Shown here: in pieces, positions 1 through 64,000 of the stretch
Numbering within the stretch: position 1 is the first letter of the stretch
How the letters are laid out: every line of letters begins with the position of its first letter
Virus record (IMG/VR): IMGVR_UViG_3300037502_002993
Coordinates: 156,599 to 220,598 of that record
DNA length: 64,000 nt
Reading direction: 5' to 3' (one strand)
Made by a program: the position numbers and the translations under genes
Notes under the pieces: model-generated
Seen by the model: the letters and a program-made list of their open reading frames with translations, nothing else
Databases searched by the model: none
What the model was told of the DNA's origin: nothing

Positions 1-3000
1 CCCCAAACAGTGCCCCAAACTCTTCAAAGAAGTGGCGTGGGGAAACGCTGTAGGTCGCCTTTCCATCCTCCCAAGTAAAACGTGAGTAGAGTTCGTCTTC
101 GATGGTGAGGATCGCCCGGGTCAAACTACTTTCCAGGTTTTCCACCCCGTAGGTCCGAAGTCTCAACTGCTGTAGACGGGTATACCCCGTATCCCGCGTT
201 GGGAGCGCTACCCCACCACGTCCTTGGACGGTGAGAAGATCCCGTGGGTTAATCGCTCGTGATGCTTCAATGGTTGCAGTTGATACCGTGGGGGTATCGC
301 GTCTTGATGCAGCGCGCTGGCGCTGTTCCCGTTCACGTTCCTCCTGTGTCAGTCCAGCCTGTGCAGCCACCACGGGACTCATTGCCGCTGCCTGATGACG
401 ACGACGTTCCTCTCGCAGATTGCCCCGAATGCGCTCAAGGTAAGTCTGGACAAGATCCCTACCGGTAAGGTCATTTCCCCCTCCAAAGGGATCGACTGTG
501 AAGGTGTACGGCTCCTCCCCAACGGCTCTTACCATGTCGTCCAGATAGTCCCGCATGGTCTCATCGTCCAATTGGGTATCTAGCTCATGGAAATCACTAT
601 TGGGGGAGTGGGTCTTCCAGGCATTGAGGTGGGCAAGCAGTACGGGATTGAAGCGGTTAATGGCCCAGGTATTCCATTGCTCAAAGTGGGCCTCATCCTC
701 ACTATCCACTGAGAGACCAAATGGCTCCAGCAGGTGTTGGGGGTTAATCGCTCCCGTATTGATGGTAACCTCTCCATCAACTACCCGGACGTGCTCAAGT
801 AGGGCAGCCTCCATGCTCAGGGCAGCCTTGACTTGAGAGTGGCTGTCGGGATCAAAACCGTACTGCACCATTCTCAGCTGCTGCAGATCCCCTTTAGTGC
901 TTTGATAACGCCGCCAAAGATGACGCCCCAGAAAGAAGGCCCCAGTGGCAGCCGCTGCCCCCAATACCACAGGCCAGCCTAAGGTCGCCACTAATCCCTT
1001 ACCGGCGATCAATCCCCCCTTAAGAGCCCAGCCCGCAGGACGCATCAGTAGGTTCCTTGCCCCCCACTTAGCCCCTCGTCCTAGTGCTCTCGCCCCACGC
1101 CCCAGGAGTGACCCACCCGCGGCACCTGCCGCTGCACCCGCAGCCGCACCCCCAGGACCAGTGAAGAGCTCCTTGATCCGGTTCAGGATGCTCCCACCGG
1201 GGATCAGTCCCATTAAATCCTCAAGGAAACTGGTGGTTTTCTCCTTCTCTTGCGGGGCGCCCTCTTTATCGCCTTCCTCCTTATCTCCCTTCTCACGTGA
1301 GAACAGATCCTGCCAAGATCCCCTACGATGCGCCTCAGGTGGGAGTCGACGATCTAGCTTATCCAACATCCGTGACAACAGGCCTTCAGTTGGATTGGAA
1401 AAACTCTCCTCATCGATCTCCTTCTTCGGGTCTCTTAACCACCGCATCGTTCTTGGTAGTACGCCCTCTTTCTTTGGTTCCTTATCGCGGTCAATATTGA
1501 AGAAGGTCTTGGCCGCCCCCAATGCCTTACCGCCCAACCAACCATAGTAACGTTTCGTCAGGTTCCAATACCCACGCGCCGCGCGGCGACTCCACCGGGA
1601 GAGGAAACTGCGATTCTTACGGATGGGGTGTGGGGTACCTTCCGCGGTAATGGTTTTCTCAATCTCCTCAAAGGAGAGGACTTCATTGCCCTCTTCCGTG
1701 ACCAGAGACCCCTTAATGTCCTCGGGGTTGGTGACAGGCTCCCCCGACTCCCGATCAAAAAATCGTCCTTTAAGGAGATCTGCCATCCTGACACGCGGTC
1801 TTTCTTCCCCTTCAACAAAGATATCCTTTCTCAGGTTATTGAAGGTGTCAACGACCTTATTCTTCACCCGAGTGGCCAGCGGAGCAATGCGCGCTTTCAC
1901 AGCCGTAACTTGAGGCGTTTCAGCAAACTGCTCGATATGACGACGAAGTGAACTTACCGTACGGCCTTCATTATCGACCAATCCGTCCTTCCACTCTTGT
2001 GCGGTGATGACGGTATTACCAAACCGGTCTACCACCCGTCCTTTGATATCACCAAACGACTCAATGAGTTTTCCTGTCTCGGCATCAAAATAATGCCCTT
2101 CCTTGAGACGGTGATAGAGGAGTCGGGGATTGCGCAGGTTGTCCTTGGTGAAAAGGTCAGTCTTAAGACGCTCCCACTCCTCACGTCGCTTAGCCCGATC
2201 GGCCCGCCGTTGCATCTCCTGCATGATGCGCTCACGCGCATCATCACTACGGTCTCCCGCTAAATGACCCAAATGGTCAGAGGTACGGTCTGTCCATTTC
2301 TCTTTGAGTCGATCAATTTGAGATTCAGCCTGCTCACGCACTTCTGCCAGCTGCGACTTGACGCCGGATCTTTCCAGCTCGTCATTAATGCGTGCTTTGG
2401 TTTCGTTGACGCGTTGCTGGGCCTTCTCCTTAAACGCGTTGAACCGCTCGACATCCTGAGGACGGTTTTCTTTAAACCATGTCTTAAGGCGATCAGTTTC
2501 TTCCTTGATGTAGTCACTCGTGGTGGGACCCACCTCTTCCGCGTCCTGCTGTGGCGCCCGGTCACCTGCCCCACGGTACATTTCCCAGATGGAGGGGTGG
2601 TTAACAAAGTCCTGACCAATTTCATCACGCACCAAGCCGAGCCCGCGCAGAAGCTCTTGACTGCCAGTTCCGTAGATGCGCTGAATGGCTGCCCTGGAAT
2701 CAGGCACCACATCACGCAAACGCAAGAACTCTGAGGAGCTCTCCTGAAGACGACGCATGTTGTCCACATTACGGACCAGCTTGTCCCCTTCATCGAACTC
2801 AAAGCGTTCACGGAAGAACTGCTCCAGTTCATTGAGCGTGTCATCGGGGGTGTCTTTATCGTAACCCCCCCACTGCAGGTACTGCTCAGGATCAAAGCGT
2901 CCACCCGTGGCACTGTCGCGCATCAAGCGCTCACGCAGGGCGGTACGGGCTTCATCGGAAAGGACGTTCTCAGGATCGTACTGCTGGACAACCCGATCCA

Positions 3001-4645
3001 GTTCCCGTCCTACGTTCTCACGCATAGCAGGAGAGAACAGGGTATCTCTCAAGGCATTGCGGGCAGCCCCCTCCCCGGTAAAGCGTCCTGAGGTGATGTC
3101 ATATACCTCACGCTCCACCGATACATCCCCAGTACGCAGGATGCGCATCTCATGAAGAATGCGTGAGAGGTACCCAGGGATGATCTCCACGATACTGCGT
3201 TGGGTCAGGTGATTAAAAGCACTCTCTTGATCAATCGTGTGGAAGCCCCCATCGGTCAGTTTGCCTTCCAGACCGAAGGTGGGGAATATGTTACGCGCGG
3301 CATTCTGCAGGATACCCCGCCAGCCATAGCTCTGTTCAGGATCATTGACGTAGTCCTGAATCAGTGAGGGGGCATTGGCAAGGCCGTACGCCAGGAGGTG
3401 GTTACGTCCCCCTAGGCGCTCATTGAGGCGATCAGTATGGGGACGTAGACGATCTCCAAGCTTAGGTGCCAGACGTGACATCGCCCAACTGCTGGCGCCG
3501 CTCCCAGCGAGCATCCCAGCGGTGTTGACCCTATCGCCCATTCCTGCCATGTCTGCCATCATTTCGGCAGAGCTGGCGGAGCTGTCCAGGCCCTGCAGGC
3601 CGCGGGTCATGGCATCGACTAGATTACGGCGTACCTGGGGCCCATAGGTCCTTAAATGGGAGTGCAGGCTCTCACTGGCCATCTGCGAGGCCTGGAGTGT
3701 TAAGGCATGCCCCAAGTGCTCTCTCTTAAAGATCGCATTGCGTCCCGCATTCGGGTCAAAACCACTGCTGCCGATCAGGTCATTAAACTGCTGGGAATCC
3801 AGCACGGTAACGGCATGCTTGCGCTTGGCATGTTCTGGCAGTGATGAGTTATGAATCAGTGATTCAAACGCATTGCGACTCAGTGCTAGTTGAGCGCCGG
3901 CTAGACGACGCATATCCCGCAACATAAACAGGGAGCGGAACTGAAGCTCCAACCCCTTCTTGCCGATCTGGTGACCTACGGTATCCTGATAGGCCACCTG
4001 ACGGTGTTGTGCATTGCGAATGTCGGTAAGGATCTCATGGGTCAGCTCAAAACGACCCGCCTCTACCCGGTCACGAATTCCCTCTTCGACCTTCTCCTGG
4101 CTATCGCGCTCTTCTTCACGTCTCTCCTGTTGCACTGACGAAGAGGCATGGAGACTCGCCATCATCTCCGCGAGTTCACTGTTCTCGCGATCTCGCTCTG
4201 ATCCGGTTTGACTGCGGTTGCGATCAATCTGGTACTGGAGGCTCTCCTTACGCCGAGCAATGGCCTGTTCCAACTGGTCATAACGCTTACTGGAGAGTCG
4301 ATCCTTTAGACGGGGAAGCTGGCGTTCAGCCTGCTCTGTGATATTGAGTAAGGATGATGCATTCTCCCGAACGACCTGATCACGAGCCTCTCGCGCAAAG
4401 CTAATGCCCCGACGCCCTTCATCGATTAGGGCATTATACCCATCGGGCAAGGCGCGATCCAGTACCAGGTTCAGAGAGGTCTGTGATTTCACCCCACCTA
4501 AGAATCCACGCTTGAACCCAGCAGTAAACCGCTTCAGTTTAGATTGTTGGGTTTCCCCTCCATCAATATCGAACAGGGCATCGAGATCATCCAGTTCAGG
4601 AAGATCCCAATCATCATTATCCAGCTTATGGTGTTTCTTTGCCAT
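1..4645 (-). CDS. Large tail tape-measure-like virion protein (phiKZ gp181-like), running off the left window edge
   Basis: ATG at 4645 with GAGGT SD; N-terminus MAKKHHKLDNDDWDLPELDD. Frame is open where spot-checked (1081-1140 reads GAAAGAAGGSLLGRGARAL; 1-60 open), not checked codon by codon. Divergent from the vRNAP beta' gene. Absent from the ORF track because it has no stop in the window. Confidence 0.75.
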   Translation of the reverse strand, partial: MAKKHHKLDNDDWDLPELDDLDALFDIDGGETQQSKLKRFTAGFKRGFLGGVKSQTSLNLVLDRALPDGYNALIDEGRRGISFAREARDQVVRENASSLLNITEQAERQLPRLKDRLSSKRYDQLEQAIARRKESLQYQIDRNRSQTGSERDRENSELAEMMASLHASSSVQQERREEERDSQEKVEEGIRDRVEAGRFELTHEILTDIRNAQHRQVAYQDTVGHQIGKKGLELQFRSLFMLRDMRRLAGAQLALSRNAFESLIHNSSLPEHAKRKHAVTVLDSQQFNDLIGSSGFDPNAGRNAIFKREHLGHALTLQASQMASESLHSHLRTYGPQVRRNLVDAMTRGLQGLDSSASSAEMMADMAGMGDRVNTAGMLAGSGASSWAMSRLAPKLGDRLRPHTDRLNERLGGRNHLLAYGLANAPSLIQDYVNDPEQSYGWRGILQNAARNIFPTFGLEGKLTDGGFHTIDQESAFNHLTQRSIVEIIPGYLSRILHEMRILRTGDVSVEREVYDITSGRFTGEGAARNALRDTLFSPAMRENVGRELDRVVQQYDPENVLSDEARTALRERLMRDSATGGRFDPEQYLQWGGYDKDTPDDTLNELEQFFRERFEFDEGDKLVRNVDNMRRLQESSSEFLRLRDVVPDSRAAIQRIYGTGSQELLRGLGLVRDEIGQDFVNHPSIWEMYRGAGDRAPQQDAEEVGPTTSDYIKEETDRLKTWFKENRPQDVERFNAFKEKAQQRVNETKARINDELERSGVKSQLAEVREQAESQIDRLKEKWTDRTSDHLGHLAGDRSDDARERIMQEMQRRADRAKRREEWERLKTDLFTKDNLRNPRLLYHRLKEGHYFDAETGKLIESFGDIKGRVVDRFGNTVITAQEWKDGLVDNEGRTVSSLRRHIEQFAETPQVTAVKARIAPLATRVKNKVVDTFNNLRKDIFVEGEERPRVRMADLLKGRFFDRESGEPVTNPEDIKGSLVTEEGNEVLSFEEIEKTITAEGTPHPIRKNRSFLSRWSRRAARGYWNLTKRYYGWLGGKALGAAKTFFNIDRDKEPKKEGVLPRTMRWLRDPKKEIDEESFSNPTEGLLSRMLDKLDRRLPPEAHRRGSWQDLFSREKGDKEEGDKEGAPQEKEKTTSFLEDLMGLIPGGSILNRIKELFTGPGGAAAGAAAGAAGGSLLGRGARALGRGAKWGARNLLMRPAGWALKGGLIAGKGLVATLGWPVVLGAAAATGAFFLGRHLWRRYQSTKGDLQQLRMVQYGFDPDSHSQVKAALSMEAALLEHVRVVDGEVTINTGAINPQHLLEPFGLSVDSEDEAHFEQWNTWAINRFNPVLLAHLNAWKTHSPNSDFHELDTQLDDETMRDYLDDMVRAVGEEPYTFTVDPFGGGNDLTGRDLVQTYLERIRGNLREERRRHQAAAMSPVVAAQAGLTQEEREREQRQRAASRRDTPTVSTATIEASRAINPRDLLTVQGRGGVALPTRDTGYTRLQQLRLRTYGVENLESSLTRAILTIEDELYSRFTWEDGKATYSVSPRHFFEEFGALFG

Positions 4646-4724
4646 CACACACCTCGTTATCTCACATCGGGGCTTGGTCGGAAACCCCTGAAATCATAGC
4701 ATCCAGCGAATCCGGAGTCACCTT

Positions 4725-6395
4725 ATGTCGTCGGTACTTCCTAAGCGAGCAGAAATCCCCTTAAACCTCTCTCTGTTGATCCCCACAAAGGAGCAGCTTC
4801 GAACCATTCGTGAAGTGAAAGTGACGGATGTCTTTGATGGCCCTGGAGGGAACTTTCACGACGAGGGTCTCTACTCTACCCTAATCTTCGGTAAGGTGGG
4901 GGATGACCTTCGTGATAAACGCTTTGGGTATATCCGCTTAAAGCTGCCCATTCTTCATCCGGTGATCTATTCTCAATTGATCAAGCTCAGGGGCTTCTAC
5001 AAGGAGATCCTCTCGGGAACCGGCTACGCCACCTGGGATGAAAAACAAAAGGACTTCGTCTTAAGTGATGCCCTCTCTGGCCAGACGGGCTATCACTTCT
5101 TTATGTCTCACTGGAAGGATCTGGTGTTTAAGCGTTCAGGCTCTGATATTCGGGATGTGCGTATTAAGTCCATTGAGACCTATCGGGATCGAGCTCAGTT
5201 GACGGAACTGCTGGTATTGCCAGCCGGACTTCGTGACATTGATCTTGAAGCGGATGGTCGGGCTAAAAGTGATGCGATTAATGAGCTCTACCATTCCGTA
5301 CTGTCCCTGGCACGAACCATTCCCGACCCCCCACCGAGAGGGAACGATGTTGAGATCTACGATCGGGTACGGTTTAACCTTACTCTGAAGGTGGGTGAGA
5401 TCTACACCTACATCGAGAATCTGGTCAGTGGTAAGCGGGGACTGATTCAGAACTACTGGGCCAGTCGGCGTGTGTTCAATGGCACCCGGAATGTCATCTC
5501 CTCACTCAACACCGCAGCCAACGACCTAGGGGCGCCCAATCGTCCTTCCTTTAAGGACGTGGTCATCGGGACCTATCAAGCCGCCAAGTGTGTGCTCCCC
5601 CATACCAAGTTCTTTATGACTCAGTGGTTACTTGGGGATGTCTTTGACACTACCTCCAATCGGGTTCAGTTGGTAGACCCCAAGACCAAGAAGTTGGTCT
5701 GGGTAGAGGTAGGTAATGAGGAGGTGGATCGTTTTACTACATCAGAAGGCCTTGAAGGTCTGATCAATGAACTCTCGGTAGTGGAGAAGCGCCATCGTCC
5801 GATCGTGGTTAAAGGTCACTATCTGGCTCTGATGTATCTGGATGAGGCTCAGGGATTTAAACTGATCCGTGATATTGACGAGCTCCCCGATGGGGCAGAC
5901 CCGGATAGAGCACAGCCGTTAACCTATATCGAGTTGGTTTACCTCTCAGGTATACATCGCTGGCGGGACTTCCCTTGTTTTGTAACGCGTTATCCCGTGG
6001 AGAATTTTAACTCCTCCATTCCGATGATGATGTACGTCAAAACCACCACTCGGGGAGAGTTACGTTATCCCATCAATGACGATTGGACAGGATACGACGA
6101 AGGACCCATTGCCTTGGAATACCCGAAGCTCCGTGACGGGAGAGTGCCAGACTACCATGACAGCACCAGCGTGAGTCCCTCTACCCTGGATGCCTTCGGA
6201 GGGGACTTTGATGGCGACATGGTAAGTGTTATTGCAGCTTATGCTGATAACAGTATCGAAGAGGCAAAGGCGTATTTCAAGCGACGTGAAGCGCACATTC
6301 AAGCAGGGGGTGGGTTGGCGTTCTCAACCAATATCCACACCTTGAAACTGACCATGGCTTTCTTAACAGGCGAGCCGGTGGACGAGGTCACTTAA
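4725..6395 (+). CDS. Virion RNA polymerase beta'-like catalytic subunit (phiKZ gp180-like)
   Basis: GLYSTLIFG...FGYIRL..PILHP, RRVFNGTRNVIS, and catalytic Mg-binding motif GGDFDGD. Confidence 0.93.
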   Translation: MSSVLPKRAEIPLNLSLLIPTKEQLRTIREVKVTDVFDGPGGNFHDEGLYSTLIFGKVGDDLRDKRFGYIRLKLPILHPVIYSQLIKLRGFYKEILSGTGYATWDEKQKDFVLSDALSGQTGYHFFMSHWKDLVFKRSGSDIRDVRIKSIETYRDRAQLTELLVLPAGLRDIDLEADGRAKSDAINELYHSVLSLARTIPDPPPRGNDVEIYDRVRFNLTLKVGEIYTYIENLVSGKRGLIQNYWASRRVFNGTRNVISSLNTAANDLGAPNRPSFKDVVIGTYQAAKCVLPHTKFFMTQWLLGDVFDTTSNRVQLVDPKTKKLVWVEVGNEEVDRFTTSEGLEGLINELSVVEKRHRPIVVKGHYLALMYLDEAQGFKLIRDIDELPDGADPDRAQPLTYIELVYLSGIHRWRDFPCFVTRYPVENFNSSIPMMMYVKTTTRGELRYPINDDWTGYDEGPIALEYPKLRDGRVPDYHDSTSVSPSTLDAFGGDFDGDMVSVIAAYADNSIEEAKAYFKRREAHIQAGGGLAFSTNIHTLKLTMAFLTGEPVDEVT

Positions 6396-6397
6396 TC

Positions 6398-9300
6398 ATG
6401 GCACAGCAGAAGTTTGATATCTTTTTTCGACGTGTGGGGATTCGTGATCGGGCCCACCTTGCCCGACCGCGTCTGTTCCCATTTGGGGAGTTCGCCTTCC
6501 CGTTTGAGAGTATCTATCACTTTAACCAGAGCAATGTGCACAATGGACCGACCCGAAACGACCCTGTACTGCAGAGCGTGGCCGGTCGTGTGTTCATTGA
6601 ACACGTCACTGAACTCTCCGCTACCGAGGGGAACCCCCGTAAGACTTCGATCAACGTTAGAATGTTGGAGAATGACTTCCGGCGCCGTAGTCGGGGCCTT
6701 CGCCCCTTGCGTCGTGATGAGGCACTGGCGATCAACCCCCGTAATCTGCTTGTTGTGAACTATGCCATGCTTTATCCGACCTACCGCTATACGGTGTCGT
6801 TTAAGGCGGAGTACTATCGCTGGGTTAACATCGCCAGTACCTTCTGGCAGCGGGTAGCGGATCTCCATCAGCGTTTCCGCTGGCATCAGTTCGTGGAGGT
6901 GGGTGTCCCTGAGCGGGTGCCTGGGTATGAGGATTTTCTTCGTATCAGTAATGGCATCACGGCAAAGTCGCTCGATGCCTTTGCCGAACCCGGTGCCTTA
7001 GACCTAGTGGATCTGTGGCAGTGGATGGGGGAGTCCCGTGAGGCGTCAAACCTCGCCAAGGTGAAAGACCCCAGTCTGGTGAACCTGATCTTCCGGGTAC
7101 GGGGTCATTTCTGTCTCATGAACCTGGGACTGATCGACCAGTGGCGCAAAGCCCCAGAGGGGGAGTTGGCCCTTGAAGGGTTTGGATTGGAAGAGTGGGA
7201 GGAGGTTGGTCAGGAGATCGCCTCACTGGAGAGTGTGCAAAGTGATATCTTAGCGCCCACTCAACTGCAACGGCTGTTTCTCGCCCTGCTAAGGCGTCTT
7301 GGGAAGGTACAGAGTGGAGAAGAGGGGGTAGCGGACCCTGAAGAGGAAGCGCCCGTAGAGCGCGCCCAGGAGGCACCTAAGCGCATTACCGTCGATCAGG
7401 GGGATGACGATCCTGAAGGTGCAACTTCATCAAGCGGTACTGTAGGGGAGGTCAGTTCGAAAAAAGAGGACGATGTTCTCTCACTGCCACCTTTAGACGA
7501 TGCGCTTAAGTTCCCTGATTTCGATCAGGAACCCGAACCCCCTGCTGAGCCTGACCCGAAAAGTGTGACCTACCGACCAGAGCGAGTCACACCCCCGCGA
7601 GAAGAGCGCCCGGTAGTGGAGAGTGATGACACTGAGGGCGATTACAGTACGGCACTTAAGGCGTATGCCGATCAGCAACTAGAAGCGGGACTGATCACGG
7701 CAGGTGCGCATAAACGGATACTGGCCGAGGCAGAACACTACAAGACGCTACCCAACCCATACGGGGATGAAGGGACCTTAGGGGAGAGTCTTGAGATCAC
7801 TCAAGAAGACCTCTCACTTGAGGATCGTGAGACCTTCCCTGACCGCGATACCATCATTGACAAATCCATGCTGAAGAGCTCTCCACGGGAAATGACCCGG
7901 AAGTACGTGGAAAAGACCCTTAAGAAAGACGTCATGAATGCCGTGTTGGCAGCGACTCAGCACCAACAGGTGGTGATCAAGCGGTATAACGTGGAAGTGG
8001 TTCATGACAACATGAATCACTTTGAGGTCCACACGCTAACCTTGAAGCCCATTCATGGTCGGCAGTCCACTGTGCGGTTTCGTCTCCCCGTGGTAGATAA
8101 AGACGGGCGTTTCATGGCAAATGGCCAGCGAAATCGGCTTCGTTTCCAGCGTGCGGATTAAAACTCTACCCTACTGTATAGTTTTTTCAGTAGAGGTAAG
8201 TGATAATGGGACAACCACTTAAGTATACAACTGAAGATTTTATTGACACAGCTACCATGATGTTCGGTGACCACCTTAGCTACGAGAAAGCCGTTTATAG
8301 GGGTAAACGTCAGCGCCTTATTGTAACATGTACGCACCACGGGGAGTTCGATGTAAACCCACTGGTGTTTCTGATGAGTACCCACGGCTGCGCCAATTGT
8401 GCTAGGGATGAAACAAAAGAACGCTTCATACGTCGTTCTTTGGAACTTCATGGTGATCGTTACGACTATAGTCTCGTTGAAGTGGACGGATATACAGACC
8501 CTGTTACGGTTGTCTGTAAAACCCACGGTGCATTCGAAACATCTATTTACGGACATTCTGTAAGGGGCAATCAGTGTCCTAAATGTTCACGAGAACGCGA
8601 CCGTACCTGCCCTAACGAGTGGATTAAAAAAGTTAAGAAGATCCACAAGGGTAAGTACGACTATAGTAAGGCAGTCTACATTCACGGTAAGTTGCCAGTT
8701 ACGATTATCTGTCCGCACCACGGGGAGTTCACCCAGCCAGCACGCTCCCACTACGCGGGACATGGATGTAAGCAGTGTCATATTCAGTTTGTTGCTAGGT
8801 CGAATAAAGAGAGATTTGTTAGGCAGGCCAAAGAAAAACATGGTGTTCAGTATGATTACAGCCGCGTAGTGTTTTTGACGACAAAGGAAAAGGTTGAGAT
8901 ACTCTGTCGTAAACACGGACCGTTCTGGGTAACCCCGAACGCGCACGCATCTAGTGGCGCGGGCTGTCCACGCTGCATTGAGTCAAAGGGTGAACGAAGA
9001 ATTAGATTATTCCTAGGGAACCATAAAGTTCGGTTTATTCAGGAATATCGGATCGAACCCTTCAGGTATAGATACGATTTCTTCTTACCTGATTACAACT
9101 GCGTAATAGAACACCATGGTGGTCAGCACTACATGCCTGTTAAACGTTTTGGAGGGGAAAAAGCCTTTAAGCAATGTGTGCAGCGAGATAAGAACAAAAA
9201 ACACATCGCAAAAAGGAAAGGGATTACTTATCGAGTCACTAACTACAAAATGATGAACAACAGCAAACTCGAAAAGAATTTAACCCGCATCCTTCTAGAA

Positions 9301-12300
9301 CTCGGTCACTCTCTCGACCACTAACCCATTATTACCTATGGTCCGCTTAAAACCCCCCTAACTGCGGGAACCTGCTAATGATGCTGTTACTACCACTTGT
9401 CGGGGGAAACCCACGGCAACACCCACTCCAGTAATGGAAGTAGTGGGCAGGGTAAAAACGTAACAGCTAGGCACAACCGACGCAACGAAGTCCCTACGTT
9501 GGTCAATCGACCAATATGGGATGTGTTCAGAGGCCATCGAAAACTACAGCTTGTTTAATGCAAGCCTAATGACACAGGTATAGAACCCTGTGGTCTCCAC
9601 GGAGATTAAAGTGAGTAGAGTAGCTGATTTCTATATCGGCGAAACGGGGGGCTTCTGTTTGCTATTCACGAACCAGAAGAAGATATGGTCCAATTTGAAT
9701 TGATTGCTTCCAATTCGTAAGATCTCTCCAAGCAGGGTTGCTCTCACCTCTTACTATAATAAAACGTTTGTCGACCGCTCTTCTCGCTCTACGAATAACT
9801 TTGCTCAATGGGTCACACGCCAAATGACCCAGATCGGACTTGATCCGGATAACGACCAGATCACTAACCTGAAGTTAGGTAATGCGTTTGATCAGTCCAT
9901 TGAAGTGCCAAGGGTTTACTCCTTGCTCTCAGCGCGCTTTACGCAATTTGCCGTAGGGCCACTACAGTTCTACTTGAGCTACCATAAACGAGCTGCTCAT
10001 TTTGAACAACATGGGATACGGGTAGAACAGGTAGAGAAAGAAGGGCGAACGGTAATCGGGATGGATCGTGAGTCATTAAGTCCCATCACGGTAGATGCCA
10101 GTGACACTTTCTATCTGGGCGATGAGCCCTTAGGTACTCTGTGTCAGGTAGTGGGACTTCCCGAAGCCAAAGCACCGCTGGATATCGCGGAGGTAGGGGT
10201 TTCCAATAAGGTCATCCCGGTGGGGTTGGTGCTGGCTTACCAGATGGGGCTGTCTAAACTCATCGAGAAACTTAATTGTGATGTGGCCAGACACCGACGG
10301 GGCAGTCGGTTTGAAATGGCCGATGATGAGTACAGTGTGGTCTTTCAGGATGAGGTGCTTGTCTTCTCGCGGTTGGATCGACGGGCCTCACTGGTGTTGG
10401 CGGGACTGAATCGCTATCACCGCGCCCTACGGCAATTCAGTGTCTGGGACTTTGATCGTAAAGACGTCTACCACAACGTCCTTCTGGATCAGGGCCTTGG
10501 GGTGCGCTACCTGCGGGAAATCGATACCCTCTTTAATGTCTGGGTTGATCCCATCACAAAAGGACTCCTGGAGGAGATGGGGGAACCCACTGACTTTGGA
10601 GGACTGCTCCTCAGAAGTGCTGACCTACTGCTACACGACCACGCTCCCAATGAGGTAGAAGGGGAGTACATGCGCTATCGGGGGTATGAGCGCATGGCAG
10701 GGATGGTCTATGGGGAGCTGGCGAGGGCCTGCAAAGCCTATCACGCGCGCAGTCACTACGGTGATGCTGCAGTGGATCTAAATCCCCACCAGGTGTGGCA
10801 GCGCATTGTGGGTGACCCCTCATCCATGATCGTGGAGGAAGCCAACCCCTTTACGGTGGTCAATGAACAGGAAATCATGACCTATCGTGGAGATGGCGGT
10901 CGTAGTGGTAAGTCCATGGTGAAGCGGACGCGTATCTACTCTGACACTGATGTCGGGGTAGTGAGTGAATCCACCCTAGATTCGGGAGATGTCGGGGTAG
11001 TGGCGTACCTGGCCCCTGATGCGAACTTCACCTCCACTCGGGGATTGACCCGACGTTACGATAAAAGTAAGGATGGCGCAGCAACCCTCCTATCCACTGC
11101 TGCACTCAATGCCCCTTGTGCGGACAGAGATGACGCCAAGAGAATCCGATAAGTTGGTTCCCCCAGCAGGTAACTGTTGGGTAAACACTCCTCTAATTGC
11201 TGGGACCTCTCGTAAGACCTTAGGTACGATCCCGTTCCGAAAGGAAGCCATGGATAGCCGGGCCTGTAAGAATCCTAAGGATAGAGACAACCATGCAGCG
11301 AAGTCCCTAAGCCTACTCAACGAGTAGGGATGGGATGTGTTCATCGACTATCGAAAGGCGCCCATTAGGGCGAACTGAGTAGAGTAGGGCCAAGCGGTAG
11401 GCCGCTAACGTGGAATGGCGTTAGTTATAAGTCCTTTAAACCGAAACGGGGAGCTTCCTACTTGTTAAGAGAGGAAGAAGATATAGTCAGTCCTTTAGCG
11501 AGAGTTAAAGGTAACCATGGAGTGGTTAGCTCGATCTAGCGAATCGGGTTTGGAAAGGGAAGGAGGATTTCACCCAATTAGGGTGATCTTCATCTGTGTA
11601 CAGCGCAACTTTATCTCAGTGCAAGCAAGACAGGGCATTTGGGCGGAAGGGTATACGGTCACGCCACTAAGGACGGGGTATGAACAGGTACTGGCCTCAC
11701 GGGTAACAGATCTGTTCGCGACCATGGCACAGCAAGATGGGAAGGTTACGTCAGTGGAAGAGAATTCCATTGTGGTGACCTATAAGGATGGGACGCAGGA
11801 GAAGGTCCTTCTTGGGAAGCGCTACGGTAAAGCCGCTGGGTATACCTACCCACAGACCTTGGTAACGGATCTAAAGGTAGGGGATAAGGTTAAGTCAGGT
11901 GGGGTGATTGCGTATAATCGTAACTATTTCATGCCTGATACCTTTAATCCCGGTCATGTGGTATTGAAAGCGGGGGTAATGTGTAAGGTGGCCCTGATGG
12001 ACCCCATCGATGCTTTGGAAGATGGGTCTGTTATCTCTGAGGAGATCGCCAAGCAGTTCACCACGCAAACCAGTGAGGTCAGGACCCTGCAAGCGCGTTT
12101 TGATCAGTCTGTCAGGGACCTAGTGAAAGTCGGCGATCATGTGGACTTGGATTCCATTCTATGCATTATTGAAGACCCGGAGATCCGCGATAATCCCCTG
12201 TTCAATGACATTGCCATGGATACCTTAAGAAAGCTCTCTTCCCACACCCCACGAGCAAAAGTGACAGGGGTGGTGAGCCGAGTTGAGGTGTTCTATCATG

Positions 12301-12734
12301 GTGAGTTTGAGGACATGTCAGAGTCCCTTCAAGGTGTGGCGGGTCAATCCAATCGTCGTCGCCGTCAAGAGGCCAAGGCCTCAGGGCAGCCCGCTTTCGA
12401 TGGTCAGGTGGATACGGGCTTTCGTATCCGTGGGGCCGCCCTTGATCCGGATAGCGTGGCCATTCAGGTGACCATTGATCATGACGTGGGGGTAACTGCG
12501 GGGGATAAGTTGGTGTACGCCAGCCAGCTGAAGTCCGTCATTTCTCGTGTCATGACGGGTCGTAATGAAACCGAAAGCGGTGAAGCCATCGATGCCCTCT
12601 TTGGTAACACCTCTGTGGAGGATCGGATGGTGTTGTCCCCCAAACTCATGGGCACCACCAATACCCTACTCCGGGTCCTTTCCCAACATATCGCATCTGT
12701 CTATCGAGGACGTAGTGATGTCAAGAGACCGTAA
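6398..12734 (+). CDS. Virion RNA polymerase beta-like subunit (phiKZ gp178-like), three exons: 6398-8158, 9707-11145, 11606-12734 (~1442 aa spliced)
   Basis: Splicing restores RFQRAD|LPIRKISPSRVALTSYY and DDAKRI|NFISVQ in frame; beta motifs EDG, GDK...QLKSVIS, DALFG in exon 3. Confidence 0.9.
8159..9706 (+). mobile_element. Group I intron 1 (1548 nt) with homing endonuclease ORF
   Basis: 5' exon ends in U (GCGGAT), intron ends in G9706; IGS GTCCGC at 9341-9346; core elements CTAACTGCGGGAA, GTTCAGAGGCCA, GAAACGGGGG, AAGATATGGTCC in 9350-9695. Confidence 0.9.
8206..9324 (+). CDS. Intron-encoded homing endonuclease: four zinc-ribbon (DUF723-like) repeats plus C-terminal Vsr/EDxHD-like nuclease
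   Basis: Four repeats of Y(D/S)Y...C..HG.F...C..C; C-terminal ESKGE...YDFFLP..N..IEHHGGQHY...RD..K; GAGGT SD; visibly more A/T-rich than the flanking exons. Confidence 0.85.
   Translation: MGQPLKYTTEDFIDTATMMFGDHLSYEKAVYRGKRQRLIVTCTHHGEFDVNPLVFLMSTHGCANCARDETKERFIRRSLELHGDRYDYSLVEVDGYTDPVTVVCKTHGAFETSIYGHSVRGNQCPKCSRERDRTCPNEWIKKVKKIHKGKYDYSKAVYIHGKLPVTIICPHHGEFTQPARSHYAGHGCKQCHIQFVARSNKERFVRQAKEKHGVQYDYSRVVFLTTKEKVEILCRKHGPFWVTPNAHASSGAGCPRCIESKGERRIRLFLGNHKVRFIQEYRIEPFRYRYDFFLPDYNCVIEHHGGQHYMPVKRFGGEKAFKQCVQRDKNKKHIAKRKGITYRVTNYKMMNNSKLEKNLTRILLELGHSLDH
11146..11605 (+). mobile_element. Group I intron 2 (460 nt, ORF-less)
   Basis: Exon GAAU pairs with GUUC (11157-11160, U.G at the splice site); P10 AAGTTG (11151-11156) is complementary to 3' exon CAACTT; core CTAATTGCTGG, GTTCATCGACTA, AAGATATAGTC; terminal G11605. 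Confidence 0.92.
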
Positions 12735-12927
12735 GAAGATCAGTCCCGATCTCCTCTACACGCAAAACCTGGCCGTGGTCAGTGCCGCCCTTGAATTGGG
12801 CGGCTGTGTCCTGTGTGAGGTCGCCGGTGGCGAAGAGCTCTCCAATCGCCTCAATGATAAAACCCATGAGAAGAAGGACTTCCAGGAACTCCTGGCAGCC
12901 CGCCTGATGGTCAAACTGGGAGTCTGA
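12718..12927 (+). CDS. Small hypothetical protein (69 aa)
   Basis: ATG 12718 with GAGGA SD, overlapping the end of the RNAP gene and abutting the next gene. Confidence 0.6.
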   Translation: MSRDRKKISPDLLYTQNLAVVSAALELGGCVLCEVAGGEELSNRLNDKTHEKKDFQELLAARLMVKLGV

Positions 12928-12930
12928 ATC

Positions 12931-14403
12931 ATGCTGTCACCCTGTACTATCCATAATGCCCGTCAGGTAGCCACCTCACTGACGGAAGCCAAACGTGAAG
13001 CCCGCGCTAAATCCAGCCACTACCCACTAGGGCAGTTGACCGACCGCCTTGAAGTCGGGGCCCCGATGCTCAAGCGCAGTGTGAACTATGAGGGGTATGA
13101 AAAACTCACCCAGCGTTTTAAAGAAGTCAATGAGGTGACCAGTGCGCAGAGCGAAGAGTTCTTTCGTGATCTGGTGAAGGTGACCAGTGACGGGGTGAAC
13201 AACATGCTCCACCTGTCGCGTAATGTGGTGGTTCCGCTGATCAAGCGCTGCGCGCAAGATGTTCAGTACTACTTTGAGGACCGCCATCCGGAACTCAAAA
13301 TCCAGCCGGTCTCACTGACCCCCTTGTTGCAGTCTGACGTCCTGCTGCAGCACCTTCAGGATTATCCAAAACAATACGGGGTTAAGGAAGAGTACAAGAC
13401 CTTTATCCTGGCACCCCCCACCATTGAGCAACTGCGCGAATGGGCCGCCCAGACCCCGCACATTGAGAGTGATCTCATCAAGCGCTGGCTTGGGAAGGTG
13501 GAGGATGAGGATCTGCTTGGGGTATTCAGTACCCTCTTCAATGACAAACGCGTACTGAATGTGGACGACCTTTACTTTGCGCGTCCCCACACTCTGGTAT
13601 GGCATGCCGATCTCCTGCTCTTTGCCTACTTCCTGACCAGCTACCTGCGGGATAACCCCCAGGACACCGTTGATGATGGAGCCAGTCTTGCAGAGTGGGA
13701 AACCGCACTGGGAGACCTTCACGGTTATATGGGTCTGCGCCTGATTGAGCTTAATGAGCGCCGGGCTCGTCTGAAACGCGAAGGGCGCCTGGTCCTGAAT
13801 TATGATGATCGGGTAGCGGGTGATGGCATGCATGTGTACATCAACCCCGATCTGGTGGATGAGTGGCAGGCCAAAGGGGGCACCGCTGGCATGTTGCTGG
13901 CGGCGGGTTACGTCGACCCCATGCTGACCCGCATCGATGCACTCATGGCAGAGAAGGACGCCCTGGAGGCCTTTTGGGCACGCAAACACAAAGCCCTGAA
14001 GATGCATTCCAACGCCGCCAATAAAGCCAATCGTCGTGGTCACTATCGCATGATCATGGAAACCACGTCAGGTGATGGGGAAGACGGTCTCCCTAAGGTG
14101 GGGCATGACGTGTGGAAGGAGCGTCTTAACGACTCCCTGGCAGCGCTCTCTGAAGATGACATGGAGAAGCCCTATTACGCCATCACGGAGTTGGTGTGTG
14201 ACTGCTACTTTCCTGGAACGGCCATTAAGGACTTCCTGAGGACCATGGAACGTTGTGGGGTGGATATCCATGCCCGTGAAGCAGCTACATTCGCTACCGT
14301 TGAGGTACTCGCCTCCTGGATGGCAGAGCAGATCAAGGTGGAGGCGGTTGAGCTTGACCTTGCAGGGGAAGAGAACGGCAAGCAAGTGCTCGCCAACGCT
14401 TAA
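12931..14403 (+). CDS. Hypothetical, probably virion-associated protein (phiKZ gp177 position)
   Basis: 490-aa ORF with GGGAG SD in the operon; assignment by synteny only. Confidence 0.6.
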   Translation: MLSPCTIHNARQVATSLTEAKREARAKSSHYPLGQLTDRLEVGAPMLKRSVNYEGYEKLTQRFKEVNEVTSAQSEEFFRDLVKVTSDGVNNMLHLSRNVVVPLIKRCAQDVQYYFEDRHPELKIQPVSLTPLLQSDVLLQHLQDYPKQYGVKEEYKTFILAPPTIEQLREWAAQTPHIESDLIKRWLGKVEDEDLLGVFSTLFNDKRVLNVDDLYFARPHTLVWHADLLLFAYFLTSYLRDNPQDTVDDGASLAEWETALGDLHGYMGLRLIELNERRARLKREGRLVLNYDDRVAGDGMHVYINPDLVDEWQAKGGTAGMLLAAGYVDPMLTRIDALMAEKDALEAFWARKHKALKMHSNAANKANRRGHYRMIMETTSGDGEDGLPKVGHDVWKERLNDSLAALSEDDMEKPYYAITELVCDCYFPGTAIKDFLRTMERCGVDIHAREAATFATVEVLASWMAEQIKVEAVELDLAGEENGKQVLANA

Positions 14404-14417
14404 TGGGAGTGTGACCG

Positions 14418-15140
14418 ATGGATGTGACCACCCTAGTGCGTGATCCGGATTATATCACACGCCACCTGGTCGTAACTGATGGGGGTGGGGTGGTCACTCG
14501 CCGCCCCACCAAGATCATGATTCCTGAACGCTACGCTGAACGCCATCTCGCCTCCCTAGGGGGCGAGACGTATATTCTCGGACTGTTTGGGATCATTATG
14601 GATGAGAAGTACTATGGGGTTTCCTTTGTGAACGCCATGGTGCGCATTACCCCAAGCTCCACCACCACAGTAGATGTTGGCGGAGATGCCTATTTGGAGT
14701 TTTCATTTGAACCAGGGGACCAGGTCATCTATAGTTTAGACCTGGTGAAGAACGACATTCTGACCTTTTACATCTACGATGAACATGTGGCGAAGGGCAG
14801 AATCCCTTGGTACATGAATTACCTAGATCTGGCCTATCTGTTTGACAGCGCCAAAGAGCATGCTGGGATGAACTTGGGTAACCGTGCTGTATTGGAGCTG
14901 ATGCTCTCCACCATTGCCCGCGACTCCAATAATGTCGGGGCGTTGTATCGCCACATCATGCAGGGTCTCACTTACGTTTACCAAATCCCCCCGAAATGGA
15001 TACCATTTAGAAGCGTGATCTGGAACACCAGTGATACCACGAGTAAATTGATCGGGGGGTATTTCAGTGATGCCGTAACGTCAGCCCTGGTCAACCCTAG
15101 TGAGCGGGTAGAGCGGATTGAGGGACTTTTGAGGACGTGA
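14418..15140 (+). CDS. Conserved phiKZ-like protein (gp176-like)
   Basis: 240-aa ORF ending ...SALVNPSERVERIEGLLRT; lies between RNAP and protease genes. Confidence 0.6.
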   Translation: MDVTTLVRDPDYITRHLVVTDGGGVVTRRPTKIMIPERYAERHLASLGGETYILGLFGIIMDEKYYGVSFVNAMVRITPSSTTTVDVGGDAYLEFSFEPGDQVIYSLDLVKNDILTFYIYDEHVAKGRIPWYMNYLDLAYLFDSAKEHAGMNLGNRAVLELMLSTIARDSNNVGALYRHIMQGLTYVYQIPPKWIPFRSVIWNTSDTTSKLIGGYFSDAVTSALVNPSERVERIEGLLRT

Positions 15141-15141
15141 T

Positions 15142-15963
15142 ATGAAAACACGCTATTTGAGGGGCACTCGTGCACAGTTAAATGCCCTAAATCTCCCTGA
15201 GGGGAATTTAGCTATTGATGTAGAAACCAAGGCTTTACGGTTCTTTGATGGAGAAACCCAAGGCGGCTTTGAGGTCCTGGGAACACGGGCCTATGAGCCC
15301 TCACCTCCTGGACCCACTGAGTTAATTGCGGGTGATTTAACCACTGGTTTTTATGGCGAGGTGGGGCCTGAGGAGTTCATCACCTACGGTGCCCTGAGTA
15401 CCTTGGTTGGGTTGAGTGCGGGGACCCTCCAGCATGATGCTGAATCCCTCTGGCTGAAGTTCTCCCTCGATGGGTCCCCGCTGTACGTCATGAAGAAGCC
15501 TGCACGACACACGGTGTCGTGGGATCAGCTGCACGCAGCGGGCCTGGTCTTTGGGACCAACACGGTGGAGGTCCAAGGACTCACCTACCAGGTCCGCCTG
15601 CTGCGCGGTGCTGCCTCCGACCCCACCACCGATGACATCGGCTTCGACATCCCCACCAGTCATGGGTCGGAGTGGAACCGGTTACTGTACCCCATCCACA
15701 GTGGGGTCCACACCAACACCAATAACCCCACGGTGCACACTGACCCCACTGCTGCGCCTTTTGGGAGCTGGGCACAGTACAGTGACAGTGATTTGGTATT
15801 ACGTGATACCGACAATGGTCGCCTCACCTGGTGTCAAGAAACCGCCGCCACCAGCACCCAGCGCGTGTATCGTGGTAATCCTGGTGTTACGACCTTGTTT
15901 CGCAATACCTCTTCGACTACGCGTTCGGATGTCGGTTGGAGAGCAGTCCTCGTGCCGGTATAA
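15142..15963 (+). CDS. Mtd-like putative receptor-binding protein (Mtd N-terminal-like domain plus C-type-lectin-like C-terminus)
   Basis: N-terminus LRGTRAQ...LAIDVETKALRFFDGETQGGF resembles the Mtd N-terminal domain; C-terminus TWCQE...RVYRG...GWRAVL resembles a CLec/FGE-fold end. Confidence 0.65.
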   Translation: MKTRYLRGTRAQLNALNLPEGNLAIDVETKALRFFDGETQGGFEVLGTRAYEPSPPGPTELIAGDLTTGFYGEVGPEEFITYGALSTLVGLSAGTLQHDAESLWLKFSLDGSPLYVMKKPARHTVSWDQLHAAGLVFGTNTVEVQGLTYQVRLLRGAASDPTTDDIGFDIPTSHGSEWNRLLYPIHSGVHTNTNNPTVHTDPTAAPFGSWAQYSDSDLVLRDTDNGRLTWCQETAATSTQRVYRGNPGVTTLFRNTSSTTRSDVGWRAVLVPV

Positions 15964-16200
15964 CGTCACCGTCACACGGACCACTCACCAGTCCGGGAGA
16001 GCGGCGTGAGTGCCCATCAGTTATCTAAGATGGGGACGAGTGCCGCTCACCAGTGGGGGCGTGCCGCATCGGGTCACTGGCGTGCCCCGCGTAAGCGTGG
16101 GGTCCCTGTGACCTGTTAACATCAACAACCACCGTAGGGGGTGGTCGAGGACTCAAGTGACGCCTTGATCCGGCCACCCTGCTCTTTGGGAGACTTGGTA

Positions 16201-16968
16201 ATGTCTATTCAGAAAAGCCCAGTGATGGGCTGTACGATGTTAGTGGGGACGACCAAGAAAGGTATCCTCGCTCCAGATGCCGACGGTTATTACCGTGTGG
16301 TACTCGGCGCTTATGGTGCGTATAACAGCGTTAACATGTTTTACGATCTCGATTCCGCCAAGCTTCTTTTCCAGTCCGGTTCCCCTTTGATGCGGATGTT
16401 GGAGAAAGGGGTATTGCGTGGAGAGTACAAGCACCCCGAGATGGAACGGGGGATGACAGAAGCTGAGTACATTCGCCGCATTCGTCAGATCGATGCGGAT
16501 CGTGTCTCCCACCATATCCGTAAGGTGTGGTTGGAGGGGGGACATAGCGATGAGAAGGGTCGTCCGGTGACGCTGGTCATGGGAGAGGTCAAACCCGATA
16601 CCGAGTGCGAACACGGACGTAGACTGAAGGCCGCACTGGACAACCCCCATGAGAACGTCTACTTCTCAGTGCGTTCACTGACTATGGACGACATGATGCG
16701 GGGAATTAAGTACACCCGTGAGATTGTCACTTGGGACTACGTCAACGAGGGGGGTATCTACAGTGCCAACAAGTACAACAGTCCGTCACTGGAAAGCTTC
16801 ACTGAAGTCCGTCTGACGCAAGAGATGGTTTATCAAGCAGTGGCGATGGAACCCAAGGCCGTTGGTATGGAGAGCGCTGACACCACCTGGAGGGGGTTGA
16901 TCCAGGAGATGGGGTGGGAGTTATCTCCCTGTAATGCCCCTGAGGTGCCGAACTATACGCAATGGTAA
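16201..16968 (+). CDS. Prohead (head maturation) serine protease (phiKZ gp175-like)
   Basis: GEYKHP (His) and FSVRS (Ser) motifs, TWDYVNEGG; C-terminal SLE/GME candidate self-cleavage sites; GGGAG SD. Confidence 0.88.
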   Translation: MSIQKSPVMGCTMLVGTTKKGILAPDADGYYRVVLGAYGAYNSVNMFYDLDSAKLLFQSGSPLMRMLEKGVLRGEYKHPEMERGMTEAEYIRRIRQIDADRVSHHIRKVWLEGGHSDEKGRPVTLVMGEVKPDTECEHGRRLKAALDNPHENVYFSVRSLTMDDMMRGIKYTREIVTWDYVNEGGIYSANKYNSPSLESFTEVRLTQEMVYQAVAMEPKAVGMESADTTWRGLIQEMGWELSPCNAPEVPNYTQW

Positions 16969-16981
16969 ACAAAAAAGAAAG

Positions 16982-17022
16982 CGACATAGTTGCCCTCCCG
17001 TAATGGGAGGGCGGTTATGCCG
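16982..17022. terminator. Bidirectional hairpin flanked by CGACATA / TTATGCCG
   Basis: GCCCTCCC-GTAAT-GGGAGGGC between convergent genes. Confidence 0.75.
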
Positions 17023-17032
17023 GAGTTTGCAG

Positions 17033-17503
17033 TTAATGGAAGGTAAAGGTCCACTCACCACGGTTAGAGTTCACATCCACTTCCAAGATGTCCGTAGGAC
17101 GACACCCGGTATTGACTCCCACCTTCTGGCCGAAGTTAAGAGAGATACCGCCGTTGATGGGGACTGTTTCACAGTTACCGCGATTAACCACCACGCCAGT
17201 AACGACCAGATCATCCGTGGCGGATTGGATGTTCACCGTAGCAAAGTTCATGGAGACGGGGTGGTGGGTCAGTTCTATCCGAAACCCAGGGGAGTCGTAA
17301 ACCTGTGGGATGGGCTCAGCTCCTCCCAGTTCCGCCTCACACTCTTCTTGGGTCATGCGCCAATCCATCATGGCAGCGGTATCGGGGTCAATGCCCCGGG
17401 CATCAAACTTATCGGCCACACAGTCCATCACGGTGGAGGCGTGGGTGGTAACTGAGAACAGCGAGAGCAGAGCCACAGATGCGAGCGTAATGAATGTTTT
17501 CAT
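17033..17503 (-). CDS. Secreted/periplasmic hypothetical protein
   Basis: Signal peptide MKTFITLASVALLSLFSVTTHA; beta-rich C-terminal domain with paired Cys (VNRGNC...GC). Confidence 0.7.
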   Translation of the reverse strand: MKTFITLASVALLSLFSVTTHASTVMDCVADKFDARGIDPDTAAMMDWRMTQEECEAELGGAEPIPQVYDSPGFRIELTHHPVSMNFATVNIQSATDDLVVTGVVVNRGNCETVPINGGISLNFGQKVGVNTGCRPTDILEVDVNSNRGEWTFTFH

Positions 17504-17623
17504 AAGAGGATATCCTTTAAATGCACGTGGTGGTTAAAACGCCTTATAGACCTCTGTAAGCGCTTTTGTGTAGTGGGGGTAGGGCTATGTACCCCCTAAC
17601 GTTTTAAAAAGCGTAGAAGTGCC

Positions 17624-18193
17624 TTACAGGCTCTTCTCGGTACGGAGTTTCAGCAGGAACTCCTTTAGTCGATCACGATCCTCCTCTACGGCGATATTGT
17701 AGCACGGTACACTGTTTTGCTTGGCGAGTTGCCAGGCAGTATTGGTTCCCCCTTTTACCGAACCATCGGCATTAGGAGGGGCATAACAAACCAGTAAGTC
17801 AGACGGTCGGTCTAATGCCGATCCAAGTACCTGATAGGCGTTTCGGGTGTGGGCCCTTAACGCGAAATCACTCCTGCTGTTAACCACTGCGTTCCAGTTG
17901 GGATGAACACTCGCTGCTAGGGCCTGTGCCTCTGGCCAGTTGGGAAACTGGGTGGCGTCAAAGAACTCTACTTCATCAGCGAGCTGTTCGTTGAGGAACA
18001 CCCCAGGAAGAAAGCTTTCGATACGCCCCCCGCCTCGTTTTGTTCCTTGTTCAAAGGCACAGTCGCTGTTCGGGGCGTGCCCACTGCGACAGGTGGCCCC
18101 CAACTGCCCGAAGCGCACGCCGATTTGATAGCAGTCTTTTAAGTAGTGGTGTGGAATATCACGACTTCCTACTCCAGTAAAAATGAGGTCCAT
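17624..18193 (-). CDS. SLOG/DprA-like Rossmann-fold protein
   Basis: FTGVGSRDIP, RSGHAPNSDCAFE, HTRNAYQVLG, GGTNTAW; ATG 18193 with AAGGA SD. Confidence 0.75.
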   Translation of the reverse strand: MDLIFTGVGSRDIPHHYLKDCYQIGVRFGQLGATCRSGHAPNSDCAFEQGTKRGGGRIESFLPGVFLNEQLADEVEFFDATQFPNWPEAQALAASVHPNWNAVVNSRSDFALRAHTRNAYQVLGSALDRPSDLLVCYAPPNADGSVKGGTNTAWQLAKQNSVPCYNIAVEEDRDRLKEFLLKLRTEKSL

Positions 18194-18206
18194 GGTTGGG
18201 TCCTTA

Positions 18207-18235
18207 CGGCATAAAAGGCCCTCCCGAAGGAGGGC
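18207..18235 (-). terminator. Hairpin plus TTTTATGCCG
   Basis: GCCCTCC-CGAA-GGAGGGC downstream of 18271-20295. Confidence 0.75.
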
Positions 18236-18270
18236 AAGGCAACACACCAGCCTGGTGTTGGGGGTGCGGA

Positions 18271-20295
18271 TCAGGCCCGCTTGATCAAAAGGGCGTTGTC
18301 GACAAGCCACCCTTTGAAGATCTCATAGTAGACGCCGTCAAGACTGATCAGACGAACGTTACGCCCCTCCAGGGTACCGGCATCCTGATGACGATCCAGC
18401 AGACCGCGCACCAACTTGTGGAGTTTCGGGTGGTAGGTCTGACTGATCAGTACTGGCTCTTCATCCATGACCACGGATTCGAGCTGCTCACTGCGCCAAT
18501 TCACCTGTACGTTGAGGAACACATCAACGAGGTCACACGCCTCGATCACAGTGTTGTCTTCGTTCCACTCCACCTCCATCATGAAGGGGCGCTTTAGGAT
18601 CTGGTGGCTGCGGGACTTGATCACCGTCACCACGTCCGCTTTCCCTTTCCCCTGTAAGTAAGTGTACAACTCCTTGATGTCTTCGCAGAAGTCATCAACC
18701 TGCACTGACATGGAGAGGTTGTCCTTCAAGATGCGGTTAAGCTCTCGCGTCAGGCGCTGATTGAGGACCCGGTAATGCCGCAGTGACAAGATGCCATCAC
18801 TCAGGGCTTCTTTCAGTCCTCGGGCAACCGCTGGGAGACTATCGGCCGTGGCCAGCATCTCAATGCGCTCCACGCACTCCTTGTTGGTGCAGAACGGATA
18901 CGCTTTGACGCTCTGGTACTCATGAGCGGGTAGGGGGGCATCAGCCGACAAGGTCAGGGCTTCACGGATCAACTCCCGAGCACGCTCCTCATTTTCCTCA
19001 TCTGTACTTCCCAGTAGGATCTCCTCGATCAATACCGGAGTCTCATCACTGAGCTTACCGTCTTTACTCAGGTCGATGACCTCCCCCAACCCCACTGTCT
19101 CATCGGCGTCGTAGTTGAGCACTTTGATATTATTTGCCACTAACTTATCTGTGGACTTCAGTTTCACACGACGCAGCTTCTCATCGATTTCATGTTTCAG
19201 GTAATCCATCCCCAGACTCCAGGCAACGGGGTGTTCTTCCACCCAACCATCGGGCCATTTGACGTGGTACAGGCAATACTGCATCGGGTCATAAGACTCA
19301 CTCCACGGGTGTTCGTCATTACGCACGCTCTTCCACCCGGACAGATGGGCAGGTCTGCACTCCACACCGCCCGGTGCATAGATCACATCCCAAGGCCGCT
19401 CCTCGTTGATCTCTACCCCAAACGGCTGGAAGTGATCCGGATCAAACTCGATGTCCTCGATACTGCGTGGGGTGTTCTCATCGTACGTGGGTTGAGTCGC
19501 CATGTGAGCACTCTCCTGTCCCTGTTGAACGGGTTGTGTGTGGGTGGAGTGTTGTGTGCTCCAACTCTCCTGGTGGGGCGGCTCTTCAGCGGGGGTCTCA
19601 TGATATCGACCCGAAGAGCCCTGGAAAGAACCACCGCCTCCAGGGGCTGACTGACCACCCATGGACGGTTGAGCTACCTGAGCCTGACCGTGGACATTAT
19701 ACCCGTGGAAGCTCTGATTAACTACGGTGTTCTGGGGCTGCTGCTGGAACTGCGGCGGGTTGCGGCCATTGCGCAGAAAGGCCTCCACGTCAATGTGAAT
19801 GGCTTCGAGGTCTTGACTGGCTTTCACCAAGCCCTGCATCAGTTGTTGATTACCGGATACCATCTGAGCCACAGCGGGGTATTGGGCGGCCATAGAGGCC
19901 ACCAGTCCGGCATAGCACATCCCAACGGCTTTATCCGCTGCAACCTGAGGTGGGTTGCTGTTGCCCTGACAGACCACTAGGTAATCTGCAAAATCCACCG
20001 CCAGCTGTACCCACTGGGTAAAGAGCGGGTTGGCAAACCAGTTATTGGAGACCAGGTTATAGGTGAATATGTGCAGCGGTGATCCTGGACGCTCTGCCCG
20101 GTCCTGGAGCAGTTGACGAAACGTGGTGGTGATGTAGTCGGTCAGATTCCCCGGCAGTCCCCGCGGGGGGGTGAGGCGTGGCCAGACGTTGTTCTGACCG
20201 GGGGCCATGAACGTGGAGCGCTCCGGCACATCCGTCCGTGCGGGAAGTGGCTGGCCGTACCCACCATGTGGCTGGCCTTGCTGGTAGTGTTGCAT
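18271..20295 (-). CDS. Conserved phiKZ-like protein with Q/G/P-rich regions (gp124 position)
   Basis: 674-aa ORF immediately downstream of the nvRNAP subunit. Confidence 0.65.
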   Translation of the reverse strand: MQHYQQGQPHGGYGQPLPARTDVPERSTFMAPGQNNVWPRLTPPRGLPGNLTDYITTTFRQLLQDRAERPGSPLHIFTYNLVSNNWFANPLFTQWVQLAVDFADYLVVCQGNSNPPQVAADKAVGMCYAGLVASMAAQYPAVAQMVSGNQQLMQGLVKASQDLEAIHIDVEAFLRNGRNPPQFQQQPQNTVVNQSFHGYNVHGQAQVAQPSMGGQSAPGGGGSFQGSSGRYHETPAEEPPHQESWSTQHSTHTQPVQQGQESAHMATQPTYDENTPRSIEDIEFDPDHFQPFGVEINEERPWDVIYAPGGVECRPAHLSGWKSVRNDEHPWSESYDPMQYCLYHVKWPDGWVEEHPVAWSLGMDYLKHEIDEKLRRVKLKSTDKLVANNIKVLNYDADETVGLGEVIDLSKDGKLSDETPVLIEEILLGSTDEENEERARELIREALTLSADAPLPAHEYQSVKAYPFCTNKECVERIEMLATADSLPAVARGLKEALSDGILSLRHYRVLNQRLTRELNRILKDNLSMSVQVDDFCEDIKELYTYLQGKGKADVVTVIKSRSHQILKRPFMMEVEWNEDNTVIEACDLVDVFLNVQVNWRSEQLESVVMDEEPVLISQTYHPKLHKLVRGLLDRHQDAGTLEGRNVRLISLDGVYYEIFKGWLVDNALLIKRA

Positions 20296-20322
20296 GGTGC
20301 AGTTCCTATTGTAGCGGGGTGA

Positions 20323-21948
20323 TTAGTCGATCAACTCTTGAACGCCATCAATGAGTTCTTGTAGTTCTGGACGACGCTCTACCACGCCGTTGGCTTTCAA
20401 GCGCAAATAGGGATTCACGCGTGTCCGTCCATCGGGATGGGTCTTGGGTTGATTGTTAAACTGGCCAACTTCTGCAATGCTGGCATGCAGGCGTTTGGTG
20501 GGGTCGGTGATAAACCCTTTGTCGCTGTTGGGACTCTTCTTGGACTTCTCCTGGGGCACCGCCATGCAAGTGATGCGAAAGCACTTGTTATCCCCAGGGT
20601 AGGCGACGGTGTTGATCTCCCCGTGTTTACGAGTGAGATAACGCATCGCCGTTTTGGGTTTGATGTGTTTATTGAGCTCTTTATTGAGCTCCTCAAGCGT
20701 CCACTGTTTATCCCTTTGCGATTGAAACCGAAACGCAAAGTAGTTGATTGCGGCATTGAGCTCCTCTAGGACATAGCGCAGCACCGTATAGCGCTTGTTG
20801 TACATGGAGGCCTCTTCGCTGGACCGATGGAAGAAGTGCGGGGCCAGATCCGTCATGATCTTAAACAGCAACTCCCAGAAGTCCTTCACGTCGACATTAG
20901 CGTCCCGGAGCTCCTTACGAGTCAGGGAGTCCAGCATGTGCGACACACTGTCCAGGTGAACCGCAACGTTCTCAAGTGCTCGACCGCGGTGTTCAAAGTC
21001 ACCGGAGATCAAACGCCCAAGGAGCCACTGCCACAGTTCCACATTGTCAACGTCTTGCGGGTGACGAAAGTCACTGGGGAAGGTATCCACCACGTAGAAG
21101 AAACCTGCCACGAAACGTCGCACGGCTTCTGAATCGTCATCGCGCTTTACCATCAACACGATATCGCCCGTGGGGTGTTTCCCACTCAATACCAGGGATT
21201 CGTAAACCACCCAGCGTTCCCTAGGATATTTCTTACTGTCGAAGTCCTTGGCATAGCCCACCTTGACGTCGACCTTCAACCACTCCTTAAAGGTCTTCTT
21301 CACTCCCGACATGCAGTAGAAGTAATGCGGCAGGCAGGAGTTGATCTTACGTCGATTGTCAATTTGTGAGCTCTTGACATTTTTCATCTGGTAGTGGATA
21401 AGACTCCAGAAGACGTGTGAGATCTCGCGCTTGCCGTTGACAAAGAAGTGGTAGTCCTCTCGACGGAAGGTGAGTTTGGTGCGCTGGAAGCGTACGAACA
21501 AACTTCCCTGTGCCACAGAGTACCCCACATCGGCCATTACGGGAGCGATGTTGTACAGTGCCCCATTCAGCCAAAGTATACCCCCTGGTCTGACAAACGG
21601 CAAGATGATGCGCTTGTCATAAAGGTCTTGTCCCTTATAGCGAAACCGCAGCTTGATCATAAACTCATCACTTTGAGCGATGTTGGCTTTGCGTTTGGAC
21701 TTGTACTCCTTGGTGACTTCTTCAAACTGTTCCTGGGGACTGCAGGGTGCTGACCCCACATACTCAAATCCTTCAGGAAAGAAGTCGGTGTTGATACGAA
21801 CCAGTTCATCAATGTACTTGATCATCGAGAGGGTAAAGTCATCGTCAGATGCCTTTCCCATCATGTGCTCGACAGCGAGGCCATTGGTGATTGTCCGGTT
21901 AAAGTCTGGGGTAAGTCGATCGATCTGTTCGAGTAGATAGCGATCCAC
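20323..21948 (-). CDS. Non-virion RNA polymerase beta N-terminal subunit (phiKZ gp123-like), 541 aa
   Basis: GTG start with AGGAG SD; LPFVRPGG...NGALY, LHASIAEVGQF...PDGRTRVNPY; size and position match. Confidence 0.8.
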   Translation of the reverse strand: MDRYLLEQIDRLTPDFNRTITNGLAVEHMMGKASDDDFTLSMIKYIDELVRINTDFFPEGFEYVGSAPCSPQEQFEEVTKEYKSKRKANIAQSDEFMIKLRFRYKGQDLYDKRIILPFVRPGGILWLNGALYNIAPVMADVGYSVAQGSLFVRFQRTKLTFRREDYHFFVNGKREISHVFWSLIHYQMKNVKSSQIDNRRKINSCLPHYFYCMSGVKKTFKEWLKVDVKVGYAKDFDSKKYPRERWVVYESLVLSGKHPTGDIVLMVKRDDDSEAVRRFVAGFFYVVDTFPSDFRHPQDVDNVELWQWLLGRLISGDFEHRGRALENVAVHLDSVSHMLDSLTRKELRDANVDVKDFWELLFKIMTDLAPHFFHRSSEEASMYNKRYTVLRYVLEELNAAINYFAFRFQSQRDKQWTLEELNKELNKHIKPKTAMRYLTRKHGEINTVAYPGDNKCFRITCMAVPQEKSKKSPNSDKGFITDPTKRLHASIAEVGQFNNQPKTHPDGRTRVNPYLRLKANGVVERRPELQELIDGVQELID

Positions 21949-21971
21949 GAAGCTCTCCTGCGATTCTTGGG

Positions 21972-23219
21972 TTACGCCTGTCGTCCCCGTAGGTATTTGA
22001 TGGCACTGGCGACCAGTCCACTGACGATGATGATGCCTGCAATCAACTCCTTGGAGTTTTTCAGGAACTCCCCGACCTGACGCCATCTGGCATTGCGTTG
22101 GTCGCGTTCCATTTGTAATAATCGAAACTGACGATCCTTCTCTTTCAATTCCTCTTCCTTCTCCCGCATGCGCTCTTTGAACTCGCGTTCGCGCTCCTTC
22201 TCCTGGTATTCACTTTCCCGCCGCTTGTCTTCAAGATCCCGTCGCTCTAACTCCCACTCCCGCTTGTCTTTCTCATACTGGATTTTTCGTTCCAGTTCTT
22301 CGCGTTCCAAGCGTTTGAGGCGCTGTTTCAGCTCAAGCTCTTCAATCTTCTCGCGGCGTTTCATCACCTCATCGGGACTGCCCAGGGTCTCCGCTTGTGC
22401 CTTGGTGGCATAGAACCCGTTATCAGGTGTGATCTCACGAAAGTGTACCGTGTGGTTACGTTTCGGGTTAACCCCGCCATCTGTTACCGTACGGTATACC
22501 CCATCCTCAAGAGTGGGGTCTGCCGTGGGGATGAGTTCTCGCACCTCTCGACCATCATGCAGCCACACACTGCCGCACATACCACGATTGTCCACGTAGT
22601 AGTACTGTGTCGTGACTTCATTGTAGCGTTTGGTGATATCCAGAAGTCGTTTTGCCTGACCCTCACGTGAATAGGGATGCGGTACCTCATGGAGGAGCTC
22701 AGAAACCCCCACGATCAAGTCCAGGTCTTTCAGATAGATCACGCCATCGGCTTCCAGTATCATGGCCAGTGGGACAAAGAGTTCGTACTCAAATCCCGCT
22801 GACGCACTCACCCTCCGGGCATTGGGGTGATTGGGGTACCCCCCGTACTCGCTTGGGGCTCCGATGGTGTATACCGTTCCAATGATGCGATTGATCTCTG
22901 ACTTGAGGCGTTTGTTCTCCTCATTGGTTCTGAAGTGTTTAGTGCGGTCTATCTCATTCAGTAGTCCCTCAGGGTGAACTACCGCATGGGAGGCGAAGCT
23001 ATAGCTGACTCGAATGACGATTCCCTCGTCACCAAAACAGCCTGCGACGCCGTCCATCATAACGGCCATACCTAAAGCATTCTTCCAGAACAGCTGTCGT
23101 CTTGCGGTGCTCCAGATAGAAAGGGTGTGTCCGCATTGGTTCCAAGTTCCCCTTGCCGTCTCCCCCCCAATGCGGGGGGGGACCGATACCGTCGGGAAGC
23201 GATGGTTGATGTTACGCAT
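21972..23219 (-). CDS. Conserved protein with C-terminal charged coiled coil and hydrophobic tail (gp122 position)
   Basis: E/K/R-rich helical stretch followed by LIAGIIIVSGLVASAI; AGGAG SD. Confidence 0.65.
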   Translation of the reverse strand: MRNINHRFPTVSVPPRIGGETARGTWNQCGHTLSIWSTARRQLFWKNALGMAVMMDGVAGCFGDEGIVIRVSYSFASHAVVHPEGLLNEIDRTKHFRTNEENKRLKSEINRIIGTVYTIGAPSEYGGYPNHPNARRVSASAGFEYELFVPLAMILEADGVIYLKDLDLIVGVSELLHEVPHPYSREGQAKRLLDITKRYNEVTTQYYYVDNRGMCGSVWLHDGREVRELIPTADPTLEDGVYRTVTDGGVNPKRNHTVHFREITPDNGFYATKAQAETLGSPDEVMKRREKIEELELKQRLKRLEREELERKIQYEKDKREWELERRDLEDKRRESEYQEKEREREFKERMREKEEELKEKDRQFRLLQMERDQRNARWRQVGEFLKNSKELIAGIIIVSGLVASAIKYLRGRQA

Positions 23220-23240
23220 GACGTCGCTCCTGACGGTCAG

Positions 23241-24194
23241 TTAGTAAAAGAGACTCTCTCCGTTATAGCGGACATTGAGGAGGTGGAGTTCGTCGAGGCC
23301 AACCGTTTGAATCGCCCGGCGTTTCTTCTTGCGCTTTTGGCTTTTTGAAACTGGCGACTGAACACCGCCTTTGGAGTGTCCTCCAGCCGGTCCGACCTTG
23401 GGTCGAGTGGGGCGGCTGGTATTATCCCCTCCCGACCGGGGGCTTTTTTGCTGATCTTCCCCGGACGGAGATACGGGGCTTGACTGCGTTCCGCTCTCCA
23501 GCGCATGCACGTCTCCGGTAGTAACTGGCTGGGGGGAGGGTTGGCTCTCCTGGGAGTCGGTCCGCACACTGTGGATGGTAGCGTGGGACCGATCGACAAA
23601 AGGGCCAACATCGTCCGTGTAGACGATCTCAGGGGTGATCTCGGCCACCTTGGCGTGAGCACAGTAGGCCCAGGTGGCGTAGTGGACCTTAAGGGTCTCT
23701 CCAGTAGCCAAGCTGCGGCACTTGCGCTTCCATTCCTTGATGACGACCTTAGGGATACCAAAGGCCTTACCTAACTCGTCCCCCAGTACCGCAATGTCAC
23801 GCCGGGTGGTCTTTGCTTTGGTAGTGAGTGTCCAGGTAACCCCTTTAAGGATGGTGATGGAGCGGCGGGCATCATCCACCTTACGGAAAGGCTCTCGCTG
23901 GATGTGCCAATCCAAATGGGCCAGAAGCTCCTCATCCCGCACCGCTTTCTTTTCACACTCCTGCGCCTGCGGGACTTCCTCTTCCTTAGGGGACTCTTCA
24001 GCCGGTGTCACCTCCCCATCACCCGCCGTTGGGGTAGATGGAGGTGGCGTAGGGCCCTGACCTCCATCCTCGTTGTCATCCCGACGGTAGGTGCCAATGG
24101 CAATGCCATCCGGTCCCTGGGGGCGTTTTATATACCCCACTGCCAGGGTACCCAGCGCTACTGCACCTAATGCGAGTTTTGCATAGAGGTTCAT
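23241..24194 (-). CDS. Hypothetical membrane-anchored protein
   Basis: N-terminal hydrophobic segment, low-complexity linkers, GGAG SD, upstream promoter-like motif. Confidence 0.65.
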   Translation of the reverse strand: MNLYAKLALGAVALGTLAVGYIKRPQGPDGIAIGTYRRDDNEDGGQGPTPPPSTPTAGDGEVTPAEESPKEEEVPQAQECEKKAVRDEELLAHLDWHIQREPFRKVDDARRSITILKGVTWTLTTKAKTTRRDIAVLGDELGKAFGIPKVVIKEWKRKCRSLATGETLKVHYATWAYCAHAKVAEITPEIVYTDDVGPFVDRSHATIHSVRTDSQESQPSPQPVTTGDVHALESGTQSSPVSPSGEDQQKSPRSGGDNTSRPTRPKVGPAGGHSKGGVQSPVSKSQKRKKKRRAIQTVGLDELHLLNVRYNGESLFY

Positions 24195-24301
24195 GGTCTA
24201 CATCTCCAAGACATATTGATTGACACTCCCCCTACTTTAGGAGGGGGTTTTACGGCCACAACTGATAAAGGGAACTGATCAGGTTCCCATAGCTCCTGGA
24301 T

Positions 24302-24316
24302 GATGTAGATGTGAAA
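24302..24316 (-). promoter_or_regulatory. Putative early promoter (variant copy)
   Basis: TTTCACATCTACATC on the minus strand, similar to the copies at 25516 and 35327. Confidence 0.45.
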
Positions 24317-24781
24317 TCTGTTTCCATGCATAGGGCATAATACCAGCCCTTTAGAGGCTGGCTTCTATTGGTTTGCTTCTATTCAGTAAAATACTGCTAT
24401 GTTTCCATCATAAGAGGGGGGTTTATTTATAAAAGAATAAAAGGGGGCCCTCCAGGCCCCCCGAAACAGGGCTCTCCTTCGCTTTCGCTCAGTCGGCTTT
24501 TATCCAAATTATAAATATTTTCAGTATTTTTCTACATCAAAAGAAAAACGAATAAGGAGGATTGAGCATAAAGCTCAATCGAATCTAGAAGGTCAAAAGC
24601 CTGTACGGTGTCTTCAACAACGGATTGTCCTCAAAGATGGGATCAACCCAATGAGGACAATCCGATTGTTTATTCATCGAAACCCCTTAGTTGTGCTAAC
24701 GCACCTTACCAAGGGCTGGGAGTGACGCCGCGGCCCGGCGCGCGGATTTTCAGGCTAAAGTAAGGACAGTGCTATAGTCCA

Positions 24782-24895
24782 ATGATATCCCCCCTGACTG
24801 ATAAGGATTATGTTGTTATGAATGAGAGCGGGTTGACGTTTGCCACTATTGAAGATCTGGCTAAGGCACTCGATGAGGCCTTACGGGAGTATTAA
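24782..24895 (+). CDS. Possible 37-aa acidic peptide MISPLTDKDYVVMNESGLTFATIEDLAKALDEALREY
   Basis: Open frame with AAGGA upstream and a plus-strand hairpin+TTTATGTCG at 24948-24979. Confidence 0.35.
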   Translation: MISPLTDKDYVVMNESGLTFATIEDLAKALDEALREY

Positions 24896-24947
24896 GACAC
24901 TGTTGGCTCAGTAGCTGTTATAGTAAACAAAAAAGAATAGCAAGCAT

Positions 24948-24979
24948 CAGGGGACCCCGAAGGGTCCCTGTTTATGTCG
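24948..24979. terminator. Hairpin plus TTTATGTCG, with an A-tract on the other side
   Basis: GGGACCC-CGAA-GGGTCCC. Confidence 0.7.
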
Positions 24980-24988
24980 TCGATGTGA

Positions 24989-25207
24989 TCACTCTTCTGA
25001 CTGGATTGCCTCGCTAAAACAGACGCCAGCTAAGGCTACACCCACCACCCCACTTACCCCTGTCAGGACATAACCTTTAATCGCTTCTGTGCGAGTGATG
25101 AGGCCAGCCTTTTGCATTTTGTGGATGCGCTTGGCAGCCATGCCGGACATACCAACCAAACCCAGGCTACCGATACCGGTTGCCGCATTCGTGATACGAT
25201 TCAACAT
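24989..25207 (-). CDS. Small two-helix membrane protein, paralog A
   Basis: AGGAG SD; KMQKAGLITRTE between two hydrophobic segments. Confidence 0.7.
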   Translation of the reverse strand: MLNRITNAATGIGSLGLVGMSGMAAKRIHKMQKAGLITRTEAIKGYVLTGVSGVVGVALAGVCFSEAIQSEE

Positions 25208-25253
25208 GATACTCTCCTTCCTTTTGATTTTTCGAAAGTGTTCAGGGGATGGA

Positions 25254-25469
25254 TCAATCCCCGTTCACCATGTCCTTAATGGACACCACCACACCTGTCG
25301 CATTGGCCACGGTCAGTGAGCCAAAGGTGGCGTAGAGAAGGACCCCCTCCGTCCGACTGATCACGCCTGCTTTACGCAACTTGCGGGTGCGGCGTACACC
25401 GTCGACAGACAGTGCAGTGCAGACAGAACCGATGGTGATGCCGATGGCATTTCCGATGACGTTGTTCAT
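25254..25469 (-). CDS. Small two-helix membrane protein, paralog B
   Basis: GGAG SD; KLRKAGVISRTE between two hydrophobic segments. Confidence 0.7.
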   Translation of the reverse strand: MNNVIGNAIGITIGSVCTALSVDGVRRTRKLRKAGVISRTEGVLLYATFGSLTVANATGVVVSIKDMVNGD

Positions 25470-25515
25470 GGTAACTCTCCAGGACTTTTTGATTTTTCGT
25501 GGTGGGATTTCACAT

Positions 25516-25534
25516 TCAGGATATAGATGTGAAA
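25516..25534 (-). promoter_or_regulatory. Putative early (virion RNAP) promoter
   Basis: TTTCACATCTATATCCTGA upstream of small accessory genes; near-identical copy at 35327-35345. Confidence 0.55.
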
Positions 25535-25766
25535 AACGTTTGGATTAAGCTAATAAAGGGAAATGTATCCTACACTACCCTCTATATCGCTCTATACGCC
25601 GTTTTGAGACGTTTTAATGGGGTTACCTGAACCAAGGTACTGGGTTGGGTAAATGAAGGCTTAGGAGCGAGTATACGAGGTATTTGATAAGTACGGCATA
25701 AAAGCCCCCAGAGGGGGCTAACTTGGGTTGTATAGCGACTTTAACAGATTATAGTGTCATGAGATC

Positions 25767-26210
25767 TCACTGCGAAGCTTTCTCTTCATGTCGTCCACCT
25801 GTTCCTGTGACGTTGGGTGTCCTCACCCGCTCGACAATACCTTCCACTACCCCACCGCCAAAGTACAGTGACAGCACAAGAATGGCAGGCCACTCTAAGG
25901 TATCGCGGTTGAGGTTTGCAATCTCAACAGCCACCTCACGAATAGTGTCACCAAGCTCACTCCCCATAAAGAAAACAGAGCTCACCATCAACATGGCACA
26001 GATAGCCCACACCCCTACATAGGTGAGGCTTACCAGCAGTGCGAGGAAACGTTGGATGAGCTTAAAGGGTTCATAGCTTCTAAACAAAGCTCTGGCACTT
26101 TCGGCCCTTTCGGTGGTCGTAAAGTGTTCTGCTTTACTGCCCGCGAGTTTCTCATACACCTCACGCACTATCTCTTCATGACCGAAGAGACGTTTTAGTA
26201 ACGTCCTCAT
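25767..26210 (-). CDS. Putative holin-like membrane protein
   Basis: FTTTERAE...YEPFKLIQRFLALL followed by two transmembrane segments. Confidence 0.5.
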   Translation of the reverse strand: MRTLLKRLFGHEEIVREVYEKLAGSKAEHFTTTERAESARALFRSYEPFKLIQRFLALLVSLTYVGVWAICAMLMVSSVFFMGSELGDTIREVAVEIANLNRDTLEWPAILVLSLYFGGGVVEGIVERVRTPNVTGTGGRHEEKASQ

Positions 26211-26212
26211 AT

Positions 26213-26611
26213 CTACCACTCCACCCAATTGGGGTTAGAATAACCCTCCTTACCGGTAGTGGGCTGACGAAGTCCCCGAACGTAGGTGTCTTTAATGTTC
26301 TTGGATTGCGTTTCCCACTTGAGGTTACTCTTGGCATTATTCAACCGATCGTCATCTTGATGACATCCTACCTCGCCCGCTTTAGGGGGACCATAGAACG
26401 CACGACAGACTAAATCATGCACATAGCAGAGTTTCCTTCCTTCCCCTACCTTCACACTCACACGACGATACTGCCCCGCAACTCCCCCCAATGTAATCTT
26501 CTCACTCTCCTTAAGAAACACCTCTCCCTTTTTATTGACCAGTACCTGGGGATAGCCCGGCACTGTGTAAAACCCTTTGGGCTTCTCTACCGCCTTGGGT
26601 GTGAAGGCCAT
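26213..26611 (-). CDS. Free-standing HNH endonuclease
   Basis: VHDLVCRAFYGP...CHQDDDRLNNAKSNLKWETQSKN. Confidence 0.85.
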   Translation of the reverse strand: MAFTPKAVEKPKGFYTVPGYPQVLVNKKGEVFLKESEKITLGGVAGQYRRVSVKVGEGRKLCYVHDLVCRAFYGPPKAGEVGCHQDDDRLNNAKSNLKWETQSKNIKDTYVRGLRQPTTGKEGYSNPNWVEW

Positions 26612-26679
26612 GTCTCCCCCTTGTTCTTAACGGCAGAATGGCCGCCCCGGAGGGCGGCCATTCCATGGCACCACTCATC

Positions 26680-26967
26680 TTAGAGTTCCGAATACCGAGG
26701 AGTGCCGTCTTCCGTTGTTCGCATCTCCCCGTCTTCGGTTAACCGAAGCTCTACCACAGTCACCTCGGCTTCCAGTCCAGCCACCCGCAGCGTAACACTA
26801 CCAGGCGCCAGTGCAGTGACCACCCCACTGGAGTCGACAATGGCGGTACCATCATCAGGTTCCAACATCCAAGTAACATCACTCGGAGTGTTTCCCACCT
26901 CATCGGTAAGGGAGAACGCTTGGCTCTCCCCAACGGTCAATGTTACTGCTGTGGGCTCTAAGGTGAG
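26680..26967 (-). CDS. Ig-like (Big_2) domain in frame with the major capsid protein, directly after its TAA
   Basis: LTLEPTAVTLTVGESQAF...VTW...AIVDSSGVVTALAPGSVTLRV; no SD before the TTG at 26940. Confidence 0.75.
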   Translation of the reverse strand, partial: LTLEPTAVTLTVGESQAFSLTDEVGNTPSDVTWMLEPDDGTAIVDSSGVVTALAPGSVTLRVAGLEAEVTVVELRLTEDGEMRTTEDGTPRYSEL

Positions 26968-29229
26968 TTAACCCGCAGGCGGCTCTTCTACCGGCTCTTC
27001 CGGAGTGGTCGGAGCTGCGCTGCCACCGCCGATACGGGCGTTGAACTGCGACAGGCTCATGACCTCTTCCAGACCTTCCACGTCGATCTCCAGCGCGAAC
27101 GGGATGTTGTTGACGTGCAGGTTGAAGGGCACGGCGGCGATCTCACGAGAGATCTGACCATGACGAGAGATCGGCAGGTCGGCCACGATGGTCGGCACGT
27201 AGTAGAAGGTACCCCAGTTCAGGATATCGTTCTCCACGGGCTTCTCACGGGTCAGGATGACCACGATCTTACCGTCCATCCGCTCGTTGTTGGTGGCAAC
27301 GATGTCGTACTTCAGGTAGGCACCGAGGGCACGGTCGTCACCAGAGTGCATCAGGTAGTTGGCGATATCAGAAGAGGTCAGGATGACCGCCTTCGGACGC
27401 TCGTCAGCATTGCCGGTGATGGTCTGGAACGCCGCCTGGATGTTCGAGTCGCGATAAGCGGTGAACATCATGGAGCGGATCACGTTCAGGATGGACTCAC
27501 AGACATCCTTGAAGCGGTCTTGGCTCTTGATGGAGTCGACTGCATCACGCAGATCCAGAGACGCATGACGGTAGGTCGGACGCATCACGGCGGACAGAGC
27601 CCCTTCCACCTGACCGAACTTCGGACGGGTGAAACCAGCACCTACGTACTCACGCAGCTGGGCACAGTAGTTCAGCAGGCGAGTCACGGCGTTGGCGGAG
27701 TTGCGCACGTTGGTGGCGGCGGTCAGGAACTTGACCACATCGCCCGGACCGGCTTCGTCCATGGTGGACATCGGCAGGGTGATCGGCGCATGCATCGGGA
27801 TCGGGTAGCGGAACTGCAGGGCACGGGTCTGCAGCAGCTGACCGCGGTTACGACGGTTGGTGTTGGTGAAACGGGCGTCGAGCTCGTAGCCCACCACAGC
27901 CATGTCACCGAGGGCAGTGATCATAGCGGCAACCGCACCGCCGGTCAGGGCCAGAGAGGTACCTTCCTCGTCGTACACGCGGCTGACTTCCACCGGGCTC
28001 GGGGAGAGGTACAGGCTGCCCTTGGACAGGGACACAGTACCGGACATCTGCACGGACACACGAACGCTCCAACCAGCCGGAACGTTTGCCAGGGCAGTGC
28101 CTTCCACGGTGGTGGTGTCGGCAGTGATCAGCAGGTCGTCTGACATGAACGCCAGGTTGGCGTTACGGGTATCAGACTGCAGGGCCGGTTGGAAGACAGC
28201 GGTCGGCATACGGCGCACGTTGAAGCGCACCACGCCATCGCCAGTCTGCACATACAGGCTCTTCAGCCACATGGCGCTGTCCAGGGTATCGGAGATATCC
28301 AGGTAGTGGCCATTCAGCAGCTGCTGCTGGTTGGAGATACCGATCAGGTTCAGCTTGGTGTTCGGACGCAGCGGAGCAGTGCGCACCGGGCCGGTGTTGG
28401 GGTGCTCGACTTCGATCGGCGCGACCAGGCCTGCCGGGATGAAGTACTGGGTGTTGTCATCCTGCTCGTTGACCACCGGGATACAGGCAGTGCTGAAGTC
28501 TTCCAGAATGGACGGATCACGGAAGGCTTCGACCAGGTTGACTTCCTGGGTGTCGAACAGCGCGCCAGTGGTCTGGTGATAGACATCACGCATCACGGCG
28601 ACGTAGGTCAGGTTCTGGGTCACACCACCTTCGGTCGGGTTCACGACCACGGTCGGGTAGGCGGCTTCACCGAAGGCATCCTGACGGGCGGCGGTCAGGC
28701 TGTAGCCGACAGAGACCACACGGAAGTCACGCTGGGACTTCTCGTTGTAGTTCTCCATGGCGGCTTTGGCATCGGAAACGGTCATCAGAGAACCAGCCGG
28801 GCCATCCAGCATCGGACGCACGTTGATCACGTTCGGATCAGCGGATTCCACAGCCACGGCCATCTTGGCCATGTTGTTGCGCCACTGGCGGGCGTTGGTC
28901 AGCGCCGCTTGGGTCAGCAGGGCGGCAGTGATCTGGTTGGAGGCCACGCGATCGGCATCAGCACCACGACCCTGGTTGTAGTGCTCAAAGCCCACGCTCG
29001 GATCACCGAGGATGTCTTCCAGCGCACGGTACATACCCTGGATCTCTTCACCCAGGTGACCATCGACGTCGCCGAAACCTTCCAGGGCGGCGGAGAAGTG
29101 CTCAGCGCCAACGCTCAGTTGACCGGCTTGGGTGCCGTCGATCTGCTCGTAGGACTTGGCGAAGGCGCTCAGGTTAAAGTGGGCAGACGTGCGATCCCGC
29201 TTGCCCATCAGGAAGTTCTTGATGCTCAT
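26968..29229 (-). CDS. Major capsid protein (phiKZ gp120-like)
   Basis: 753 aa, strong codon bias, ARQDAFGEAAYPTVVV, PFNLHVNNIPFAL; N-terminal ALE/AVE/AME candidate protease sites. Confidence 0.9.
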   Translation of the reverse strand: MSIKNFLMGKRDRTSAHFNLSAFAKSYEQIDGTQAGQLSVGAEHFSAALEGFGDVDGHLGEEIQGMYRALEDILGDPSVGFEHYNQGRGADADRVASNQITAALLTQAALTNARQWRNNMAKMAVAVESADPNVINVRPMLDGPAGSLMTVSDAKAAMENYNEKSQRDFRVVSVGYSLTAARQDAFGEAAYPTVVVNPTEGGVTQNLTYVAVMRDVYHQTTGALFDTQEVNLVEAFRDPSILEDFSTACIPVVNEQDDNTQYFIPAGLVAPIEVEHPNTGPVRTAPLRPNTKLNLIGISNQQQLLNGHYLDISDTLDSAMWLKSLYVQTGDGVVRFNVRRMPTAVFQPALQSDTRNANLAFMSDDLLITADTTTVEGTALANVPAGWSVRVSVQMSGTVSLSKGSLYLSPSPVEVSRVYDEEGTSLALTGGAVAAMITALGDMAVVGYELDARFTNTNRRNRGQLLQTRALQFRYPIPMHAPITLPMSTMDEAGPGDVVKFLTAATNVRNSANAVTRLLNYCAQLREYVGAGFTRPKFGQVEGALSAVMRPTYRHASLDLRDAVDSIKSQDRFKDVCESILNVIRSMMFTAYRDSNIQAAFQTITGNADERPKAVILTSSDIANYLMHSGDDRALGAYLKYDIVATNNERMDGKIVVILTREKPVENDILNWGTFYYVPTIVADLPISRHGQISREIAAVPFNLHVNNIPFALEIDVEGLEEVMSLSQFNARIGGGSAAPTTPEEPVEEPPAG

Positions 29230-29331
29230 GTGGTATACCTTTTGCAAAAGGATTGGTATGTTGAAGAAACGTTTGAGTTTGCTTACCGTTCTCTGTAATC
29301 ACCACCTTTATGTCAGTATCAAGGAATGACC

Positions 29332-29871
29332 TCAATCCAACGGCAGGGATTTCAGATAATAGGAAAACAAATTGGTCTTGCTCATTCGTTCAAAGGAGAA
29401 CGTGTGCAGGACCTGAGCGATCATCGCATCGAAGAACGCTCGATTGTACGAGAGCTGCATGCTGTCAGGATCGCCTTCTTCATGGCGTGACCTCTGCCAC
29501 ACCACGACCCAGAACGTCTCGTCTACCACATCCAGGGAGTATACAGGAATGGTTACCGCATCTCCCATTTGGAAATCTGTTTCATACCGTAGTTGCAGGG
29601 TTTCTACCCGCTGTTGAACACGATCCTTAAGCGGCTCGTCATCCAGCAGTTGTTTCAGTGGTGAGGGCACCAACTGAATGTCCAGTTCTCGATCAAACGA
29701 GAAGGGGAAGTAACGCATCCCGAGTTCAATATCCGCTAGATCATCCGCACTGAGGACCTTGGTCATGCGGTTGATGGAGCGGAGTTCTTGGAGTGACACC
29801 CCTTCGTCTTTAAGACTTCGGTAGGTGTCATCAGAAATCACCAAGACCTGTGGCATGGCCAAGACTCCCAT
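29332..29871 (-). CDS. Virion protein upstream of capsid (gp119 position); start uncertain
   Basis: ORF between DnaB and capsid genes; synteny only. Confidence 0.6.
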   Translation of the reverse strand: MGVLAMPQVLVISDDTYRSLKDEGVSLQELRSINRMTKVLSADDLADIELGMRYFPFSFDRELDIQLVPSPLKQLLDDEPLKDRVQQRVETLQLRYETDFQMGDAVTIPVYSLDVVDETFWVVVWQRSRHEEGDPDSMQLSYNRAFFDAMIAQVLHTFSFERMSKTNLFSYYLKSLPLD

Positions 29872-30019
29872 CGGGGCACCTGCCCCAGTGCATGAAAAAC
29901 AACAGTTGTCATCATACAGTAAGGATTTCACCCATGGTAGTTTCCTGCGCTTTGGATAAAATACGCTCTGCTGTGATAGTCTGCTAAAGGGGTCCGTCTA
30001 TTGCATAAGGAGAGTCCAC

Positions 30020-31558
30020 TTGATGTTTTCCCCCAAACAATTGCTGGTTCACTGCATTACACTGGCATGCTTTGAACACCGGGAAGGGGTATCGACCTCT
30101 CCCTCGAAAGAACTCGTTGAAAATGTGATTGCCTCACTCCCCATTCCTGAGGCCACCGTAGACCACGATCATGGACGCCAGACCTTTTTGGAGCTACGTG
30201 GGTATGTAATGTGGCTAAACGCGAGAGGGAAAGGGGACTTCCCCACTGAACAGGAGGTGTTACAAAACGTTCAGATTGCCTGTCGTGAAGAGACCTACCT
30301 GTACGAGGCCATTGCCTCTCCGTTGCTTGAGAAACACAAGAACGTCAAAGAAACCGTTAAGATCATCCAGAGTTACCGTAATAAGCTTAGCCAATACCTG
30401 AATGAAGAGAAGATCCGTCAACTGATCAAAGAGTACCAAGGGAAGCTGCTCTTTAAACGCGACCAGTATGACGTAACAGAAACCGTCAGAGAACTCCAAG
30501 AGAAGCTAGAGCCACTGATTGCCATTCGCGGTAAGCAGTCTCACCCCTCACTGATGGGGGAGATCGACTTTGGGAACGGAGAGTCTCTTACAGAAGGGTT
30601 TAATGAAGTCAAGGTCGCGGTATCCCCTGAAGGCGCCTTTAAGACCGGGTGGAAAGCACTCAATCGGATGCTGGGGCCCACTGGCGCAATCAAGCGGGGT
30701 GAGTGTGTGGTAGTGGGGGCGCTACAGCACAACTTCAAGTCCGGCTTTATGATGCTAATGTTCATCTTCTTTGCGATGTTCAATAAACCCTACATGCGCG
30801 ATAAGACCAAAAAACCCCTGTTATACTTTATTTCCTTTGAGAACTCGATCTCTGAGAACCTGTTAACCATCTATAAGTACCTCAAAGAGAATGAGACAGG
30901 GGTGGCGGTGGTGGATAGCCAAGTCAACCCCGATGAAGCAGCAAAGTACGTAGCGGAACAGTTGCGTAAGACGGGGTATGAGCTACGCATGGATCGGTTT
31001 GATCCCACTGAGTTTACCTGCAGTTCATTGATCGCGACACTGGATGGTCTGTCGGCTGATGGGTATGAGATCCACGCGCTCTTTATTGATTACTTGAACA
31101 TGATCAATAAGGCAGGCCTTGAAGCCAAAACCATCGGGGAAGATATCCGTCTGGCATTTCGTCGCGTCAGAAACTTTTGTGCGCCTAGAGGCATCACCTT
31201 TATTTCTCCTCACCAGCTCAGTACAGAGGCACTTCAGCTCACCCGTGAGAATGTGGAAGACTTCGTTAAGGTGGTAGCCAACAAGGGGTATTACGACGGC
31301 TCTAAACGCTTGACACAGGAACCAGATCTGGAGATTTTCCTCCACATCGTCGAAGTCAACGGAGAGAAGTTCTTAACCGTTGCACGGGGTAAACACCGTG
31401 GGACGTCTATCACACCGATGAAAGACCTTTATTTCGTTCTTCCATTCCGTCCCATCGGCACCATCCCTTGGGATGTGGATAAGGAAGATGAAATCACCCT
31501 CAGCGTACCGGGGGGAGGTCCTGTCGGTAGTGGGCAGGAAGAACCCTGGTGGATGTAA
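30020..31558 (+). CDS. dnaB: DnaB-like replicative helicase (phiKZ gp118-like)
   Basis: FKTGWKALNRMLG, variant Walker A GALQHNFKSG, ISFEN, FIDYL, SPHQL, ARGKHRG. Confidence 0.88.
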   Translation: MMFSPKQLLVHCITLACFEHREGVSTSPSKELVENVIASLPIPEATVDHDHGRQTFLELRGYVMWLNARGKGDFPTEQEVLQNVQIACREETYLYEAIASPLLEKHKNVKETVKIIQSYRNKLSQYLNEEKIRQLIKEYQGKLLFKRDQYDVTETVRELQEKLEPLIAIRGKQSHPSLMGEIDFGNGESLTEGFNEVKVAVSPEGAFKTGWKALNRMLGPTGAIKRGECVVVGALQHNFKSGFMMLMFIFFAMFNKPYMRDKTKKPLLYFISFENSISENLLTIYKYLKENETGVAVVDSQVNPDEAAKYVAEQLRKTGYELRMDRFDPTEFTCSSLIATLDGLSADGYEIHALFIDYLNMINKAGLEAKTIGEDIRLAFRRVRNFCAPRGITFISPHQLSTEALQLTRENVEDFVKVVANKGYYDGSKRLTQEPDLEIFLHIVEVNGEKFLTVARGKHRGTSITPMKDLYFVLPFRPIGTIPWDVDKEDEITLSVPGGGPVGSGQEEPWWM

Positions 31559-31585
31559 TCCCTCCTTTTGTAAGAGGATCGAATA

Positions 31586-31954
31586 ATGAAGACCCATCAA
31601 GAACCCCTAGTGATCATGGCAGAAAGCCGAGTGACTATGGTGCGAGATATCGTCTCTCGTGTCATGCAGGTTCCGTCTCAGGACCCGCCTCAGCATATTG
31701 AGATATTCACCTCAGGAGACTACAGCTACTTGCTGATGCTGTTGGTGTTTGAACTGGAGATTGCGCTTCAGGTGGAAACACCCACCAATGGGTTCAATAA
31801 TGCGGCTGAAGCCATGGCGCAACTACAACACCTCATCCAACATCACCACGGTGGTATCACCATTGATATCGCGGAGAAGGAACTACTGACCGTGAACCGC
31901 CGTTATCGGACGTTCCACACCGTAGGGCCTACTCTACTCTTTGTTGAACAGTAA
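31586..31954 (+). CDS. Hypothetical protein
   Basis: GAGGA SD, followed by a terminator-like hairpin. Confidence 0.6.
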   Translation: MKTHQEPLVIMAESRVTMVRDIVSRVMQVPSQDPPQHIEIFTSGDYSYLLMLLVFELEIALQVETPTNGFNNAAEAMAQLQHLIQHHHGGITIDIAEKELLTVNRRYRTFHTVGPTLLFVEQ

Positions 31955-31970
31955 GGCATGCACCATACTA

Positions 31971-32056
31971 CCGGGGGCCTTTGGGTCCCCGGTTATGCCC
32001 TCGGCAACAAAAAAAAAGAAGACAGCGGCATAAAAGGCCCTCCCCGAAGGGAGGGC
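31971..32056. terminator. Back-to-back hairpins, each ending in TTATGCC
   Basis: Plus-strand hairpin 31971-31999 and minus-strand hairpin 32026-32056 between convergent genes. Confidence 0.7.
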
Positions 32057-32146
32057 AAAACGAGTCACCACCCAAGAAGAAGGGAGACGTGCTTGCGATG
32101 AAGGTGTAACAACCTGCCAAAGGTGAAGCAAACACGCTCCATACTA

Positions 32147-32452
32147 TCATTTCTTGCCAAGTAGTGAGGTTTCGATAAAGGCCCTTAAGTTATACTCCCT
32201 TAAGGTGGGGTTTTGGTACATGGGGTCGAACAGTTCTGCTTGATGGAGATAACTGGCTACAGCATGGAGTTGTCGGTCAGTGAGTCGGTACTCACTCACC
32301 ACACGCTGGGCGGTATCACTGCTGGATTCTGCAGGACTTGGCCAGATCAGCCAACTCACAGCAATTGCGAGGAAGAAGATCAAATAGCACGCCATCAACT
32401 CCTTGCGAATGGCTTTACGTTCCAGGGCATTCTGGTAGTTAGTTTTTCTCAT
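32147..32452 (-). CDS. Small membrane-anchored protein
   Basis: One transmembrane segment; AAGGA SD. Confidence 0.6.
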   Translation of the reverse strand: MRKTNYQNALERKAIRKELMACYLIFFLAIAVSWLIWPSPAESSSDTAQRVVSEYRLTDRQLHAVASYLHQAELFDPMYQNPTLREYNLRAFIETSLLGKK

Positions 32453-32466
32453 GAGGAAGTTCCTTA

Positions 32467-33030
32467 TTAGCTAACAGCGTGATGATTGCGCCGACTCTGG
32501 CGCAGGTACTTGGTTTTATTGCGAGTGGTGGATGCTTTGAACTTCAGGCTTTTTGTGGTGATCTGGTTCGTTGCGGTATCAATCTGTAGGAACTCATCAG
32601 AGAATCCCCGTTGATGGAGCGCCATGGCGATTTTGTACCAGGCTTCTTTTCCAGCATCAGTGATGATTACCTCACCGAGCTGGTAGGGAGTGGCATCACC
32701 ATAGCGGTAACGAAACCCCCCCTCTAGCAAAGGGACATGGATATCGGCACCTTGAAAATCCGTCAGGGTGTAGGAGACCTCCAAACGTTCAGGTTTATGG
32801 CGATAAGCCACCTCCAGAACATGCAGAGAATCATCCGGGATAAAGTCCGTGGTAATAGTGCCCATCCCCCCACAATACCGAGAGACGTCACTAGACGACC
32901 CTCTCGCAATGCGAAAGATATCCCGCTTGGGGCAGTAACCCGCACCAATAGAAAGGTTCGGTTGGCGAGGTTGGGCCACCGTAACGTGGAATGGCGTAAT
33001 GGTGATATTATCGAAGTGGTGCAGTTCCAT
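32467..33030 (-). CDS. Hypothetical protein
   Basis: AAAAATCAAAA leader plus AGGA SD. Confidence 0.65.
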   Translation of the reverse strand: MELHHFDNITITPFHVTVAQPRQPNLSIGAGYCPKRDIFRIARGSSSDVSRYCGGMGTITTDFIPDDSLHVLEVAYRHKPERLEVSYTLTDFQGADIHVPLLEGGFRYRYGDATPYQLGEVIITDAGKEAWYKIAMALHQRGFSDEFLQIDTATNQITTKSLKFKASTTRNKTKYLRQSRRNHHAVS

Positions 33031-33052
33031 AAGGACGGTCCTTTTTTGATTT

Positions 33053-33553
33053 TTAACGAGTCGGGCTGTAGTGGAAGGGAATGGCGTAGTCCGGTGTCAA
33101 CAGCACGTAGGGATTAGTTAGTTCCCAATCCCTTTTCAACGCTTCGGCCCACTTTTTATCGGGATAGCGCACTCGCAGGCGATAATGGTGGAGGCGATAC
33201 AGATCCCCACTGCGGTTGATCAGGACTCCTACCATTTCTGACAGCAGTCGATCTTCCACACGGGTAAGCTTGTCTTCTGGGCGGTTTACCGCCCCCATCA
33301 TGCCGTTTGCCGAGAGAAAGCGGACTAATTCCTCCAGGTGTTCATCCTTAATGGACTCAGATGGCTCTGTAAGCTCGTCTGAGGAACGTTCGGTGGCGTC
33401 CCTGGGGGTATGTACCGGGGTGGGGTCATAAAGGCGCTCAGCGCCAATACAGGGGGATTTACGGGACAGGGTGCGCTTGGCCGTGGTGTTGACCGCAGTG
33501 ATACCCGCCCAACCAATAACCAGCAAGACAAAGAAAGCGATTAAGAAAGGCAT
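33053..33553 (-). CDS. Hypothetical membrane-anchored protein
   Basis: N-terminal transmembrane segment; AAAAATCAAAA leader plus AGGAG SD. Confidence 0.65.
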   Translation of the reverse strand: MPFLIAFFVLLVIGWAGITAVNTTAKRTLSRKSPCIGAERLYDPTPVHTPRDATERSSDELTEPSESIKDEHLEELVRFLSANGMMGAVNRPEDKLTRVEDRLLSEMVGVLINRSGDLYRLHHYRLRVRYPDKKWAEALKRDWELTNPYVLLTPDYAIPFHYSPTR

Positions 33554-33601
33554 GGGAAAACTCCTTTTTGATTTTTAGTGAGGTACTACCACCTTTAGGA
33601 T

Positions 33602-33735
33602 TTGACACTCCCCTAACTTCAGGGATTCCTGCTTCATCGAGCTGACTTACTCCCACTATTGCTGGAAGCAGAGGTCAATCTCCCCACAAGCATTTTAAGA
33701 GTCCGTATGCCCTACGGCCTCTGCTAAAGCCACTG
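33602..33735 (-). ncRNA. TnpB omegaRNA scaffold; predicted guide begins at 33601 (ATCCTAAAGGTGGTAGTACC)
   Basis: CCGTAGGGCATACGG...ATGCTTGTGGGGAG...CTCGATGAAGCAGGAATCCC...TCAA resembles right-end RNAs of this family. Confidence 0.75.
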
Positions 33736-33736
33736 T

Positions 33737-34954
33737 TCAAGCAGTGATGTGGTGTTCTTGGATGAACACCGCAGTCAGTGTGTTCCTCAGATGACTCGCT
33801 GGTGGGAGCATGTCGAGCGCCATGTTCCGCAGGTTGATGGCGGCATTGTGGTCTCGATCATGCTGAGTCCCACAACTGGGGCACACCCACCAACGTTGGT
33901 GTAGCTTGAGCTTGTGTTCTTTCTCTAGTCTGTGGTTACACACACTGCATGTTTGACTGCTCGGGAAGAATCTCTCTGCGATGACCACCTTGCAGTGCTG
34001 CGACTCATCGGCCTTGTAGAGCAACATGGACAGGAACTGTCGCCATCCACAGTCAGCAATGTGTTTAGCGAGTCTCCTGTTCCTGACCATGCCCTCAATA
34101 TTGAGGTCCTCAATAGCAATAGTCATGCACTGGTCTACAAGGCTTCTAGAAAGCTTGTGCTGAAAGTCCATTCGACACTGCTTGGTTTTCGCGTATGTCT
34201 TAGCGACTTTCAGCTTTTGCTTTCTGTAGTTAACACTACCTTTCTTTTTCCTAGAAAGAGAGCGTTGCGCCCTCGCCAGTCTCCTGGCATACTGCTCTTG
34301 GTATTTGGGATTGGCATACTCCTTCCCTTCTGAGTCTACCGCAAAGGTCTTGATCCCTAAGTCCAACCCCAAATGTATCTGTCCATTCGTGAGTCGGGGT
34401 TCTACTTCACAAATGAAACAAGCATAATACTTACCATCAGACTCACGAATGATACTACAGGAAGAAGGTTGGGTGGGGAGCACCCCACCCCACTTTTCGT
34501 TCTTGTAACTCCATTTAGTTTTGATAGGGGAATGCATGACTTTAGCCATGCGGAATTCCCCACTCTCCAAATCTAAGGAAAAGGCATCACCTACTAACCG
34601 AATGGATTGACGACTCTGTTTCTTTTTGAATTTAGGAAACCCAACTCTTCCTTTTCCTTTGAAAAAGGATTGGAAAGCTACCCCGAGGTCTCGTAGGGAC
34701 TGTTGCAGTGCGACCGCTGAAACATCATAGAGAAACCCATGTTCTTTCTTTAACTCGGGGAGTCTTACGACGAGTGAATTCGCACTCAGTTTGGGTTTCT
34801 CTAATGTTGGGTTTGTCTGGTAGGCTTTGTATTCCTCTTGTACCCTGTTGAGAACCTGATTCCAGACAAACCGTTTACAACCAAACGACCTCACCAGGAG
34901 GTCTTTCTGCACGACATTCGGATAGATCCGAAAACGAAATGTTTTCGTCGCCAT
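33737..34954 (-). CDS. tnpB: RNA-guided endonuclease TnpB
   Basis: FRFRIYP...GCKRFVWN, RuvC GLDLG / IEDL / DRDHNAA intact, CSVC...CPSC zinc finger; AGGAGG SD. Confidence 0.95.
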   Translation of the reverse strand: MATKTFRFRIYPNVVQKDLLVRSFGCKRFVWNQVLNRVQEEYKAYQTNPTLEKPKLSANSLVVRLPELKKEHGFLYDVSAVALQQSLRDLGVAFQSFFKGKGRVGFPKFKKKQSRQSIRLVGDAFSLDLESGEFRMAKVMHSPIKTKWSYKNEKWGGVLPTQPSSCSIIRESDGKYYACFICEVEPRLTNGQIHLGLDLGIKTFAVDSEGKEYANPKYQEQYARRLARAQRSLSRKKKGSVNYRKQKLKVAKTYAKTKQCRMDFQHKLSRSLVDQCMTIAIEDLNIEGMVRNRRLAKHIADCGWRQFLSMLLYKADESQHCKVVIAERFFPSSQTCSVCNHRLEKEHKLKLHQRWWVCPSCGTQHDRDHNAAINLRNMALDMLPPASHLRNTLTAVFIQEHHITA

Positions 34955-35064
34955 GGCTGGCCTCCTGGGGAAATGAGTTAGTCTATACATGTGGAGTCTG
35001 GCGATGCAAATCATCCTCTACCTGAAGGAGGAGGCTTTATGACCACTCCTGAACAAAGACCATG

Positions 35065-35283
35065 TCACTTACTCCGCGTTGGACAGGTGGGTAACCGTTG
35101 AACCTCGTTATAGGCCATCATGAAGTCACCGACACTCTGCGGGATACGTGTATTGAGGACGCGCTCACAGAGCCTGCGAACGCGGAGAATGTCTTCCGCC
35201 AGCTGCGGGGATGTGAGGTTTCCAGGCTTACCCACCTGATCGGTAGCCTCCATAAACTCACCAATAGTCATATCACGATTCAT
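35065..35283 (-). CDS. Small hypothetical early protein
   Basis: GGGAG SD, downstream of the promoter-like motif. Confidence 0.6.
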   Translation of the reverse strand: MNRDMTIGEFMEATDQVGKPGNLTSPQLAEDILRVRRLCERVLNTRIPQSVGDFMMAYNEVQRLPTCPTRSK

Positions 35284-35326
35284 GTTTACTCTCCCAGAAT
35301 AGTCCGATGGTGTACCGGATTCACTC

Positions 35327-35345
35327 TCAGGATATAGGTGTCAAG
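35327..35345 (-). promoter_or_regulatory. Putative early promoter
   Basis: CTTGACACCTATATCCTGA, similar to 25516-25534. Confidence 0.55.
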
Positions 35346-35434
35346 ACCTGTGGATTGAACGACTCTGTTATATCGCGAGGTACGACATAACACCCCTCCC
35401 CAAAGGGAGGGAGTTACTCGGTTCCTTAAGAAAG

Positions 35435-36793
35435 TCACGTAGTTAGGTGCTCAGGGTCCTCTCGGGTGAGGAACACCTTCAATGTGGTTGATGCGGGAAA
35501 GTTCTGTGTAACAACACCGGGGGTATCGGGCGTGCGATCTTCTTTCACCCCTAGAAGCACCCCATCGTACTGTTGTAACTCATCGTCCCCCGCGACATAA
35601 TATTTTACCGGCATTCCTGGGTAGAGCAGATTGATGTCTCCACGCTGCCATTCAATGGCCAGGTATCTCCCCCGTTTTCGGGCAAGGTCACTGTAGTGCT
35701 TAAAGGGATTTGACGTAGCGCGCTCGCGACTCCAACGCGCGTGGGTCTTCTCAGACTTCAATTGATCGCCTTCAAACTCATACAAATTCTCCTGGCGATT
35801 CAAACGCGTGCGGTTTCCTTCGCTCTTACCAAAAGACATCATGCCATCGGCATTGGTGAAGCGTCTGGCGTTACCTTCATTCAACTGCTGGTACAGTGCC
35901 CCTTCATCCACTTGGACGTCACTGTTTGCCACCACGATGATTTGCTGATCGGTAACGCGATAGGTCCTCTCTGCTCCGTAATACCGATTGGGGGGAACGC
36001 GGATAATGGTGAGAGTCCTTGGTTCTTCTCGGGTACGGGTGGGGTTGTATAGAGGGTAGACGTACCAGAGACCTCCCTGTAGGAAACAGCCAAGTCCCGC
36101 GCTGTAGATTCCCCCTTCCTCGTTCTGTAGGTAATGGGGTACGTCCTCCAGTGGCGTGCCATGGGGAATGACAATCTGCTCTTTGACTGTCTGGGAGAAC
36201 CCTCCGATCACATCCACCCCTGTGATGCGCTCTTCTTCACTTAGCGTGAGTGTCCCGGATGCTTCCGTTAATATCCCCCTCAATACATCCATGGGGGTAT
36301 TACGGCGAAAGATATCTCCCACCGACACCATCCGACACTGATAGAGGGCCTCATCGAGGAGTTGGAACTGCACGGTTTTCATGCCCGTCTTGTTCATGTC
36401 TTCTCGATTTGAGGAGTGTGGACTTAAGGCCTCCATGTTGGGCTGATCCTGGGTGAGGAGGACTGCTCGATAGCGCCGTTGGCGAATCTCCCCGTCTTCA
36501 TTCACCTCACGGCTCTCCCGCAGGGGCTCAATGAACAGGTCGATCAAAAGATTCTCTCGATGTGGTAGGATCAGATAGGTGTAGTCTCCGTTCCCCATCA
36601 GGCAGCTCAGCTGACTGTTCTCCCCAAACCCTACCTCGTAGTCCCGCTCAATCCCCACGTAGTCTAGTTTGACCGGAGAGAACCACTGACCCCCTGCCTT
36701 GATCATGCAGGAGAGGCGGTAGTGCCCAATCCCCTCCCCACTCTCAATGATGGCACCGACCTCCTCTAACAGGAGGGTTGCATCAACGGCCAT
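35435..36793 (-). CDS. Virion structural protein, possibly baseplate hub (gp101 position)
   Basis: 452 aa; LQNEEGGIYSAGLGCF, LLYPGMPV; synteny. Confidence 0.6.
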   Translation of the reverse strand: MAVDATLLLEEVGAIIESGEGIGHYRLSCMIKAGGQWFSPVKLDYVGIERDYEVGFGENSQLSCLMGNGDYTYLILPHRENLLIDLFIEPLRESREVNEDGEIRQRRYRAVLLTQDQPNMEALSPHSSNREDMNKTGMKTVQFQLLDEALYQCRMVSVGDIFRRNTPMDVLRGILTEASGTLTLSEEERITGVDVIGGFSQTVKEQIVIPHGTPLEDVPHYLQNEEGGIYSAGLGCFLQGGLWYVYPLYNPTRTREEPRTLTIIRVPPNRYYGAERTYRVTDQQIIVVANSDVQVDEGALYQQLNEGNARRFTNADGMMSFGKSEGNRTRLNRQENLYEFEGDQLKSEKTHARWSRERATSNPFKHYSDLARKRGRYLAIEWQRGDINLLYPGMPVKYYVAGDDELQQYDGVLLGVKEDRTPDTPGVVTQNFPASTTLKVFLTREDPEHLTT

Positions 36794-36799
36794 GAGACA

Positions 36800-37363
36800 T
36801 CACTCCTGTAGACGACGTTCAATTCGATCCACGATGGACACGTAGGGTTTCTCGTGGGCTTTCTCTTCCTTCTGCTTAGCAGTGATGTAACTGCTCACAC
36901 TACTGCGCCGCATGTTCATGGCGTGAATGCGTTCACGCACCAAGTTGCGACTCGTTTCTCGTGGTTGAAAATACTTCGCTATGGAGTGAATGGCAATGGC
37001 CACATCCTCCAGCATACGAAACTCCTCAATAGGCGGGACGTCGTCGATATGACACCCCGCGACCACCATCGCTTCCCAGTCCCGTAGGTGCTCTTGGATG
37101 TCTTCATAAACATCGACCGTATCGCGGGGATTAACGAAGTCCACCACTGCCCCCTGGGCATGTAGCATGGCAAGGCCTGCAGGGGTCTGACGCATAACCT
37201 CAACGGTCGATAGGCGCTCACGGTCAAGCTTCCCATCTCCCGTGACGGGATACCCCACTTTCTCAATGTACTTTTCCCCGTACATGAAGATAGGGGGTAG
37301 GCGCACCGGGTAGCGAAAGTGAAACAAGCGATATGCTGCCGTTTTGATCTTAGGACGACTCAT
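36800..37363 (-). CDS. Conserved hypothetical protein (gp100 position)
   Basis: GAGGT SD, within the operon. Confidence 0.6.
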   Translation of the reverse strand: MSRPKIKTAAYRLFHFRYPVRLPPIFMYGEKYIEKVGYPVTGDGKLDRERLSTVEVMRQTPAGLAMLHAQGAVVDFVNPRDTVDVYEDIQEHLRDWEAMVVAGCHIDDVPPIEEFRMLEDVAIAIHSIAKYFQPRETSRNLVRERIHAMNMRRSSVSSYITAKQKEEKAHEKPYVSIVDRIERRLQE

Positions 37364-37372
37364 GGCAATACC

Positions 37373-38791
37373 TCACGCACTGCGAGTGCCGACATGGAGG
37401 AGGGCCCAGACCAGCGGATAGAAATAGAACCGCTCCAGGTTATCCCAGTCCCAAAGGGAGTCTAATAAGGCATCGAGCTGTTCCATGTTCAGGGCCTTGG
37501 CTTGAACCATCTGCCATACCAGTAGCTCCAGCTTTGACATCCCAGCGGGGTCCTCCTGATAAAACGCCTCACTGAGAACGTAGTAATCATCCTTGACCAC
37601 GGGGTGGATATCCGCCGGTACCTTCCAGGGGGGGATCTCCTCGACCTCGTCACGGCGCATAAAGAACAGATGGCCACGTTCCATTTGCGGGGGCAGGGGA
37701 TAGTTGGGCAACCGCCTTGGCTTCCCTTCGGTGTAGTTCATCCCGATGATGCTGCGTTGGGCCTTGCCGTTGTACCACGCATCAATGTCGGTCGGCGCAT
37801 CACTTGGAAAGACCACACAACGAATGCCGGTAAACCCAAGCGCCTGCAGGGTCACACGTCCTTTGAATGCCGTTGTGGTGAATAGCTGAACTCGCTGTGT
37901 GCACCCATAGAGCTTACTTACGTCGCGCCTGACGATAGCGTCCCACAGGGTGGGTTGTTTCATCACCGGTTCTGCACTGACATTAAGCTCTCGCACCTTA
38001 CGTACATCAGGGTGGTCGGCATGGCTGACCATCTTCAGAAAAGCCTTGACCACAAAGTGATCGTAGGTAGTGACCCCCTGATCAGGCACCAGTAACGTCT
38101 GGAACTGATTGGAGTAGAAATCCGTCAGGTAACGACTGAGCAGTTCTCGCTGGATACCCCTGTAGCGTTCGGCTCGTGTGTATTGGGTTTCGGTAACAAA
38201 GGGACCACACCCCCGCACTAAGCTGTTACGGGAGTAGCGATACTCCTTGATGGTCTTGCGCTCCAGGTCAGTCAATCGCTCAGGACTTAACCGAGAGACC
38301 ATCAGGTAGTCGATGTTGTACACGCTATCGCGTAGGATGGTTGCGCGCTCTGCACGCGTGATGGTGAACACCCCTGCGGTTCCATCCCCCACATCCGCAA
38401 TGAACATATCCCCTTTGTTCGGTACCAAAAAGGGATAGGCGATACCACTGCCGGTAGCGGACATGGTTAACACCTCTTCGTTCTGACTGAACGAGAGGGG
38501 GGTGGTCACCTTAAGGTCCATGCCCCGGATTCGGCGGTACTGTTGATAGATCGGATCGCGGTCCAAGTTCTGTGGCGTGGGTTCGTTATCCTGATGGAGC
38601 ACTTGACTGAAATAGTCAACTGTCCAGTTGGACCCTGCAATCCAGATCAGTAGAGCAGAGCTCGGTGTATACTGGGTGTCAATGGTGATACCACGAAACC
38701 CCTTGTCCTCAATACGTGAAGGAGGAGCCTTCACCTTAATGGGATTCTCCGGTGGAGGCATTGATTCCTGCTCTTCGTCAAAGAGTGCCAT
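37373..38791 (-). CDS. Virion structural protein, possibly neck/head completion (gp99 position)
   Basis: GSNWTVDYFSQ, PNKGDMFIADVGDG; synteny. Confidence 0.6.
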   Translation of the reverse strand: MALFDEEQESMPPPENPIKVKAPPSRIEDKGFRGITIDTQYTPSSALLIWIAGSNWTVDYFSQVLHQDNEPTPQNLDRDPIYQQYRRIRGMDLKVTTPLSFSQNEEVLTMSATGSGIAYPFLVPNKGDMFIADVGDGTAGVFTITRAERATILRDSVYNIDYLMVSRLSPERLTDLERKTIKEYRYSRNSLVRGCGPFVTETQYTRAERYRGIQRELLSRYLTDFYSNQFQTLLVPDQGVTTYDHFVVKAFLKMVSHADHPDVRKVRELNVSAEPVMKQPTLWDAIVRRDVSKLYGCTQRVQLFTTTAFKGRVTLQALGFTGIRCVVFPSDAPTDIDAWYNGKAQRSIIGMNYTEGKPRRLPNYPLPPQMERGHLFFMRRDEVEEIPPWKVPADIHPVVKDDYYVLSEAFYQEDPAGMSKLELLVWQMVQAKALNMEQLDALLDSLWDWDNLERFYFYPLVWALLHVGTRSA

Positions 38792-38802
38792 AACACCCTC
38801 CC

Positions 38803-40563
38803 TTAGGGTTTATAGGTCAGTATGCTGAGATACAGCACCCGTGGATTGATACGCTCGGGCTGTCGGCTATTACGCATTGTCTCATCCACCGCGTCCTTAA
38901 TGTCCCGGTCTCGGATGATACCTTCTTCGTTGGGATTTCCACCACACCGCGTGTACCAGGCGGGAAGTGTAGGGACTAGCTCCGGTTGAAGATTCCCTGG
39001 CCACCCCGGACCTTCCCAGCCGCAACCAGGCCAAGGCGTCATGTCCCACTCTTCCCCAAGCCATGGCCATGGCCACGTGCCGCCATGTTCAGGAGGACCG
39101 ATCAAACTCCCCTCCCCCGGACACTGCTCGGTAGTGAGGCGAGTACTGCCCACCCCAAGGCGCTTCAGGTCTTCCAGACTACCTCCACCCAGATACACCC
39201 CAAGAGCAAGCAGTGCTGTGTAAGCCACTGTGGGGTAGCGTCTGAGGCACTGGATGGTTTCCTGATCGATAAAGCTCCAGTCCCGAATCAGTGAGATCTG
39301 GATATGGTAATACTTGGTCAGGTCTAAATCTCGCTGTGCCTCGATAGTGACGGTCCCCGACTCGAAACCTAACTGGATGTCGTTTGCCAGTCGATTGTTC
39401 TCATACAGCCGGAATTCAAAGATTGATTTTCCGGGCGTGAAGAACCGCTCCCCTTGCTGGAAGGCATACTCCAGAAAATACGGCGTAAAGGCAAACGGTC
39501 CCATGTCAGCAAGGTTTAGCAGACGGCGTGGATTGTCGGGATTGATTACCAGCAGTCCAGTGAAGAATGTCAAGCGTCCTTGGGGAATGTCCTTGGGTGA
39601 CCAATCATCGATCTCAGGGTGGTGGATGTAAGGGAGTCCTTGGAACGTAAAGTCATCCAGGAACTTTTCAAAGTTTCCTTTTGTTAAACTCACCTTCCTA
39701 GGGAGTCGCTTAAAGGTCGAGTAGGCTTCGGTGGGTCGAAAGACGCGATCGATAGTGCGGTTGTGGATGAGCATGGGCCACCGACACCAAAGTTGTGTAG
39801 GCCTGGCGTAATGAAGGGTGTAGGAGAAAGAGGCCAGATAAGTACCTGCCTCATTACCTTCCTTCTCCGGTTGGTCAGGGCTATCGGTGAAGTCAAACCA
39901 CCCCAACACTTCATGCTGGTGCTCCTTTACCACACGGCGCCCTTCCGTTCCAATCAACGTAGTGGCGGTGGTAGTGGGTTGTAAGCTGTAGCGGTCCAGG
40001 TACTCCTCGAACGTCTCACCCACAGGAACGGTTGAATCCTCTTTCAATGCGTGAAGGTGTGAGAGAAGTGCCATGATGGGTTCTGGTACAGCGTAATGGT
40101 ACTCCACGTCGTGGTAGAGTTCAGCACGAAGTGCGGAGATTCGGTTTCGCATCTCATCAACCCATCGCTGGGCCTGGGTTTTATTCTCCACTTTGTAATC
40201 AAACGACATCACCATGCGTACCCGACGATACACGGGGGTGAGGAGGATATCACGGCCCGAGTCATGGAAGATCGGGTTGTGCTCTGCCCGATTGACGATG
40301 GTCGTGAGGGTGTCCTGTTCATCAGTCTCTTCAGTAAACCGTACTGTTAACCGCCCTGAGGTGCCTGGAAAGATAATACCGGTATTGTCACAAGGACCAA
40401 AGGTCCCGTTATTCATGGGAATGGTACCGGTGTCCCCAGGTAAGCGAATGGGAGTGTCGACGGGCAGACGCATGGCCTCACCGAGTTGACGCGTCATGGC
40501 AATGGCCACGCGACGAATAACCGACTCGTAGACATCAGGCAGTGGAACAAGGGCATGTGGCAT
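38803..40563 (-). CDS. Virion structural protein (gp98 position)
   Basis: 586 aa; synteny; W/P/G-rich C-terminal segment. Confidence 0.6.
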   Translation of the reverse strand: MPHALVPLPDVYESVIRRVAIAMTRQLGEAMRLPVDTPIRLPGDTGTIPMNNGTFGPCDNTGIIFPGTSGRLTVRFTEETDEQDTLTTIVNRAEHNPIFHDSGRDILLTPVYRRVRMVMSFDYKVENKTQAQRWVDEMRNRISALRAELYHDVEYHYAVPEPIMALLSHLHALKEDSTVPVGETFEEYLDRYSLQPTTTATTLIGTEGRRVVKEHQHEVLGWFDFTDSPDQPEKEGNEAGTYLASFSYTLHYARPTQLWCRWPMLIHNRTIDRVFRPTEAYSTFKRLPRKVSLTKGNFEKFLDDFTFQGLPYIHHPEIDDWSPKDIPQGRLTFFTGLLVINPDNPRRLLNLADMGPFAFTPYFLEYAFQQGERFFTPGKSIFEFRLYENNRLANDIQLGFESGTVTIEAQRDLDLTKYYHIQISLIRDWSFIDQETIQCLRRYPTVAYTALLALGVYLGGGSLEDLKRLGVGSTRLTTEQCPGEGSLIGPPEHGGTWPWPWLGEEWDMTPWPGCGWEGPGWPGNLQPELVPTLPAWYTRCGGNPNEEGIIRDRDIKDAVDETMRNSRQPERINPRVLYLSILTYKP

Positions 40564-40679
40564 GGGAGACTCCCTAAGGGGGCGGTGGTAATTGTCATTG
40601 GATTAGCCCAACGCGTCTCCCTGAGACGGCATATTGGCACTCCCAAGCGGGAGTGCCAATAACAGCTGCGACGAAGACG

Positions 40680-42023
40680 TTAGCTTTCCTGCTTCTTCAG
40701 TTGAGTGACGCCCTTCTTGGCGAACTTCACCAGACTCTTCTGAGAGGAGAGGCTACGGATGGCCATCTCGTTGACAAACGGGATAAATACCCAGGCGTAG
40801 GTGTGGGCCCAGTTCAGCAGACGAGCTCGCTGGCGAGCCGCCAGGAAGAACCACCCCACATTACCGCCGCGTTGAACCTCAGGACGGGAGTTGACGATGA
40901 CGGTGTTCAGCTCCTTGCCGGTTTTCTTGGTTTGCTCGGCCATGAAGATGGCATTGCTCTTCACCTCCTGGAGCAACTTCACCAGCATGCCTTTATCGAC
41001 CTTGACCGCCTTCTCACCTCCCTTGACCTCTACCTTCTCACGCACTGGCAGATGGGCCAGGACGGCGCCAGTGGGATCAAGTACATCTACACGCGGATCG
41101 GAATCGGTCCGCACCTTGTACTTGACGTTACCGAACAGACCCGTACCTTTGAGGATGGTGTCGCCCATCGCGGCTTCGGGAGTCTTGGCCGGTATCTTCT
41201 GATGAATCAACTTCTTGAGTTCATCTACCGAAGAGATCTTACGGGACTCTTCGATGGTATTGAAGATAGCCGTGTGATAGCTGACCGCCGACTTCAGGTA
41301 GGTACCGAATACCCAGTTCATGGTGGCGCGTTCTTTCTTGACGCCATCGACCAGGTTCGAGGGGATATCACCCCCCATTGAGAGCGCTTTGCGCATACCG
41401 CCGCTCAGTTTGACCTCAACACTGCCCGACGGAAGGGCGTTGAGCTCACTGATCATGACGTCGCACTGCGTGACTACGGCTTGGAACTTCTTCACGCGAG
41501 AATTGTCTACCAGCTTCCCAACAAACTCACTGAGTTTACGGGAAACCACACCTGACTGACGGTTGGTGGTGTCGCTTACGTAATCCTCAAGTGCTGCGAC
41601 CACCTTACCGTAGTACACCTCCAGGTCATCACTGGAATAGTCCTCGAACGACGGTACCTCTTGAGCACCCAGTACCTCGCCGTACTGTTTGATGGCCTGG
41701 TCAGCAAATGCAGCCAGTTGCGGGGAGAACTGATGATTCTCCAGGCCAAACCGGAAGACAGCGAGCATGCGGTCAAAACTCTCAACCGCAACGCCCACCT
41801 CCTCGTTGAAGCGCTCTACCTCCTCAACGGCGCGCTCTTGCTCAACCTCACTGGTGTTGAGGTCCTCAAGAAGTTCTTCGGCTTCCTCCAGTTCGTCTTC
41901 GGTCACATCCCGCACTTCCGGGACTTCCACTTCCGGTACAGGAAGCTCATCAGGAGAAACGTCATTGCTGGTTACGGACTCGTGGTAATCTTCCAGTGAA
42001 AGGTAGCGTTCGAGCAGGCTCAT
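40680..42023 (-). CDS. Internal head protein with acidic propeptide
   Basis: E/D-rich N-terminus with SLE, AVE, GLE, SFE, ALE sites; basic mature region. Confidence 0.7.
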   Translation of the reverse strand: MSLLERYLSLEDYHESVTSNDVSPDELPVPEVEVPEVRDVTEDELEEAEELLEDLNTSEVEQERAVEEVERFNEEVGVAVESFDRMLAVFRFGLENHQFSPQLAAFADQAIKQYGEVLGAQEVPSFEDYSSDDLEVYYGKVVAALEDYVSDTTNRQSGVVSRKLSEFVGKLVDNSRVKKFQAVVTQCDVMISELNALPSGSVEVKLSGGMRKALSMGGDIPSNLVDGVKKERATMNWVFGTYLKSAVSYHTAIFNTIEESRKISSVDELKKLIHQKIPAKTPEAAMGDTILKGTGLFGNVKYKVRTDSDPRVDVLDPTGAVLAHLPVREKVEVKGGEKAVKVDKGMLVKLLQEVKSNAIFMAEQTKKTGKELNTVIVNSRPEVQRGGNVGWFFLAARQRARLLNWAHTYAWVFIPFVNEMAIRSLSSQKSLVKFAKKGVTQLKKQES

Positions 42024-42095
42024 TGTCACATTCCTTTTAACGATAGACAGTCATGGGGATTTTCATGGCCATGAAAACCATACGATTATCAGATA

Positions 42096-43286
42096 TCACC
42101 GACGCCAGTTTTCAAGACACAGTCGCACACAGCCTCGGTTCATGGTCAGAAGACTACCGTAGAAACCATGGTAGGGGGTACTGATCCAATTGACCGCCGT
42201 ACGTACTACTGACGCAATCTCCGTCAGGTGCTTCTCCTCATCAGGCGCTACACTCACCGTAGCAAGTTGTTGCGCGACCTTCTCAAGAGCCTTAATGAGA
42301 TCTTCAACTTCGCTGTTCTTGGTGTTACCGGCAAGCTTTGCGGTATTGTCGCAGAAGCTCCCCACGTCTTTCAGTAACCGCTCTGCGGTGGTGAAACCAA
42401 ACCGATTGAAATTGACCTGACTTGGGATTTTACTGAATCGCTGGGTTTCTCTTACCATCTTCACCCGAGTATGGGAGAAGGAGGCCAGTTCACCCGTCTC
42501 ACGGGTGGTAAGCTGTAACGTAAGGCTTGACAGGAGGGGATCTGAGGTGTAGGTGGTCTCACTGCCCTGTGTGCCCTTCAGGATGGATCGGTTCAGCTGA
42601 GCGGGGGTGGCGGCCGCTAGGATACTACTCACCCGTTCCACTTGAGTGGGCTGTCGCACAACGGCCTGTAGGACTGACACCAAGCGTCTCATCTCAGGAA
42701 GCAGCGTCTTGTAATAATACTCAAAGAATTTATGGGCAACGGAACTGGTCAGTTGGTAGTGATTGATCAGAATGGGAAGGTCGGTGATCGGACGGTTTCG
42801 GTGGGACAGAGCACGAACATGGGTCTTCAGCAGGAACGTATTGCCCTCAGGGGGTGGGACCCCCCGCAGCGAGGCGCGCACGCGGTTGGCCTCAAACGAA
42901 AGGACCTGAAGTTGACGCATGCTTTGAGATTCAAAGACCTGGTAGAGCCATTTCAATACCTTAGCCACCCAGGAGGCCAGTCCTTTTACCCCACTCCATG
43001 CCACGCTGCCGATGCCCTCACTGCCAATGGCGGGAAAGGTCTGATCAGGAAGATCAAACGCCGGCATGGGAGGGTAAGTCTCTAGCGTGATATCATCAAA
43101 CAATGAGGCCAATCCTACACCCCTGGGCTCGCGAGGTTGAAGGGCAATCGGCTCTCCGTGTTGATCTTTCTCCACCTTAACGGACCACGGGTCCAGCTTC
43201 GGGATGTAAAAGGCATCCAACTCTTCCTGCTTGGGAATCCGCAACTCCCCGTTCTCATCCTCAAGCCAGTGCTTAATTCGGGACAT
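42096..43286 (-). CDS. Internal head protein paralog
   Basis: ATG 43286 with AGGAGG SD; IGSEG site followed by an amphipathic helix. Confidence 0.65.
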   Translation of the reverse strand: MSRIKHWLEDENGELRIPKQEELDAFYIPKLDPWSVKVEKDQHGEPIALQPREPRGVGLASLFDDITLETYPPMPAFDLPDQTFPAIGSEGIGSVAWSGVKGLASWVAKVLKWLYQVFESQSMRQLQVLSFEANRVRASLRGVPPPEGNTFLLKTHVRALSHRNRPITDLPILINHYQLTSSVAHKFFEYYYKTLLPEMRRLVSVLQAVVRQPTQVERVSSILAAATPAQLNRSILKGTQGSETTYTSDPLLSSLTLQLTTRETGELASFSHTRVKMVRETQRFSKIPSQVNFNRFGFTTAERLLKDVGSFCDNTAKLAGNTKNSEVEDLIKALEKVAQQLATVSVAPDEEKHLTEIASVVRTAVNWISTPYHGFYGSLLTMNRGCVRLCLENWRR

Positions 43287-43374
43287 GGTATCCCTCCTTG
43301 TGACAAAAGCGGAATAACAGTCGCCCCGAAGGGCGACTGCCAGTACTGACACGTACTGCCGTAAATACGGAAGA

Positions 43375-44769
43375 TTATGCCTGAGGAGCCGGAAGGGCGC
43401 CAGCTGTACCCTCTTCCTTCTTCTCGCCGTCACCGCCTTTACCGTAGGCAGCAAGCTGTTGCTCGACCAGACGCAGTTGAGCCGCCATGGTGGAGGTGGC
43501 CAGTGCCAGACCCTTGTGGGACGGACCGTGCAGGATCTTCTTGGTGTGGGTCAGGGCCTTGATGACCAGGGACGCTGCACTGTTGGCGGCGGTGTCTTCA
43601 CCGGCACCACGGCTGGTGATGGCCTCGCCTGCGGTCTTGAGAGCACCCAGGGCTTCTTTCATGTCCGCCTTGTTGGACATGTCAGAGATCTGCTTGGAGA
43701 AGTTGGCGATCTTACTGGCGGTGCTGGCCAGTGCGGTGGGTGCCTGAATGCCCACGGGCTTCTTACCGCTCTCCACGGCCTTGGCACCGGTTACCGGATA
43801 GACACCGGTGTGGACCTTACCGATCACCCCCAGGATGGACTTGCCCTTCTCGTCCTTTTGGATCAGGGCCTTGGAGGGCAGCACCACATAGAAGGCTTTG
43901 TTGCCCGGCATGATTTGCTTGGTGCGGTAAGCCACGCTGTCTTTCCAGCGCTTACCAACTTCGTCACCAGAGACGGATTCGAACTGAGCACCCGGAGAGT
44001 AGTTGCCCAGACGCTCCACCACCTTGGCCAGGCCGTCGTAGAAAGACTCGGACTTGGGATCGAGACCGGCAGCCGCTTGTGCCAGCTCCTTGACGTAGGC
44101 GTTAGTGGCACGCACCTGATCCTGACCCACCGCGCGGGCAAAGTTCATGGCATCATCGATATCGACACCCTTGCCATCTGCGGTAATGCCGGCGGTGTCC
44201 ACCTCGATGCTGTTCTTGCTGGCAGTGCCTTTGGTTGCAGCGGCTTTCGCGGCGACTTTGGTGGCACGCTGGTGCAGGCGGAAGGCACCGTCAGTGATGG
44301 TCTTGGCAATCTCTTTGGCCTTCTCGGCGATAAAGGCGAGCAGACGCTTGAGTCCTTCCCACAGTTTGGTCAGGGTATTGCCGCCCTCTTCGAGGGACAC
44401 CTGAGTGGCGTGCAGCTGAGAAGAGGTACCGCCGAAGGATTCGACAGAGGCGACGATGGGCTTCTCCAGACCGAGCTTCTGCTCCCAGGACTCGATACCC
44501 ACTCGGATGGCAGCAGCGGTCATCGGGGTGATGCCGCCGTTCTCGGCACCCAGCTGCATCAGCTCAACGTAGCCTTCGATGGCGGCGTGGGCTTCCACCA
44601 GGTCGTTGTAGTCACGATCGGCCTCGTCCAGAGACTCGACGGCGGCATGGATCGGCGCCATGATGTCGCCAATGTTCTCAGACTCAATGGAGACGTTCTC
44701 CAGGTCAGCGTCGGTGAAACCCTCAAGAGAGCCGGTTTCGAGGTACTTGCGAGTTGCTTGGGTCAGCAT
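43375..44769 (-). CDS. Abundant internal head (inner body) protein, gp93 family
   Basis: Many S/A/G-x-E sites in the first ~130 aa; strong codon bias. Confidence 0.75.
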   Translation of the reverse strand: MLTQATRKYLETGSLEGFTDADLENVSIESENIGDIMAPIHAAVESLDEADRDYNDLVEAHAAIEGYVELMQLGAENGGITPMTAAAIRVGIESWEQKLGLEKPIVASVESFGGTSSQLHATQVSLEEGGNTLTKLWEGLKRLLAFIAEKAKEIAKTITDGAFRLHQRATKVAAKAAATKGTASKNSIEVDTAGITADGKGVDIDDAMNFARAVGQDQVRATNAYVKELAQAAAGLDPKSESFYDGLAKVVERLGNYSPGAQFESVSGDEVGKRWKDSVAYRTKQIMPGNKAFYVVLPSKALIQKDEKGKSILGVIGKVHTGVYPVTGAKAVESGKKPVGIQAPTALASTASKIANFSKQISDMSNKADMKEALGALKTAGEAITSRGAGEDTAANSAASLVIKALTHTKKILHGPSHKGLALATSTMAAQLRLVEQQLAAYGKGGDGEKKEEGTAGALPAPQA

Positions 44770-44818
44770 GGAATATACTCCAGTTCAGTTTTGCAAAACG
44801 AGGTCGCGCTCTCCGGAG

Positions 44819-45331
44819 CTACCGGACAGTTTTTGTGACGTCCCCAAAGATAACGTTGAGACTAACCATCATATCGTCAACCCCGCCGGGATGACTGCAC
44901 CACTTTTGGATCATCTCATCAAACGACATGTCCAGAAGATCGTGTTGCTTCAGATAATCGCGAATGCCAGAGCGCTCTGAAACATCCATAGCTTTCGCGG
45001 GTTGGTGGTTCACCAGCTGCAGCCAGGAAAACACCCCAATATGACGACGCCCTTCCACGATAAAACGTAAGGTATCAATCAGGAAATCGTAGTTATAATC
45101 CTGAAGCTCTTCATTACGATCTTGCTTCAGGAAAAACCCCCGCATGTACTTACGCGCAACCGCTAACACCTTACGACGAAATACCCAGGTTTGAGAACGG
45201 ATCTCTTGACCGGTGTACTCGCTCCAAAGAGCCACCACCTCAGGAACCCCCTCGACTACCTGGGTGTCATATTGAGTGGGGGATTGTCCCCCGCTGTACT
45301 CTCGGGGAAACTGCTTCACTACATTCGGCAT
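44819..45331 (-). CDS. Conserved hypothetical protein (gp91 position)
   Basis: Operon position; WCSHPGGVDDM. Confidence 0.6.
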   Translation of the reverse strand: MPNVVKQFPREYSGGQSPTQYDTQVVEGVPEVVALWSEYTGQEIRSQTWVFRRKVLAVARKYMRGFFLKQDRNEELQDYNYDFLIDTLRFIVEGRRHIGVFSWLQLVNHQPAKAMDVSERSGIRDYLKQHDLLDMSFDEMIQKWCSHPGGVDDMMVSLNVIFGDVTKTVR

Positions 45332-45348
45332 CATAACACCAGTCTCCC

Positions 45349-46284
45349 TTAGTAAGCGTAGTCGTCGTCAGAATAGGCATTCTCTTCTTCGAACTTAAGA
45401 ATCTGGTAATCCAGTTTCTCAATACGCTTTTCGGTGTGGTCGATCAGCTTCTGCAGTCGGGGAGAGGCCTTACCGGTGTCGTTCAGTTCTCTCCACTCCT
45501 GAAGGCGCAGCTGGAGCGCTTCAAGCGTCTCCTTACGCTCCTTATGCTTCTTCACCTGGCGCTCCGCCGCTACACGCCCAAGCGCGTAGATGGGATTACG
45601 CAGCCGGATGGTCGCGGAGTGCTCAAGGCCCACCGCACCAAAGAGCTCAGCTGGATCGGTTCCAGCACGCCCGAGGGACTTCACTGCCACGTCGTAGGTA
45701 TCTTCCGACACCTCGGCACTGCTTATCCCACTGAGGACCTTCTGGAACTCATTAACCGTAAGCGACATGACCCGATACAGGCGGATGTAGTCTGCCTGGT
45801 TCTCCTGGAGCCAGCTGACCTGCCCTTTGGAGAAGCCATTCGGCGCGGCATTGCCCTTAGCGGCATTCTCACTGTAGAGCAGAAAGTGAAGGAGCTTGAA
45901 GGAGTAGTCGGCATAGAACTCAGCCGCTTCCACGAAACGCAGCAGTGCCGCTCGGTCAAAGGTTACCGTGCGGTTGGTGATCTGCATACCGAACTTGCGC
46001 TTGATCTCCTTCTCTGCGGTATTAAGATGGCCCTCCAGGTGCTCCAGGGATTCCAGGATCAACTGGACTGGACTGCCGTCATAACGCACATGGCGATCAA
46101 ACGCCTTGGCGATGGCATTGCCATAGTCAGAGGCGAAGGGTCGGTAGTTCAGCACCGAGGCAATCAGTCTGACATTCTCAAGGCCGCCGCCCTGAAGGCC
46201 CTCACGCACCTGATACAGTACGGAGAGAACCTCCCGGCGCTCAAACACCGCCGGGAGTCGTTTGGTGTACTGAAAGATCTTCAT
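45349..46284 (-). CDS. Head protein (gp90 position)
   Basis: GGGAG SD, C-terminal coiled coil; synteny. Confidence 0.65.
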   Translation of the reverse strand: MKIFQYTKRLPAVFERREVLSVLYQVREGLQGGGLENVRLIASVLNYRPFASDYGNAIAKAFDRHVRYDGSPVQLILESLEHLEGHLNTAEKEIKRKFGMQITNRTVTFDRAALLRFVEAAEFYADYSFKLLHFLLYSENAAKGNAAPNGFSKGQVSWLQENQADYIRLYRVMSLTVNEFQKVLSGISSAEVSEDTYDVAVKSLGRAGTDPAELFGAVGLEHSATIRLRNPIYALGRVAAERQVKKHKERKETLEALQLRLQEWRELNDTGKASPRLQKLIDHTEKRIEKLDYQILKFEEENAYSDDDYAY

Positions 46285-46297
46285 TGAAAACTCCCGG

Positions 46298-47497
46298 TTA
46301 GATGGAAACTGAAGCGCCCTGCATGTACGCTTTCAGAAACTCGGTAATGTCCGGACCTTTGCCCTTTTCCGAGACCTTCAGTTCACGGAAGGAAGCTTCG
46401 GTGGGTTGTTCCAGACCGCGGTGATAAATGGTCACCCGCTCCCAACGCTCGTCGACCACCACCATCAGCAGAAGGTAGGACTCATCGAACAGGCGCTTGC
46501 GCGTACGACTGGAGGAGAGTTTACCGCCCATCTCACGCTCGACAGCACGAGCGGTCTCGGTGGAGATCACCGCCACATTAGAGGCATCTGCCATGGAAGG
46601 GGTACCTGAGGCATAAGCACTGCTCAGGTTGCGCTTACGGCGCTCCGTCATGGTCAGGTAAACGTTGGAGGTGTCATTGACCAGAGCCTTACGGTGCTGA
46701 TCGATCAGATCAGAGGCAAAGATCAGGTCTTTGACAAACGAGATCTGCCCGGCACGCCACAGGTGGTAGCGCTCCTTTACTCCTTGATTCTTGGCGGTTG
46801 CCGTCAAGATATGAACCAGGGTGGGGGAAGGAATGCGGGTCGGCAGTAGCCGGAACTGCACCGGAATGCGTCCTTTATTTTTTCCATCAGTTAGTTCGAC
46901 AGAGATCAGCTTTCCAAGCGTAAGACTTGGAATCTCATAGAACTTACTGACGTCCCCACTGTCCACACCCACGGATGTGCCCTTAGGGGCCTCTTCCTCA
47001 CTCTCCTGCGACACTACCTCACCACCCACTTCCACGACGAGGTTGTGTTCCATGGGTTGGTTAAAGCTTTCAAGGGACGGAAGACCGAAAGCATAACTCT
47101 CTTTTGAGAACACCGCATCCTTGACGTTACTGCCGACCGTATTACTGCGATTCGGATTCAGAGCATCCAGAAGTCGCAGGGTGTCCAGACGGCCGACATT
47201 GGTGCCCAGCATAGTCGCTGCTTGCATCCAATAGCCGATAAAGATCGACAGGGTGGTTTTCATGACATCCGTCATGTGTTCCGGGGTCGGCCCGGGCGGC
47301 ACCAGTGATTGATCCACCAATACCAGGGGTTCGACACGAGCTGGACGACCGACATCAGCCAGTGAGCTTACGCTCTGTCCGCTCAGTATCAGAGATGCCG
47401 CTTTGGCAAGCGTCGGCATGGCGGCGGTTTTGGCATCGCCTCCCATTTCCTTCGCCAGCCCTTTGGCGTCTGTATACACAGCAGCACTTAGGGACAT
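46298..47497 (-). CDS. Head/inner-body protein (gp89 position)
   Basis: PARVEPLVLVD, SLE/SQE sites, KGKGPDITEFLKAY. Confidence 0.7.
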   Translation of the reverse strand: MSLSAAVYTDAKGLAKEMGGDAKTAAMPTLAKAASLILSGQSVSSLADVGRPARVEPLVLVDQSLVPPGPTPEHMTDVMKTTLSIFIGYWMQAATMLGTNVGRLDTLRLLDALNPNRSNTVGSNVKDAVFSKESYAFGLPSLESFNQPMEHNLVVEVGGEVVSQESEEEAPKGTSVGVDSGDVSKFYEIPSLTLGKLISVELTDGKNKGRIPVQFRLLPTRIPSPTLVHILTATAKNQGVKERYHLWRAGQISFVKDLIFASDLIDQHRKALVNDTSNVYLTMTERRKRNLSSAYASGTPSMADASNVAVISTETARAVEREMGGKLSSSRTRKRLFDESYLLLMVVVDERWERVTIYHRGLEQPTEASFRELKVSEKGKGPDITEFLKAYMQGASVSI

Positions 47498-47534
47498 AAT
47501 TAAGTTTCCTTTTTAACCGTTCAGGAGTTGTTCA

Positions 47535-48602
47535 ATGGACACACCCAGAGACGTCGATGCGTATCTCAACGCGATTCGGCGCAATGTCGGTCAGGCCAAT
47601 CTCAATAAGCAAGCCTCGGATACCCTCTTTGGGCTTAACATCACCCAGCGAAATGCATCACTACCCGCCAATACCGAGAACCACGGGTATACCTTCTTTA
47701 CCCGGCCATTGATGAATATGTCATACGATAACCTGGCCGTAGATCGCGTGCTATCGAGTTTGCTGGCCAGTGAAGAAGACAGTATCCAACGTACCATCCG
47801 GGGGTACTTCGATCCACGTCATGTAAAATCGCAATACAGCAACTTCACTACCAAAGGGGTGGACAACAAACTGGCCTTTATTCCCTTACTGTCGAACAAC
47901 CTCATCAGTCTATCCGGTTGGCCGGATTTCACCCTGAACACTAAGACCGACTCCCCTGGGATTTATCGTGAAGCGTACTCGTACGTTGATGACATTCCTT
48001 ACAACTACGAGACCAATGACGTTGTCGCAACCTTTCGTAATTTAACAGGGGACCCCATCTCATTTATGATGTTGATGTGGGGATGGTACATTGGCCTGGC
48101 TTATGAAGGGCGGATTATGCCCTATCCTGACCTTGTGATGCTCAACGAGATTGACTATCACACCCGTATTTACCGGTTGGTCATGGACCGAACCCGTACC
48201 TACGTTTCGCGCATTGCGGCCTGCGGGGCCGCCTTCCCGATCACTGCCCCGATTGGGAACATCTTTAACTTTGAAGGCGATGGGTCACAATCCCCGTTCG
48301 GTACCGTGGATGATCAGATCAGCGTCAACTTCCGCTATATGGGCTTTACCTATTACGATAACATTCTGATCCATGAATTCAATACCACGGTGTCTAATTT
48401 TAATCCCGACATGCGAGACTCATTGCGCAGTGGGAACATGGTAAAACTCAAGCACTTTGAAAAGAACTATTTCCAACGCTACGCCTATCCGCATATCAAC
48501 GAAGAGACCCTTGAACTGGAGTGGTGGGTCGATAAAGACTATTATACCTTCCAGATCCAAGGACTTACCCGAGACACCGTCACTGGGGAGCCGATGTCAT
48601 GA
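47535..48602 (+). CDS. Tail/baseplate structural protein (gp88 position)
   Basis: GYTFFTRP..N, FIPLLSN...SGWPD, EIDYHTRIYRLVMD. Confidence 0.65.
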   Translation: MDTPRDVDAYLNAIRRNVGQANLNKQASDTLFGLNITQRNASLPANTENHGYTFFTRPLMNMSYDNLAVDRVLSSLLASEEDSIQRTIRGYFDPRHVKSQYSNFTTKGVDNKLAFIPLLSNNLISLSGWPDFTLNTKTDSPGIYREAYSYVDDIPYNYETNDVVATFRNLTGDPISFMMLMWGWYIGLAYEGRIMPYPDLVMLNEIDYHTRIYRLVMDRTRTYVSRIAACGAAFPITAPIGNIFNFEGDGSQSPFGTVDDQISVNFRYMGFTYYDNILIHEFNTTVSNFNPDMRDSLRSGNMVKLKHFEKNYFQRYAYPHINEETLELEWWVDKDYYTFQIQGLTRDTVTGEPMS

Positions 48603-51490
48603 GTACCTTTAAAGACCGCATGGACGCCGTTCGTTTCAATCCGGGCCTGATGCAGCAACTTGCACTGGAAGAGCTGCGAGAGCAGTTGAGCCAGCGGGGA
48701 AACTTTGATGTCCCTGACCCAACTAACCCCTTCGTCTATATGTTAGAGTGTGCCACCACCATGTCCGCCCACGCCATGGGGGAGGGGGAGAGCCTACTGG
48801 GTAAGGTCTACCCGAGTCTTGCCGTAGAGCGTGAAGACCTCTATCGCCATATGTCGGACTGGGATTACCTAGGTCGGTTTGCTGCACCCGCCTGGACGAC
48901 TTTCGACCTATACCTGAGTCGTGATGAGGTCATGGCCAAGACCAGACCCGTTGGTAATGAGGGGGTGCGTCAGCTGACCATTCCCCGATTAACGGAGTTT
49001 ACGGTGGCCGATACCACCTTTACCATGCAGTTCCCCATCCACATTCGCTTAATGGCACATGGGGGCCTTCAGGTAGTGTATGACAGTGACGTCACCTCTC
49101 CGATCCAGCAACTGACCACGAACCTGGTGGATTGGGACAGTGTGCGCCTTGGGGGTGAGGAGTTATTGGTTCTCCATATCCCGGTTGGTCAATTTAAGAT
49201 CAGAACCTTCACTGAAACCCTAAACCAAGCGGCTGGGTATCGTAACGCTTACGGTTTCTCCGACAGCTTCTACACCGCCCGGGTATTTGTGTCGCGTAAT
49301 GGTCAATGGGAAGAGATTCTGACCACCCATTCTGAGTGGGTCTTTGATCCCACTCGTTTGACGGCGGTATTGAAGGTACTTGAGGGGCAGGTGGAAGTTA
49401 GGATTCCACAGATCTACTTCAGTCAGGGCATGGTACCAGGTGAGGTGAGGGTAGACGTGTACAGCACCAAAGGTGAGCTTGAGCTCGACCTTGGGTCTTA
49501 CGCCCCCGATCAATTCGAATACCGCTTAAATGCCATTGATGACGACCCAACCTATACCGCTCCCTTCAAGGCCTTCCAGCGCCTGCAGGCGATCAGTCCC
49601 CTGCGGGTCAGTGGCGGCAGTGACGCCATGCCTTTTGTGGACCTGCGTGATCAGGTGATTCAAAATGCACTGGGGTCCTCTACGGTGCCGATTACCAGTG
49701 CCCAGGTGAGTGCAGAGTTGCAGCGTCGTGGCTACAGCATTGTTACCAATATCGACAATATCACCAACCGTCAGTTCCTGGCCACTCGACAACTCCCCTC
49801 TCCAGGACGGGGGATGACATCAGCAGGGCTTGGTTGTCTGATGGGTGAGTTGATGGCAACTTTTGATGAGTTGGCCGCATCAACCCACGCAGTGCACCAC
49901 GGAGAGCACATTACGCTTCTTCCCTCGATGCTCTACGAGTACCGTAACGGTCGAGTGGTGCCCCTACTGGATGGGGAGATTGAGCGCATCATTGGACTCA
50001 ATAATGACGGTAAGGTCACTGAGGTGAACAATCGTCAACTCCTGTACACCCCGCTTCACTATGTGCTCGATGGACGCAATCAGCGTTTCTCCGTAAGGCC
50101 CTACTACCTGGATCAGCCGGAAATCATCCGTAAGACCCTAGTGGGGGATAACAACAGCACGCAGATGCTAATCTCTGTCGATCAGTACCAGATCGAACGT
50201 ACGCCCTGGGGGTATCAAATCACCGTGTCATTGGTTACCGATGAACGGGTGGATGAGCTCGATGAAGAGGACGTTCATGTACAACTCTCCTATCAGCCAG
50301 TAGGAGAACGCACCTACGCCTCAGTGATGGGTACGCTTATCGAGCATGAGGGGGATGAGCGTATCTACCGGTTTGAGATTCGCACCAACTACGACATTGA
50401 TGCTAATCATCGACTGAGAACTACCAACCTCTCGATGTTCGATGAATTCCAGGTTAACCATTTTGTTCCGTTGGAGCATGACTTTGATCTGAGCTTTATT
50501 GTCACCGGCCAGGACATGTTGTTCTATCGGCGTACTGAGCTTGATGACATGGTCAGCCAACACTTCTTTGATGGGGAGGTAATGGTGGTGGGTCGTGAGC
50601 GACTGCGTATTCGTCTTGGGAGTGCCCTAACAGGACTCTGGGATCGAAGTCGTACGGTCGTCACGGAACTCTCCTATAAGCGCTATCCAGCTAATGTGCC
50701 CTATATCCATGAACGCACGGTGCTTAGGACTGACGAAGATGGTCAAACCATCATCACCATGGACGATGAAGGTAATGTTCAGTATGAGGTACTCTTTGAG
50801 GCGGGAGAGCCCGTCCTTGATGAAGAAGGGAATGTCAGGATTCGTCACTTCCAAGGAGACGCCATCCTAGATGCCAATGGGGAGCCTGAGTTAGTGGAAC
50901 CGCGAAAGCTACTGCGTGAATTCACCATGCTCTTCTTTGACGGAGTCTACTATGTCGTTGATAACCAGGACGCTCTGAACTACCGTCAGGAGATCCCGAG
51001 CAATCTGGTCAGGTGGTTGGAGAATGACATTGGACAGATGCAAGAGCAACTCCTTGAACAGTCAGAGATTAAACTCCACCCCACAAAAACCCTTGGAGAG
51101 ACCAATGCGGTAGTTGCACAAGGACTGCGCAGTACGCTACAGATCAACCAGCATCTCTTTGTGAACTACTATCTGACCAACACGGCTTATGAGGACATGG
51201 GACTGCGTCAGTCATTGCTAAGTGCCACACGGCGTACGGTCGCTGAAATGGTATCCCGGCGTACGGTATCGATTTCAGATATCACGACACGCCTGAAGGC
51301 ACTGGGGGGCGATAGTGTTATCAACCTGGATGTCGGGGGATTGGGAGGGGATAACAATTTCTCAATCGTCAGTGTGGATGACGATGTGGTTAGGCTCTCA
51401 CTTGGTGCGCGAGCTGCCCTACTCCCCGACCAAACTATCACCGTTCAGGATGACATTGATATCAACTTCCTGAAACATCAGGTATCTTAA
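48599..51490 (+). CDS. Baseplate wedge-like protein (gp87 position)
   Basis: 963 aa; DPTNPFVYMLE, LYRHMSDWDY, VSGGSDA...LR. Confidence 0.65.
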   Translation: MSTFKDRMDAVRFNPGLMQQLALEELREQLSQRGNFDVPDPTNPFVYMLECATTMSAHAMGEGESLLGKVYPSLAVEREDLYRHMSDWDYLGRFAAPAWTTFDLYLSRDEVMAKTRPVGNEGVRQLTIPRLTEFTVADTTFTMQFPIHIRLMAHGGLQVVYDSDVTSPIQQLTTNLVDWDSVRLGGEELLVLHIPVGQFKIRTFTETLNQAAGYRNAYGFSDSFYTARVFVSRNGQWEEILTTHSEWVFDPTRLTAVLKVLEGQVEVRIPQIYFSQGMVPGEVRVDVYSTKGELELDLGSYAPDQFEYRLNAIDDDPTYTAPFKAFQRLQAISPLRVSGGSDAMPFVDLRDQVIQNALGSSTVPITSAQVSAELQRRGYSIVTNIDNITNRQFLATRQLPSPGRGMTSAGLGCLMGELMATFDELAASTHAVHHGEHITLLPSMLYEYRNGRVVPLLDGEIERIIGLNNDGKVTEVNNRQLLYTPLHYVLDGRNQRFSVRPYYLDQPEIIRKTLVGDNNSTQMLISVDQYQIERTPWGYQITVSLVTDERVDELDEEDVHVQLSYQPVGERTYASVMGTLIEHEGDERIYRFEIRTNYDIDANHRLRTTNLSMFDEFQVNHFVPLEHDFDLSFIVTGQDMLFYRRTELDDMVSQHFFDGEVMVVGRERLRIRLGSALTGLWDRSRTVVTELSYKRYPANVPYIHERTVLRTDEDGQTIITMDDEGNVQYEVLFEAGEPVLDEEGNVRIRHFQGDAILDANGEPELVEPRKLLREFTMLFFDGVYYVVDNQDALNYRQEIPSNLVRWLENDIGQMQEQLLEQSEIKLHPTKTLGETNAVVAQGLRSTLQINQHLFVNYYLTNTAYEDMGLRQSLLSATRRTVAEMVSRRTVSISDITTRLKALGGDSVINLDVGGLGGDNNFSIVSVDDDVVRLSLGARAALLPDQTITVQDDIDINFLKHQVS

Positions 51491-51495
51491 CCTAA

Positions 51496-51536
51496 GGACA
51501 TAACGCCCTCCCCACTTGGGGAGGGCACTTATGCCG
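51496..51536. terminator. Bidirectional hairpin flanked by GGACATAA / TTATGCCG
   Basis: GCCCTCCCC...GGGGAGGGC between convergent genes. Confidence 0.75.
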
Positions 51537-51537
51537 G

Positions 51538-52893
51538 TTACCGCATGGTACGAAGCTTTTCAATGGTAGTTTTCACCAGACTTTCTGCTTTTTCCTTCGT
51601 ACGCTCACTGGCGGCCGTTTCCATGACCCCCTTGTAATGGTACTGCATGGCCTGCTCAAGCAGACCGTAATAGTACTTCATGAAGTGAAGACGTAACTGA
51701 CAGGCTTTCTCTAATGCCTTACAGACCGACACCAGGGCATGAATGGATTGGTTATACCCCCTCAACGCATCCACGATGGCATCGGCATCCGCTTGAGTGG
51801 AAGCAGTGGATAGGTGTTTAATCCCGCGTTCAAACCCTGCCAGGTTCTTCTCTACCCGAGAGAGCAGTTTCAGTGGGGTCTCGTAAGCATACCCACTTGA
51901 CAGAAGCTTACTCGGACGCGTGGTAAGCAGATTGGTCTTGACATTATCCGTCAGGAATGTAGAGGCTTGAGACACGTCCAGTAGCAGGACAATCGTCTCA
52001 TTGGCTTGGCGCAGTTTCTCCATCGGTCGCTTAAGTGCCGCAAACGCCGACATGCCATCGCCCCCCTCCACCAGGATGTCAATGGCGGTCTCTGACTCCC
52101 GCAGCAGATGCTCCACGGTGGGAGTCAAATCCTCAGTGAGCGTCTGTAGCGTGGTGGCGTGCTTCCCCTCCCCCATGACCACCAACGTAAGTTCCGTCTG
52201 AGGTAACTGCTTGAGCATGGCCTCTTGATGGCGCTTTGACCAGTCAGGAAAACCAGCACCACCCATGTGATTAAGGCGCACCATCTCCATGTAAGCATCA
52301 AACACCAGTGTGAGCTTACGGTAATAGAGATCGATTTGGTGGTTGACCTGAAGCTGAGGTAGAAGGTGTTTCTTCAAGAACCGATAAGAGCTCTTGATAA
52401 ACTCCATAATCTTCTTGAACCACGCCTTGATGGTATCGAGTACCGTACGGGTGAAGGATTCCTGGGCAATATCCAGTGACAGAGAAGAGCGCTCTTGTGT
52501 GAAGAAGCCGAAACCTTCAACACCAAGATCCAGTTGGCTCAGGTGGCGTTCACGAATGGCCATCAGGGTCGCCATATCGGCCTCAGAGACGCCCTCACGC
52601 GACACCGTGCGGTGAAGCTGATGTAGGATACCCAGATCACGCTCAAAGCCCTCTAAGGACAGCTGTAGGGCCTTCAGAGACTCCTGACTGACTGTTTCAT
52701 CGTCATCTTCTCCTGACGTCTCTCTGTCCTCCGCTTCAACTTCCTCGGATTGCGCTTCTTCGGGCGAGTCTTCACCTTCTCCGTCACCAGCATCCTGACC
52801 TCCTTCATCGAGTACGGCGTCTACCTCGTCGAAATGGGCTTCTTCCTGCTGATTATCGTTTTCCAGTGCTGGAGTCCCGTCTAGATTAAACAT
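51538..52893 (-). CDS. Internal head protein with acidic propeptide
   Basis: ALE, SQE, SLE, GVE, AQE sites; GAGGT SD. Confidence 0.7.
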   Translation of the reverse strand: MFNLDGTPALENDNQQEEAHFDEVDAVLDEGGQDAGDGEGEDSPEEAQSEEVEAEDRETSGEDDDETVSQESLKALQLSLEGFERDLGILHQLHRTVSREGVSEADMATLMAIRERHLSQLDLGVEGFGFFTQERSSLSLDIAQESFTRTVLDTIKAWFKKIMEFIKSSYRFLKKHLLPQLQVNHQIDLYYRKLTLVFDAYMEMVRLNHMGGAGFPDWSKRHQEAMLKQLPQTELTLVVMGEGKHATTLQTLTEDLTPTVEHLLRESETAIDILVEGGDGMSAFAALKRPMEKLRQANETIVLLLDVSQASTFLTDNVKTNLLTTRPSKLLSSGYAYETPLKLLSRVEKNLAGFERGIKHLSTASTQADADAIVDALRGYNQSIHALVSVCKALEKACQLRLHFMKYYYGLLEQAMQYHYKGVMETAASERTKEKAESLVKTTIEKLRTMR

Positions 52894-52901
52894 GGCTAAC
52901 C

Positions 52902-53411
52902 TCACTGCTCGTCAGGGAGGGTGTCGGAAACAGCCTCATCACCCGCCTCTTGGGGCGGTGTTTCCTTTTGAGCCTTACCCAGTACCCCTGAGGTTATCGC
53001 CGCGACATCACGCTGATAGTTGGCAAAGCCACGATCTGAGACGAATGACTTGAACAGCTGTGCTTCGTCGTCGGTCAGGTGTTCGGCCTGAAGCTCGGAT
53101 TTGATCAGGAACTTGATCAGGGTAGCATTCTCCACCCCCGTCAGAAGCTCGTAGCGGACAGACACCAGGTTGTGGAAGTAGGAGCGGCACAGACGCAGGT
53201 CCAGCGGGGTGCGTTCGTTAATGGCGCCGACCAATTCCTTCAGATCGCGACTGTACTGGTCGCACAGTTCCTCGCAGGTGAGCTCTGGGTCAATAGGGAT
53301 CGAATAGGCCAGGGCCTGCGCCACAGCCAGGGCCTTCACCTCCCGTTGGTGGGAGGGGGGGAAGTTGAGGTGTTGAAAAGCGTCAACCAGTTCGTATGCC
53401 ATGCGTTTCAT
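52902..53411 (-). CDS. Hypothetical protein
   Basis: GGAG SD, within the operon. Confidence 0.6.
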   Translation of the reverse strand: MKRMAYELVDAFQHLNFPPSHQREVKALAVAQALAYSIPIDPELTCEELCDQYSRDLKELVGAINERTPLDLRLCRSYFHNLVSVRYELLTGVENATLIKFLIKSELQAEHLTDDEAQLFKSFVSDRGFANYQRDVAAITSGVLGKAQKETPPQEAGDEAVSDTLPDEQ

Positions 53412-53414
53412 GGG

Positions 53415-54746
53415 TTAGCTCCGGGCGGTGGTTTTCAGGCGTTCGGCATGAGCGAAGAGATCACTTCTGAACAACCGCTCTAACAGTTGCTCGGCTTGAA
53501 CGCGATGGTAGGTACGGCGTACCAAGGGATTGGTGAGAATACCGATAGACTCGATCAGGGTCAGCTCATCGGTCATCTTATCAAGAATGGCTTTTACTTG
53601 GGCGATCTCAGCAAGGACCATTTCCTTGCCCACGTTATCGGTTGCGCGAAGAACTGAGATCAACTCGCGGTGGATCTTTTCAAACCGCTCTTTCGGGTTA
53701 TCGTAGGGACTGTGTTCAGTATTAACTCCCCACATATTGGTAAGGAGAACAGCAGATACCACGATTCCGAGTACGGGGGCAGTAACCAGAAGACCAACGG
53801 TGGCGGGGAGTGCCAGCAGAGAGAGGAGGTTATGGAACGCTCTCGCTGACCGGGTGTGGTAGAAGCGACCCCCGCCAAAGAGAGCACTCATCTTGTTAAG
53901 GCTTGTGGTGACGTGAACTCCATAGCCCATACGGGTGGCGAACATATCAGCGAGCTGCTCTGAGCGCAACTCCCCCGTCATGGTACCCTTACTCCACAAG
54001 TGGTTTCGGTTACTCGTTGCTGCAGTTAACAGCACGGCTTTACGAACGTTCGCCTCGTTATCAGGGGACTGGATCAGTTCCTCCCGAACGGTCTTATTCG
54101 GTACGTTCTTCTCAAGCCAGGTACGGGAGAGCAGTTCGATCCGGTATGTATTGGGTTTCTTCCCCAGAACCACATCGATTCCATCGGTCAGGAAGTAGTT
54201 CATCCACACCATCTCACCGATGGTAGCGAGGTTGAAGAACGCGTGGCCGATTTCATGAAGGATGATGGCAGTGAGTTCTTCATCAGTGAAGAAATCCTGC
54301 TGTCCTTTAAGAAAATGTGCTGGGGGGAGCATCAAGTCGAAGGGGATCTCTTGGAAACTTCCTGTTACCGTTACTTTCTTAAGATCAATGGTGGATTTCA
54401 TGTGGTGTTTGGTGTACTCCTTGTGGAGTACCTCCTCCATCCACTTAGAAAACGCACCTAGCTTTCCAGCATCCCCCTGATACCCAATAACGGGGGCGGT
54501 CATGATGGCAAAGTCAAAAGGGTTGTCCATTAACGTTACGGTGAGTTTAAGCCCAGTCAGCTTGGTGATACCTCCGATAAGTGTGGAGAAATCTGCCTTT
54601 TTGAGCTTTTTGGCGTTCAGTGCTCGAATGCGTTTGACCTCGCCAAGGACCAACTCCGCCAGGTTAGACGTGTGATTCAGGTTAATAAACTCTTGAGAGA
54701 CGTTGTGCTGAAACGCCTTATCGGTGTACTTAGCAATACGTGACAT
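53415..54746 (-). CDS. Virion zinc metallopeptidase-like protein (M48-like)
   Basis: AIILHEIGH and EQLADMFATRMGY motifs, hydrophobic hairpin, SQE site near the N-terminus. Confidence 0.7.
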   Translation of the reverse strand: MSRIAKYTDKAFQHNVSQEFINLNHTSNLAELVLGEVKRIRALNAKKLKKADFSTLIGGITKLTGLKLTVTLMDNPFDFAIMTAPVIGYQGDAGKLGAFSKWMEEVLHKEYTKHHMKSTIDLKKVTVTGSFQEIPFDLMLPPAHFLKGQQDFFTDEELTAIILHEIGHAFFNLATIGEMVWMNYFLTDGIDVVLGKKPNTYRIELLSRTWLEKNVPNKTVREELIQSPDNEANVRKAVLLTAATSNRNHLWSKGTMTGELRSEQLADMFATRMGYGVHVTTSLNKMSALFGGGRFYHTRSARAFHNLLSLLALPATVGLLVTAPVLGIVVSAVLLTNMWGVNTEHSPYDNPKERFEKIHRELISVLRATDNVGKEMVLAEIAQVKAILDKMTDELTLIESIGILTNPLVRRTYHRVQAEQLLERLFRSDLFAHAERLKTTARS

Positions 54747-54848
54747 GTGGTTTCCTCAGCGGGTGGGTGAAAGCTCATACCTTTTCCAATTCAAGAAATG
54801 GTCCAATACTCACTGCAAGCATCCTGTAGGCAAACAGGAGAGGTTGTC

Positions 54849-57146
54849 ATGCAAAAAATCGATCCCGAGCAGGTGTTGGGTCGCGAAGCCAAACACATCA
54901 CGTATGTCCGTGATCAATTCGGTAAGTCCCATGATGCGCTCTTCGTCAAGGAGTGGATTCACCTAAAGGATGGCACCCGCATACCGAGACTCCATTGTGT
55001 CGAAGACTACCGCCGGCCGTTTTGGCTAGTGCACGAAGGACAGCGGACCTATAAGGACCGCAAAGATTTCATGCCGCTCAACAAGCTCCAGAAATACCAT
55101 TCTACCCAGATTGATCTATCCCGTAACATCGCTACCCTCTTACGGGACTTTAGTTTTGGTCCTAACCCACCCCTGAAAAAACTTGCCCGTAATCCTTACC
55201 TCTTTGGGACTGACGTCACCACCCCTTGCCTACTTAAGGCACAGTACCGCAAACGTTATCCTGACTTATCGTCACCGAACCTGGTTGCAGGGGGTGACGT
55301 TGAGACTGATGTGGTCCATCACACCAATGACATTATCTGCATGTCAGTGACCTGTAAGCAAAACGCCATCTTGGTCTACTTAAAGCGTTGGATCGAGGAC
55401 ATTCCCAACATCATCGAAGAAACCAAAGAGGCTGCCGATAAGTACATTGGAGAGGACCTTAAGAAGCGTGGCATCACGCTTGAGGTGGTCGTATGCGATA
55501 CCCCAGGTCAAATCGTCATGACGTGTCTCAATAAGCTCCATGAGTGGAAACCGGACTTCTTCTCGTTCTGGAACATGGACTTCGATATGGGGCGGATGCT
55601 AAAAGCCCTAGAGGATGATGGTATCGACCCTAAGGATATCTTCTCTGATCCCTCCGTCCCACCGAACTATCGCTACTTTGACTGGCGTGAAGGACAAGCG
55701 CAAAAAGTCACCGCCTCAGGAAAGGTCATCTCTATCAACATCGAAGACCGCTGGCCTTGGGTTACCCACCCCGCCACCTGGCAGGTGATCGATGCCATGC
55801 CTGTGTATCGAGGACTAAGACGGGTAGATGGAAAAGACCCTTCTTACAAGCTGGGATATATCCTAGAGAAGGAGAAGGCAGGGAACAAGCTCCAGTTTGA
55901 TGACATGCGACACTTAACCGGACTGCGCTGGCACCAAGAGATGCAAAAGCATCACAAGGTAAAGTATGGGGTGTACAACCTATACGACTCCCTTGATCTG
56001 GAAATCCTTGATGAGAAGACGGAAGATCTATCACGTAAGATCACCATGTTCTCCGTCAACTCCGATTACAAGAACTTCAACTCCAACCCAAAACGACTGT
56101 GTGATGCCTTGCACTTCTGGCACTTGGAAAAAGGGGAGGTCATTGGGGCGTCTTCTGATGAGGCGGATCATGAGTTAGATGTTCACGTCATTGGGGCGGA
56201 TTCCTGGATCGTTACCCTACCTACGTACATGGCCGGGCCGGAGGGGGCTAAGGTCATGGAGGAGCTGCCTGACTACAAAACCCTTTACTTTAACCATGTT
56301 GCGGATCAACACTAAATCAAGGTCCCCTCGGGGCGAAATCCCCGTGTGAAACCTCTCTAATTGCTGGAATGCCCTGAAGAGCTGACCTACCACAATGCTG
56401 CCCGAAAGGGCCGGTTAAAAAGCATGACCCCGAAGGGGCTTCGTCTACGGATGAAGGGTTTGACAACAGGTCGGATGTGAATGCGCTATCACAAGGGGTA
56501 ACCGTGGGACCTAAGGTCCCCTTTAGCAGCCAAGGGCCTACCGGTCCCTCCTTGGAGGGACCCATGGTCAAGGTTCATCGACTATCCAAAGGCGCCCATC
56601 AGGGCGAACCGAGTAGAGTAGGGCCAGTGGTCTGGTGGGTTGTCAGTGTGGAATGGCACTGGCGGTAAGTCCCTTAAACCGAAACGGGAGGCACCTTACC
56701 AGGTAAGGCTGGAGGTGAAGATATAGTCAGTCCAGTAAAGAAATTTACTGCAAGTACCTAATCCTAATAACATGTAGTGGTTAATAAACCAGACTACATG
56801 AGGTACCGAGCTTGACCTAGTTAGCGCTTATCCCAGTGCCAGTATGATGCTCAACATTGGGCGTGATACGTGCATTATGGAGTTTTCTCAAATACAGGGA
56901 CTCTCCGAGCACCGTCGTAGAGAGTTGGGAGTGAACTTGACAGGGGGGAGCACAAATGCCCTTGAGATCACTGAAAAGATCTTTGGCATGCCGCCTGTGG
57001 ATCAGGTGTTAAAGGACTTCTGTGAGAAGCACGGCTATCCCCTTCCTGAAGAACTGATAGGGGACGATACCGTGTACGTAGAAACCGATGGGACTTATGT
57101 ACCCCTAGATGAGGAAGCCGTCGATAATGCCATCCCTGATTGGTAA
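54849..57146 (+). CDS. Split family-B DNA polymerase, exonuclease plus motif A part (phiKZ gp82-like); exons 54849-56306 and 56811-57146 (~597 aa)
   Basis: Exo motifs DVET, WNMDFD, YNLYD; splicing restores HVAD|LDLVSAYPS (PolB motif A-like). Confidence 0.88.
56307..56810 (+). mobile_element. Group I intron 3 (504 nt, ORF-less)
   Basis: Exon GGAU pairs with GUCC (56322-56325); P10 TCAAG (56317-56321) is complementary to 3' exon CTTGA; core CTAATTGCTGG, GTTCATCGACTA, AAGATATAGTC; terminal G56810. Confidence 0.92.
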
Positions 57147-57636
57147 GTACAAGAATCTGAAACTCCCTTTGGACACTCATCAACGTGTGATTAGCGGCTT
57201 CCCCGGTGTGGGGAAGTCAACCGCATTTAAATCCCTCAAGGAGCACGGGATTAAAGTGTTGGATTCCGATAGCTCAACTTTTGACAAAGCGCACTTTCCT
57301 GATAACTACCTAAAGCACATCGAAGACCGACTGAATGAAGGATATGTACTGTTGATATCCAGTCACGAGGAGGTGCGCAAAGGGCTGGAAAAACGTGGTA
57401 TTGATTACACGTTGGTCTATCCAGAGGCCGAGGCGAAGGAGGAGTATCTCCAGAGATATCGTGAACGCGGTAGTCCTGACGCCTTTGTAGAGATGATGGA
57501 CAAAAAATGGGAGGAGTTCATCATGTCCTGTGAGGAAAGTGGCGCTAAGACCCATGTACGGCTTTATGAGGGGGTATATCTCGATACCGCACTAGGGTCA
57601 ATGAACTGGTATCCGAAAACAATAAATCAGGATTGA
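57127..57636 (+). CDS. Small P-loop NTPase / nucleotide kinase-like protein; start uncertain
   Basis: ISGFPGVGKS, LDSDSS..DK..FP.NY. Confidence 0.75.
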   Translation: MPSLIGKYKNLKLPLDTHQRVISGFPGVGKSTAFKSLKEHGIKVLDSDSSTFDKAHFPDNYLKHIEDRLNEGYVLLISSHEEVRKGLEKRGIDYTLVYPEAEAKEEYLQRYRERGSPDAFVEMMDKKWEEFIMSCEESGAKTHVRLYEGVYLDTALGSMNWYPKTINQD

Positions 57637-57637
57637 T

Positions 57638-57676
57638 GGCATAAGCCCCTCCCGTAATTGGGAGGGGGGTATGTCG
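57638..57676. terminator. Bidirectional hairpin flanked by GGCATAA / TATGTCG
   Basis: CCCCTCCC-GTAATT-GGGAGGGG between convergent genes. Confidence 0.75.
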
Positions 57677-57682
57677 TTGGTC

Positions 57683-58195
57683 TCACTGATCCTCTAAGTC
57701 TAGCTGAAGTTGGCGCTCTAAATTGCGGTGTTCTTTTTCTCCACCAATGGTGTCATACTGGACGATGTCGTACAGCAGATCGCACACGTGGGGTGGTAGG
57801 TCTAAGAACTCGGGAAGACTGACTCCAAAGTGCTTGTGCATTCGATAATGGAAGAACTTTCGAATGTGGGCATAGAGAGCGCTTCCTTCAACGACGTCCT
57901 CCTTATCGTGCTGCTTGACCAGTGCCAGTGGTTGGTCAGGAAACGATTCATGGTCGAAGATACCATATTCCGTCTCATACGCCATCTGTAGGACTTGATC
58001 GGCCACCGTTGATCGCATTGCGGGAAACTCATCCAAGAGCTCATCAATACGCGTTCGGTGGGTCGCATCCACCGTCGACCCAAAACTGGCAAAGCCCACG
58101 TGCCCGTTAGAAGAGTTCAGATCTAGACTGAGTCTCGAATAACGGGCATCCTCGTTCTTCTGTGGACTTAGCTGAGCTTCCGGTCGACTAGGATA
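57683..58195 (-). CDS. -1 frame extension of 58168-59706 (tail assembly chaperone GT-like part)
   Basis: Frame is open from the slippery site at 58201-58195 to TGA 57683; no evident SD before GTG 58099. Confidence 0.65.
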   Translation of the reverse strand, partial: YPSRPEAQLSPQKNEDARYSRLSLDLNSSNGHVGFASFGSTVDATHRTRIDELLDEFPAMRSTVADQVLQMAYETEYGIFDHESFPDQPLALVKQHDKEDVVEGSALYAHIRKFFHYRMHKHFGVSLPEFLDLPPHVCDLLYDIVQYDTIGGEKEHRNLERQLQLDLEDQ

Positions 58196-59706
58196 AAAAA
58201 AGTCGACAGGACATCAATGGGTACCAGGTGGTCAAAGCGTTCCTTGAACTTCTTAGCGATAGGGGTATGGCATTTCTCACAGTTGAAGGACGGAATCGCA
58301 ATCATGGCAATCAGCGAGTCGTCCATGAAGGTGTGGACGGCTTTCAGGAAGCGTTCAATAAACTCATTACTTGAGAAGACGTTCTCAAGCAGCGCATCGA
58401 TAACCTCCTGGTCCTCTGACAGCAGTTGCTCTCCCCCCTCCTCATCGTGCTCATAGACACCCGTTACCCAATGAGAGTATTGCCGAGCTGAGGTACTGTA
58501 AGCCAGTGAGGTGATAAAGTCCCGACGATTGGCCCCGTTAGGGGGTTCGTTAAAGGCCCCTTGGGTAAGGGAGATGATGTTATCGATCCAGGCCTTACCC
58601 GCTTCCTCATACTGCTGCATATTAGGGAGACGGAGCTCAAGACCGATGTCATCAAACCACACCTTGCGGTTGGCACCATAGACATGCTCCTCACGGTACG
58701 TCTTAAAGGCCTCAGGGCCCTGTTTGACAAACCCAGTGGCCAGGTGCTTCTTCTGGACCTTAGTGAGGGCATTGTGATCCACCCGGTAAAGCCGGTTGAC
58801 GTTAATGGTCTCACGGGTAATGTGTTGACACGTTTCGATATCAGCCACACAGGGGTGAGCGTAGGGGAACCCTTGAGGGTAGATCGTGTAGGCAAGGCCC
58901 CATAGCAGGATCGGAAAATCAAGGACGTTGAGGTGCTCCTTAAGATCCGAAGGGGACTGGAAGTGTACGTTGGCGTCGATTACAAACCGCAGGGCGAAGT
59001 CTACCGCAAGTGAGGTAGCTGTCTGTGACAGATTGGAGTAGGCCTGTCCCTTGGTTGCACTGCCAATACTCACCTTCATCTGCAGGATCTGAAACTGCAA
59101 GGACGTCAGATCCGCAAGAGACGGACTCTTCAGGCGTACCCAAAGACCGGAATGGGGAAGGGGAACGTCATTGGTGGTTCCCACACCGGACTTCTTGGAG
59201 AGATAAGCAAGTACGTCATCGGCTGACCCACCTGGTGTCATGCGCTGCTTACGTGACCCAGGACGGATCTTACTGCCCTCATGATCGATAACCTGCACCC
59301 ACTCAGATCCGTCACGGGAGAGAGTGGCCTCTCCGTGCCCATTGACCTGAGCGGTTTCACTGGCCTCTCCCAGTGTTCTGACCCAGGGGTTTCCCTCTTC
59401 CGCCGTAGGGCGCGCGCGTCCTTTCTCTCTGAGTTCGCGAAGGAGCTTATCCTCACGTGCCGTCAGGGCTTTCATCAACGTCTCTTGACGCGTCATGATC
59501 TCAGTGACGGTGGAGTAGGACTCACGCAGGATGGCCACTACGTCATCGATTGAGGCTCCCTCAGCCAGCGGGGTGGTAGAAGGGAACTCTTCTGTGAAGT
59601 GATGTTTGGCTTGATTCGGGGTATACCCAACATCCTCATGTTCTTCCCACTCATCCTCTACCGGTGGGAGGGGCTTCTTGTCGTCCGGCTGGTTGGGTTC
59701 ACTCAC
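58168..59706 (-). CDS. Conserved protein (gp77 position), putative baseplate/tail assembly chaperone
   Basis: VPLPHSGLWVRLKSP, C-terminal CEKC...IDVLSTFF. Confidence 0.6.
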   Translation of the reverse strand: MSEPNQPDDKKPLPPVEDEWEEHEDVGYTPNQAKHHFTEEFPSTTPLAEGASIDDVVAILRESYSTVTEIMTRQETLMKALTAREDKLLRELREKGRARPTAEEGNPWVRTLGEASETAQVNGHGEATLSRDGSEWVQVIDHEGSKIRPGSRKQRMTPGGSADDVLAYLSKKSGVGTTNDVPLPHSGLWVRLKSPSLADLTSLQFQILQMKVSIGSATKGQAYSNLSQTATSLAVDFALRFVIDANVHFQSPSDLKEHLNVLDFPILLWGLAYTIYPQGFPYAHPCVADIETCQHITRETINVNRLYRVDHNALTKVQKKHLATGFVKQGPEAFKTYREEHVYGANRKVWFDDIGLELRLPNMQQYEEAGKAWIDNIISLTQGAFNEPPNGANRRDFITSLAYSTSARQYSHWVTGVYEHDEEGGEQLLSEDQEVIDALLENVFSSNEFIERFLKAVHTFMDDSLIAMIAIPSFNCEKCHTPIAKKFKERFDHLVPIDVLSTFFILVDRKLS

Positions 59707-60224
59707 GAGTCGCTCTCCTGCATCGGTTGGGTAAAAAGCACGCCGTCGGTTTCCTGCTCAATCGTAGTGAGCATCTGCACCCAGAGGGGGCGTACAGCCA
59801 TTTCAAAATAATCCATAATCTTGGAGTAACTCAAGGACAACTCCATCACCAATGGCAGTTCGTCTTGAGTGGGCTGGCCGGTCTTTCCAGCGTGCTGCTT
59901 GTGGGTGTCCATGATGATGGCATGAAACTCCCCCAGGTCTTTGAGAAAGGTGTGGAAGGTCTTTCTAAAGGCCTTGGGGTCTGTGAGTTCTGCATCGAGT
60001 TTTGGCAGGGAGTTCAACACACTGGTCGTAAAGCCTCGAGTTGAGAGGTGTAGGTCCACACACTGCTTGGCGAGGTCATTGATTACCTCCCATCCAAGTT
60101 CTGATTTCAGAACCGCCTCAGAAACCTGCTCCTGGGCATGGAGGACCTCTTCACGGAGTTTCTCTTCCTGCTCCGGAGTGGCTTCTCCATCGTGTTGCTC
60201 TGCTTGCTTCTCATCTGCCGACAT
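59703..60224 (-). CDS. Conserved hypothetical protein
   Basis: AAGGA SD; overlaps the next gene's start. Confidence 0.6.
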   Translation of the reverse strand: MSADEKQAEQHDGEATPEQEEKLREEVLHAQEQVSEAVLKSELGWEVINDLAKQCVDLHLSTRGFTTSVLNSLPKLDAELTDPKAFRKTFHTFLKDLGEFHAIIMDTHKQHAGKTGQPTQDELPLVMELSLSYSKIMDYFEMAVRPLWVQMLTTIEQETDGVLFTQPMQESDS

Positions 60225-60362
60225 CGTCAATATCCTTTACACAACAATAGTGGGTACGTTACACCTTTCCATAGTTTTACACGTATGAGTGTTTTGCCAA
60301 CCGCCGAGAAAACACCCAGACGTCAAATCCTGTGTTACTTACTGTCCTTCAAGGGGTTGGTT

Positions 60363-61223
60363 ATGCGACATGAACTTGAAATCACACTGCGTGATGTAGT
60401 GAACGAACTGCGACTGCGTCACCTCTTGGAGGCGTATGACCTACTGAATGAGATCGGACTTTCCAGTCATGATAGTGAACTGCAGAACATCTTTGGTCTC
60501 CAGGATGGGGTTTCTGATAACGCGCTCTATGTGGACCGCGTGGAGACGGTTCTTATCCTAGCACTCGGGATGGTGGCTCAGCAGTACAGCGTGACCTTGA
60601 GAGAAGATACCCCACTCGACCTAATGACCAAGCTCATCAAAGCCCTGGCCCTGTTTGAGCGTTATATCCAAACTGAGTTCTTTGAGGGTATCCTTACGTC
60701 TGATGAACTTGACGATATCGAGAAGGTCGCAGAGCTCATCCCCCTTGTTGCTGTTGAAATCGACTATCAAGATATCCTCGATTATGTCACTGAGGTAAAG
60801 CCTACAGTGATTGCGCGCATGCTTGAGATCACCCGAGAGAACGCCCTCATGGTCGAGGAGGAAGAAGTTGAGGTGCAGTCCAAGCGTTACCGTACCCAGT
60901 TGATCAACCGCCTCCAGGGGCTGTTTGAGGCCCCCCTATTGATCTACCGCCTGGCCAAGAGCGGGTATCAGCTCGGCACTCCCCTGCACCAGCTGGTGGA
61001 GCCGGTACTGGATGAGCTCGGTGACATCAGTCAAGAAGGACCGGACCGCTATGTGGGAGAGCTGCTAGGCCTTTATCTCTACAGCAACACGCCGGTGGAT
61101 GGGTTGGAGCTCACCCGTAAGCTTTATGAAGACCTGAACGAATTCGATGCCCTCTTCTCCCGTAAGGGGAAAGAAGAGGTAGACACCTTGATGGATGCCT
61201 TAGGGATTACCGTCGATGAATAA
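60363..61223 (+). CDS. Conserved hypothetical protein (gp79 position)
   Basis: Acidic helical ORF overlapping the start of the RNAP subunit gene. Confidence 0.6.
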   Translation: MRHELEITLRDVVNELRLRHLLEAYDLLNEIGLSSHDSELQNIFGLQDGVSDNALYVDRVETVLILALGMVAQQYSVTLREDTPLDLMTKLIKALALFERYIQTEFFEGILTSDELDDIEKVAELIPLVAVEIDYQDILDYVTEVKPTVIARMLEITRENALMVEEEEVEVQSKRYRTQLINRLQGLFEAPLLIYRLAKSGYQLGTPLHQLVEPVLDELGDISQEGPDRYVGELLGLYLYSNTPVDGLELTRKLYEDLNEFDALFSRKGKEEVDTLMDALGITVDE

Positions 61224-62526
61224 ACGAGACTTTTTCCTGCGTGCTTTGATGGAGGGGCAGCGGGACCTACAAAAAGCATGGGTGGACAATCTCTTCTTTA
61301 TCGTTTTCGATCAAGATGAACCCACTCGACCTTTTGATACCATTCGCAAGGAAGAAGGGTATTACGCACTCCTCCCAGAGAGTGGCCTTACTCTGATCGA
61401 GGGCAGTCGTGGGGACAAGCCCCTCTTTCGCTGGAGAGAGCGCTTTGATCTAGCGCCGGGAGAACTGCCCAACTATTCAGGAAGCGATACCCTGATCACC
61501 ACCTACGGGAACGTGCTGATCAACCACCTCTGTCTGGTGATTCCCTTCGGTAGTGAGATTCCCTTTCAGTCGGGGGTGATTAATATCAAGAAGATCGAGG
61601 CGATGATTGAGGAACGGCTTGCTGATGATCCCGACCACGATGACCCTCCCCCACCAGGTACCCTCTACGTACGGCAGCGGGTCCAGTTCTGTGATCACAT
61701 GCTGTCCTTGGTGGGGTATAATGCCGGTACGGTGCAAAGTGTCACACGCAAGTCGCTCTCAGGTCCCCCAGGGTGGAAAGAGAGACGAGCCCAACTTCTT
61801 GAGCAGTACAAGGATCAATTGACTGATCCTGCCATCATTGCAAAGATCGGCGATGAGTATGAGAAGATGGATCGTGAGTGGTTAGCGGGAGACCCCTCTC
61901 TTGAGTTCTACTCTGTCCATGGGAAGTACTTCTCAAAAGTCAGAAAGAAGCTCTTTGGAATGTTTGGAGGAGAAGCGCCATTCAGTGATGCCGTGGTGAT
62001 GACCCTGATAGAGCGTTCATTGGAGGAGGGGATTGATCCGGAAGACCTACCACTGATGATCAACTCCCTACGCGAGGGGACCTTTAACCGAGGAGCCCAG
62101 ACCCAGCTGGGCGGTGAATCCACCAAGACCATCTACCGCATGGTGGGAACTTCACGGATTGTGGAGGAGGACTGTGGGGTACGGTATGGAGTTCCTTTTA
62201 ACGTGACGGAACTCAACCACAAGGACTTCATCAAGTACTATGCCATTGTCGAGGGTAAGGACATCTTACTCACGGATACCTCCATTAAACCGTTTGTCGG
62301 TAAGACGGTAGAGATCCGCTCTCCCCTTACCTGTCAATCAGGAAAGTCCGATGGGGGACGCAATGTCTGTGAACGGTGTTCAGGTCTTGACCTCTCTGAG
62401 ATCAAAGATGGTATTCCCGCAACAGCCGCACAGATCGGTGGGCGTTTCTTGTCTGCCTTCTTGGCTGCCATGCATGGCAAGTCCCTCAGTACGCATGAGC
62501 TTGATCTCAAACTGAGAATCCGTTAA
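61216..62526 (+). CDS. Virion RNA polymerase beta' C-terminal subunit (phiKZ gp80-like)
   Basis: SLEEG, RGAQTQLGG, EEDCG, IRSPLTC...C..C.G, trigger-loop-like FLAAMHG. Confidence 0.88.
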   Translation: MNKRDFFLRALMEGQRDLQKAWVDNLFFIVFDQDEPTRPFDTIRKEEGYYALLPESGLTLIEGSRGDKPLFRWRERFDLAPGELPNYSGSDTLITTYGNVLINHLCLVIPFGSEIPFQSGVINIKKIEAMIEERLADDPDHDDPPPPGTLYVRQRVQFCDHMLSLVGYNAGTVQSVTRKSLSGPPGWKERRAQLLEQYKDQLTDPAIIAKIGDEYEKMDREWLAGDPSLEFYSVHGKYFSKVRKKLFGMFGGEAPFSDAVVMTLIERSLEEGIDPEDLPLMINSLREGTFNRGAQTQLGGESTKTIYRMVGTSRIVEEDCGVRYGVPFNVTELNHKDFIKYYAIVEGKDILLTDTSIKPFVGKTVEIRSPLTCQSGKSDGGRNVCERCSGLDLSEIKDGIPATAAQIGGRFLSAFLAAMHGKSLSTHELDLKLRIR

Positions 62527-62547
62527 ACTACACAGGAGTGTTTGAGC

Positions 62548-63756
62548 ATGTCGGATGATACCCAAAAGCCGGTCGATGAGCAGGATGTATCACACGAGAC
62601 AGTAGAAGAGGAGCAACCCACCCAGGAGGAGGCACCCACCCAGCAGAGTGATGCAGTAGGTGAAGGGGAGACTAATGAAGAAGAGGACGTCGGTGATGCA
62701 GTTGACGGGGATGCGGAAGAGGAAAACCCCATCACTGCCGCGAAGGCTGCCTTTACCTTTCTGAGGGGATGGAAGGATGCGCAGATCGAGGACTGGCTGA
62801 GGCGGTGTCAGAATGACCGCTCGCCTTTTATCTCCACCAACAGTGATGTTCTTGCCTATGACCCCACCAGGCCCAAGCGCAAGCCCAAGGATTGGGGCAC
62901 CGAAGAGATCAAGGCCCTGATCAAAGGTCAGCTCAAGCACATCAACCTCCAGGCCCATCAACTACATCCCTTTGTGGATGAGCTGCGCCGTCGCGTGCCC
63001 ATCGAGAAAGCGTGGTCCACCCAACAGGTACTGGATCACTACACCAAGAACCTCACGCCCCCGAAGACCAGCACAGGTGTTTGGGTCACGGATCGTACCC
63101 GACGTGAGCGCCCGGCCTCCTCCTGGAGCAATGCCGAGCTCGAAGCCTGGGCGATGGGGGAGATCAAACCCGAAGGCAAGGCCAGTAGCGTGCAATTGGC
63201 CCAAACCCTGCGCGAGCGCCTGTCGCTGCCCACTGAAGGCACTGAGGTCGAAGAGATCCTGGCCTCCTACCGCGTCAATCGCAGTCGTGACACCGCCATT
63301 GCCACTGCCAGAGCTGCCCAACCGAGTGGAGAACTCACCAAAATGAACGAGGCGTACATCAGCGATACCCTCCAGCGTTACGTAGAAGCCGTCAAACCCG
63401 GAAAGATGGTCAGTGAGACTTCCGGTGGAAAGGCCCAACGCATCCTGGATGCGGTCTTCGCCTATACCCTGCGCCTGGAGGGTCCTAAGCTCAAAGCGGG
63501 TTTGGATCTGATCAAGCGCACGGTTGCTGAGAACCGCCATGGTGCCTTCTCCCCCTCCTACGCCTTCCGTTTCGTCCATCAGCTGAAAGGGGATACCCGT
63601 CAGCGTCGTCGCCACACCAATTTCATTCGGCTGTTTCAGATCTGCACCGATGAAGACAAGAGTGTGAAGAAGCAAACTGACATCCCCTCCATGCTGGCTG
63701 ATCATCCGGAAACCCTTCGCCCGATGCTGATCGACTACTTCCAGAACCACTGCTGA
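62548..63756 (+). CDS. Hypothetical protein with acidic N-terminus and internal repeat
   Basis: AGGAG SD; repeat DPTRPKRKPKDWGTEEIKA / DRTRRERPASSWSNAELEA. Confidence 0.65.
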   Translation: MSDDTQKPVDEQDVSHETVEEEQPTQEEAPTQQSDAVGEGETNEEEDVGDAVDGDAEEENPITAAKAAFTFLRGWKDAQIEDWLRRCQNDRSPFISTNSDVLAYDPTRPKRKPKDWGTEEIKALIKGQLKHINLQAHQLHPFVDELRRRVPIEKAWSTQQVLDHYTKNLTPPKTSTGVWVTDRTRRERPASSWSNAELEAWAMGEIKPEGKASSVQLAQTLRERLSLPTEGTEVEEILASYRVNRSRDTAIATARAAQPSGELTKMNEAYISDTLQRYVEAVKPGKMVSETSGGKAQRILDAVFAYTLRLEGPKLKAGLDLIKRTVAENRHGAFSPSYAFRFVHQLKGDTRQRRRHTNFIRLFQICTDEDKSVKKQTDIPSMLADHPETLRPMLIDYFQNHC

Positions 63757-64000
63757 TCGTATGGCGAAGATTCACGGCTCTCTCTTTTCTCATGCCTTGT
63801 CAGTAACCCCTCTTTTAAAAGGAGTCCCTCTTAGGGAATGCTGACCAGACTCTGCCCTACCTTAGGGTGGGGTTCCGTTCATTAGGTGATCTTACCCAGG
63901 GGTGGCCGAACCAGCCCCTGGCTCTAAGGTGCGTCGTTAAAAGTCCTGTGAGGTAGGGGCGGTGCGGCGTGCATGACAAGCCTTTTGAACATTGTCGAGG

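What the first reader, a model, noticed from the sequence alone, without database searches (positions are those of the whole stretch)
6398..12734. Virion RNAP beta gene is split into three exons by two group I introns
Seen: three ORF fragments join exactly at U|...G boundaries into one ~1442-aa frame; intron 2 has a perfect 6-bp P10. Known: group I introns occur in RNAP genes of jumbo phages. Inference: making virion RNAP needs two self-splicing events, and automated annotation would call three false genes.
Basis: partly seen in the sequence, partly recalled or inferred. Interest (0 to 1): 0.6.

Follow-up and report, generated by a model that had tools for sequence, protein, structure and literature searches.

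The report
Two introns split phage RNA polymerase gene
[quoted passage not shown] This kind of arrangement is already known from the related phage PhiPA3, so it is a well-supported but not unprecedented case.

Summary
Window 6398..12734 (+) encodes the ortholog of phiKZ gp178, the beta-like subunit of the virion RNA polymerase, in three exons: 6398..8158, 9707..11145 and 11606..12734. Searched separately, the exons cover one RNAP-beta profile at positions 5-574, 575-1053 and 1055-1423. They cover the uninterrupted phiKZ-type protein at 8-594, 595-1075 and 1077-1449, so neither junction has a gap.

Intron 2 (11146..11605, no ORF) scores 78 bits on Rfam Group I (cut-off 50). It has a U•G 5' splice site, a terminal G and a perfect 6-bp P10.

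Intron 1 (8159..9706) scores 44 bits, below the cut-off. It has a perfect 6-bp P1 and a terminal G. Across four orthologous introns, 38 of 97 consensus pairs show compensatory changes. Its P1 loop holds a 372-aa homing endonuclease with four DUF723 zinc fingers and a Vsr-like (EDxHD-type) nuclease domain. A near-identical phage in a sludge metagenome lacks exactly this cassette.

Relatives carry or lack introns at the same sites. Three distinct insertion sites lie within 20 nt of the conserved DD motif, which is the PhiPA3 gp210 site.

Splicing itself is untested because no RNA runs were found. This is a new member of a known kind.

The parts
6398..8158 (+). Exon 1 of the virion-RNAP beta-like gene (587 codons); its last base U8158 is the 5' splice site of intron 1
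   Evidence: Matches PHROG 3148 positions 5-574 and KTN4_219 residues 8-594. An in-frame TAA follows immediately.
8159..9706 (+). Intron 1: group I intron (subgroup IA-like), 1548 nt, ending in G9706
   Evidence: RF00028 scores 44.4 bits, E 1.6e-9, on the core. The orthologous intron in L010 scores 59.2 bits. P1 is GCGGAU (8153-8158) against GUCCGC (9341-9346), 6/6 pairs. L010, L011 and L037 have an intron at the identical site, while most relatives are contiguous there.
8164..8195 (+). Hairpin in the P1 loop just upstream of the endonuclease ribosome-binding site (CUCUAC...GUAGAG)
   Evidence: 6/6 pairs. L010, L011 and L037 keep a hairpin here with different sequences. A role in masking the RBS is inference.
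8196..9331 (+). Endonuclease cassette (1136 nt) inserted in the P1 loop; absent from a near-identical phage
   Evidence: A contig of run X5 (2179 nt, depth 31) joins 8195 directly to 9332. Depth in X5 is 0 across 8279-9263, while the flanks are about 31.
8206..9324 (+). Homing endonuclease ORF (372 aa): four DUF723/DUF4379 zinc-finger repeats plus a C-terminal Vsr-like (EDxHD-type) nuclease
   Evidence: Pfam DUF723; PHROG 559, 681 and 9084. AF2 model pLDDT 86.6. Foldseek top hits are Vsr 1cw0/1vsr and the I-Bth0305I catalytic domain 3r3p, TMt 0.79. D291, E302, H308 and D328 are invariant and E263 nearly so. The gene caller starts it at this ATG.
9340..9706 (+). Guide sequence (GGUCCGC, 9340-9346) and ribozyme core P3-P9 of intron 1
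   Evidence: GGUCCGC is conserved after the ORF stop in ours, L010, L011 and L037. In the 4-sequence consensus fold, 38 of 97 pairs have compensatory changes.
9707..11145 (+). Exon 2 (479 codons plus the first two bases of an Ile codon); U11145 is the 5' splice site of intron 2
   Evidence: Matches PHROG 3148 positions 575-1053 and KTN4_219 residues 595-1075.
11146..11605 (+). Intron 2: ORF-less group I intron (subgroup IA-like), 460 nt, ending in G11605
   Evidence: RF00028 scores 78.2 bits against a cut-off of 50. P1 is GAGAAU/GUUCCC with U11145•G11157. P10 is 6/6; P2, P7 and P9 pair as expected. In the Rfam alignment a 95-nt insertion at the P7.1/P7.2 position lies between P7 and P3'.
11512..11605 (+). 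3' extension of intron 2 (hairpins P9.1-P9.3) beyond the Rfam model end; it contains the false ATG start at 11517
   Evidence: Folding 11490-11605 gives stacked hairpins at -39.5 kcal/mol, z = -3.2. The first 30 residues of the 405-aa ORF have no counterpart in homologs.
11606..12734 (+). Exon 3 (third base of the Ile codon, 375 codons and the stop)
   Evidence: Matches PHROG 3148 positions 1055-1423 and KTN4_219 residues 1077-1449.

Best explanation
The ortholog of phiKZ gp178 (beta-like subunit of the virion-packaged multisubunit RNA polymerase) in this roughly 220-kb phiKZ-like jumbo phage is interrupted by two phage-type (subgroup IA-like) group I introns.

Proposed mechanism:
- On the pre-mRNA, each intron's guide sequence pairs with the end of the upstream exon to form P1, with a U•G pair at the splice site.
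- An external guanosine attacks after U8158 or U11145.
- The freed exon 3'-OH then attacks after the terminal G (G9706 or G11605). For intron 2, a 6-bp P10 helps this step.
- The three exons are ligated into one 1442-codon frame.
- In-frame stops at or just after each 5' splice site keep ribosomes out of the ribozymes.

Intron 1 is mobile. Its P1 loop carries a homing endonuclease with four DUF723 zinc-finger DNA-binding repeats and a Vsr-like/EDxHD nuclease. This enzyme presumably cuts intron-less alleles of co-infecting relatives near the D|L/I/Q-P-I-R-K junction, so that repair copies the intron in. Intron 2 has no ORF and is either immobile or moved in trans.

Shown here: the anatomy, exact junctions, family membership of the RNA, structural covariation, and presence/absence polymorphism. 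Inferred: actual splicing and endonuclease activity.
For: - Exon-by-exon matches abut without a gap on PHROG 3148 and on the uninterrupted gp178 ortholog KTN4_219. Intron-less relatives read ...QRAD|(Q/V/I)P(I/L)RK... and ...DD(A/P/M)KRI|NFI... straight through.
- RF00028 hits: intron 2 at 78.2 bits; intron 1 at 44.4 bits, with its ortholog in L010 at 59.2 bits.
- P1 U•G, terminal G, and P10 for intron 2.
- 38 of 97 consensus pairs show compensatory changes among four orthologous site-1 introns whose exons are only 51-61% identical.
- Patchy occupancy: site 1 is filled in 3 of 26 IMG/VR loci, a list in which four contigs already seen as L010-L013 reappear. Introns lie at or near site 2 in five loci.
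- The endonuclease cassette is precisely absent in run X5.
- Orthologous endonuclease ORFs lie in the same intron position in L010 and L011, and in L037 by its contig (44-50% identity).
- Vsr / I-Bth0305I fold and conserved acidic and His residues (PMC3239194).
- Precedent in PhiPA3 (PMC11620839).
- The same arrangement is seen in contigs of independent runs X2, X4 and X5.
Against: - There is no RNA evidence: no run on record as RNA holds the phage. X15, guessed to be RNA, holds a different relative and shows no spliced junction of this gene.
- Intron 1 scores below Rfam's gathering cut-off (44.4 against 50) and has no convincing P10.
- Intron 2 has a weak P1: 5 of 6 pairs, including U•G, with one A·C mismatch.
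- Foldseek E-values for the nuclease domain are modest (4e-3 to 1e-2). Sequence searches of PDB and Pfam found nothing for that domain.
Confidence: 0.9

Rival explanations
1. A truly split gene: the three pieces are translated separately and assemble as subunits, as jumbo-phage RNAP genes are often split. The intron-like RNAs would then be inert relics.
For: Split beta and beta' genes are normal in these phages (PMC7598289). A gene caller does produce separate products. A weak AAGG lies 6 nt before ATG 11517.
Against: - Exon 2 has no credible start. TTG 9704 lies inside the intron end with no Shine-Dalgarno, and the caller's start loses 39 conserved residues.
- The 30 residues ahead of exon 3 are unconserved and lie in intron hairpins.
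- One codon is split across intron 2.
- The ribozyme cores are intact, with covariation.
- Most relatives encode one uninterrupted protein.
Confidence: 0.04
2. The introns are decayed and no longer splice, so the gene is a pseudogene in a defective or mis-assembled genome.
For: Intron 1 is below the Rfam cut-off. Intron 2 has lost, or never had, an endonuclease. The record is a metagenomic assembly rated 74% complete.
Against: - All three exons are open and conserved at 33-67% identity to relatives, with no frameshifts.
- Near-identical copies with the same introns occur in contigs from several independent studies.
- Compensatory changes show selection on intron 1 structure.
- The subunit belongs to the virion-packaged polymerase that transcribes early genes (PMC11620839).
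Confidence: 0.04
3. Intron 2 ends at 11510, where the Rfam model ends, and uses other splice sites than those proposed.
For: The Rfam alignment stops at G11510.
Against: Joining at 11510 gives a stop (AT+G, then TAA) and no homology. Homologs fix the exon 3 start at 11606/11607. P10 pairs with 11606-11611. The extra 95 nt fold into hairpins typical of P9 extensions.
Confidence: 0.01

Closest known systems
PhiPA3 gp210 intron in the virion-RNAP beta gene gp211/gp209 (Birkholz et al. 2024, PMC11620839)
   Same: It interrupts the same orthologous gene. It is a group I intron (RF00028 67.8 bits in L008). It lies in the same conserved DD...KRI region. The fragments are annotated as separate genes.
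   Different: The PhiPA3 intron sits right after the second Asp (D1072 in phiKZ numbering) and carries an HNH nickase. Our intron 2 sits 11 nt downstream, in the Ile codon, and has no ORF. Our phage also has a second intron about 1.4 kb upstream in the coding sequence, with a non-HNH endonuclease. No competition phenotype has been tested here.
I-Bth0305I / EDxHD homing endonuclease family (Taylor et al. 2011, PMC3239194)
   Same: It is encoded in a phage group I intron and has a C-terminal Vsr-like nuclease fold (3r3p among the top Foldseek hits, TMt 0.79). Conserved E, D, H and D residues are present. The D291-to-H308 spacing of 17 equals the D196-to-H213 spacing of I-Bth0305I (PMC3239194).
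   Different: The N-terminal DNA-binding part is four DUF723/DUF4379 treble-clef zinc-finger repeats, not NUMOD/HTH motifs. The ORF sits in the P1 loop, not in P5. Activity is untested.
T4 td/nrdB/sunY and Twort/SPO1-type phage group I introns (subgroup IA); several introns in one phage gene
   Same: The core has an insertion at the P7.1/P7.2 position and the AAGAUAUAGUC P7 strand. Insertion is at conserved codons of an essential nucleic-acid enzyme. ORF-containing and ORF-less versions both occur. Two introns in one gene is described for Twort nrdE (title cited in PMC12908238).
   Different: The host gene is a multisubunit RNAP subunit of a phiKZ-like phage. The sequences are only about 75% alike over core fragments to any intron in the phage collection.
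Repeated DUF723/CapR-type zinc-finger DNA-binding modules of phage homing endonucleases (PMC10448857)
   Same: The same repeated zinc-finger modules serve as the presumed DNA-recognition part.
   Different: There they are fused to T5orf172 (GIY-YIG-related) nuclease domains in free-standing genes. Here they are fused to a Vsr-like nuclease inside an intron.

Membership tests
Group I intron (Rfam RF00028) - intron 2 | Conserved catalytic core scoring above the curated cut-off | tested here: met
   78.2 bits against a cut-off of 50, full model 1-253.
Group I intron (Rfam RF00028) - intron 1 | Conserved catalytic core scoring above the curated cut-off | tested here: inconclusive
   44.4 bits (E 1.6e-9 local) and 41.2 bits genome-wide, both below 50. 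P1 is separated from the core by the 1.1-kb ORF. The orthologous intron in L010 scores 59.2 bits.
Group I intron | P1 helix between the 5' exon end and an internal guide sequence, with U•G at the splice site | tested here: met
   Intron 1: GCGGAU/GUCCGC, 6/6 pairs, with the guide conserved in four orthologs. Intron 2: GAGAAU/GUUCCC, 5/6 pairs, with U11145•G11157.
Group I intron | Terminal guanosine at the 3' splice site, and exon ligation restoring the reading frame | tested here: met
   G9706 and G11605. Exon matches abut on PHROG 3148 and KTN4_219.
Group I intron | P10 pairing of the guide region with the 3' exon | tested here: met
   Met for intron 2: AAGUUG/CAACUU, 6/6. For intron 1 only 2 of 6 pairs were found, so it is not evident there. 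P10 is dispensable in many introns (own knowledge).
Group I intron | Secondary structure maintained by compensatory substitutions | tested here: met
   Intron 1 orthologs: 38 of 97 consensus pairs have changes on both sides. This covers four sequences, with no shuffle control. Intron 2 was not tested because no clear ortholog was available.
Group I intron | Guanosine-dependent self-splicing giving ligated exons | not testable with these tools
   No RNA runs hold the phage.
Subgroup IA (phage type) | Extra P7.1/P7.2 hairpins between P7 and P3' | tested here: met
   A 95-nt insertion lies at that position in the Rfam alignments. Several conserved hairpins with covariation lie between the P7 5' strand and P3'. 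The finer subclass (IA1 or IA2) was not determined.
EDxHD / Vsr-like homing endonucleases | Vsr-like nuclease fold | tested here: met
   Foldseek top hits are 1cw0, 1vsr and 3r3p, all with prob 1.00 and E 4e-3 to 1e-2; TMt is 0.79 for 3r3p. The model has pLDDT 86.6.
EDxHD / Vsr-like homing endonucleases | Composite catalytic motif E, D, x, H, D | tested here: inconclusive
   E263 (nearly invariant) and D291, H308 and D328 (invariant) in 16 sequences. The D-to-H spacing equals that of I-Bth0305I (PMC3239194). Residue-by-residue superposition was not examined.
EDxHD / Vsr-like homing endonucleases | N-terminal NUMOD-type DNA-binding region, as in the prototype | tested here: not met
   Four DUF723/DUF4379 zinc-finger repeats are present instead.
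phiKZ gp178-type virion RNAP beta-like subunit | Orthology by sequence and gene order | tested here: met
   48-54% identity over the full length to KTN4_219, with one hit per phage genome. The gp180 ortholog is upstream (51%) and the gp177-region homolog downstream. Packaging in virions is not testable here.

The most novel reading that the evidence does not exclude
The 20-nt stretch around the conserved DD...KRI codons of the virion-RNAP beta gene may be a contested homing hot spot in phiKZ-like phages. Three different intron insertion sites occur there:
- after CAD in L013 and the X15 relative;
- after DD in PhiPA3, 201phi2-1 and L022;
- in the Ile codon in this phage and L018.

On this reading the ORF-less intron 2 acts mainly as a shield. 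It splits the recognition site of gp210-like HNH endonucleases of co-infecting phages, so it would be a defensive element in the interference competition shown for PhiPA3 against phiKZ. The phage's many RNAP-gene introns (6 of 7 intron hits) would reflect the same arms race.
Probability: 0.2. Interest if true: 0.6.

Novelty: new member of a known kind. Interest (0 to 1): 0.4.

Why it matters
- Annotation: the gene should be recorded as one 1442-codon spliced gene. Public gene calls currently give five fragments.
- Biology: it extends the one studied case of a mobile intron in a chimallivirus virion-RNAP gene (PhiPA3 gp210, which mediates competition between phages). There is now a second insertion site in the gene, a different endonuclease family, and a natural endonuclease-plus / endonuclease-minus pair.
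- Experiments: the cluster of three insertion sites within 20 nt gives concrete material for testing how homing endonucleases and introns compete for, or protect, one essential site.

Tried and rejected
- Megablast of the whole region against 50,697 phage records found no match.
- Pfam on the three exons found no RNAP domain; only PHROGs recognise this divergent polymerase.
- PDB sequence and profile searches for the endonuclease found nothing meaningful, and Pfam on its C-terminal 124 aa found nothing. The fold search was needed instead.
- No RNA holder was found among the sequencing runs. X15 (guessed to be RNA, 6% of words) turned out to hold a different relative, with an intron after CAD and none at our site 2. 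It therefore gives no splicing evidence.
- No P10 was found for intron 1.
- Ending intron 2 at 11510 was rejected (see rivals).
- Orthology of our intron 2 with the L018 intron at the identical site is unresolved. About 100 nt (P7.1-P8) are roughly 85% alike, but the same stretch is also shared with this genome's DNA-polymerase intron, and the 5' halves do not align.
- Intron 2 against the phage collection gave only short core fragments at 73-81% identity.
All protein searches were done exon by exon, by reference.
Full report
**Context.** The window is the last 64 kb (156599-220598) of a 220,598-bp IMG/VR virus record with direct terminal repeats. Nucleotide megablast finds nothing in the phage collection. 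At protein level the nearest phages are phiKZ-like jumbo phages (PA1C, PhiPA3, Noxifer, 201phi2-1, phiKZ/KTN4), at 48-53% identity.

**Observation.**
- On the + strand lie four ORFs: 6398..8161 (587 aa), 8200..9324 (374 aa), 9704..11152 (482 aa) and 11517..12734 (405 aa).
GCGGAT ends at 8158 and is followed by TAA. The first insertion ends with G9706 before CTTCCA. AGAAT ends at 11145. The second insertion ends with G11605 before CAACTT.
- The count is 587 + 479 codons + one split Ile codon + 375 codons = 1442.

**The three pieces are one gene.**
- I searched each exon separately, by reference. The joined product was deliberately not built, searched or folded.
- PHROG 3148 (RNA polymerase beta subunit, 1424 positions) is matched at 5-574 by exon 1, 575-1053 by exon 2 and 1055-1423 by exon 3. 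The one missing position is the split codon.
- Against the uninterrupted 1451-aa gp178 ortholog of the phiKZ strain KTN4, the exons align to 8-594, 595-1075 and 1077-1449.
- KTN4 reads ...LQRAD|IPIRKV... and ...HDDPKR-I-NFISIQ... straight through the two sites.
- Gene order is conserved. The upstream 556-aa ORF (4725..6395) is 51% identical to the gp180 ortholog KTN4_220. The downstream ORF matches KTN4_217.
- gp178 is the beta subunit of the virion-packaged RNAP that transcribes early genes (PMC11620839).

**Intron 2 (11146..11605, 460 nt, no ORF).**
- Rfam RF00028 scores 78.2 bits against a cut-off of 50, over the full model.
- P1 pairs GAGAAU with GUUCCC, with U11145•G11157 and one A·C mismatch.
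- Immediately 5' of the guide, AAGUUG (11151-56) is the perfect complement of the first six exon-3 bases, which is P10.
- P2, P7 (GACUA/UAGUC) and P9 pair as expected.
- A 95-nt insertion between P7 and P3' marks the phage-type subgroup IA architecture.
- Rfam's alignment stops at 11510. Homology and P10 place the 3' splice site at 11605. The extra 95 nt fold into stacked hairpins (z = -3.2) and contain the spurious ATG 11517.
- An in-frame TAA lies two codons into the intron.

**Intron 1 (8159..9706, 1548 nt).**
- The core (about 9347-9706) scores 44.4 bits (E 1.6e-9 in a local search), which is below the gathering score.
- The reason is its anatomy. The guide sequence GGUCCGC (9340-46) forms a perfect 6-bp P1 with GCGGAU (8153-58), but lies 1.18 kb downstream of the splice site, because a gene sits in the P1 loop.
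- Orthologous introns at the identical site (GCGGAT|TAAAA...ATG|C) occur in three IMG/VR phages: L010, L011 and L037. They have the same guide sequence and an endonuclease ORF in the same place. L010's core scores 59.2 bits.
- A consensus fold of the four cores has 97 pairs, of which 38 show compensatory double changes. The ribozyme structure is therefore under selection, even though the surrounding exons are only 51-61% identical.
- L010, L011 and L037 have a P2 hairpin after the guide that our intron lacks.
- No convincing P10 exists for intron 1.
- The intron begins with an in-frame TAA in all four.

**The endonuclease.**
- The ORF most likely starts at ATG 8206 (GAGG nine nt upstream; this is also the gene caller's start).
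- It has DUF723/DUF4379 treble-clef zinc-finger repeats and matches PHROGs annotated as endonucleases.
- It belongs to a very large metagenomic family: 4119 hits at E<1e-5, some named very-short-patch-repair endonuclease by JGI.
- A 16-sequence alignment shows four C...C/H-G repeats and a C-terminal block with E263 (nearly invariant) and D291, E302, H308 and D328 (invariant).
- The AlphaFold model (pLDDT 86.6) gives Vsr (1cw0, 1vsr) and the catalytic domain of the intron endonuclease I-Bth0305I (3r3p, TMt 0.79) as the top three structural matches. All have probability 1.00 but modest E-values.
- I-Bth0305I is the prototype of the EDxHD family (PMC3239194). The D-to-H spacing (17) is the same.
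- The DNA-binding part differs: zinc-finger repeats instead of NUMODs. Such repeats are known as modular DNA-binding units of other phage homing endonucleases (PMC10448857).

**Evidence of mobility.**
- I surveyed 26 IMG/VR loci, four of which are the contigs already seen as L010-L013. Site 1 is occupied in three (L019, L020, L037) and contiguous in the rest. That includes relatives closer to our phage than L037.
- Intron-less alleles end exon 1 with GAC, and intron-containing ones with GAT.
- Contigs of public runs laid on 6900-12800 show the same intron-containing arrangement in independent studies (X2, X4, X5).
- In X5 (sludge metagenome) one contig joins 8195 to 9332, with zero depth across the skipped 1136 nt and depth about 31 on both sides. 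This is a near-identical phage whose intron 1 lacks exactly the endonuclease cassette.

**A hot spot around site 2.** Three insertion sites lie within 20 nt.
- Site a, after the CAD codon: L013 (a 529-aa HNH + NUMOD ORF) and the relative in run X15.
- Site b, after DD: PhiPA3 (gp210 HNH), 201phi2-1 (ORF-less, 87 bits) and L022 (PMC11620839).
- Site c, after the second base of the Ile codon: this phage (ORF-less) and L018, whose 1395-nt intron carries an HNH_3 ORF.
- Whether the L018 intron and ours are orthologous is unresolved.

**What is not shown.**
- No run on record as RNA holds the phage, so splicing is inferred from anatomy, conservation and precedent.
- Endonuclease activity and target site are also inferred.

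**Rivals.** Separate translation of three fragments, decayed introns, and another 3' splice site are each contradicted by several observations (see the rival entries). Together I give them about 0.1.

**Annotation.** The public gene call on an identical contig lists 587-, 372-, 442-, 65- and 405-aa products for this stretch.

**Verdict.** Group I introns in phage genes are classical, and an intron in this very gene is published for PhiPA3, so this is a new member of a known kind. Four points add some interest: a second site in the gene, an EDxHD-type zinc-finger endonuclease in the P1 loop with a natural ORF-less variant, a three-site hot spot at the DD motif, and an unusually intron-rich set of polymerase genes in this phage.

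Noticed in passing
window 54798..57146 (intron about 56297..56750): A third group I intron (RF00028, 54.6 bits) splits a DNA polymerase gene. PHROG 3011 positions 2-494 lie in 54798..56315 and positions 507-569 in 56844..57146. Its P7.1-P8 region is 76% identical to intron 2. Exact splice sites were not determined.
   Followed up: partly
window 63799..64000: A HEARO RNA hit (the RNA associated with HNH/IscB-type endonuclease ORFs; RF02033, 108.9 bits, cut-off 83), cut off by the window end. It suggests an IscB/IS200-605-type element near the end of the phage record.
   Followed up: no
outside the window, same genome: G000:C1:12586-15971 (-): Another RNAP subunit gene (PHROG 3295) is split. Positions 5-400 lie at 15971-14811 and positions 404-696 at 13506-12586. 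The 1.3-kb insert holds a group I intron hit (73.8 bits) and a 130-aa ORF with no PHROG match.
   Followed up: partly
outside the window, same genome: G000:C1:26831-29650 (-): An RNAP subunit gene (PHROG 2987) is split. Positions 1-416 lie at 29650-28403 and positions 424-476 at 26989-26831. The 1.4-kb insert holds three adjoining RF00028 hits (65.5, 37.3 and 21.8 bits). These may be tandem introns with a micro-exon, or one complex intron; this was not resolved. In all, 6 of the genome's 7 intron hits lie in multisubunit-RNAP genes.
   Followed up: partly
L013 (IMGVR_UViG_3300027365_000009) 3669-4038 and 10411-10788: This relative has further group I introns. One is in exon-3 territory, between residues 300 and 301 of our exon 3 (61 bits). 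One lies upstream of its gp178 ortholog, where our window has the gp180 ortholog (67 bits). Its site-a intron starts GCGGAT|TAA, like our intron 1.
   Followed up: partly
window 8164..8205, and the homologous stretches of L010, L011 and L037: The hairpin just before the endonuclease start overlaps the purine-rich ribosome-binding site. It is kept by different sequences in the four introns, which may mean translational control of the endonuclease, as in T4 td/I-TevI. This is an inference only.
   Followed up: no

What the first reader, a model, noticed from the sequence alone, without database searches (positions are those of the whole stretch)
8152..56813. Introns 1 and 3 occupy the same 10-nt site, TGCGGAT^CTT, in two unrelated polymerase genes
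Seen: reconstructed empty sites are gTGCGGAT|CTTcc (RNAP beta) and tTGCGGAT|CTTga (DNA polymerase), both Ala-Asp|Leu. Inference: this fits ectopic spread by IGS-directed reverse splicing, or the single intron-1 nuclease recognising both sites so that ORF-less intron 3 protects the polymerase gene and is mobilised in trans. Coincidence helped by the U requirement and a conserved Asp codon cannot be excluded.
Basis: partly seen in the sequence, partly recalled or inferred. Interest (0 to 1): 0.72.

Follow-up and report, generated by a model that had tools for sequence, protein, structure and literature searches.

The report
Two unrelated introns, one shared site

Summary
Intron 1 (8159-9706, vRNAP beta) and intron 3 (56307-56810, family-B DNA polymerase) both lie in TGCGGAT^CTT, Ala-Asp|Leu. 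Profile continuity and uninterrupted homologues fix both junctions to the base.

- Introns 1 and 3 are the least alike of the genome's seven group I introns and fall in different clades, so neither is a copy of the other.
- Ala-Asp-Leu is ancestral in both genes.
- Both introns pair a GUCC-type guide with GGAU. This fixes the Ala codon as GCG and the Asp codon as GAU.
- CUU pairs with intron 3's P10 guide.
- Only T(-7) and the beta Leu codon are unconstrained, a chance of about 0.015-0.05.

A third intron, in beta' NADFDGD outside the window, also follows GCGGAT. It has intron 1's core and intron 3's guide. A close relative of intron 3 sits at another GGAT^ site in a different phage's polymerase. 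Guide-compatible ectopic colonisation within one recombining intron pool is therefore the best reading; the transfer mechanism is unknown.

The shared-nuclease idea is not supported: two relatives carrying intron 1 and its EDxHD-type nuclease have empty DNA polymerase sites. It is not excluded either.

The parts
6398..8158 (+). Virion-RNAP beta gene (phiKZ gp178 homologue), exon 1. It ends ...CGT GCG GAT (Arg-Ala-Asp).
   Evidence: phrog_3148 profile positions 5-574. tblastn matches phiKZ gp178.
8152..8158 (+). The 5' flank TGCGGAT of intron 1. GCGGAU forms P1 with the guide.
8159..9706 (+). Intron 1: a group I intron with the nuclease ORF in the P1 loop. It starts after U and ends in G.
   Evidence: Core RF00028 41.2 bits, E 3.6e-10. 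Orthologues occupy the same site in G018, G006 and G007.
8206..9324 (+). Homing endonuclease gene: four DUF723 zinc-ribbon repeats plus a C-terminal Vsr / I-Bth0305I-like (EDxHD) nuclease domain.
   Evidence: Pfam DUF723, phrog_559 and phrog_9084. AF2 mean pLDDT 89. Foldseek match to 3r3p with probability 1.0 and TM 0.80, and to 1cw0.
9341..9346 (+). Internal guide GUCCGC of intron 1. It lies after the ORF and about 16 nt before P3.
   Evidence: The MFE fold of the ORF-deleted intron pairs it with GCGGAU (-9.9 kcal/mol). AUGGUCCGC is conserved in the orthologues.
9707..11145 (+). RNAP beta exon 2. It starts CTT CCA (Leu-Pro).
   Evidence: phrog_3148 profile positions 575-1054.
11146..11605 (+). 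Intron 2: an ORF-less group I intron at AGAGAAT^CAACTT, about four codons downstream of the conserved Asp-Asp where the PhiPA3 gp210 intron sits.
   Evidence: RF00028 78.2 bits. Profile continuity 1054|1055. PMC11620839.
11606..12734 (+). RNAP beta exon 3.
   Evidence: phrog_3148 profile positions 1055-1423.
54798..56306 (+). Split family-B DNA polymerase (phiKZ gp82 homologue), exon 1. It ends GTT GCG GAT (Val-Ala-Asp).
   Evidence: phrog_3011 profile positions 2-494. tblastn matches to phiKZ-like phages.
56307..56810 (+). Intron 3: an ORF-less group I intron.
   Evidence: RF00028 54.6 bits. Present at this site in four other metagenome runs, identical in one, closely similar in one and as a diverged variant in two.
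56317..56327 (+). Guide of intron 3. UCAAG forms P10 with CUUGA, and GUCCCC forms P1 with G.GGAU.
   Evidence: Rfam alignment. Duplex energies -3.5 and -4.0 kcal/mol.
56811..57146 (+). DNA polymerase exon 2. It starts CTT GAC CTA GTT AGC GCT TAT CCC, that is L-D-L-V-S-A-Y-P, which is motif A (DxxSxYPS).
   Evidence: phrog_3011 profile positions 495-569. Translation.

Best explanation
Two non-sister group I introns from one recombining intron pool of a phiKZ-like (Chimalliviridae-like) jumbo phage have each settled at an Ala-Asp|Leu codon string. One is in the virion-RNAP beta gene. The other is two codons before the motif A Asp of the family-B DNA polymerase.

The identical decamer breaks down into five parts.
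(i) Ala-Asp-Leu predates the introns in both genes. This is shown.
(ii) The 5' splice site needs U, and both introns pair a GUCC-type guide with GGAU (GUCCGC in intron 1, GUCCCC in intron 3). This fixes GAU and the G wobble of GCG. The pairing is shown; its selective role is inferred.
(iii) CUU(GA) pairs with intron 3's P10 guide UCAAG. This is shown.
(iv) T at -7 is unconstrained.
(v) The CTT Leu codon in beta is unconstrained. Together (iv) and (v) are a coincidence of a few per cent. This is calculated.

Site choice was probably filtered by guide compatibility, because only insertions after NGGAU can splice out of an essential gene. That would explain why members of both intron lineages turn up at several different GGAU^ sites. 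This is inferred.

How the DNA copy reached each new site is unknown. It could have been illegitimate repair after a nuclease cut, or reverse splicing.

Intron 1 homes with its own EDxHD-type nuclease. Intron 3 has no ORF and is inherited passively or through recombination with other intron copies.
For: Junctions.

Amino-acid context is ancestral.
- In the DNA polymerase, HVAD|LDIVSTY is conserved in the uninterrupted close relatives.
- In beta, the motif is QR(A/V/G/T)D|(V/Q/K/L/I)PIRK.
- In beta', NADFDGD is invariant.

Synonymous positions track intron presence. Alleles carrying an intron have GCG in 7 of 8 cases (6 of 7 when the Fisher test was run, before G007 was added) and GAT in all. 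Empty alleles have GCG in 3 of about 30 and GAT in about 2 of 30. Uncorrected Fisher tests give p = 2e-4 and 3e-6.

Pairings. Intron 1's P1 forms in the MFE fold at -9.9 kcal/mol. Intron 3's P1 and P10 appear in the Rfam alignment and in duplex energies. Intron 1 has no P10.

Introns 1 and 3 are not sisters.

Guide-compatible spread.
- Intron B in beta' lies at (T)GCGGAT^TTTGAT. It has an intron-1-type core (73% identity over 277 nt, the same level as intron 1's true orthologues) and the guide AUCAAG|GUCC, identical to intron 3's.
- The L097 intron is related to intron 3 at E 9e-28, with the same guide and P2. It sits at GTGGAT^ in a Trp-Ile codon pair, not at an Asp codon.
- DNA polymerase introns in G001, G002, L088 and L108 lie 6 nt downstream, at (A/C)TGGAT^; the 3' exon begins CTTGTC in G001, G002 and L088 and ATTGTC in L108.

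Residual chance: 0.015-0.054.
Against: - A causal role for the guide in choosing sites cannot be separated from adaptation of the guide after insertion. The closest relative of intron 3 (G002 intron X) sits at CGAAAT^CCAACT with guide GUUUC. A member of the intron 1 clade in G001 sits at GGGACTT^TGACGG with guide GAGUCCC.
- The introns are mosaics, so lineage assignments depend on which region is compared.
- T at -7 is shared by all three GCGGAU sites of this genome in the mRNA. The chance of that is about 7% (codon usage). A nuclease with a 14-bp core centred on the site would explain it better (PMC3239194).
- The relatives are few and not phylogenetically independent.
- No splicing, cleavage or RNA data exist for this uncultivated phage.
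Confidence: 0.5

Rival explanations
1. Pure coincidence under coding and splicing constraints. Each intron arrived independently, drawn only by the general persistence of introns at conserved codons, and each guide adapted to its exon afterwards. Guide complementarity played no part in choosing the sites.
For: - The amino-acid context is ancestral.
- Given Ala-Asp and the U requirement, the guide must read GUC+N, so similar guides are forced by the exon.
- The residual synonymous identity has probability 0.015-0.054.
- Introns of the same clades sit at quite different flanks: AAT^GCG, GGT^GAT, GAT^GCA, AAAT^CCA and GACTT^TGA. At least five sites fall in or just upstream of NADFDGD, so colonisation does not need a matching site.
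Against: - The L097 relative of intron 3 keeps the same guide and P2 at a different, non-Asp GGAT^ site.
- Intron B repeats GCGGAT with an intron-1-type core.
- The downstream DNA polymerase introns of G001, G002 and L088 again show GGAT^CTTG.
- Also requiring the Ala-Asp-Leu tripeptide to coincide lowers the a priori chance to roughly 1e-3 or below per pair.
Confidence: 0.28
2. One nuclease serves several introns. The intron 1 EDxHD-type endonuclease recognises the shared core TGCGGAT^YTT in beta, the DNA polymerase and beta'. The ORF-less introns 3 and B would both protect those genes from cleavage and be mobilised in trans.
For: - The nuclease has a Vsr / I-Bth0305I-like domain. I-Bth0305I has a 14-bp core centred on the cleavage site and tolerates single substitutions (PMC3239194). 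Ten of 14 core positions would be identical in the DNA polymerase.
- T(-7) is shared by all three sites although neither guide pairs with it.
- Trans-homing of a defunct-nuclease intron is known in T4, with mobE and I-TevIII (title and abstract of PMC2790892).
- The ORF keeps every residue that is invariant across the 24 aligned sequences.
Against: - G006 and G007 carry intron 1 and its nuclease, but their DNA polymerase sites are empty (GCAGAC|TTG and GCTGAC|CTT). Their beta' site B is also empty.
- G001 and G002 have a DNA polymerase intron, yet G001's beta site 1 is empty.
- An intact TGCGGATCTTGA persists elsewhere in the genome.
- The flanks outside the decamer match only at chance level.
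- In this genome's DNA, beta' site B is preceded by intron A, not by T.
Confidence: 0.12
3. Direct ectopic copy. Intron 3 is a copy of intron 1, or the reverse, moved by guide-directed reverse splicing into the other gene's mRNA, followed by reverse transcription and recombination.
For: The 5' exon heptamer is identical, and both guides fit it.
Against: - There is no sequence similarity between the two introns beyond the universal core. They fall in different clades. Intron 1 lacks P2 and carries an ORF in the P1 loop, while intron 3 has P2 and no ORF.
- No reverse transcriptase gene is found in the genome.
- The full reverse-splicing pathway has never been demonstrated (PMC3984707).
Confidence: 0.03

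Closest known systems
PhiPA3 gp210 intron in the virion-RNAP beta gene of a nucleus-forming jumbo phage (Birkholz et al. 2024, PMC11620839)
   Same: It is a group I intron with a homing endonuclease interrupting the phiKZ gp178 homologue at a conserved acidic motif. The phage family is the same, and the introns here interrupt the same gene.
   Different: The PhiPA3 intron lies directly after the conserved Asp-Asp (phiKZ D1072) and encodes an HNH nickase. Here, intron 2 is about four codons downstream of that Asp-Asp and has no ORF. Intron 1 is about 480 codons upstream and encodes an EDxHD / Vsr-like enzyme.
I-Bth0305I (EDxHD family) in the recA group I intron of Bacillus phage 0305phi8-36 (PMC3239194)
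   Same: It is an intron-encoded phage homing endonuclease with a C-terminal Vsr-like PD-(D/E)xK domain. Foldseek gives probability 1.0 and TM 0.80 against 3r3p.
   Different: There is no detectable sequence match to the PDB chain. The N-terminal DNA-binding part here is four DUF723 zinc-ribbon repeats. The ORF sits in the P1 loop. Its target and cleavage have not been tested.
Related nuclear rDNA group I introns at heterologous sites, taken as circumstantial evidence for reverse-splicing spread (Bhattacharya et al. 2005, PMC1299323; review PMC3984707)
   Same: Related introns occupy different sites that share only the few bases complementary to the guide: intron 3 and the L097 intron, and intron 1 and intron B.
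   Different: The sites here are protein-coding codons of three essential polymerase genes in a DNA phage with no reverse transcriptase gene found. The introns are mosaics, which suggests DNA-level recombination between copies.
T4 td, nrdB and nrdD (sunY) introns, and trans-homing of the nrdB intron by mobE (PMC2790892)
   Same: Several structurally related group I introns sit in nucleotide-metabolism genes of one phage. Some are ORF-less or have defunct ORFs, and mobilisation in trans is possible.
   Different: To my knowledge (recalled, not tested here) the T4 introns do not share an insertion-site sequence. Here three sites share GCGGAU, and seven introns lie in polymerase genes.

Membership tests
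Group I intron (Rfam RF00028) | The covariance-model score reaches the curated gathering threshold of 50 bits. | tested here: met
   Intron 3 scores 54.6 bits and intron 2 scores 78.2 bits. The intron 1 core scores only 41.2 bits (E 3.6e-10), below the threshold, because the ORF splits P1 from the core.
Group I intron (Rfam RF00028) | The 5' exon ends in U paired with G of an internal guide (P1), the intron ends in G, and removing it restores an uninterrupted conserved reading frame. | tested here: met
   U and G lie at both junctions of introns 1, 2 and 3. P1 of intron 1 forms in the MFE fold. P1 of intron 3 appears in the Rfam alignment. The exon joins are exact against profiles and against uninterrupted homologues.
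Group I intron (Rfam RF00028) | Self-splicing of the RNA. | not testable with these tools
No spliced reads are available.
EDxHD (I-Bth0305I-like) homing endonucleases | A Vsr-like PD-(D/E)xK catalytic domain. | tested here: met
   The AF2 model has mean pLDDT 89.2. Foldseek matches 1cw0 (Vsr) and 3r3p (I-Bth0305I) with probability 1.00, and TM 0.80 against 3r3p.
EDxHD (I-Bth0305I-like) homing endonucleases | Conserved acidic and His residues in the catalytic domain. | tested here: inconclusive
   D291, E302, H308 and D328 are invariant and E263 is nearly invariant across 24 aligned sequences. They were not mapped residue by residue onto the published motif.
EDxHD (I-Bth0305I-like) homing endonucleases | Cleaves the intron-less allele next to the insertion site. 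| not testable with these tools
   This needs purified protein.
Ectopic spread by guide-directed reverse splicing | Demonstrably related introns at heterologous sites that share only the guide complement. | tested here: inconclusive
   Not met for introns 1 and 3, which are unrelated. Met for intron 3 and the L097 intron, and for intron 1 and intron B. Other clade members have changed both guide and site.
Ectopic spread by guide-directed reverse splicing | A reverse transcriptase is available to copy the recombined RNA. | tested here: not met
   PF00078 finds no match in the 220.6-kb genome. The host is unknown.
Trans-homing by a shared nuclease (mobE / I-TevIII type) | The ORF-less intron co-occurs with the nuclease-bearing element among relatives. 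| tested here: not met
   G006 and G007 have intron 1 plus the nuclease but empty DNA polymerase and beta' B sites. G001 has a DNA polymerase intron but an empty beta site 1.

The most novel reading that the evidence does not exclude
A guild of group I introns in a nucleus-forming jumbo phage targets one sequence class, TGCGGAU^YUU (Ala-Asp|Leu or Phe), in all three of its polymerase genes: virion-RNAP beta, beta' NADFDGD and DNA polymerase motif A. A single EDxHD-type nuclease, encoded only by intron 1, would recognise that shared core. It would drive or police the ORF-less introns in trans, with guide-directed insertion supplying the new sites.
Probability: 0.12. Interest if true: 0.8.

Novelty: new member of a known kind. 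Interest (0 to 1): 0.5.

Why it matters
How group I introns reach new (ectopic) sites is a long-standing open question. The evidence so far is circumstantial and comes almost entirely from rDNA (PMC3984707). This phage lineage offers a protein-coding test bed:
- seven introns in one genome, all in polymerase genes;
- three sites sharing GCGGAU;
- related introns at different GGAU^ sites in related phages;
- clear mosaicism between copies;
- one intact EDxHD-type nuclease.

Cleavage, splicing and reverse-splicing assays on three short synthetic targets would separate guide-directed from nuclease-directed spread.

The finding itself is less than it looks. The decamer is mostly a by-product of an ancestral Ala-Asp-Leu string and the pairing rules of group I splicing, and the two introns flagged are not copies of one another.

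Tried and rejected
- Megablast of both gene regions against GenBank phages found nothing. Relatives were reached only at the protein level.
- A single-protein locus scan for beta found only 4 loci. Searching the genomes behind the DNA polymerase loci replaced it.
- Automatic placement of 5' splice sites at 10 nt into each Rfam hit was unreliable for introns with ORFs or long P1 loops. Junctions were set by protein continuity instead.
- Exact-pattern scans of viral contigs for uninterrupted alleles (CAYGTNGCGGATCTTGAY..., CARMGNGCGGATCTNCC...) returned only unrelated chance hits with no homology.
- Read laying on 55900-57200 showed intron 3 in four other runs but no intron-less joint. The only joint listed (56379 to 56679, short side of 27 letters) probably reflects other introns sharing core blocks.
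- A sequence search of the nuclease against PDB chains found nothing useful, and NCBIfam gave nothing. Only the fold search identified the domain.
- I looked by eye for a pseudopalindrome around the site, as in I-Bth0305I targets, and found only the central GATC.
- The idea that intron B arose by whole-intron transposition of intron 1 was rejected. Its 3' tail matches introns A, C and 4, it carries an insertion of about 45 nt shared with introns 2 and 3, and its guide matches intron 3's. Core replacement by recombination is equally possible.
- I initially thought the beta site was the Mg-binding ED loop or the NMQRQAVP motif. I dropped this because it was not tested and the gene order does not fit.


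Full report
WHAT THE GENOME IS. The window is the last 64 kb of a 220,598-bp viral record with 120-bp direct terminal repeats. Its DNA polymerase and multisubunit RNA polymerase genes are 40-55% identical in protein to those of phiKZ, PhiPA3 and other nucleus-forming jumbo phages. The interrupted RNAP gene is the homologue of phiKZ gp178, the virion-RNAP beta subunit. The interrupted DNA polymerase is the split family-B enzyme typical of these phages (PMC7598289).

TGCGGAT lies at 8152-8158 and 56300-56306. PHROG profiles run without a gap or overlap across both proposed joins. For phrog_3148 the join is 574|575, between 8158 and 9707. For phrog_3011 it is 494|495, between 56306 and 56811. Nine relatives have an uninterrupted beta gene that is contiguous at exactly this point. 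More than 26 relatives have an uninterrupted DNA polymerase that is contiguous there. Both 5' exons end in U, both introns end in G, and the frames read Ala-Asp|Leu. Rfam calls intron 3 (54.6 bits) and intron 2 (78.2 bits). The post-ORF core of intron 1 scores 41.2 bits, E 3.6e-10. Intron 2 spans 11146-11605.

THE TWO INTRONS ARE NOT RELATED TO EACH OTHER. The genome holds seven group I introns. Four lie outside the window. One is in the second beta gene, and three stand in tandem in the beta' gene.
- Intron 1's core finds intron B of beta' at E 1e-40, but it does not find intron 3. Intron 3 finds intron 2 and others, but not intron 1.
- In a maximum-likelihood tree of 16 introns from this phage and its relatives, one clade has 99/99 support. 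It contains intron 1, its orthologues in G018, G006 and G007, intron B, and an intron in the virion beta' gene of G001. Intron 3 falls on the other side of the tree.
- The architectures differ. Intron 1 has no P2 and carries a 372-codon ORF in the P1 loop, with its guide GUCCGC (9341-9346) lying after the ORF. Intron 3 has a P2 hairpin and no ORF.
A direct copy from one site to the other is therefore excluded.

WHERE THE TEN LETTERS COME FROM.
- Amino acids. The uninterrupted close-relative DNA polymerases read HVAD|LDIVSTY. Uninterrupted beta genes read QR(A/V/G/T)D|(V/Q/K/L/I)PIRK. Ala-Asp-Leu is therefore older than the introns.
- Pairing. In intron 1, GCGGAU pairs with GUCCGC over six base pairs (-9.9 kcal/mol), and this pairing forms in the MFE fold of the ORF-deleted intron. 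In intron 3, G.GGAU pairs with GUCCCC, and the 3' exon CUUGA pairs with UCAAG directly upstream of the guide as P10. The C that pairs with position -4 fixes the Ala codon as GCG. The U requirement fixes GAU.
- Association with intron presence. Alleles carrying an intron after Ala-Asp have GCG in 7 of 8 cases and GAT in all. Empty alleles have GCG in 3 of about 30 and are almost always GAC. The uncorrected Fisher tests, run on 6 of 7 before G007 was added, give p = 2e-4 and 3e-6.
- What is left over. Intron 1 has no P10. Its orthologues sit before CAA, CTA and CTA, and after CGG, CGC and CGT. In runs X4 and X5 the contigs at this site show a diverged intron variant, and the 3' exon starts TTGGAT. 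So T(-7) and the CTT in beta are free positions. With this genome's codon usage, the chance that all synonymous positions agree, given the amino acids, is 0.015, or 0.054 if G(-4) is taken as forced. Outside the decamer the two sites agree at 16 of 50 positions.

A THIRD GCGGAU SITE, AND GUIDE-COMPATIBLE SPREAD. Reading the beta' gene on the minus strand (G000 28403 to 26992) gives this layout...KAPN(AAT) | intron A | GCGGAT | intron B | TTTGATGGTGAT | intron C | GCACTG.... The PHROG profile leaves exactly six positions, ADFDGD, between the flanking exons. Uninterrupted relatives read AAC GCN GAC TTC GAY GGN GAY. Intron B therefore also follows (U)GCGGAU in the mRNA.

Intron B is a mosaic:
- its core is of intron 1 type (73% over 277 nt, as close as intron 1's own orthologues);
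- its guide AUCAAG|GUCC is the same ten bases as intron 3's;
- it shares a roughly 45-nt insertion with introns 2 and 3;
- its 3' tail resembles those of introns A, C and 4.

Further cases point the same way. A metagenome relative, L097, carries an intron closely related to intron 3 (E 9e-28, same guide and P2). It sits about 35 codons upstream, at GTGGAT^TGTTAC in a Trp-Ile codon pair, so there GGAU cannot be put down to Asp coding. Other relatives (G001, G002, L088, L108) carry a DNA polymerase intron 6 nt downstream of the window's site, at (A/C)TGGAT^, followed by CTTGTC in three of them and ATTGTC in L108. These cases fit colonisation of sites that match a GUCC guide.

The opposite also occurs. 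Intron 3's nearest relative, G002 intron X, sits at CGAAAT^CCAACT with guide GUUUC. The G001 member of the intron 1 clade sits at GGGACTT^TGACGG with guide GAGUCCC. At least five different intron sites lie in or just upstream of the NADFDGD motif across the clade. So guides also change, and a matching site is not obligatory.

THE NUCLEASE. The intron 1 ORF has four DUF723 zinc-ribbon repeats and a C-terminal domain. In a confident model (pLDDT 89) that domain matches Vsr and the I-Bth0305I catalytic domain, with probability 1.0 and TM 0.80. It belongs to a family of more than 4,000 proteins, some annotated as very-short-patch repair endonucleases. I-Bth0305I has a 14-bp core centred on its cut site and tolerates single changes (PMC3239194). 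A 10-of-14 match in the DNA polymerase could therefore matter, and the shared T(-7) is unexplained by pairing.

G006 and G007 carry intron 1 with an orthologous nuclease (46-50% identity), but their DNA polymerase and beta' B sites are empty. G001 has a DNA polymerase intron but an empty beta site 1. An intact TGCGGATCTTGA also survives elsewhere in the genome, antisense in a 745-aa ORF. I rate the shared-nuclease model at about 0.12.

MECHANISM OF TRANSFER. No reverse transcriptase gene is found, and the complete reverse-splicing pathway has never been shown (PMC3984707). The mosaic introns point to DNA-level recombination between copies. I therefore commit only to guide compatibility acting as a filter on which ectopic insertions survive in essential genes. 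I do not commit to reverse splicing as such.

OTHER SAMPLES. Contigs from four other metagenome runs cover the region. One contig is identical from 56155 to 57154. X3 contigs span the intron and its 3' junction with few differences. X4 and X5 contigs cross the 5' splice site but lack parts of the intron and differ at its 3' end, so they hold a diverged variant. No contig joins the exons without the intron. The window's DNA polymerase site is so far occupied only in this phage and its close strains.

VERDICT. Reading it as one intron, or one nuclease, occupying two genes is not supported for this pair. The decamer is mostly the footprint of an ancestral Ala-Asp-Leu string and of GUCC-type guides carried by two separate lineages of a recombining intron pool, plus a few per cent of luck. 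The wider pattern is the more interesting result. It comprises three GCGGAU^ sites in three polymerase genes, related introns at other GGAU^ sites, and three tandem introns with 6-nt and 12-nt micro-exons inside NADFDGD.

Noticed in passing
G000:C1:26993-28402, minus strand (outside the window; loci L004, L007, L008): Three group I introns stand in tandem inside the beta' NADFDGD motif: A at 28402-27936, B at 27929-27449 and C at 27436-26993. They are separated by a 6-nt micro-exon (GCGGAT, Ala-Asp) and a 12-nt micro-exon (TTTGATGGTGAT, Phe-Asp-Gly-Asp). The 12-nt exon is fully used: 6 nt pair with intron B's P10 guide and 6 nt (GGUGAU) pair with intron C's guide GUCACC.
   Followed up: partly
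Relatives G002 (L062, L074, L081), G003 (L085), G007 (L084) and G001 (L040:1647-2089): The DFDGD motifs of both beta' paralogues are intron hot spots across the clade. Sites seen are SRN|PTL, PN|AD, AD|FD, FDG|D, GD|A and, in the virion beta' gene, DF|DGD. Site AD|FD is occupied by three different intron lineages in G000, G003 and G002.
   Followed up: partly
G000:C1:13506-14790, minus strand (L003): A seventh group I intron interrupts the second RNAP beta gene at the ..LHG|KGV.. motif (the GRHGNKG equivalent). It carries at least one ORF with an HNH-like signature (HIDGNWDNLHPSN).
   Followed up: partly
window 11146-11605: Intron 2 lies about four codons downstream of the conserved Asp-Asp after which the PhiPA3 gp210 intron is inserted (PMC11620839). 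Relatives G009, G001 and G011 carry insertions of 1.1 kb to more than 1.5 kb in the same few codons. In G011 the insertion is apparently right after the Asp-Asp.
   Followed up: partly
window 63799-64000, G000:C1:94944-95153 (-) and G000:C1:164-1630 (+): There are two HEARO (IscB omega-RNA) elements. One is cut by the record end. An IscB-like ORF with an HNH motif starts just after the 120-bp terminal repeat. This is an OMEGA-type RNA-guided nuclease system in a jumbo phage.
   Followed up: partly
Loci L011-L036, junction codon of the DNA polymerase; also beta' loci L075-L087: In uninterrupted alleles the Asp codon at the intron site is GAC in 19 of 19 viral-contig relatives, although GAC makes up only 56% of Asp codons in the same genes. 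This holds even in genes that strongly prefer GAT. It may be selection against a U that would allow a functional intron insertion, or against nuclease recognition. Four metagenome alleles (L094, L095, L096, L104) do have GAT. L094 reads TCGGAT|CTTGAC without an intron.
   Followed up: partly
window 56307-56317 and 56811-56831, in runs X3, X4 and X5: Contigs from X3 and X5 match the window only through the first 11 nt of intron 3 and then diverge. X4 and X5 contigs start the 3' exon with TTGGATTTAGTGTCGGCATAC, preceded by ..ATGCGTGGG. Strain variants of intron 3 with a different P1 loop or guide and different 3' flanks therefore exist.
   Followed up: no
G000:C1:67138-67149: The only uninterrupted TGCGGATCTT in the genome is in fact the 12-mer TGCGGATCTTGA, identical to the DNA polymerase empty site. 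It lies antisense inside a 745-aa minus-strand ORF.
   Followed up: yes
window 11370-11440 and 56630-56680, and G000 about 27660-27575 (intron B): Introns 2, 3 and B share a roughly 45-nt insertion (..GGCCGCTA..GTGGAATGGC..TAAGTCCTTTAAA..) between GAGTAGAGTAG and CGAAACGG. Intron 1 and its orthologues lack it. This suggests exchange of segments between intron copies within this genome.
   Followed up: partly
window 57109-57636: The DNA polymerase reading frame stops 111 codons after motif A (the split family-B polymerase). The next ORF overlaps it by 38 nt and has a P-loop motif (GFPGVGKST).
   Followed up: no

What the first reader, a model, noticed from the sequence alone, without database searches (positions are those of the whole stretch)
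15142..15963. Mtd-like protein whose 3' end resembles a DGR variable region, with no RT or template repeat seen nearby
Seen: N-terminus resembles the BPP-1 Mtd N-terminal domain and the C-terminus has a CLec-like pattern (W...RVYRG...GWR). Between RG and GW most non-scaffold codons end in C/T (AAT CCT, ACC, TTT CGC AAT ACC TCT, ACT, CGT, GAT GTC), interspersed with ACG/TCG/TTG. Known: DGRs mutate adenines of AAY codons, giving NNY codons at such positions. Inference: a remote DGR target or DGR-derived tropism module in a phiKZ-like phage. NNY bias alone is weak evidence.
Basis: partly seen in the sequence, partly recalled or inferred. Interest (0 to 1): 0.7.

Follow-up and report, generated by a model that had tools for sequence, protein, structure and literature searches.

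The report
Retroelement-diversified virion gene, reverse transcriptase lost
The gene is a real target of a diversity-generating retroelement (a system that rewrites the tip of a binding protein through an error-prone reverse transcriptase) in a phiKZ-like giant phage, but in this genome the reverse transcriptase and most of the template have been deleted, so the five diversified genes appear frozen.

Summary
Window 15142-15963 encodes a 273-aa Mtd-like protein: a weak Mtd_N N-terminus plus a C-type-lectin fold. Solved Mtd structures are the best PDB matches.

Its last 26 codons (15862-15939) are a DGR variable region (VR). The 220.6-kb genome holds four more paralogs with the same VR scaffold. 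These differ almost only at the first two bases of 12 codons.

A related strain carries the intact template repeat (TR). Against it, 74 of 117 adenine sites differ in seven VRs, versus 16 of 363 other sites.

The cassette lies outside the window, downstream of paralog E at genome 114.4-115.0 kb. It has a bAvd-like gene, then the TR's upstream flank and first 27 bases. The homology then stops. Related strains continue with the predicted TR, and one has 1404 bases where this genome has 180. No RT was found in the contig.

The nearest IMG/VR relatives carry complete target-Avd-TR-RT cassettes at family members. The phage is phiKZ-like, with a chimallin homolog.

Verdict: a canonical DGR in a lineage where I found none reported, caught as a natural RT-deletion variant with five orphan VRs.

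The parts
15142..15963 (+). Paralog A of a five-member family of DGR target genes; 273-aa virion-type protein with Mtd-like architecture
   Evidence: Intact ORF. PHROG virion structural protein families at E = 1e-41 to 1e-18. Paralogs B-E at 65-84% aa identity elsewhere in the genome. Model pLDDT 92.9 with Mtd as best PDB match.
15142..15290 (+). N-terminal Mtd_N-like domain (about residues 1-50)
   Evidence: Pfam PF18454 E = 0.48 for residues 7-39. The same domain is significant in 21/40 homologs. The VIA-align match to Mtd starts at residue 3.
15290..15960 (+). C-type-lectin / FGE-like fold domain carrying the VR at its C-terminal end
   Evidence: Structural matches: TvpA 2Y3C Z 7.5, PvdO, FGE, TaqVP 5VF4 Z 6.1, snake and NK C-type lectins. 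Homologous to the N-terminal 212 aa of phiKZ gp83 (29% identity, E = 4e-22).
15862..15939 (+). Variable region (VR): the stretch homologous to the template repeat, CGC GTG ... GGT TGG
   Evidence: blastn places the related-strain TR (L115 384-462) on window 15861-15939; the coordinates given here start one base later, on the codon boundary. The codon-by-codon match runs from codon R241 to W266. Scaffold codons are identical in all five paralogs, with no synonymous change.
15868..15933 (+). The 12 diversified codons: Y243, N246, P247, T251, F253, N255, T256, T259, T260, R261, D263, V264
   Evidence: These vary only at codon positions 1-2 among paralogs A-E and strain copies L012 and L013. They correspond to AAC/AAT/ACN codons in the TRs of L115, run X6 and relatives G1/G2.
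15940..15963 (+). 3' flank of the VR, where an IMH would sit, plus the stop codon
   Evidence: It encodes R-A-V-L-V-P-V*. The nucleotide sequence (AGAGCAGTCCTCGTG...) does not match the TR's 3' flank (CGTGCCGCTCTGGCC). Paralog B does match the TR there. This is unexplained.
15937..16051 (.). Two imperfect long hairpins just 3' of the VR (15937-15990 and 15996-16051); the same palindromic element follows paralogs C, D and E
   Evidence: DNA fold of -27.3 kcal/mol, z = -2.7 against shuffles. The element is shared downstream of the paralogs. A role as the DGR target-recognition hairpin is inferred only.
14418..15140 (+). Upstream neighbour: conserved virion structural protein (phrog_2926)
   Evidence: PHROG E = 4.5e-88. 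In relative G1 its ortholog directly abuts the protease ortholog, so gene A is an insertion here.
16141..16968 (+). Downstream neighbour: phiKZ-type prohead protease (Peptidase_S80)
   Evidence: Pfam PF20034 E = 3e-86; phrog_3014 head maturation protease.

Best explanation
Window 15142-15963 encodes one of five paralogous virion proteins (A-E) of a nucleus-forming, phiKZ-like jumbo phage. Each paralog ends in a C-type-lectin domain whose last ~26 codons are a variable region of a diversity-generating retroelement.

Shown:
- All five VRs share one scaffold.
- They differ at the positions that are adenines in the template repeat.
- The cassette lies downstream of paralog E (genome 116207-115278, minus strand) and consists of a bAvd-like gene (115034-114687) followed by the TR.
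- In this genome the TR stops after its first 27 bases, at genome 114624.
- Related strains have the rest of the TR. One has 1404 bases where this genome has an unrelated 180-nt segment.
- No RT was found in the contig.

Inferred:
- In the ancestor and in RT-bearing sister strains, the RT with Avd copies the TR RNA into cDNA with random bases opposite adenines. The cDNA then replaces the VRs of the adjacent gene and of remote genes such as gene A, changing 12 surface residues of the lectin fold and hence ligand specificity.
- In this strain the system is dead and the five VRs are frozen at their last state.
- The deletion is probably recent, because avd is still intact and the five VR scaffolds are still identical.
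For: Paralogs and pattern.
- Paralogs B and D are 98.4% identical over 312 nt upstream of the block but 81% in the VR.
- Variable sites at codon positions 1/2/3 are 11/8/2 in the VR versus 31/28/58 upstream.
- Only one of the 43 invariant bases in the block is an adenine.

TR identity:
- ENA contig L115, from a related strain, is 87% identical to our avd region. The alignment ends exactly at genome 114624.
- L115 carries avd followed by a TR whose AAC/AAT/ACN codons sit at our variable codons.
- 74/117 A sites are changed versus 16/363 non-A sites. The non-A changes fall in two codons that contain adenines in other TRs of the family: the ACT codon kept in our own remnant, and the last variable codon, AAT/TAT in G2 and L117.

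Deletion:
- In run X6 the sequence after ...GGTAATACTGGT continues GTTACGAACTTGAATCGCAATACCTCTTCG, exactly the TR I had inferred from the VRs.
- In run X4 a 2328-nt contig has 1404 letters in place of L003 651-830.
- In source run X1 one 2248-nt contig, at phage depth (85.8), spans the junction with no differences and no alternative.
- A TR with both flanks also appears as loose ends in X4.

Avd: Pfam bAvd E = 1.5e-5, and 34% identity to the Avd of relative G2.

No RT: Pfam RVT_1 six-frame search, an RT-motif scan, and tblastn with three DGR RTs (best E = 0.17).

Relatives:
- G1 and G2 have complete target-Avd-TR-RT cassettes next to the orthologs of paralogs F-E and next to an A-like gene. 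TR/VR mismatches fall only at adenines.
- Their RTs carry LGNLTSQ and YADD.
- Each TR has one adjacent and one remote VR.

Fold.

Between-strain turnover: the D-locus ortholog L013 is 98.4% identical in its flank but about 84% in the VR. The X4 ortholog of gene A has 24/128 differences over the VR versus 6/203 in the adjacent flank.
Against: - The RT of the closest strains (X4, X6) was not read directly. That the 1404 letters hold an RT is inferred from their length and from the orthologous cassettes in G1/G2.
- CheckV rates the contig 74% complete. Its 120-nt terminal overlap also occurs inverted at 94954-95073, so closure is not certain and a second cassette could lie in unsampled sequence.
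- Only assembler contigs, not reads, were available, so a minority RT-bearing genotype in the source sample cannot be excluded.
- Gene A and paralogs C, D and E do not share the TR's nucleotide sequence 3' of GGTTGG, whereas B does. Canonical homing needs such identity, so how A was targeted is unexplained.
- The virion location of the protein is unknown. The phiKZ homolog gp83 is annotated as a head protein.
Confidence: 0.82

Rival explanations
1. The DGR is still active on gene A. Either a full TR and RT exist in a part of the phage genome missing from this contig or in a minority genotype, or they are supplied in trans by a co-infecting RT-bearing sister phage.
For: CheckV gives 74% completeness, and the terminal overlap coincides with an internal inverted repeat. 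avd is intact and the VR scaffolds are undecayed. RT-bearing sister strains exist in other samples. Relatives G1/G2 carry two cassettes.
Against: The syntenic site of the second G2 cassette is empty in this genome: the flanking orthologs are 235 nt apart. Only one avd was found and no further TR-like copy. All large syntenic blocks of G1/G2 map inside the contig. VR-containing unitigs in the source run are at full phage depth and contiguous with unique flanks, which argues against strong VR heterogeneity.
Confidence: 0.12
2. The truncated cassette is an assembly artefact: a chimeric join inside the TR caused by its similarity to the five VRs.
For: The paralog region is highly repetitive and Logan contigs break there.
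Against: Two assemblies agree, the IMG/VR contig and the Logan contig of run X1, with 0 differences over 1336 nt across the junction at normal depth. The 180-nt replacement segment is unique and is contiguous with the next gene. The breakpoint lies inside the TR at a spot where k-mers differ from every VR.
Confidence: 0.04
3. No retroelement was involved. The paralogs diversified by ordinary mutation, gene conversion and positive selection on a binding loop.
For: Gene conversion among paralogs could homogenise scaffold codons.
Against: The variable positions coincide with the adenines of real TRs found next to avd in sister strains and next to RTs in relatives (p = 3e-40). A TR fragment and an avd gene lie in this genome.
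Confidence: 0.02

Closest known systems
Bordetella phage BPP-1 DGR (Mtd target, bAvd, TR, Brt)
   Same: The gene order is target-Avd-TR-RT in relatives and target-Avd-TR remnant here. The target has an Mtd_N-like N-terminus and a C-type-lectin fold, with the VR at the extreme C-terminus ending just before a conserved G-W-R. TR AAY codons give NNY codons in the VR. There are inverted repeats 3' of the VR.
   Different: Sequence identity to Mtd is only about 15% over the structural alignment. The protein is shorter than Mtd's 381 aa. There are five dispersed targets rather than one. The host phage is a 220-kb nucleus-forming jumbo phage rather than a 42-kb temperate podophage. The RT and the 3' part of the TR are deleted in this genome. 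Gene A lacks TR identity 3' of the VR.
Multi-target DGRs with remote VRs (surveyed, from my own recollection, by Wu et al. 2018 and Roux et al. 2021)
   Same: One TR serves an adjacent target and paralogous targets tens of kilobases away. In relatives G1/G2 each TR has one adjacent and one remote VR.
   Different: Here there are five VRs for one TR, in a virus, and the cassette itself is inactivated while all targets remain intact.
phiKZ gp83 and the homologous 'virion structural protein' domain of PhiPA3 gp080, 201phi2-1, SCTP-2 and Erwinia jumbo phages
   Same: The lectin-like domain is homologous, including the RG...GWRP end (29% identity, E = 4e-22 to gp83; 168 phage records by tblastn).
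   Different: No RVT_1 hit was found in 13 of the 15 related IMG/VR jumbo contigs searched. Paralogs in one of them (G003) share no common VR scaffold. I did not search the cultured phages themselves for an RT. gp83 is 504 aa, carries the domain at its N-terminus and is annotated as a head protein.
Treponema denticola TvpA and Thermus TaqVP (DGR variable proteins, FGE-type C-type-lectin fold)
   Same: Same fold class by structure comparison (Z 7.5 and 6.1).
   Different: Those are bacterial lipoprotein or cellular targets. No sequence-level family match: no FGE-sulfatase Pfam hit.

Membership tests
Diversity-generating retroelement (DGR) system | A DGR-clade reverse transcriptase (RVT_1 with the I/LGxxxSQ motif) encoded with the TR | tested here: not met
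   None in the 220.6-kb contig: RVT_1 six-frame search, motif scan, tblastn with three DGR RTs. Present 1-2 kb downstream of family members in relatives G1/G2 and in L116/L117, with LGNLTSQ and YADD. So this genome holds a decayed DGR, not a complete one.
Diversity-generating retroelement (DGR) system | A TR/VR pair whose mismatches fall at TR adenines | tested here: met
   Against the sister-strain TR (L115), 74/117 A sites differ versus 16/363 non-A sites over seven VRs. A 30-nt TR stretch from run X6 equals the TR inferred from the VRs. The genome's own TR survives only as its first 27 bases.
Diversity-generating retroelement (DGR) system | Accessory variability determinant (Avd) between target and TR | tested here: met
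   A 115-aa ORF at genome 115034-114687. Pfam bAvd E = 1.5e-5 (below the gathering score) and 23S_rRNA_IVP E = 2e-4. It is 34% identical to the Avd of G2 cassette 1 and in the same position.
Diversity-generating retroelement (DGR) system | An IMH-type sequence shared by VR and TR at the 3' end, followed by a hairpin | tested here: inconclusive
   Paralog B and strain copies L012 and L013 share 9-11 nt with the TR after GGTTGG. Gene A and paralogs C, D and E do not. Long imperfect hairpins follow every VR.
Diversity-generating retroelement (DGR) system | Ongoing VR diversification within a population | not testable with these tools
   Only assembler contigs of the runs were available, which drop rare variants. 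Between-strain VR turnover with conserved flanks is seen.
Mtd-like DGR variable proteins | Mtd_N N-terminal domain | tested here: inconclusive
   E = 0.48 and 10.8 bits against a cut-off of 26.3 for this protein. 21 of 40 homologs match, best E = 1e-10. The structural match to Mtd begins at residue 3.
Mtd-like DGR variable proteins | C-type-lectin fold with the variable residues in its C-terminal part | tested here: met
   Model pLDDT 92.9. Mtd variants are the top Foldseek hits (E = 1e-4) and give VIA-align Z 8.1-8.5, followed by TvpA, FGE and TaqVP. Z around 8 is only moderately above the background stated by the tool.
Mtd-like DGR variable proteins | Trimeric receptor-binding tip of a tail fibre | not tested
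   No oligomer prediction or localisation was done. The phiKZ homolog gp83 is annotated as a structural head protein.

The most novel reading that the evidence does not exclude
DGRs operate in nucleus-forming (chimallin-encoding) jumbo phages on up to five dispersed virion lectin genes, so RT-Avd and the TR RNA or cDNA must reach phage DNA enclosed in the protein shell. RT-less strains such as this one would keep intact VRs and avd because co-infecting RT-bearing kin can still rewrite them in trans. That would make the retroelement a shared good in the phage population rather than a dead remnant.
Probability: 0.12. Interest if true: 0.75.

Novelty: new member of a known kind. Interest (0 to 1): 0.55.

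Why it matters
DGRs are the only known natural system of targeted protein hypermutation in prokaryotes and their viruses.

A 2021 comparative survey of 224 jumbo phages reported no FGS/C-type-lectin DGR-type domains in them (PMC7824862). My searches of the held library found no report of a DGR in phiKZ-like phages.

This locus shows three things:
- A clade of uncultivated chimallin-encoding phages uses canonical DGRs on a lectin-like virion domain that cultured phiKZ-like phages also carry, for example phiKZ gp83.
- One TR can serve five paralogs spread over 130 kb.
- Natural strains differ by presence or loss of the RT.

That gives a ready comparison of frozen and active repertoires. It also raises a concrete question: how can retrohoming work on DNA sequestered in a phage nucleus?

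Practically, RT-anchored DGR screens would miss this genome entirely, although it holds five hypervariable genes.

Tried and rejected
- **TR in the own genome.** blastn at word size 7 and regular expressions with N at the variable sites found only the five coding copies. The truncated remnant was recognised later by synteny.
- **Scaffold pattern in IMG/VR.** One hit whose NN positions were AA/AA, but the flanks were unrelated, so I judged it chance.
- **Scaffold pattern in JGI metagenomes and GTDB genomes.** Two true strain copies (L012, L013) and four chance hits. No TR and no host-encoded cassette.
- **megablast of the locus against GenBank phages.** No match.
- **Read-level hypervariability.** Not possible, because all the runs laid (X1-X4, X6) are held as assembler contigs.
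- **Fetching the intact cassette of the nearest strain through Avd or RT homologs.** Only a 601-nt contig with avd and TR was found (L115). The nearest RT homologs (L116, L117, 48-50% identical to the G2 RT) belong to other phages with no DNA similarity to this one.
- **Second avd or second cassette remnant in the genome.** None.
- **Origin of the 180-nt replacement segment.** No similarity to anything fetched.
- **Orphan VRs in the RT-less relative G003.** Its paralogs share no common scaffold, so no.
- **TR/VR frame.** I first misaligned the 5' end of the TR and suspected a 2-nt indel. In the correct frame (CGT GTG AAC CGT GGT) there is none.

Full report
**The observation.** Window 15142-15963 (+) is an intact 273-codon ORF. 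It lies between a conserved virion structural gene (phrog_2926) and a phiKZ-type prohead protease (Pfam Peptidase_S80, E = 3e-86). On its own the protein hits Pfam Mtd_N only at E = 0.48. It does hit PHROG families of phiKZ-like virion structural proteins at E = 1e-41 to 1e-18.

**What kind of phage.** The window is bases 156599-220598 of a 220,598-bp IMG/VR virus record. It encodes split RNA-polymerase beta subunits, a phiKZ-type major head protein, a DnaB-like helicase and the S80 protease. Outside the window there is a homolog of the phiKZ nuclear-shell protein chimallin (36% identity, E = 1e-88). So it is a phiKZ-like, presumably nucleus-forming, jumbo phage. It has no near relative in GenBank. 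Sister strains occur in subsurface, freshwater and sludge metagenomes.

**Five paralogs with a DGR signature.** The 3' part of the gene recurs four more times in the genome at 79-92% DNA identity. The copies are:
- B: 43265-44089 (+)
- C: 136443-137276 (+)
- D: 152288-151452 (-)
- E: 116207-115278 (-), which has a different N-terminus

There are also more distant paralogs, F to I.

In a codon alignment the paralogs differ upstream mainly by synonymous third-position changes. In a 22-codon block (window 15868-15933 in gene A) the pattern changes:
- Twelve codons vary, almost only at positions 1 and 2.
- The ten scaffold codons between them show no change at all.
- Variable sites by codon position are 11/8/2 in the block versus 31/28/58 upstream (p = 6e-4).
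- Only one of the 43 invariant bases in the block is an adenine.
- Paralogs B and D are 98.4% identical over 312 nt upstream of the block but 81% inside it.

This is what repeated overwriting from one template with adenine-specific randomisation predicts.

**The template and the cassette.** No sixth copy and no RT were found in the genome at first. The break came from relatives. The two closest IMG/VR contigs, G1 and G2, are the same phage from two samples, and their family members are about 50% identical to gene A. They carry DGR-type RTs 1-2 kb downstream of family members. The gene order there is target-Avd-TR-RT. TR/VR mismatches fall only at TR adenines, and the RTs have LGNLTSQ and YADD. 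Each TR also has one remote VR. One of these cassettes follows the orthologs of our paralogs F and E. Its TR ends ...TCG AAT ACG AAT TCG AAT AAT GGT TGG. That is our VR scaffold with A at our variable positions.

In our genome, paralog E is followed by a 115-aa ORF (115034-114687). It matches Pfam bAvd at E = 1.5e-5 and is 34% identical to a G2 Avd. After it comes the conserved TR upstream flank and then CGT ATG AAC TGT GGT AAT ACT GGT, the first 27 bases of a TR.

**The deletion.** Homology with sister strains stops exactly at genome 114624.
- ENA contig L115 (87% identical across avd) continues with a complete TR: cgt gtg AAC cgt ggt AAT tct ggt gtt acg AAC ttg AAT cgc AAT ACC tct tcg AAT ACG AAT tcg AAT ctt ggt tgg. 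This is followed by cgtgccgctctggcc.
- In run X6 the contig continues with the 30 bases GTTACGAACTTGAATCGCAATACCTCTTCG, identical to the TR I had inferred from the VRs.
- In run X4 a 2328-nt contig has 1404 letters where our genome has 180 (genome 114444-114623).
- In source run X1 a single 2248-nt contig, at the phage's depth, spans the junction with no difference and no alternative end.
- An X4 contig with the TR and both of its flanks had already appeared as loose ends on gene A.

The 1404 letters fit the rest of the TR, a spacer and an RT of about 350 aa, as in G2. I could not read them, so that step is inferred. tblastn with three DGR RTs finds nothing in the genome (best E = 0.17). There is only one avd. 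The syntenic site of the second G2 cassette is empty.

**Quantitative test.** I compared the L115 TR with seven VRs: A to E plus strain copies L012 and L013. 74 of 117 adenine positions are substituted, against 16 of 363 other positions (Fisher p = 3e-40). The 16 exceptions fall in two codons that contain adenines in other TRs of the family: the ACT codon kept in our own remnant, and the last variable codon, AAT/TAT in G2 and L117. Gene A keeps 10 of its 17 A sites, the most template-like of the five.

Between strains, the VRs turn over while the flanks stay put:
- The D-locus ortholog L013 is 98.4% identical in its flank but about 84% in the VR.
- The B-locus ortholog L012 is 95.3% identical overall, with the mismatches crowded in the VR.
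- The X4 ortholog of gene A has 24/128 differences over the VR against 6/203 in the adjacent flank.

**The protein.** More than 120 metagenomic homologs share the end ...RG..G[VI][ST]-variable-GWRP.L.L. Of 40 aligned, 21 hit Pfam Mtd_N. An AlphaFold model built on that alignment has pLDDT 92.9. Its best PDB matches are the five Mtd variants (Foldseek E = 1e-4; VIA-align Z 8.1-8.5 over residues 3-273). Next come PvdO, TvpA (Z 7.5), FGE enzymes, TaqVP and animal C-type lectins. These Z values are moderate, but the ranking is coherent.

The domain is homologous to the N-terminal 212 residues of phiKZ gp83 (E = 4e-22) and occurs in 168 GenBank jumbo-phage records. gp83 is annotated as a structural head protein. 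I therefore treat the tail-fibre tropism role as inferred by analogy with Mtd, not shown.

**How it most likely works.** In RT-bearing strains, the TR RNA would be reverse-transcribed by RT-Avd with misincorporation opposite adenines. The cDNA would replace the VR of paralog E and of the remote paralogs, including gene A 57 kb away. This randomises 12 residues (Y243 to V264) on the lectin surface.

In this genome the RT and the 3' two-thirds of the TR are gone, so the repertoire is frozen. avd is intact and the scaffolds are undecayed, which suggests a recent loss. VR-containing unitigs in the source sample sit at full phage depth, consistent with monomorphic VRs.

**Caveats.**
- CheckV gives 74% completeness. 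The 120-nt terminal overlap also occurs inverted at 94954-95073, so closure is not certain. However, all large syntenic blocks of G1/G2 map within the contig.
- Gene A and paralogs C, D and E do not share the TR's nucleotides 3' of GGTTGG. B, L012 and L013 do. How these four were targeted is unexplained. A second, lost TR or a relaxed requirement are both possible.
- Long hairpins follow every VR, but their role is not shown.

**Novelty.** The system is a canonical DGR, so this is a new member of a known kind. The setting is new as far as I could find. A survey of 224 jumbo phages reported no such domains (PMC7824862), and searches of the library for DGRs with jumbo, phiKZ, huge phages or Chimalliviridae found no report. 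Of 15 related IMG/VR jumbo contigs, only G1 and G2 have RTs. The RT-less G003 shows no shared VR scaffold.

Noticed in passing
window 33622-34987 (ORF 33737-35014, minus strand); also genome 34020-35173, 50071-51486, 92550-93956: Four TnpB paralogs (OrfB_IS605 plus Cas12f1-like TNB domain) at 82-85% DNA identity in the phage genome. A 126-140-nt element repeated seven times appears to be their left end. Downstream of paralog B this genome has a TnpB-less mini-element where sister strain L012 has the full copy.
   Followed up: partly
window 6398-8161, 8200-9324, 9704-11152: One RNA-polymerase beta-type gene (phrog_3148) is split into two ORFs, with a 374-aa DUF723 ORF between them. This may be a homing-endonuclease-type insertion.
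   Followed up: no
window 15138-16141: Gene A and its 177-nt downstream region are an insertion. In relative G1 the orthologs of the two flanking head-module genes abut each other. The paralog family therefore spreads within the genome together with its downstream palindromic element.
   Followed up: partly
genome 1-120, 220479-220598 and 94954-95073 (outside the window except its last 120 bases, window 63881-64000): The 120-nt 'direct terminal repeat' of the record is also present as an exact inverted copy inside a 1-kb paralogous region (76% identity). The circular closure and the relative orientation of the two arcs may be assembly-dependent.
   Followed up: partly
window 15940-15963 versus paralogs C, D, E: Gene A ends ...AVLVPV*, while C, D and E end ...AVLVPILDN*. 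The difference is a deletion of about 62 nt between short direct repeats. The X4 strain's ortholog of gene A has the longer form.
   Followed up: partly
L003 1-648 (genome 113794-114441, minus strand): The gene just after the truncated cassette encodes a DUF4376 protein, a domain common in phage tail-fibre-associated proteins.
   Followed up: no
genome 29820-31598 (outside the window; L119): Homolog of the phiKZ nuclear-shell protein chimallin (36% identity, E = 1e-88), which places the phage among nucleus-forming jumbo phages.
   Followed up: yes

What the first reader, a model, noticed from the sequence alone, without database searches (positions are those of the whole stretch)
26680..26990. 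Major capsid protein appears to be extended by an Ig domain through in-frame TAA readthrough
Seen: ...CCT GCG GGT TAA CTC ACC TTA GAG CCC ACA GCA GTA ACA TTG ACC GTT GGG... The capsid ends in a flexible linker (GGGSAAPTTPEEPVEEPPAG), and the first strand of a Big_2 domain (LTLEPTAVTLTVGE) starts at the codon after the stop in the same frame, nine codons before the TTG start, which has no SD. Known: phages often add Ig domains to capsid or tail proteins by frameshifting; UAA is normally the tightest stop. Inference: a minority of capsid subunits carry ~96 extra residues by readthrough, hopping or a suppressor tRNA. A recent nonsense mutation is the alternative.
Basis: partly seen in the sequence, partly recalled or inferred. 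Interest (0 to 1): 0.75.

Follow-up and report, generated by a model that had tools for sequence, protein, structure and literature searches.

The report
Read-through Ig tail on capsid protein
In this giant phiKZ-like phage the capsid gene's stop codon is followed, in the same reading frame, by an antibody-like domain that relatives almost certainly add to a few capsid subunits by reading through a leaky UGA stop; here the stop is the tight UAA, so the trick is probably weakened or newly lost.

Summary
A phiKZ-type major capsid protein (MCP) ends in a 20-residue linker and TAA (26970..26968). A Big_2 Ig domain starts at the very next codon, in frame. The 95 codons end in a 'LEDGxxR' double motif, a second TAA and a terminator.

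Relatives show what this is. No relative has a sense codon at the stop (111 MCP homologues, none fused). The sister lineage (L081) has the same linker, a stop, a gapless 95-codon Ig extension and the motif. Its stop is TGA, and the window's TTG is ATT there.

Of 22 distinct phiKZ-like lineages with an in-frame post-stop extension, 21 use TGA, including phiKZ, PhiPA3 and 201phi2-1. Most extensions have no usable start codon and they evolve like coding sequence. Lineages that lost the extension (at least six independent losses) almost all end in TAA.

So the module is a conserved stop-codon read-through extension of the capsid protein. I found no paper describing it. This window is the only case with UAA. 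Its extension shows no decay, so it is either made at trace level or was silenced recently.

No protein-level data exist.

The parts
26971..29229 (-). Major capsid protein, phiKZ gp120 family. 753 aa from the ATG the gene caller uses; an upstream TTG at 29247 would give 759 aa.
   Evidence: Pfam PF25620 at E=8e-204. Homologues are 60-90% identical in the C-terminal region. 78.5% identical overall to the sister lineage L081.
26971..27030 (-). 20-residue low-complexity linker (GGGSAAPTTPEEPVEEPPAG) at the MCP C-terminus.
   Evidence: Lies beyond the end of the match to named phiKZ-like MCPs; in phiKZ-type fnug and Noxifer the MCP ends 3-5 residues after the match. Many MCPs in the window's own clade carry similar D/G/T/P/E-rich tails.
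26968..26970 (-). MCP stop codon TAA, in the context GGT TAA C. The homologous codon is TGA in the sister lineage (GGT TGA C).
26752..26967 (-). Big_2 Ig-like domain: extension residues 1-72, in frame with the MCP.
   Evidence: PF02368 at 30.1 bits. AF2 pLDDT about 95. Foldseek finds Big_2 domains, including phi29 gp8, Douge gp8 and the lambda gpV C-terminal domain. 55% identical and gapless to the L081 extension, with dN/dS about 0.27.
26938..26940 (-). TTG at codon 10 of the extension. It is the only nearby possible start and has no Shine-Dalgarno sequence.
   Evidence: It is ATT in L081. A product starting here would lack strands 2-4 and most of 7-11.
26683..26751 (-). C-terminal tail carrying the conserved double motif (LRLTEDGEMRTTEDGTPRYSEL).
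   Evidence: The same R-x-L-E-D-G-x-x-R pattern, twice, as in the 24-30-codon post-stop extensions of phiKZ, PhiPA3, 201phi2-1, Phabio, Noxifer, Psa21 and metagenomic relatives. AF2 confidence is low in isolation.
26680..26682 (-). Second stop codon (TAA), which ends the extension.
26635..26664 (-). Terminator-type hairpin: 13-bp stem with a UCCG loop, 15 nt after the second stop.
   Evidence: z = -2.8. Relatives have an equivalent hairpin after the extension or, where the extension is absent, directly after the MCP stop. The MCP and its extension therefore lie on one transcript end.

Best explanation
The 95 codons after the MCP stop are neither a separate gene nor a broken fusion. They are this phage's version of an in-frame, post-stop C-terminal extension that is conserved across phiKZ-like jumbo phages. 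Ribosomes can reach it only by reading through the MCP stop codon.

In relatives the stop is UGA, the leakiest bacterial stop. Most ribosomes terminate there and make normal MCP. A small fraction would insert an amino acid and add one of three tails:
- a peptide of about 26 residues with two LEDGxxR repeats (phiKZ, PhiPA3, 201phi2-1 and others);
- linker, Big_2 and that peptide (this window and its sister L081);
- linker, Big_2 and a second domain (L010, L083, L085).

By analogy with the phiKZ capsid, the MCP C-terminal arm sits at the capsomer centre, so the tail would be displayed there, like a built-in sub-stoichiometric Hoc.

In this genome a single G-to-A change has turned UGA into UAA. 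The extended subunit should therefore be made far more rarely than in relatives, perhaps about one per capsid or fewer. That means the extension is either tuned down or has just been silenced, the first step of a loss that happened repeatedly in this clade.

Shown here: the anatomy, the homology, the coding-type conservation, and the co-variation of stop type with presence of the extension. Inferred: read-through itself, its rate, and the display site.
For: 1) The sister lineage L081/L082 has the same layout: MCP, acidic linker, TGA CTC ACG CTA GAG..., a gapless 95-codon Big_2 extension, the motif, a hairpin and an HNH gene. The first five post-stop codons encode LTLEP in both genomes and differ by three synonymous changes.

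2) In a scripted tally of 40 distinct MCP gene ends, 20 have TGA plus an extension, 1 has TAA plus an extension (the window), and 19 have TAA with no extension. Noxifer also has TGA plus an extension.

3) A tree of the MCP ends needs at least 6 independent changes to the 'TAA, no extension' state, nested among TGA lineages. L079 and L036/L070 keep 3' remnants of a deleted extension behind a TAA.

4) Six short extensions have no ATG, GTG or TTG at all. In the others the first start falls anywhere from codon 3 to codon 31 and is not conserved. L085 has CTG where L010 has ATG.

5) The extensions carry a coding signature. For the short ones, third-position entropy is 1.16 against 0.82 and 0.80 at positions 1 and 2, and pN/pS is 0.54 in frame against 0.88 and 1.13 out of frame. 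dN/dS is 0.19 for window vs L081 (the MCP itself gives 0.195) and 0.23 for L010 vs L085.

6) The Big_2 profile and the AF2 fold both start at codon 1-2 after the stop.

7) TGA is a minority stop in these genomes: 11 of 58 genes in phiKZ and 18 of 52 ORFs in the window. The base after an extension-bearing TGA is A in 16, G in 3, C in 1, and never T.

8) No MCP homologue is a continuous fusion.

9) In phiKZ the MCP C-terminal arm (residues 728-747) forms the central six-helix bundle of each hexamer and touches the outer protein gp244 at pentons (PMC11297242).
Against: There is no protein-level evidence for any member: no mass spectrometry, Ribo-seq or gel band. Published phiKZ capsid models end at residue 747.

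The window's extension shows no sign of decay. The ORF is intact and aligns without gaps. It has only 4 window-specific amino-acid changes against 17 in the TGA-bearing sister. Silencing, if real, must therefore be very recent. Otherwise the UAA is still read through often enough to be selected.

I found no conserved RNA structure that could stimulate read-through.

TGA also occurs without an extension in three lineages (L091, L093, RP12), so TGA alone is not diagnostic.

Only 64 kb of the 220.6-kb contig could be scanned for tRNAs. The TAA rests on one metagenome assembly.
Confidence: 0.55

Rival explanations
1. One reading: the UAA is itself read through (or hopped, or suppressed) at a biologically useful level. 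A minority of capsid subunits in this phage would still carry the Ig tail, and the extension would remain under selection.
For: The 95-codon ORF is intact and aligns without gaps to the sister. dN/dS is about 0.19-0.27. The window has fewer lineage-specific changes than the TGA-bearing sister, 4 against 17. The codons flanking the stop (GGT before, C after) are the same as in the sister. If the capsid is T=27 like phiKZ, with roughly 1,600 MCP copies (my arithmetic from T=27 as given in PMC13250141), even 0.1% read-through gives more than one Ig per capsid.
Against: All 21 other extension-bearing lineages keep TGA although TAA is one transition away. That implies TAA is normally selected against. 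TAA is the commonest ordinary stop in the window, 30 of 52, so general ochre suppression is unlikely. The only tRNA in the window is tRNA-His. There is no matching landing codon for a hop near the stop. From general knowledge, UAA is the tightest bacterial stop because both release factors read it.
Confidence: 0.25
2. The TAA is not the true or dominant sequence. It would be an assembly or base-call error, or a minority variant, and the phage population carries TGA like its sister.
For: A single contig and a single protein cluster member support it. The difference from the family state is one G-to-A change. The extension is undecayed.
Against: Consensus errors at a single base are rare in deep short-read assemblies. 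Nothing else in the region looks misassembled. I could not check reads.
Confidence: 0.08
3. The Ig ORF is translated on its own from TTG 26940, for example by ribosomes that re-initiate 27 nt after terminating at TAA. This would give a free 86-residue decoration protein that binds capsids through its C-terminal motif.
For: A TTG exists 9 codons after the stop, and the gene caller reports an 86-aa product. In L010 and L083 an ATG lies 2 codons after the stop, so coupling is conceivable there.
Against: There is no Shine-Dalgarno sequence. The TTG is ATT in the sister, and L085 has CTG where L010 has ATG. The product would lack the first strands of the Ig fold. The six short extensions without any start cannot be made this way.
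Confidence: 0.07
4. The post-stop sequences of the whole family are not translated at all. Their conservation would reflect an RNA or DNA element in the 3' UTR of the MCP mRNA.
For: No protein evidence exists. The region lies between the stop and the terminator.
Against: Third-codon-position variation and synonymous switches between Arg and Leu codon families keep the peptide constant. RNAalifold finds almost no conserved structure: -6 kcal/mol, with 2 covarying pairs. Whole protein domains are inserted in frame at this point in three lineages.
Confidence: 0.03
5. A recent nonsense mutation broke a formerly continuous MCP-Ig fusion gene.
For: The domain abuts the stop, in frame.
Against: None of 111 homologues is longer than 774 aa or carries Big_2. 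Every relative with the Ig domain has a stop at the same place.
Confidence: 0.01

Closest known systems
Qbeta (Allolevivirus) A1 read-through protein
   Same: The coat gene ends in a leaky UGA. An in-frame extension with no start of its own is added to a few per cent of coat subunits, which are built into the capsid. Background on Qbeta is from my own knowledge.
   Different: Qbeta is an ssRNA phage with an unrelated 196-residue extension. Here the phage is a dsDNA jumbo phage, and the extension is a short repeat peptide and/or a Big_2 domain. In this window the stop is UAA. Read-through is experimentally proven for Qbeta and is only inferred here.
Frameshift-made minor capsid proteins with Ig-like tails (T3 gp10B, Lactobacillus phage A2, Listeria phages A118, A500 and PSA; T7 10B has a non-Ig tail)
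   Same: Recoding at the 3' end of the MCP gene gives a minor, C-terminally extended capsid subunit, often with an Ig-like domain (review PMC5009743).
   Different: Those cases use -1 or +1 frameshifting into another frame. Here the extension is in frame 0 behind a stop codon. In what I read of that review, such Ig-like extensions are described as made by frameshifting or by ordinary in-frame decoding; none by read-through.
Constitutive C-terminal Big_2 domains on capsid or tail proteins (phi29 gp8, mycobacteriophage Douge gp8, lambda gpV, T5 pb6)
   Same: The same fold, in the same position at the C-terminus of a major structural protein (Foldseek).
   Different: Those domains are fused by sense codons and sit on every subunit. 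Here the domain is behind a stop, so at most a small fraction of subunits could carry it.
T4 Hoc
   Same: An Ig-like decoration at the centre of hexameric capsomers. Here that site is inferred from the position of the phiKZ MCP C-terminal arm (PMC11297242).
   Different: Hoc is a separate gene product that binds after assembly. Here the domain would be covalently part of the MCP.

Membership tests
Programmed stop-codon read-through (recoding) | An in-frame ORF directly after the stop, with no conserved start codon or ribosome-binding site of its own | tested here: met
   Window: the first start is TTG at codon 10, with no SD. Relatives: no start at all in 6 extensions, otherwise a start at codons 3-31 that is not conserved.
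Programmed stop-codon read-through (recoding) | The stop codon and the downstream coding signature are conserved across diverged relatives | tested here: met
   22 distinct lineages have a stop followed by an in-frame extension. In-frame pN/pS is 0.54 against about 1 out of frame. dN/dS is about 0.2 for the Ig extensions.
Programmed stop-codon read-through (recoding) | A leaky stop (UGA or UAG in a weak context) | tested here: not met
   The window has UAA. The 21 other extension-bearing lineages have UGA followed by A, G or C, never U. The feature is met for the family but not for this genome.
Programmed stop-codon read-through (recoding) | A stimulatory downstream RNA structure (present in some known cases, not all) | tested here: inconclusive
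   No significant local fold in the window (z = -0.8). No conserved structure in the 15 short extensions.
Programmed stop-codon read-through (recoding) | The extended protein product is detected | not testable with these tools
   This needs MS, western blot or Ribo-seq. The papers I searched and read do not report it.
Big_2 (PF02368) bacterial Ig-like domain | Profile match above the gathering score, plus an Ig beta-sandwich fold | tested here: met
   30.1 bits against a cut-off of 22.8. AF2 pLDDT about 95 for residues 1-72. Foldseek hits to Big_2 structures at E = 3e-5.
PhiKZ_MCP (PF25620), major capsid protein of phiKZ-like (Chimalliviridae-type) phages | A full-length profile match and conserved synteny with the gp119 homologue and the helicase | tested here: met
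   E = 8e-204 over profile positions 2-634 of 635. Relatives show the order divDNAB, gp119, MCP. I did not run the window's own upstream ORF 29332..29931(-) against Pfam.
Ochre-suppressor-dependent decoding | A tRNA with anticodon UUA encoded by the phage | tested here: inconclusive
   The window holds only tRNA-His(GUG). The other 156 kb of the contig could not be read within the look-up caps.

The most novel reading that the evidence does not exclude
phiKZ-like jumbo phages, including the model phages phiKZ, PhiPA3 and 201phi2-1, conserve a programmed UGA read-through at the end of the major capsid gene. It would make a minor capsid isoform carrying a LEDGxxR-repeat peptide and, in some lineages, Ig-like domains. 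I found no paper describing such recoding for a capsid of a dsDNA phage. The window would be a natural UAA variant of this system, caught between full function and loss.
Probability: 0.7. Interest if true: 0.8.

Novelty: new variant of a known kind. Interest (0 to 1): 0.72.

Why it matters
Minor capsid isoforms made by recoding are known from frameshifting in dsDNA phages such as T3, T7, A2 and PSA. They are known from UGA read-through in the ssRNA phage Qbeta. A conserved read-through extension on the capsid protein of the phiKZ group would add a hidden virion component to one of the most intensively studied phage families (phage nucleus, capsid trafficking, therapy candidates).

It would explain why the most highly expressed late gene keeps the 'weak' stop TGA in genomes that mostly use TAA. 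It would also give a natural series for study: short peptide, Ig domain, two domains, repeated losses, and this UAA intermediate. That series could show how phages tune the dose of surface-displayed domains.

The idea is directly testable with existing phiKZ proteomics and Ribo-seq data. The same motif closes phiKZ gp143, a proposed lysis regulator, which hints that the peptide is an interaction tag.

Tried and rejected
- tblastn of the Ig ORF against 50,697 phage records found nothing.
- The word-indexed protein search with the 95-aa ORF found only the window's own 86-aa call. Extensions without starts are never called as genes, so protein databases miss them.
- L005, a 40% Big_2 hit, is an unrelated secreted multi-domain protein of another phage type.
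- The consensus promoter/terminator scan missed the real hairpin because its T-run is short. Folding the strand showed it.
- I searched for a read-through-stimulating RNA structure and found nothing convincing.
- Pfam finds no family for the 26-residue motif.
- A regex scan for the motif elsewhere in the window found no second copy.
- Selenocysteine or a recoded genetic code are rejected. There is no conserved hairpin after the UGA, and TGA and TAA both serve as ordinary stops in the window and in phiKZ.
- A -1 slip or a hop at G GGT TAA is rejected. The -1 frame does not encode the domain, and the nearest in-frame GGN landing codon is 14 codons downstream.
- I planned to walk the remaining 156 kb of the contig to scan for tRNAs, then dropped it. 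Each look-up adds only about 10 kb, and the caps (12 look-ups, 8 scans) could not cover the distance.
- Four literature searches for read-through in phiKZ, Chimalliviridae or jumbo phages, or for read-through-added Ig-like capsid domains, gave no relevant paper.
Full report
**1. The observation**

The finding lies on the minus strand. The ORF 26968..29247(-) is a phiKZ-type major capsid protein (MCP). It matches Pfam PF25620 at E=8e-204, and the gene caller's product is 753 aa (P0001).

The MCP ends ...NARIGGGSAAPTTPEEPVEEPPAG, followed by TAA at 26970..26968. The same frame then runs open for 95 codons to TAA at 26682..26680. The translation reads LTLEPTAVTLTVGESQAFSL...VTVVELRLTEDGEMRTTEDGTPRYSEL.

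Big_2 (PF02368) matches residues 2-61 to profile positions 6-65, above its gathering score. AlphaFold2 folds residues 1-72 into an Ig sandwich at pLDDT about 95. Strands 2-4 and 7-11 are encoded before the only nearby start, TTG at codon 10 (26940), which has no Shine-Dalgarno sequence.

Foldseek finds Big_2 domains, including the C-terminal domains of phi29 gp8, Douge gp8 and lambda gpV. A 13-bp hairpin follows the second stop.

**2. Where the window comes from**

The window is the last 64 kb of IMG/VR contig UViG_3300037502_002993, which is 220.6 kb long. No named phage is close to it. The best MCP C-terminal identity to a named phage is 65%.

The match to named phiKZ-like MCPs stops about 20 residues before the window's MCP end. 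In phiKZ-type fnug and Noxifer the MCP ends 3-5 residues after the match. The PE-rich linker is therefore an addition in this lineage.

**3.

The nearest MCP is P0002, 78.5% identical overall, on Logan contigs L081 and L082. There the MCP ends in an acidic linker (...GGDDDTGGDDNG) followed by TGA. Then come CTC ACG CTA GAG CCT..., encoding LTLEPASVSIAVGEEF... This is a 95-codon extension that aligns to the window's without a gap (55% identity). It ends RFLEDGSFRALENGLPRLLES and is followed by a hairpin and the same HNH gene.

- The position holds a stop in the relative, not a sense codon.
- The window's TTG is ATT there, and the first in-frame start in L081 is codon 31.
- The first five post-stop codons encode LTLEP in both genomes and differ by three synonymous changes.
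- None of 111 MCP homologues is longer than 774 aa or carries Big_2, so no continuous fusion exists.

**4. The same arrangement is family-wide, and it goes with TGA**

A second group has MCP, linker, TGA, and then Big_2 plus a second domain of about 130 residues, in frame. L010 and L083 have an ATG two codons after the stop. L085 has CTG at that place.

A large group has the MCP stop TGA followed in frame by 24-30 codons, then a second stop and the terminator. The peptide has the pattern R-x-L-E-D/N-G-x-x-R-Y-L-E-D-G-x-x-x-R-Y-L-E. This group includes phiKZ (fnug, PA7), PhiPA3, 201phi2-1, phiHQ, Phabio, Noxifer, Psa21 and many metagenomic contigs. The window's Ig extension ends with this same motif. 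Here, then, the Ig domain sits between the linker and the ancestral peptide.

Six of the short extensions contain no ATG, GTG or TTG. In the rest the first start is scattered between codons 9 and 21.

The short extensions evolve as coding sequence in the MCP frame:
- Entropy by codon position is 0.82, 0.80 and 1.16.
- pN/pS is 0.54 in frame, against 0.88 and 1.13 in the shifted frames.
- Arg and Leu codon families switch while the peptide is kept.

No conserved RNA structure explains this conservation.

**5. Stop type co-varies with the extension**

| State | Distinct MCP ends in the scripted tally |
|---|---|
| TGA + extension | 20 |
| TAA + extension | 1 (the window) |
| TAA, no extension | 19 |

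Fisher's exact test gives 3e-10, not corrected for phylogeny. Outside that tally, Noxifer has TGA plus an extension. L091, L093 and RP12 have TGA without one.

More distant phages of Erwinia, Salmonella, Klebsiella, Vibrio, Proteus and another Ralstonia phage (RsoM3USA) have TAA and no extension.

On an MCP tree the 'TAA, no extension' state needs at least six independent origins, nested among TGA lineages. For example, L007 and L012 sit inside the L010/L083 group, and L079 sits inside a short-extension clade. L079 and L036/L070 still carry the 3' remnant of a deleted extension behind a TAA.

TGA is a minority stop in these genomes: 11 of 58 genes in a 50-kb stretch of phiKZ, and 18 of 52 ORFs in the window. 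Extension-bearing TGAs are followed by A (16), G (3) or C (1, plus Noxifer), and never T. The last residue before the stop is always P, A or G.

The simplest reading is that the extension is made by read-through of a leaky UGA. Selection would keep UGA while the extension is useful. TAA would take over once the extension is lost.

**6. What this means for the window**

The window is the only extension-bearing lineage with UAA, one G-to-A transition from the family state. The flanking codons are unchanged from the sister (GGT before, CTC after).

Its extension shows no decay:
- The ORF is intact and aligns without gaps.
- dN/dS against L081 is about 0.19 (0.27 for the Ig part), the same as the MCP itself at 0.195.
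- With L010 and L085 as outgroups, the window has 4 lineage-specific amino-acid changes against 17 in L081.

TAA is the commonest ordinary stop in the window (30 of 52), and the window encodes only tRNA-His. General ochre suppression is therefore unlikely.

Two readings remain. The change may be very recent, a first step of the recurrent loss pathway, or even a minority variant or an error. Alternatively, trace read-through of UAA may still matter. A T=27 capsid like phiKZ's has roughly 1,600 MCP copies, so 0.1% read-through would give more than one Ig per particle. I cannot separate these two readings with sequence alone. I favour 'strongly reduced or just silenced' because all 21 other lineages have kept UGA.

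**7. Likely display site**

In the 3.5-A phiKZ capsid structure, the MCP C-terminal arm (residues 728-747, the last residue) forms a six-helix bundle at the centre of each hexamer. At pentons it contacts gp244, which sits on the outer surface (PMC11297242). A read-through tail would therefore emerge at the capsomer centre, the place Hoc occupies on T4. That it faces outward in hexamers is my inference. Sub-stoichiometric tails would be averaged out in icosahedral maps.

**8. Comparison with what is known**

The review PMC5009743 describes Ig-like C-terminal extensions of phage coat proteins made by -1 or +1 frameshifting (T3, A2, A118, A500, PSA). In what I read, the only alternative it gives for these extensions is ordinary in-frame decoding. 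UGA read-through of a coat gene is classical for Qbeta (my own knowledge).

Four full-text searches found no paper describing read-through for phiKZ, Chimalliviridae or jumbo phages, or read-through-added Ig-like capsid domains. I also read two phiKZ structure papers and a Tn-seq preprint, and none mentions it. I therefore rate this a new variant of a known kind, with the caveat that the library searched is incomplete.

**9. Limits**

No experiment supports translation of any extension. The read-through rate, the inserted amino acid and the function of the LEDGxxR peptide are unknown. The other 156 kb of the contig was not scanned for tRNAs. The TAA rests on one assembly.

Noticed in passing
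L089:46984-47517 (phiKZ-type phage fnug, gene fnug_172 = PHIKZ143): phiKZ gp143 (177 aa, phrog_2935 'virion structural protein') ends in ...IRLLENGAARYLENGQIRYLES*. This is the same double motif as the MCP post-stop extension. A 2026 paper (PMC12894885) proposes gp143 as a cytoplasmic lysis regulator that binds the holin gp142. The motif may be a shared C-terminal interaction tag.
   Followed up: partly
window 26213..26611 (-): An HNH_3 endonuclease ORF (PF13392, E=1.7e-6) lies directly after the terminator that closes the MCP extension. The same gene sits in the same place in the sister contigs L081 and L082. It looks like a homing-type endonuclease lodged next to the capsid gene.
   Followed up: partly
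L010:4469-5077, L083:4269-4877, L085:2580-3212: In these relatives the post-TGA extension is Big_2 plus a second domain of about 130 residues with no Pfam match. It lacks the LEDGxxR tail. dN/dS between L010 and L085 is 0.23.
   Followed up: partly
Relatives' MCP 3' ends (e.g. L003:3592-3730, L081:6563-6620); window 26620..26664 (-): Most of the terminator hairpins after the MCP gene in relatives are followed by a close variant of TTTATGCCGT. The window has CATTCTGCCGTT. This could be a combined terminator and late-promoter signal of these phages.
   Followed up: no
MCP C-termini of homologues P0003-P0111: Many MCPs of the window's clade end in long low-complexity D/G/T/P/E tails even where TAA and a terminator follow at once (L007, L015, L086, L087, L090, L092, L094). 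These may be linkers left behind after the displayed domain was lost, or short 'whiskers' in their own right.
   Followed up: partly
L079:2001-2600; L036:2927-3000 and L070: A TAA stop is followed by a short in-frame remnant that aligns to the 3' end of the short extension of close relatives. These are decayed or deleted extensions.
   Followed up: yes
L056 (Ralstonia phage RP12), L091, L093: These MCP genes end in TGA without the motif. RP12 has 15 unrelated in-frame codons after the stop. L091 has 5 codons and then TAA. L093 has TGA TAG in tandem. TGA alone therefore does not mark an extension.
   Followed up: yes
window 15658..15734 (-): A single tRNA-His(GUG) gene is the only tRNA in the 64-kb window.
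   Followed up: no
window 24989..25207 (-) and 25254..25469 (-): Two adjacent small ORFs (72 and 71 aa) have similar Gly-rich hydrophobic N-terminal halves and a shared central ...KAG(L/V)I(T/S)RTE... stretch. They look like tandem paralogues of a small membrane protein.
   Followed up: no
L094:4180-4270: By eye, a tRNA-like sequence lies shortly downstream of the MCP gene in a TARA contig. It appears to be tRNA-Leu with anticodon UAA, which is not a suppressor. I did not run it through ARAGORN.
   Followed up: no
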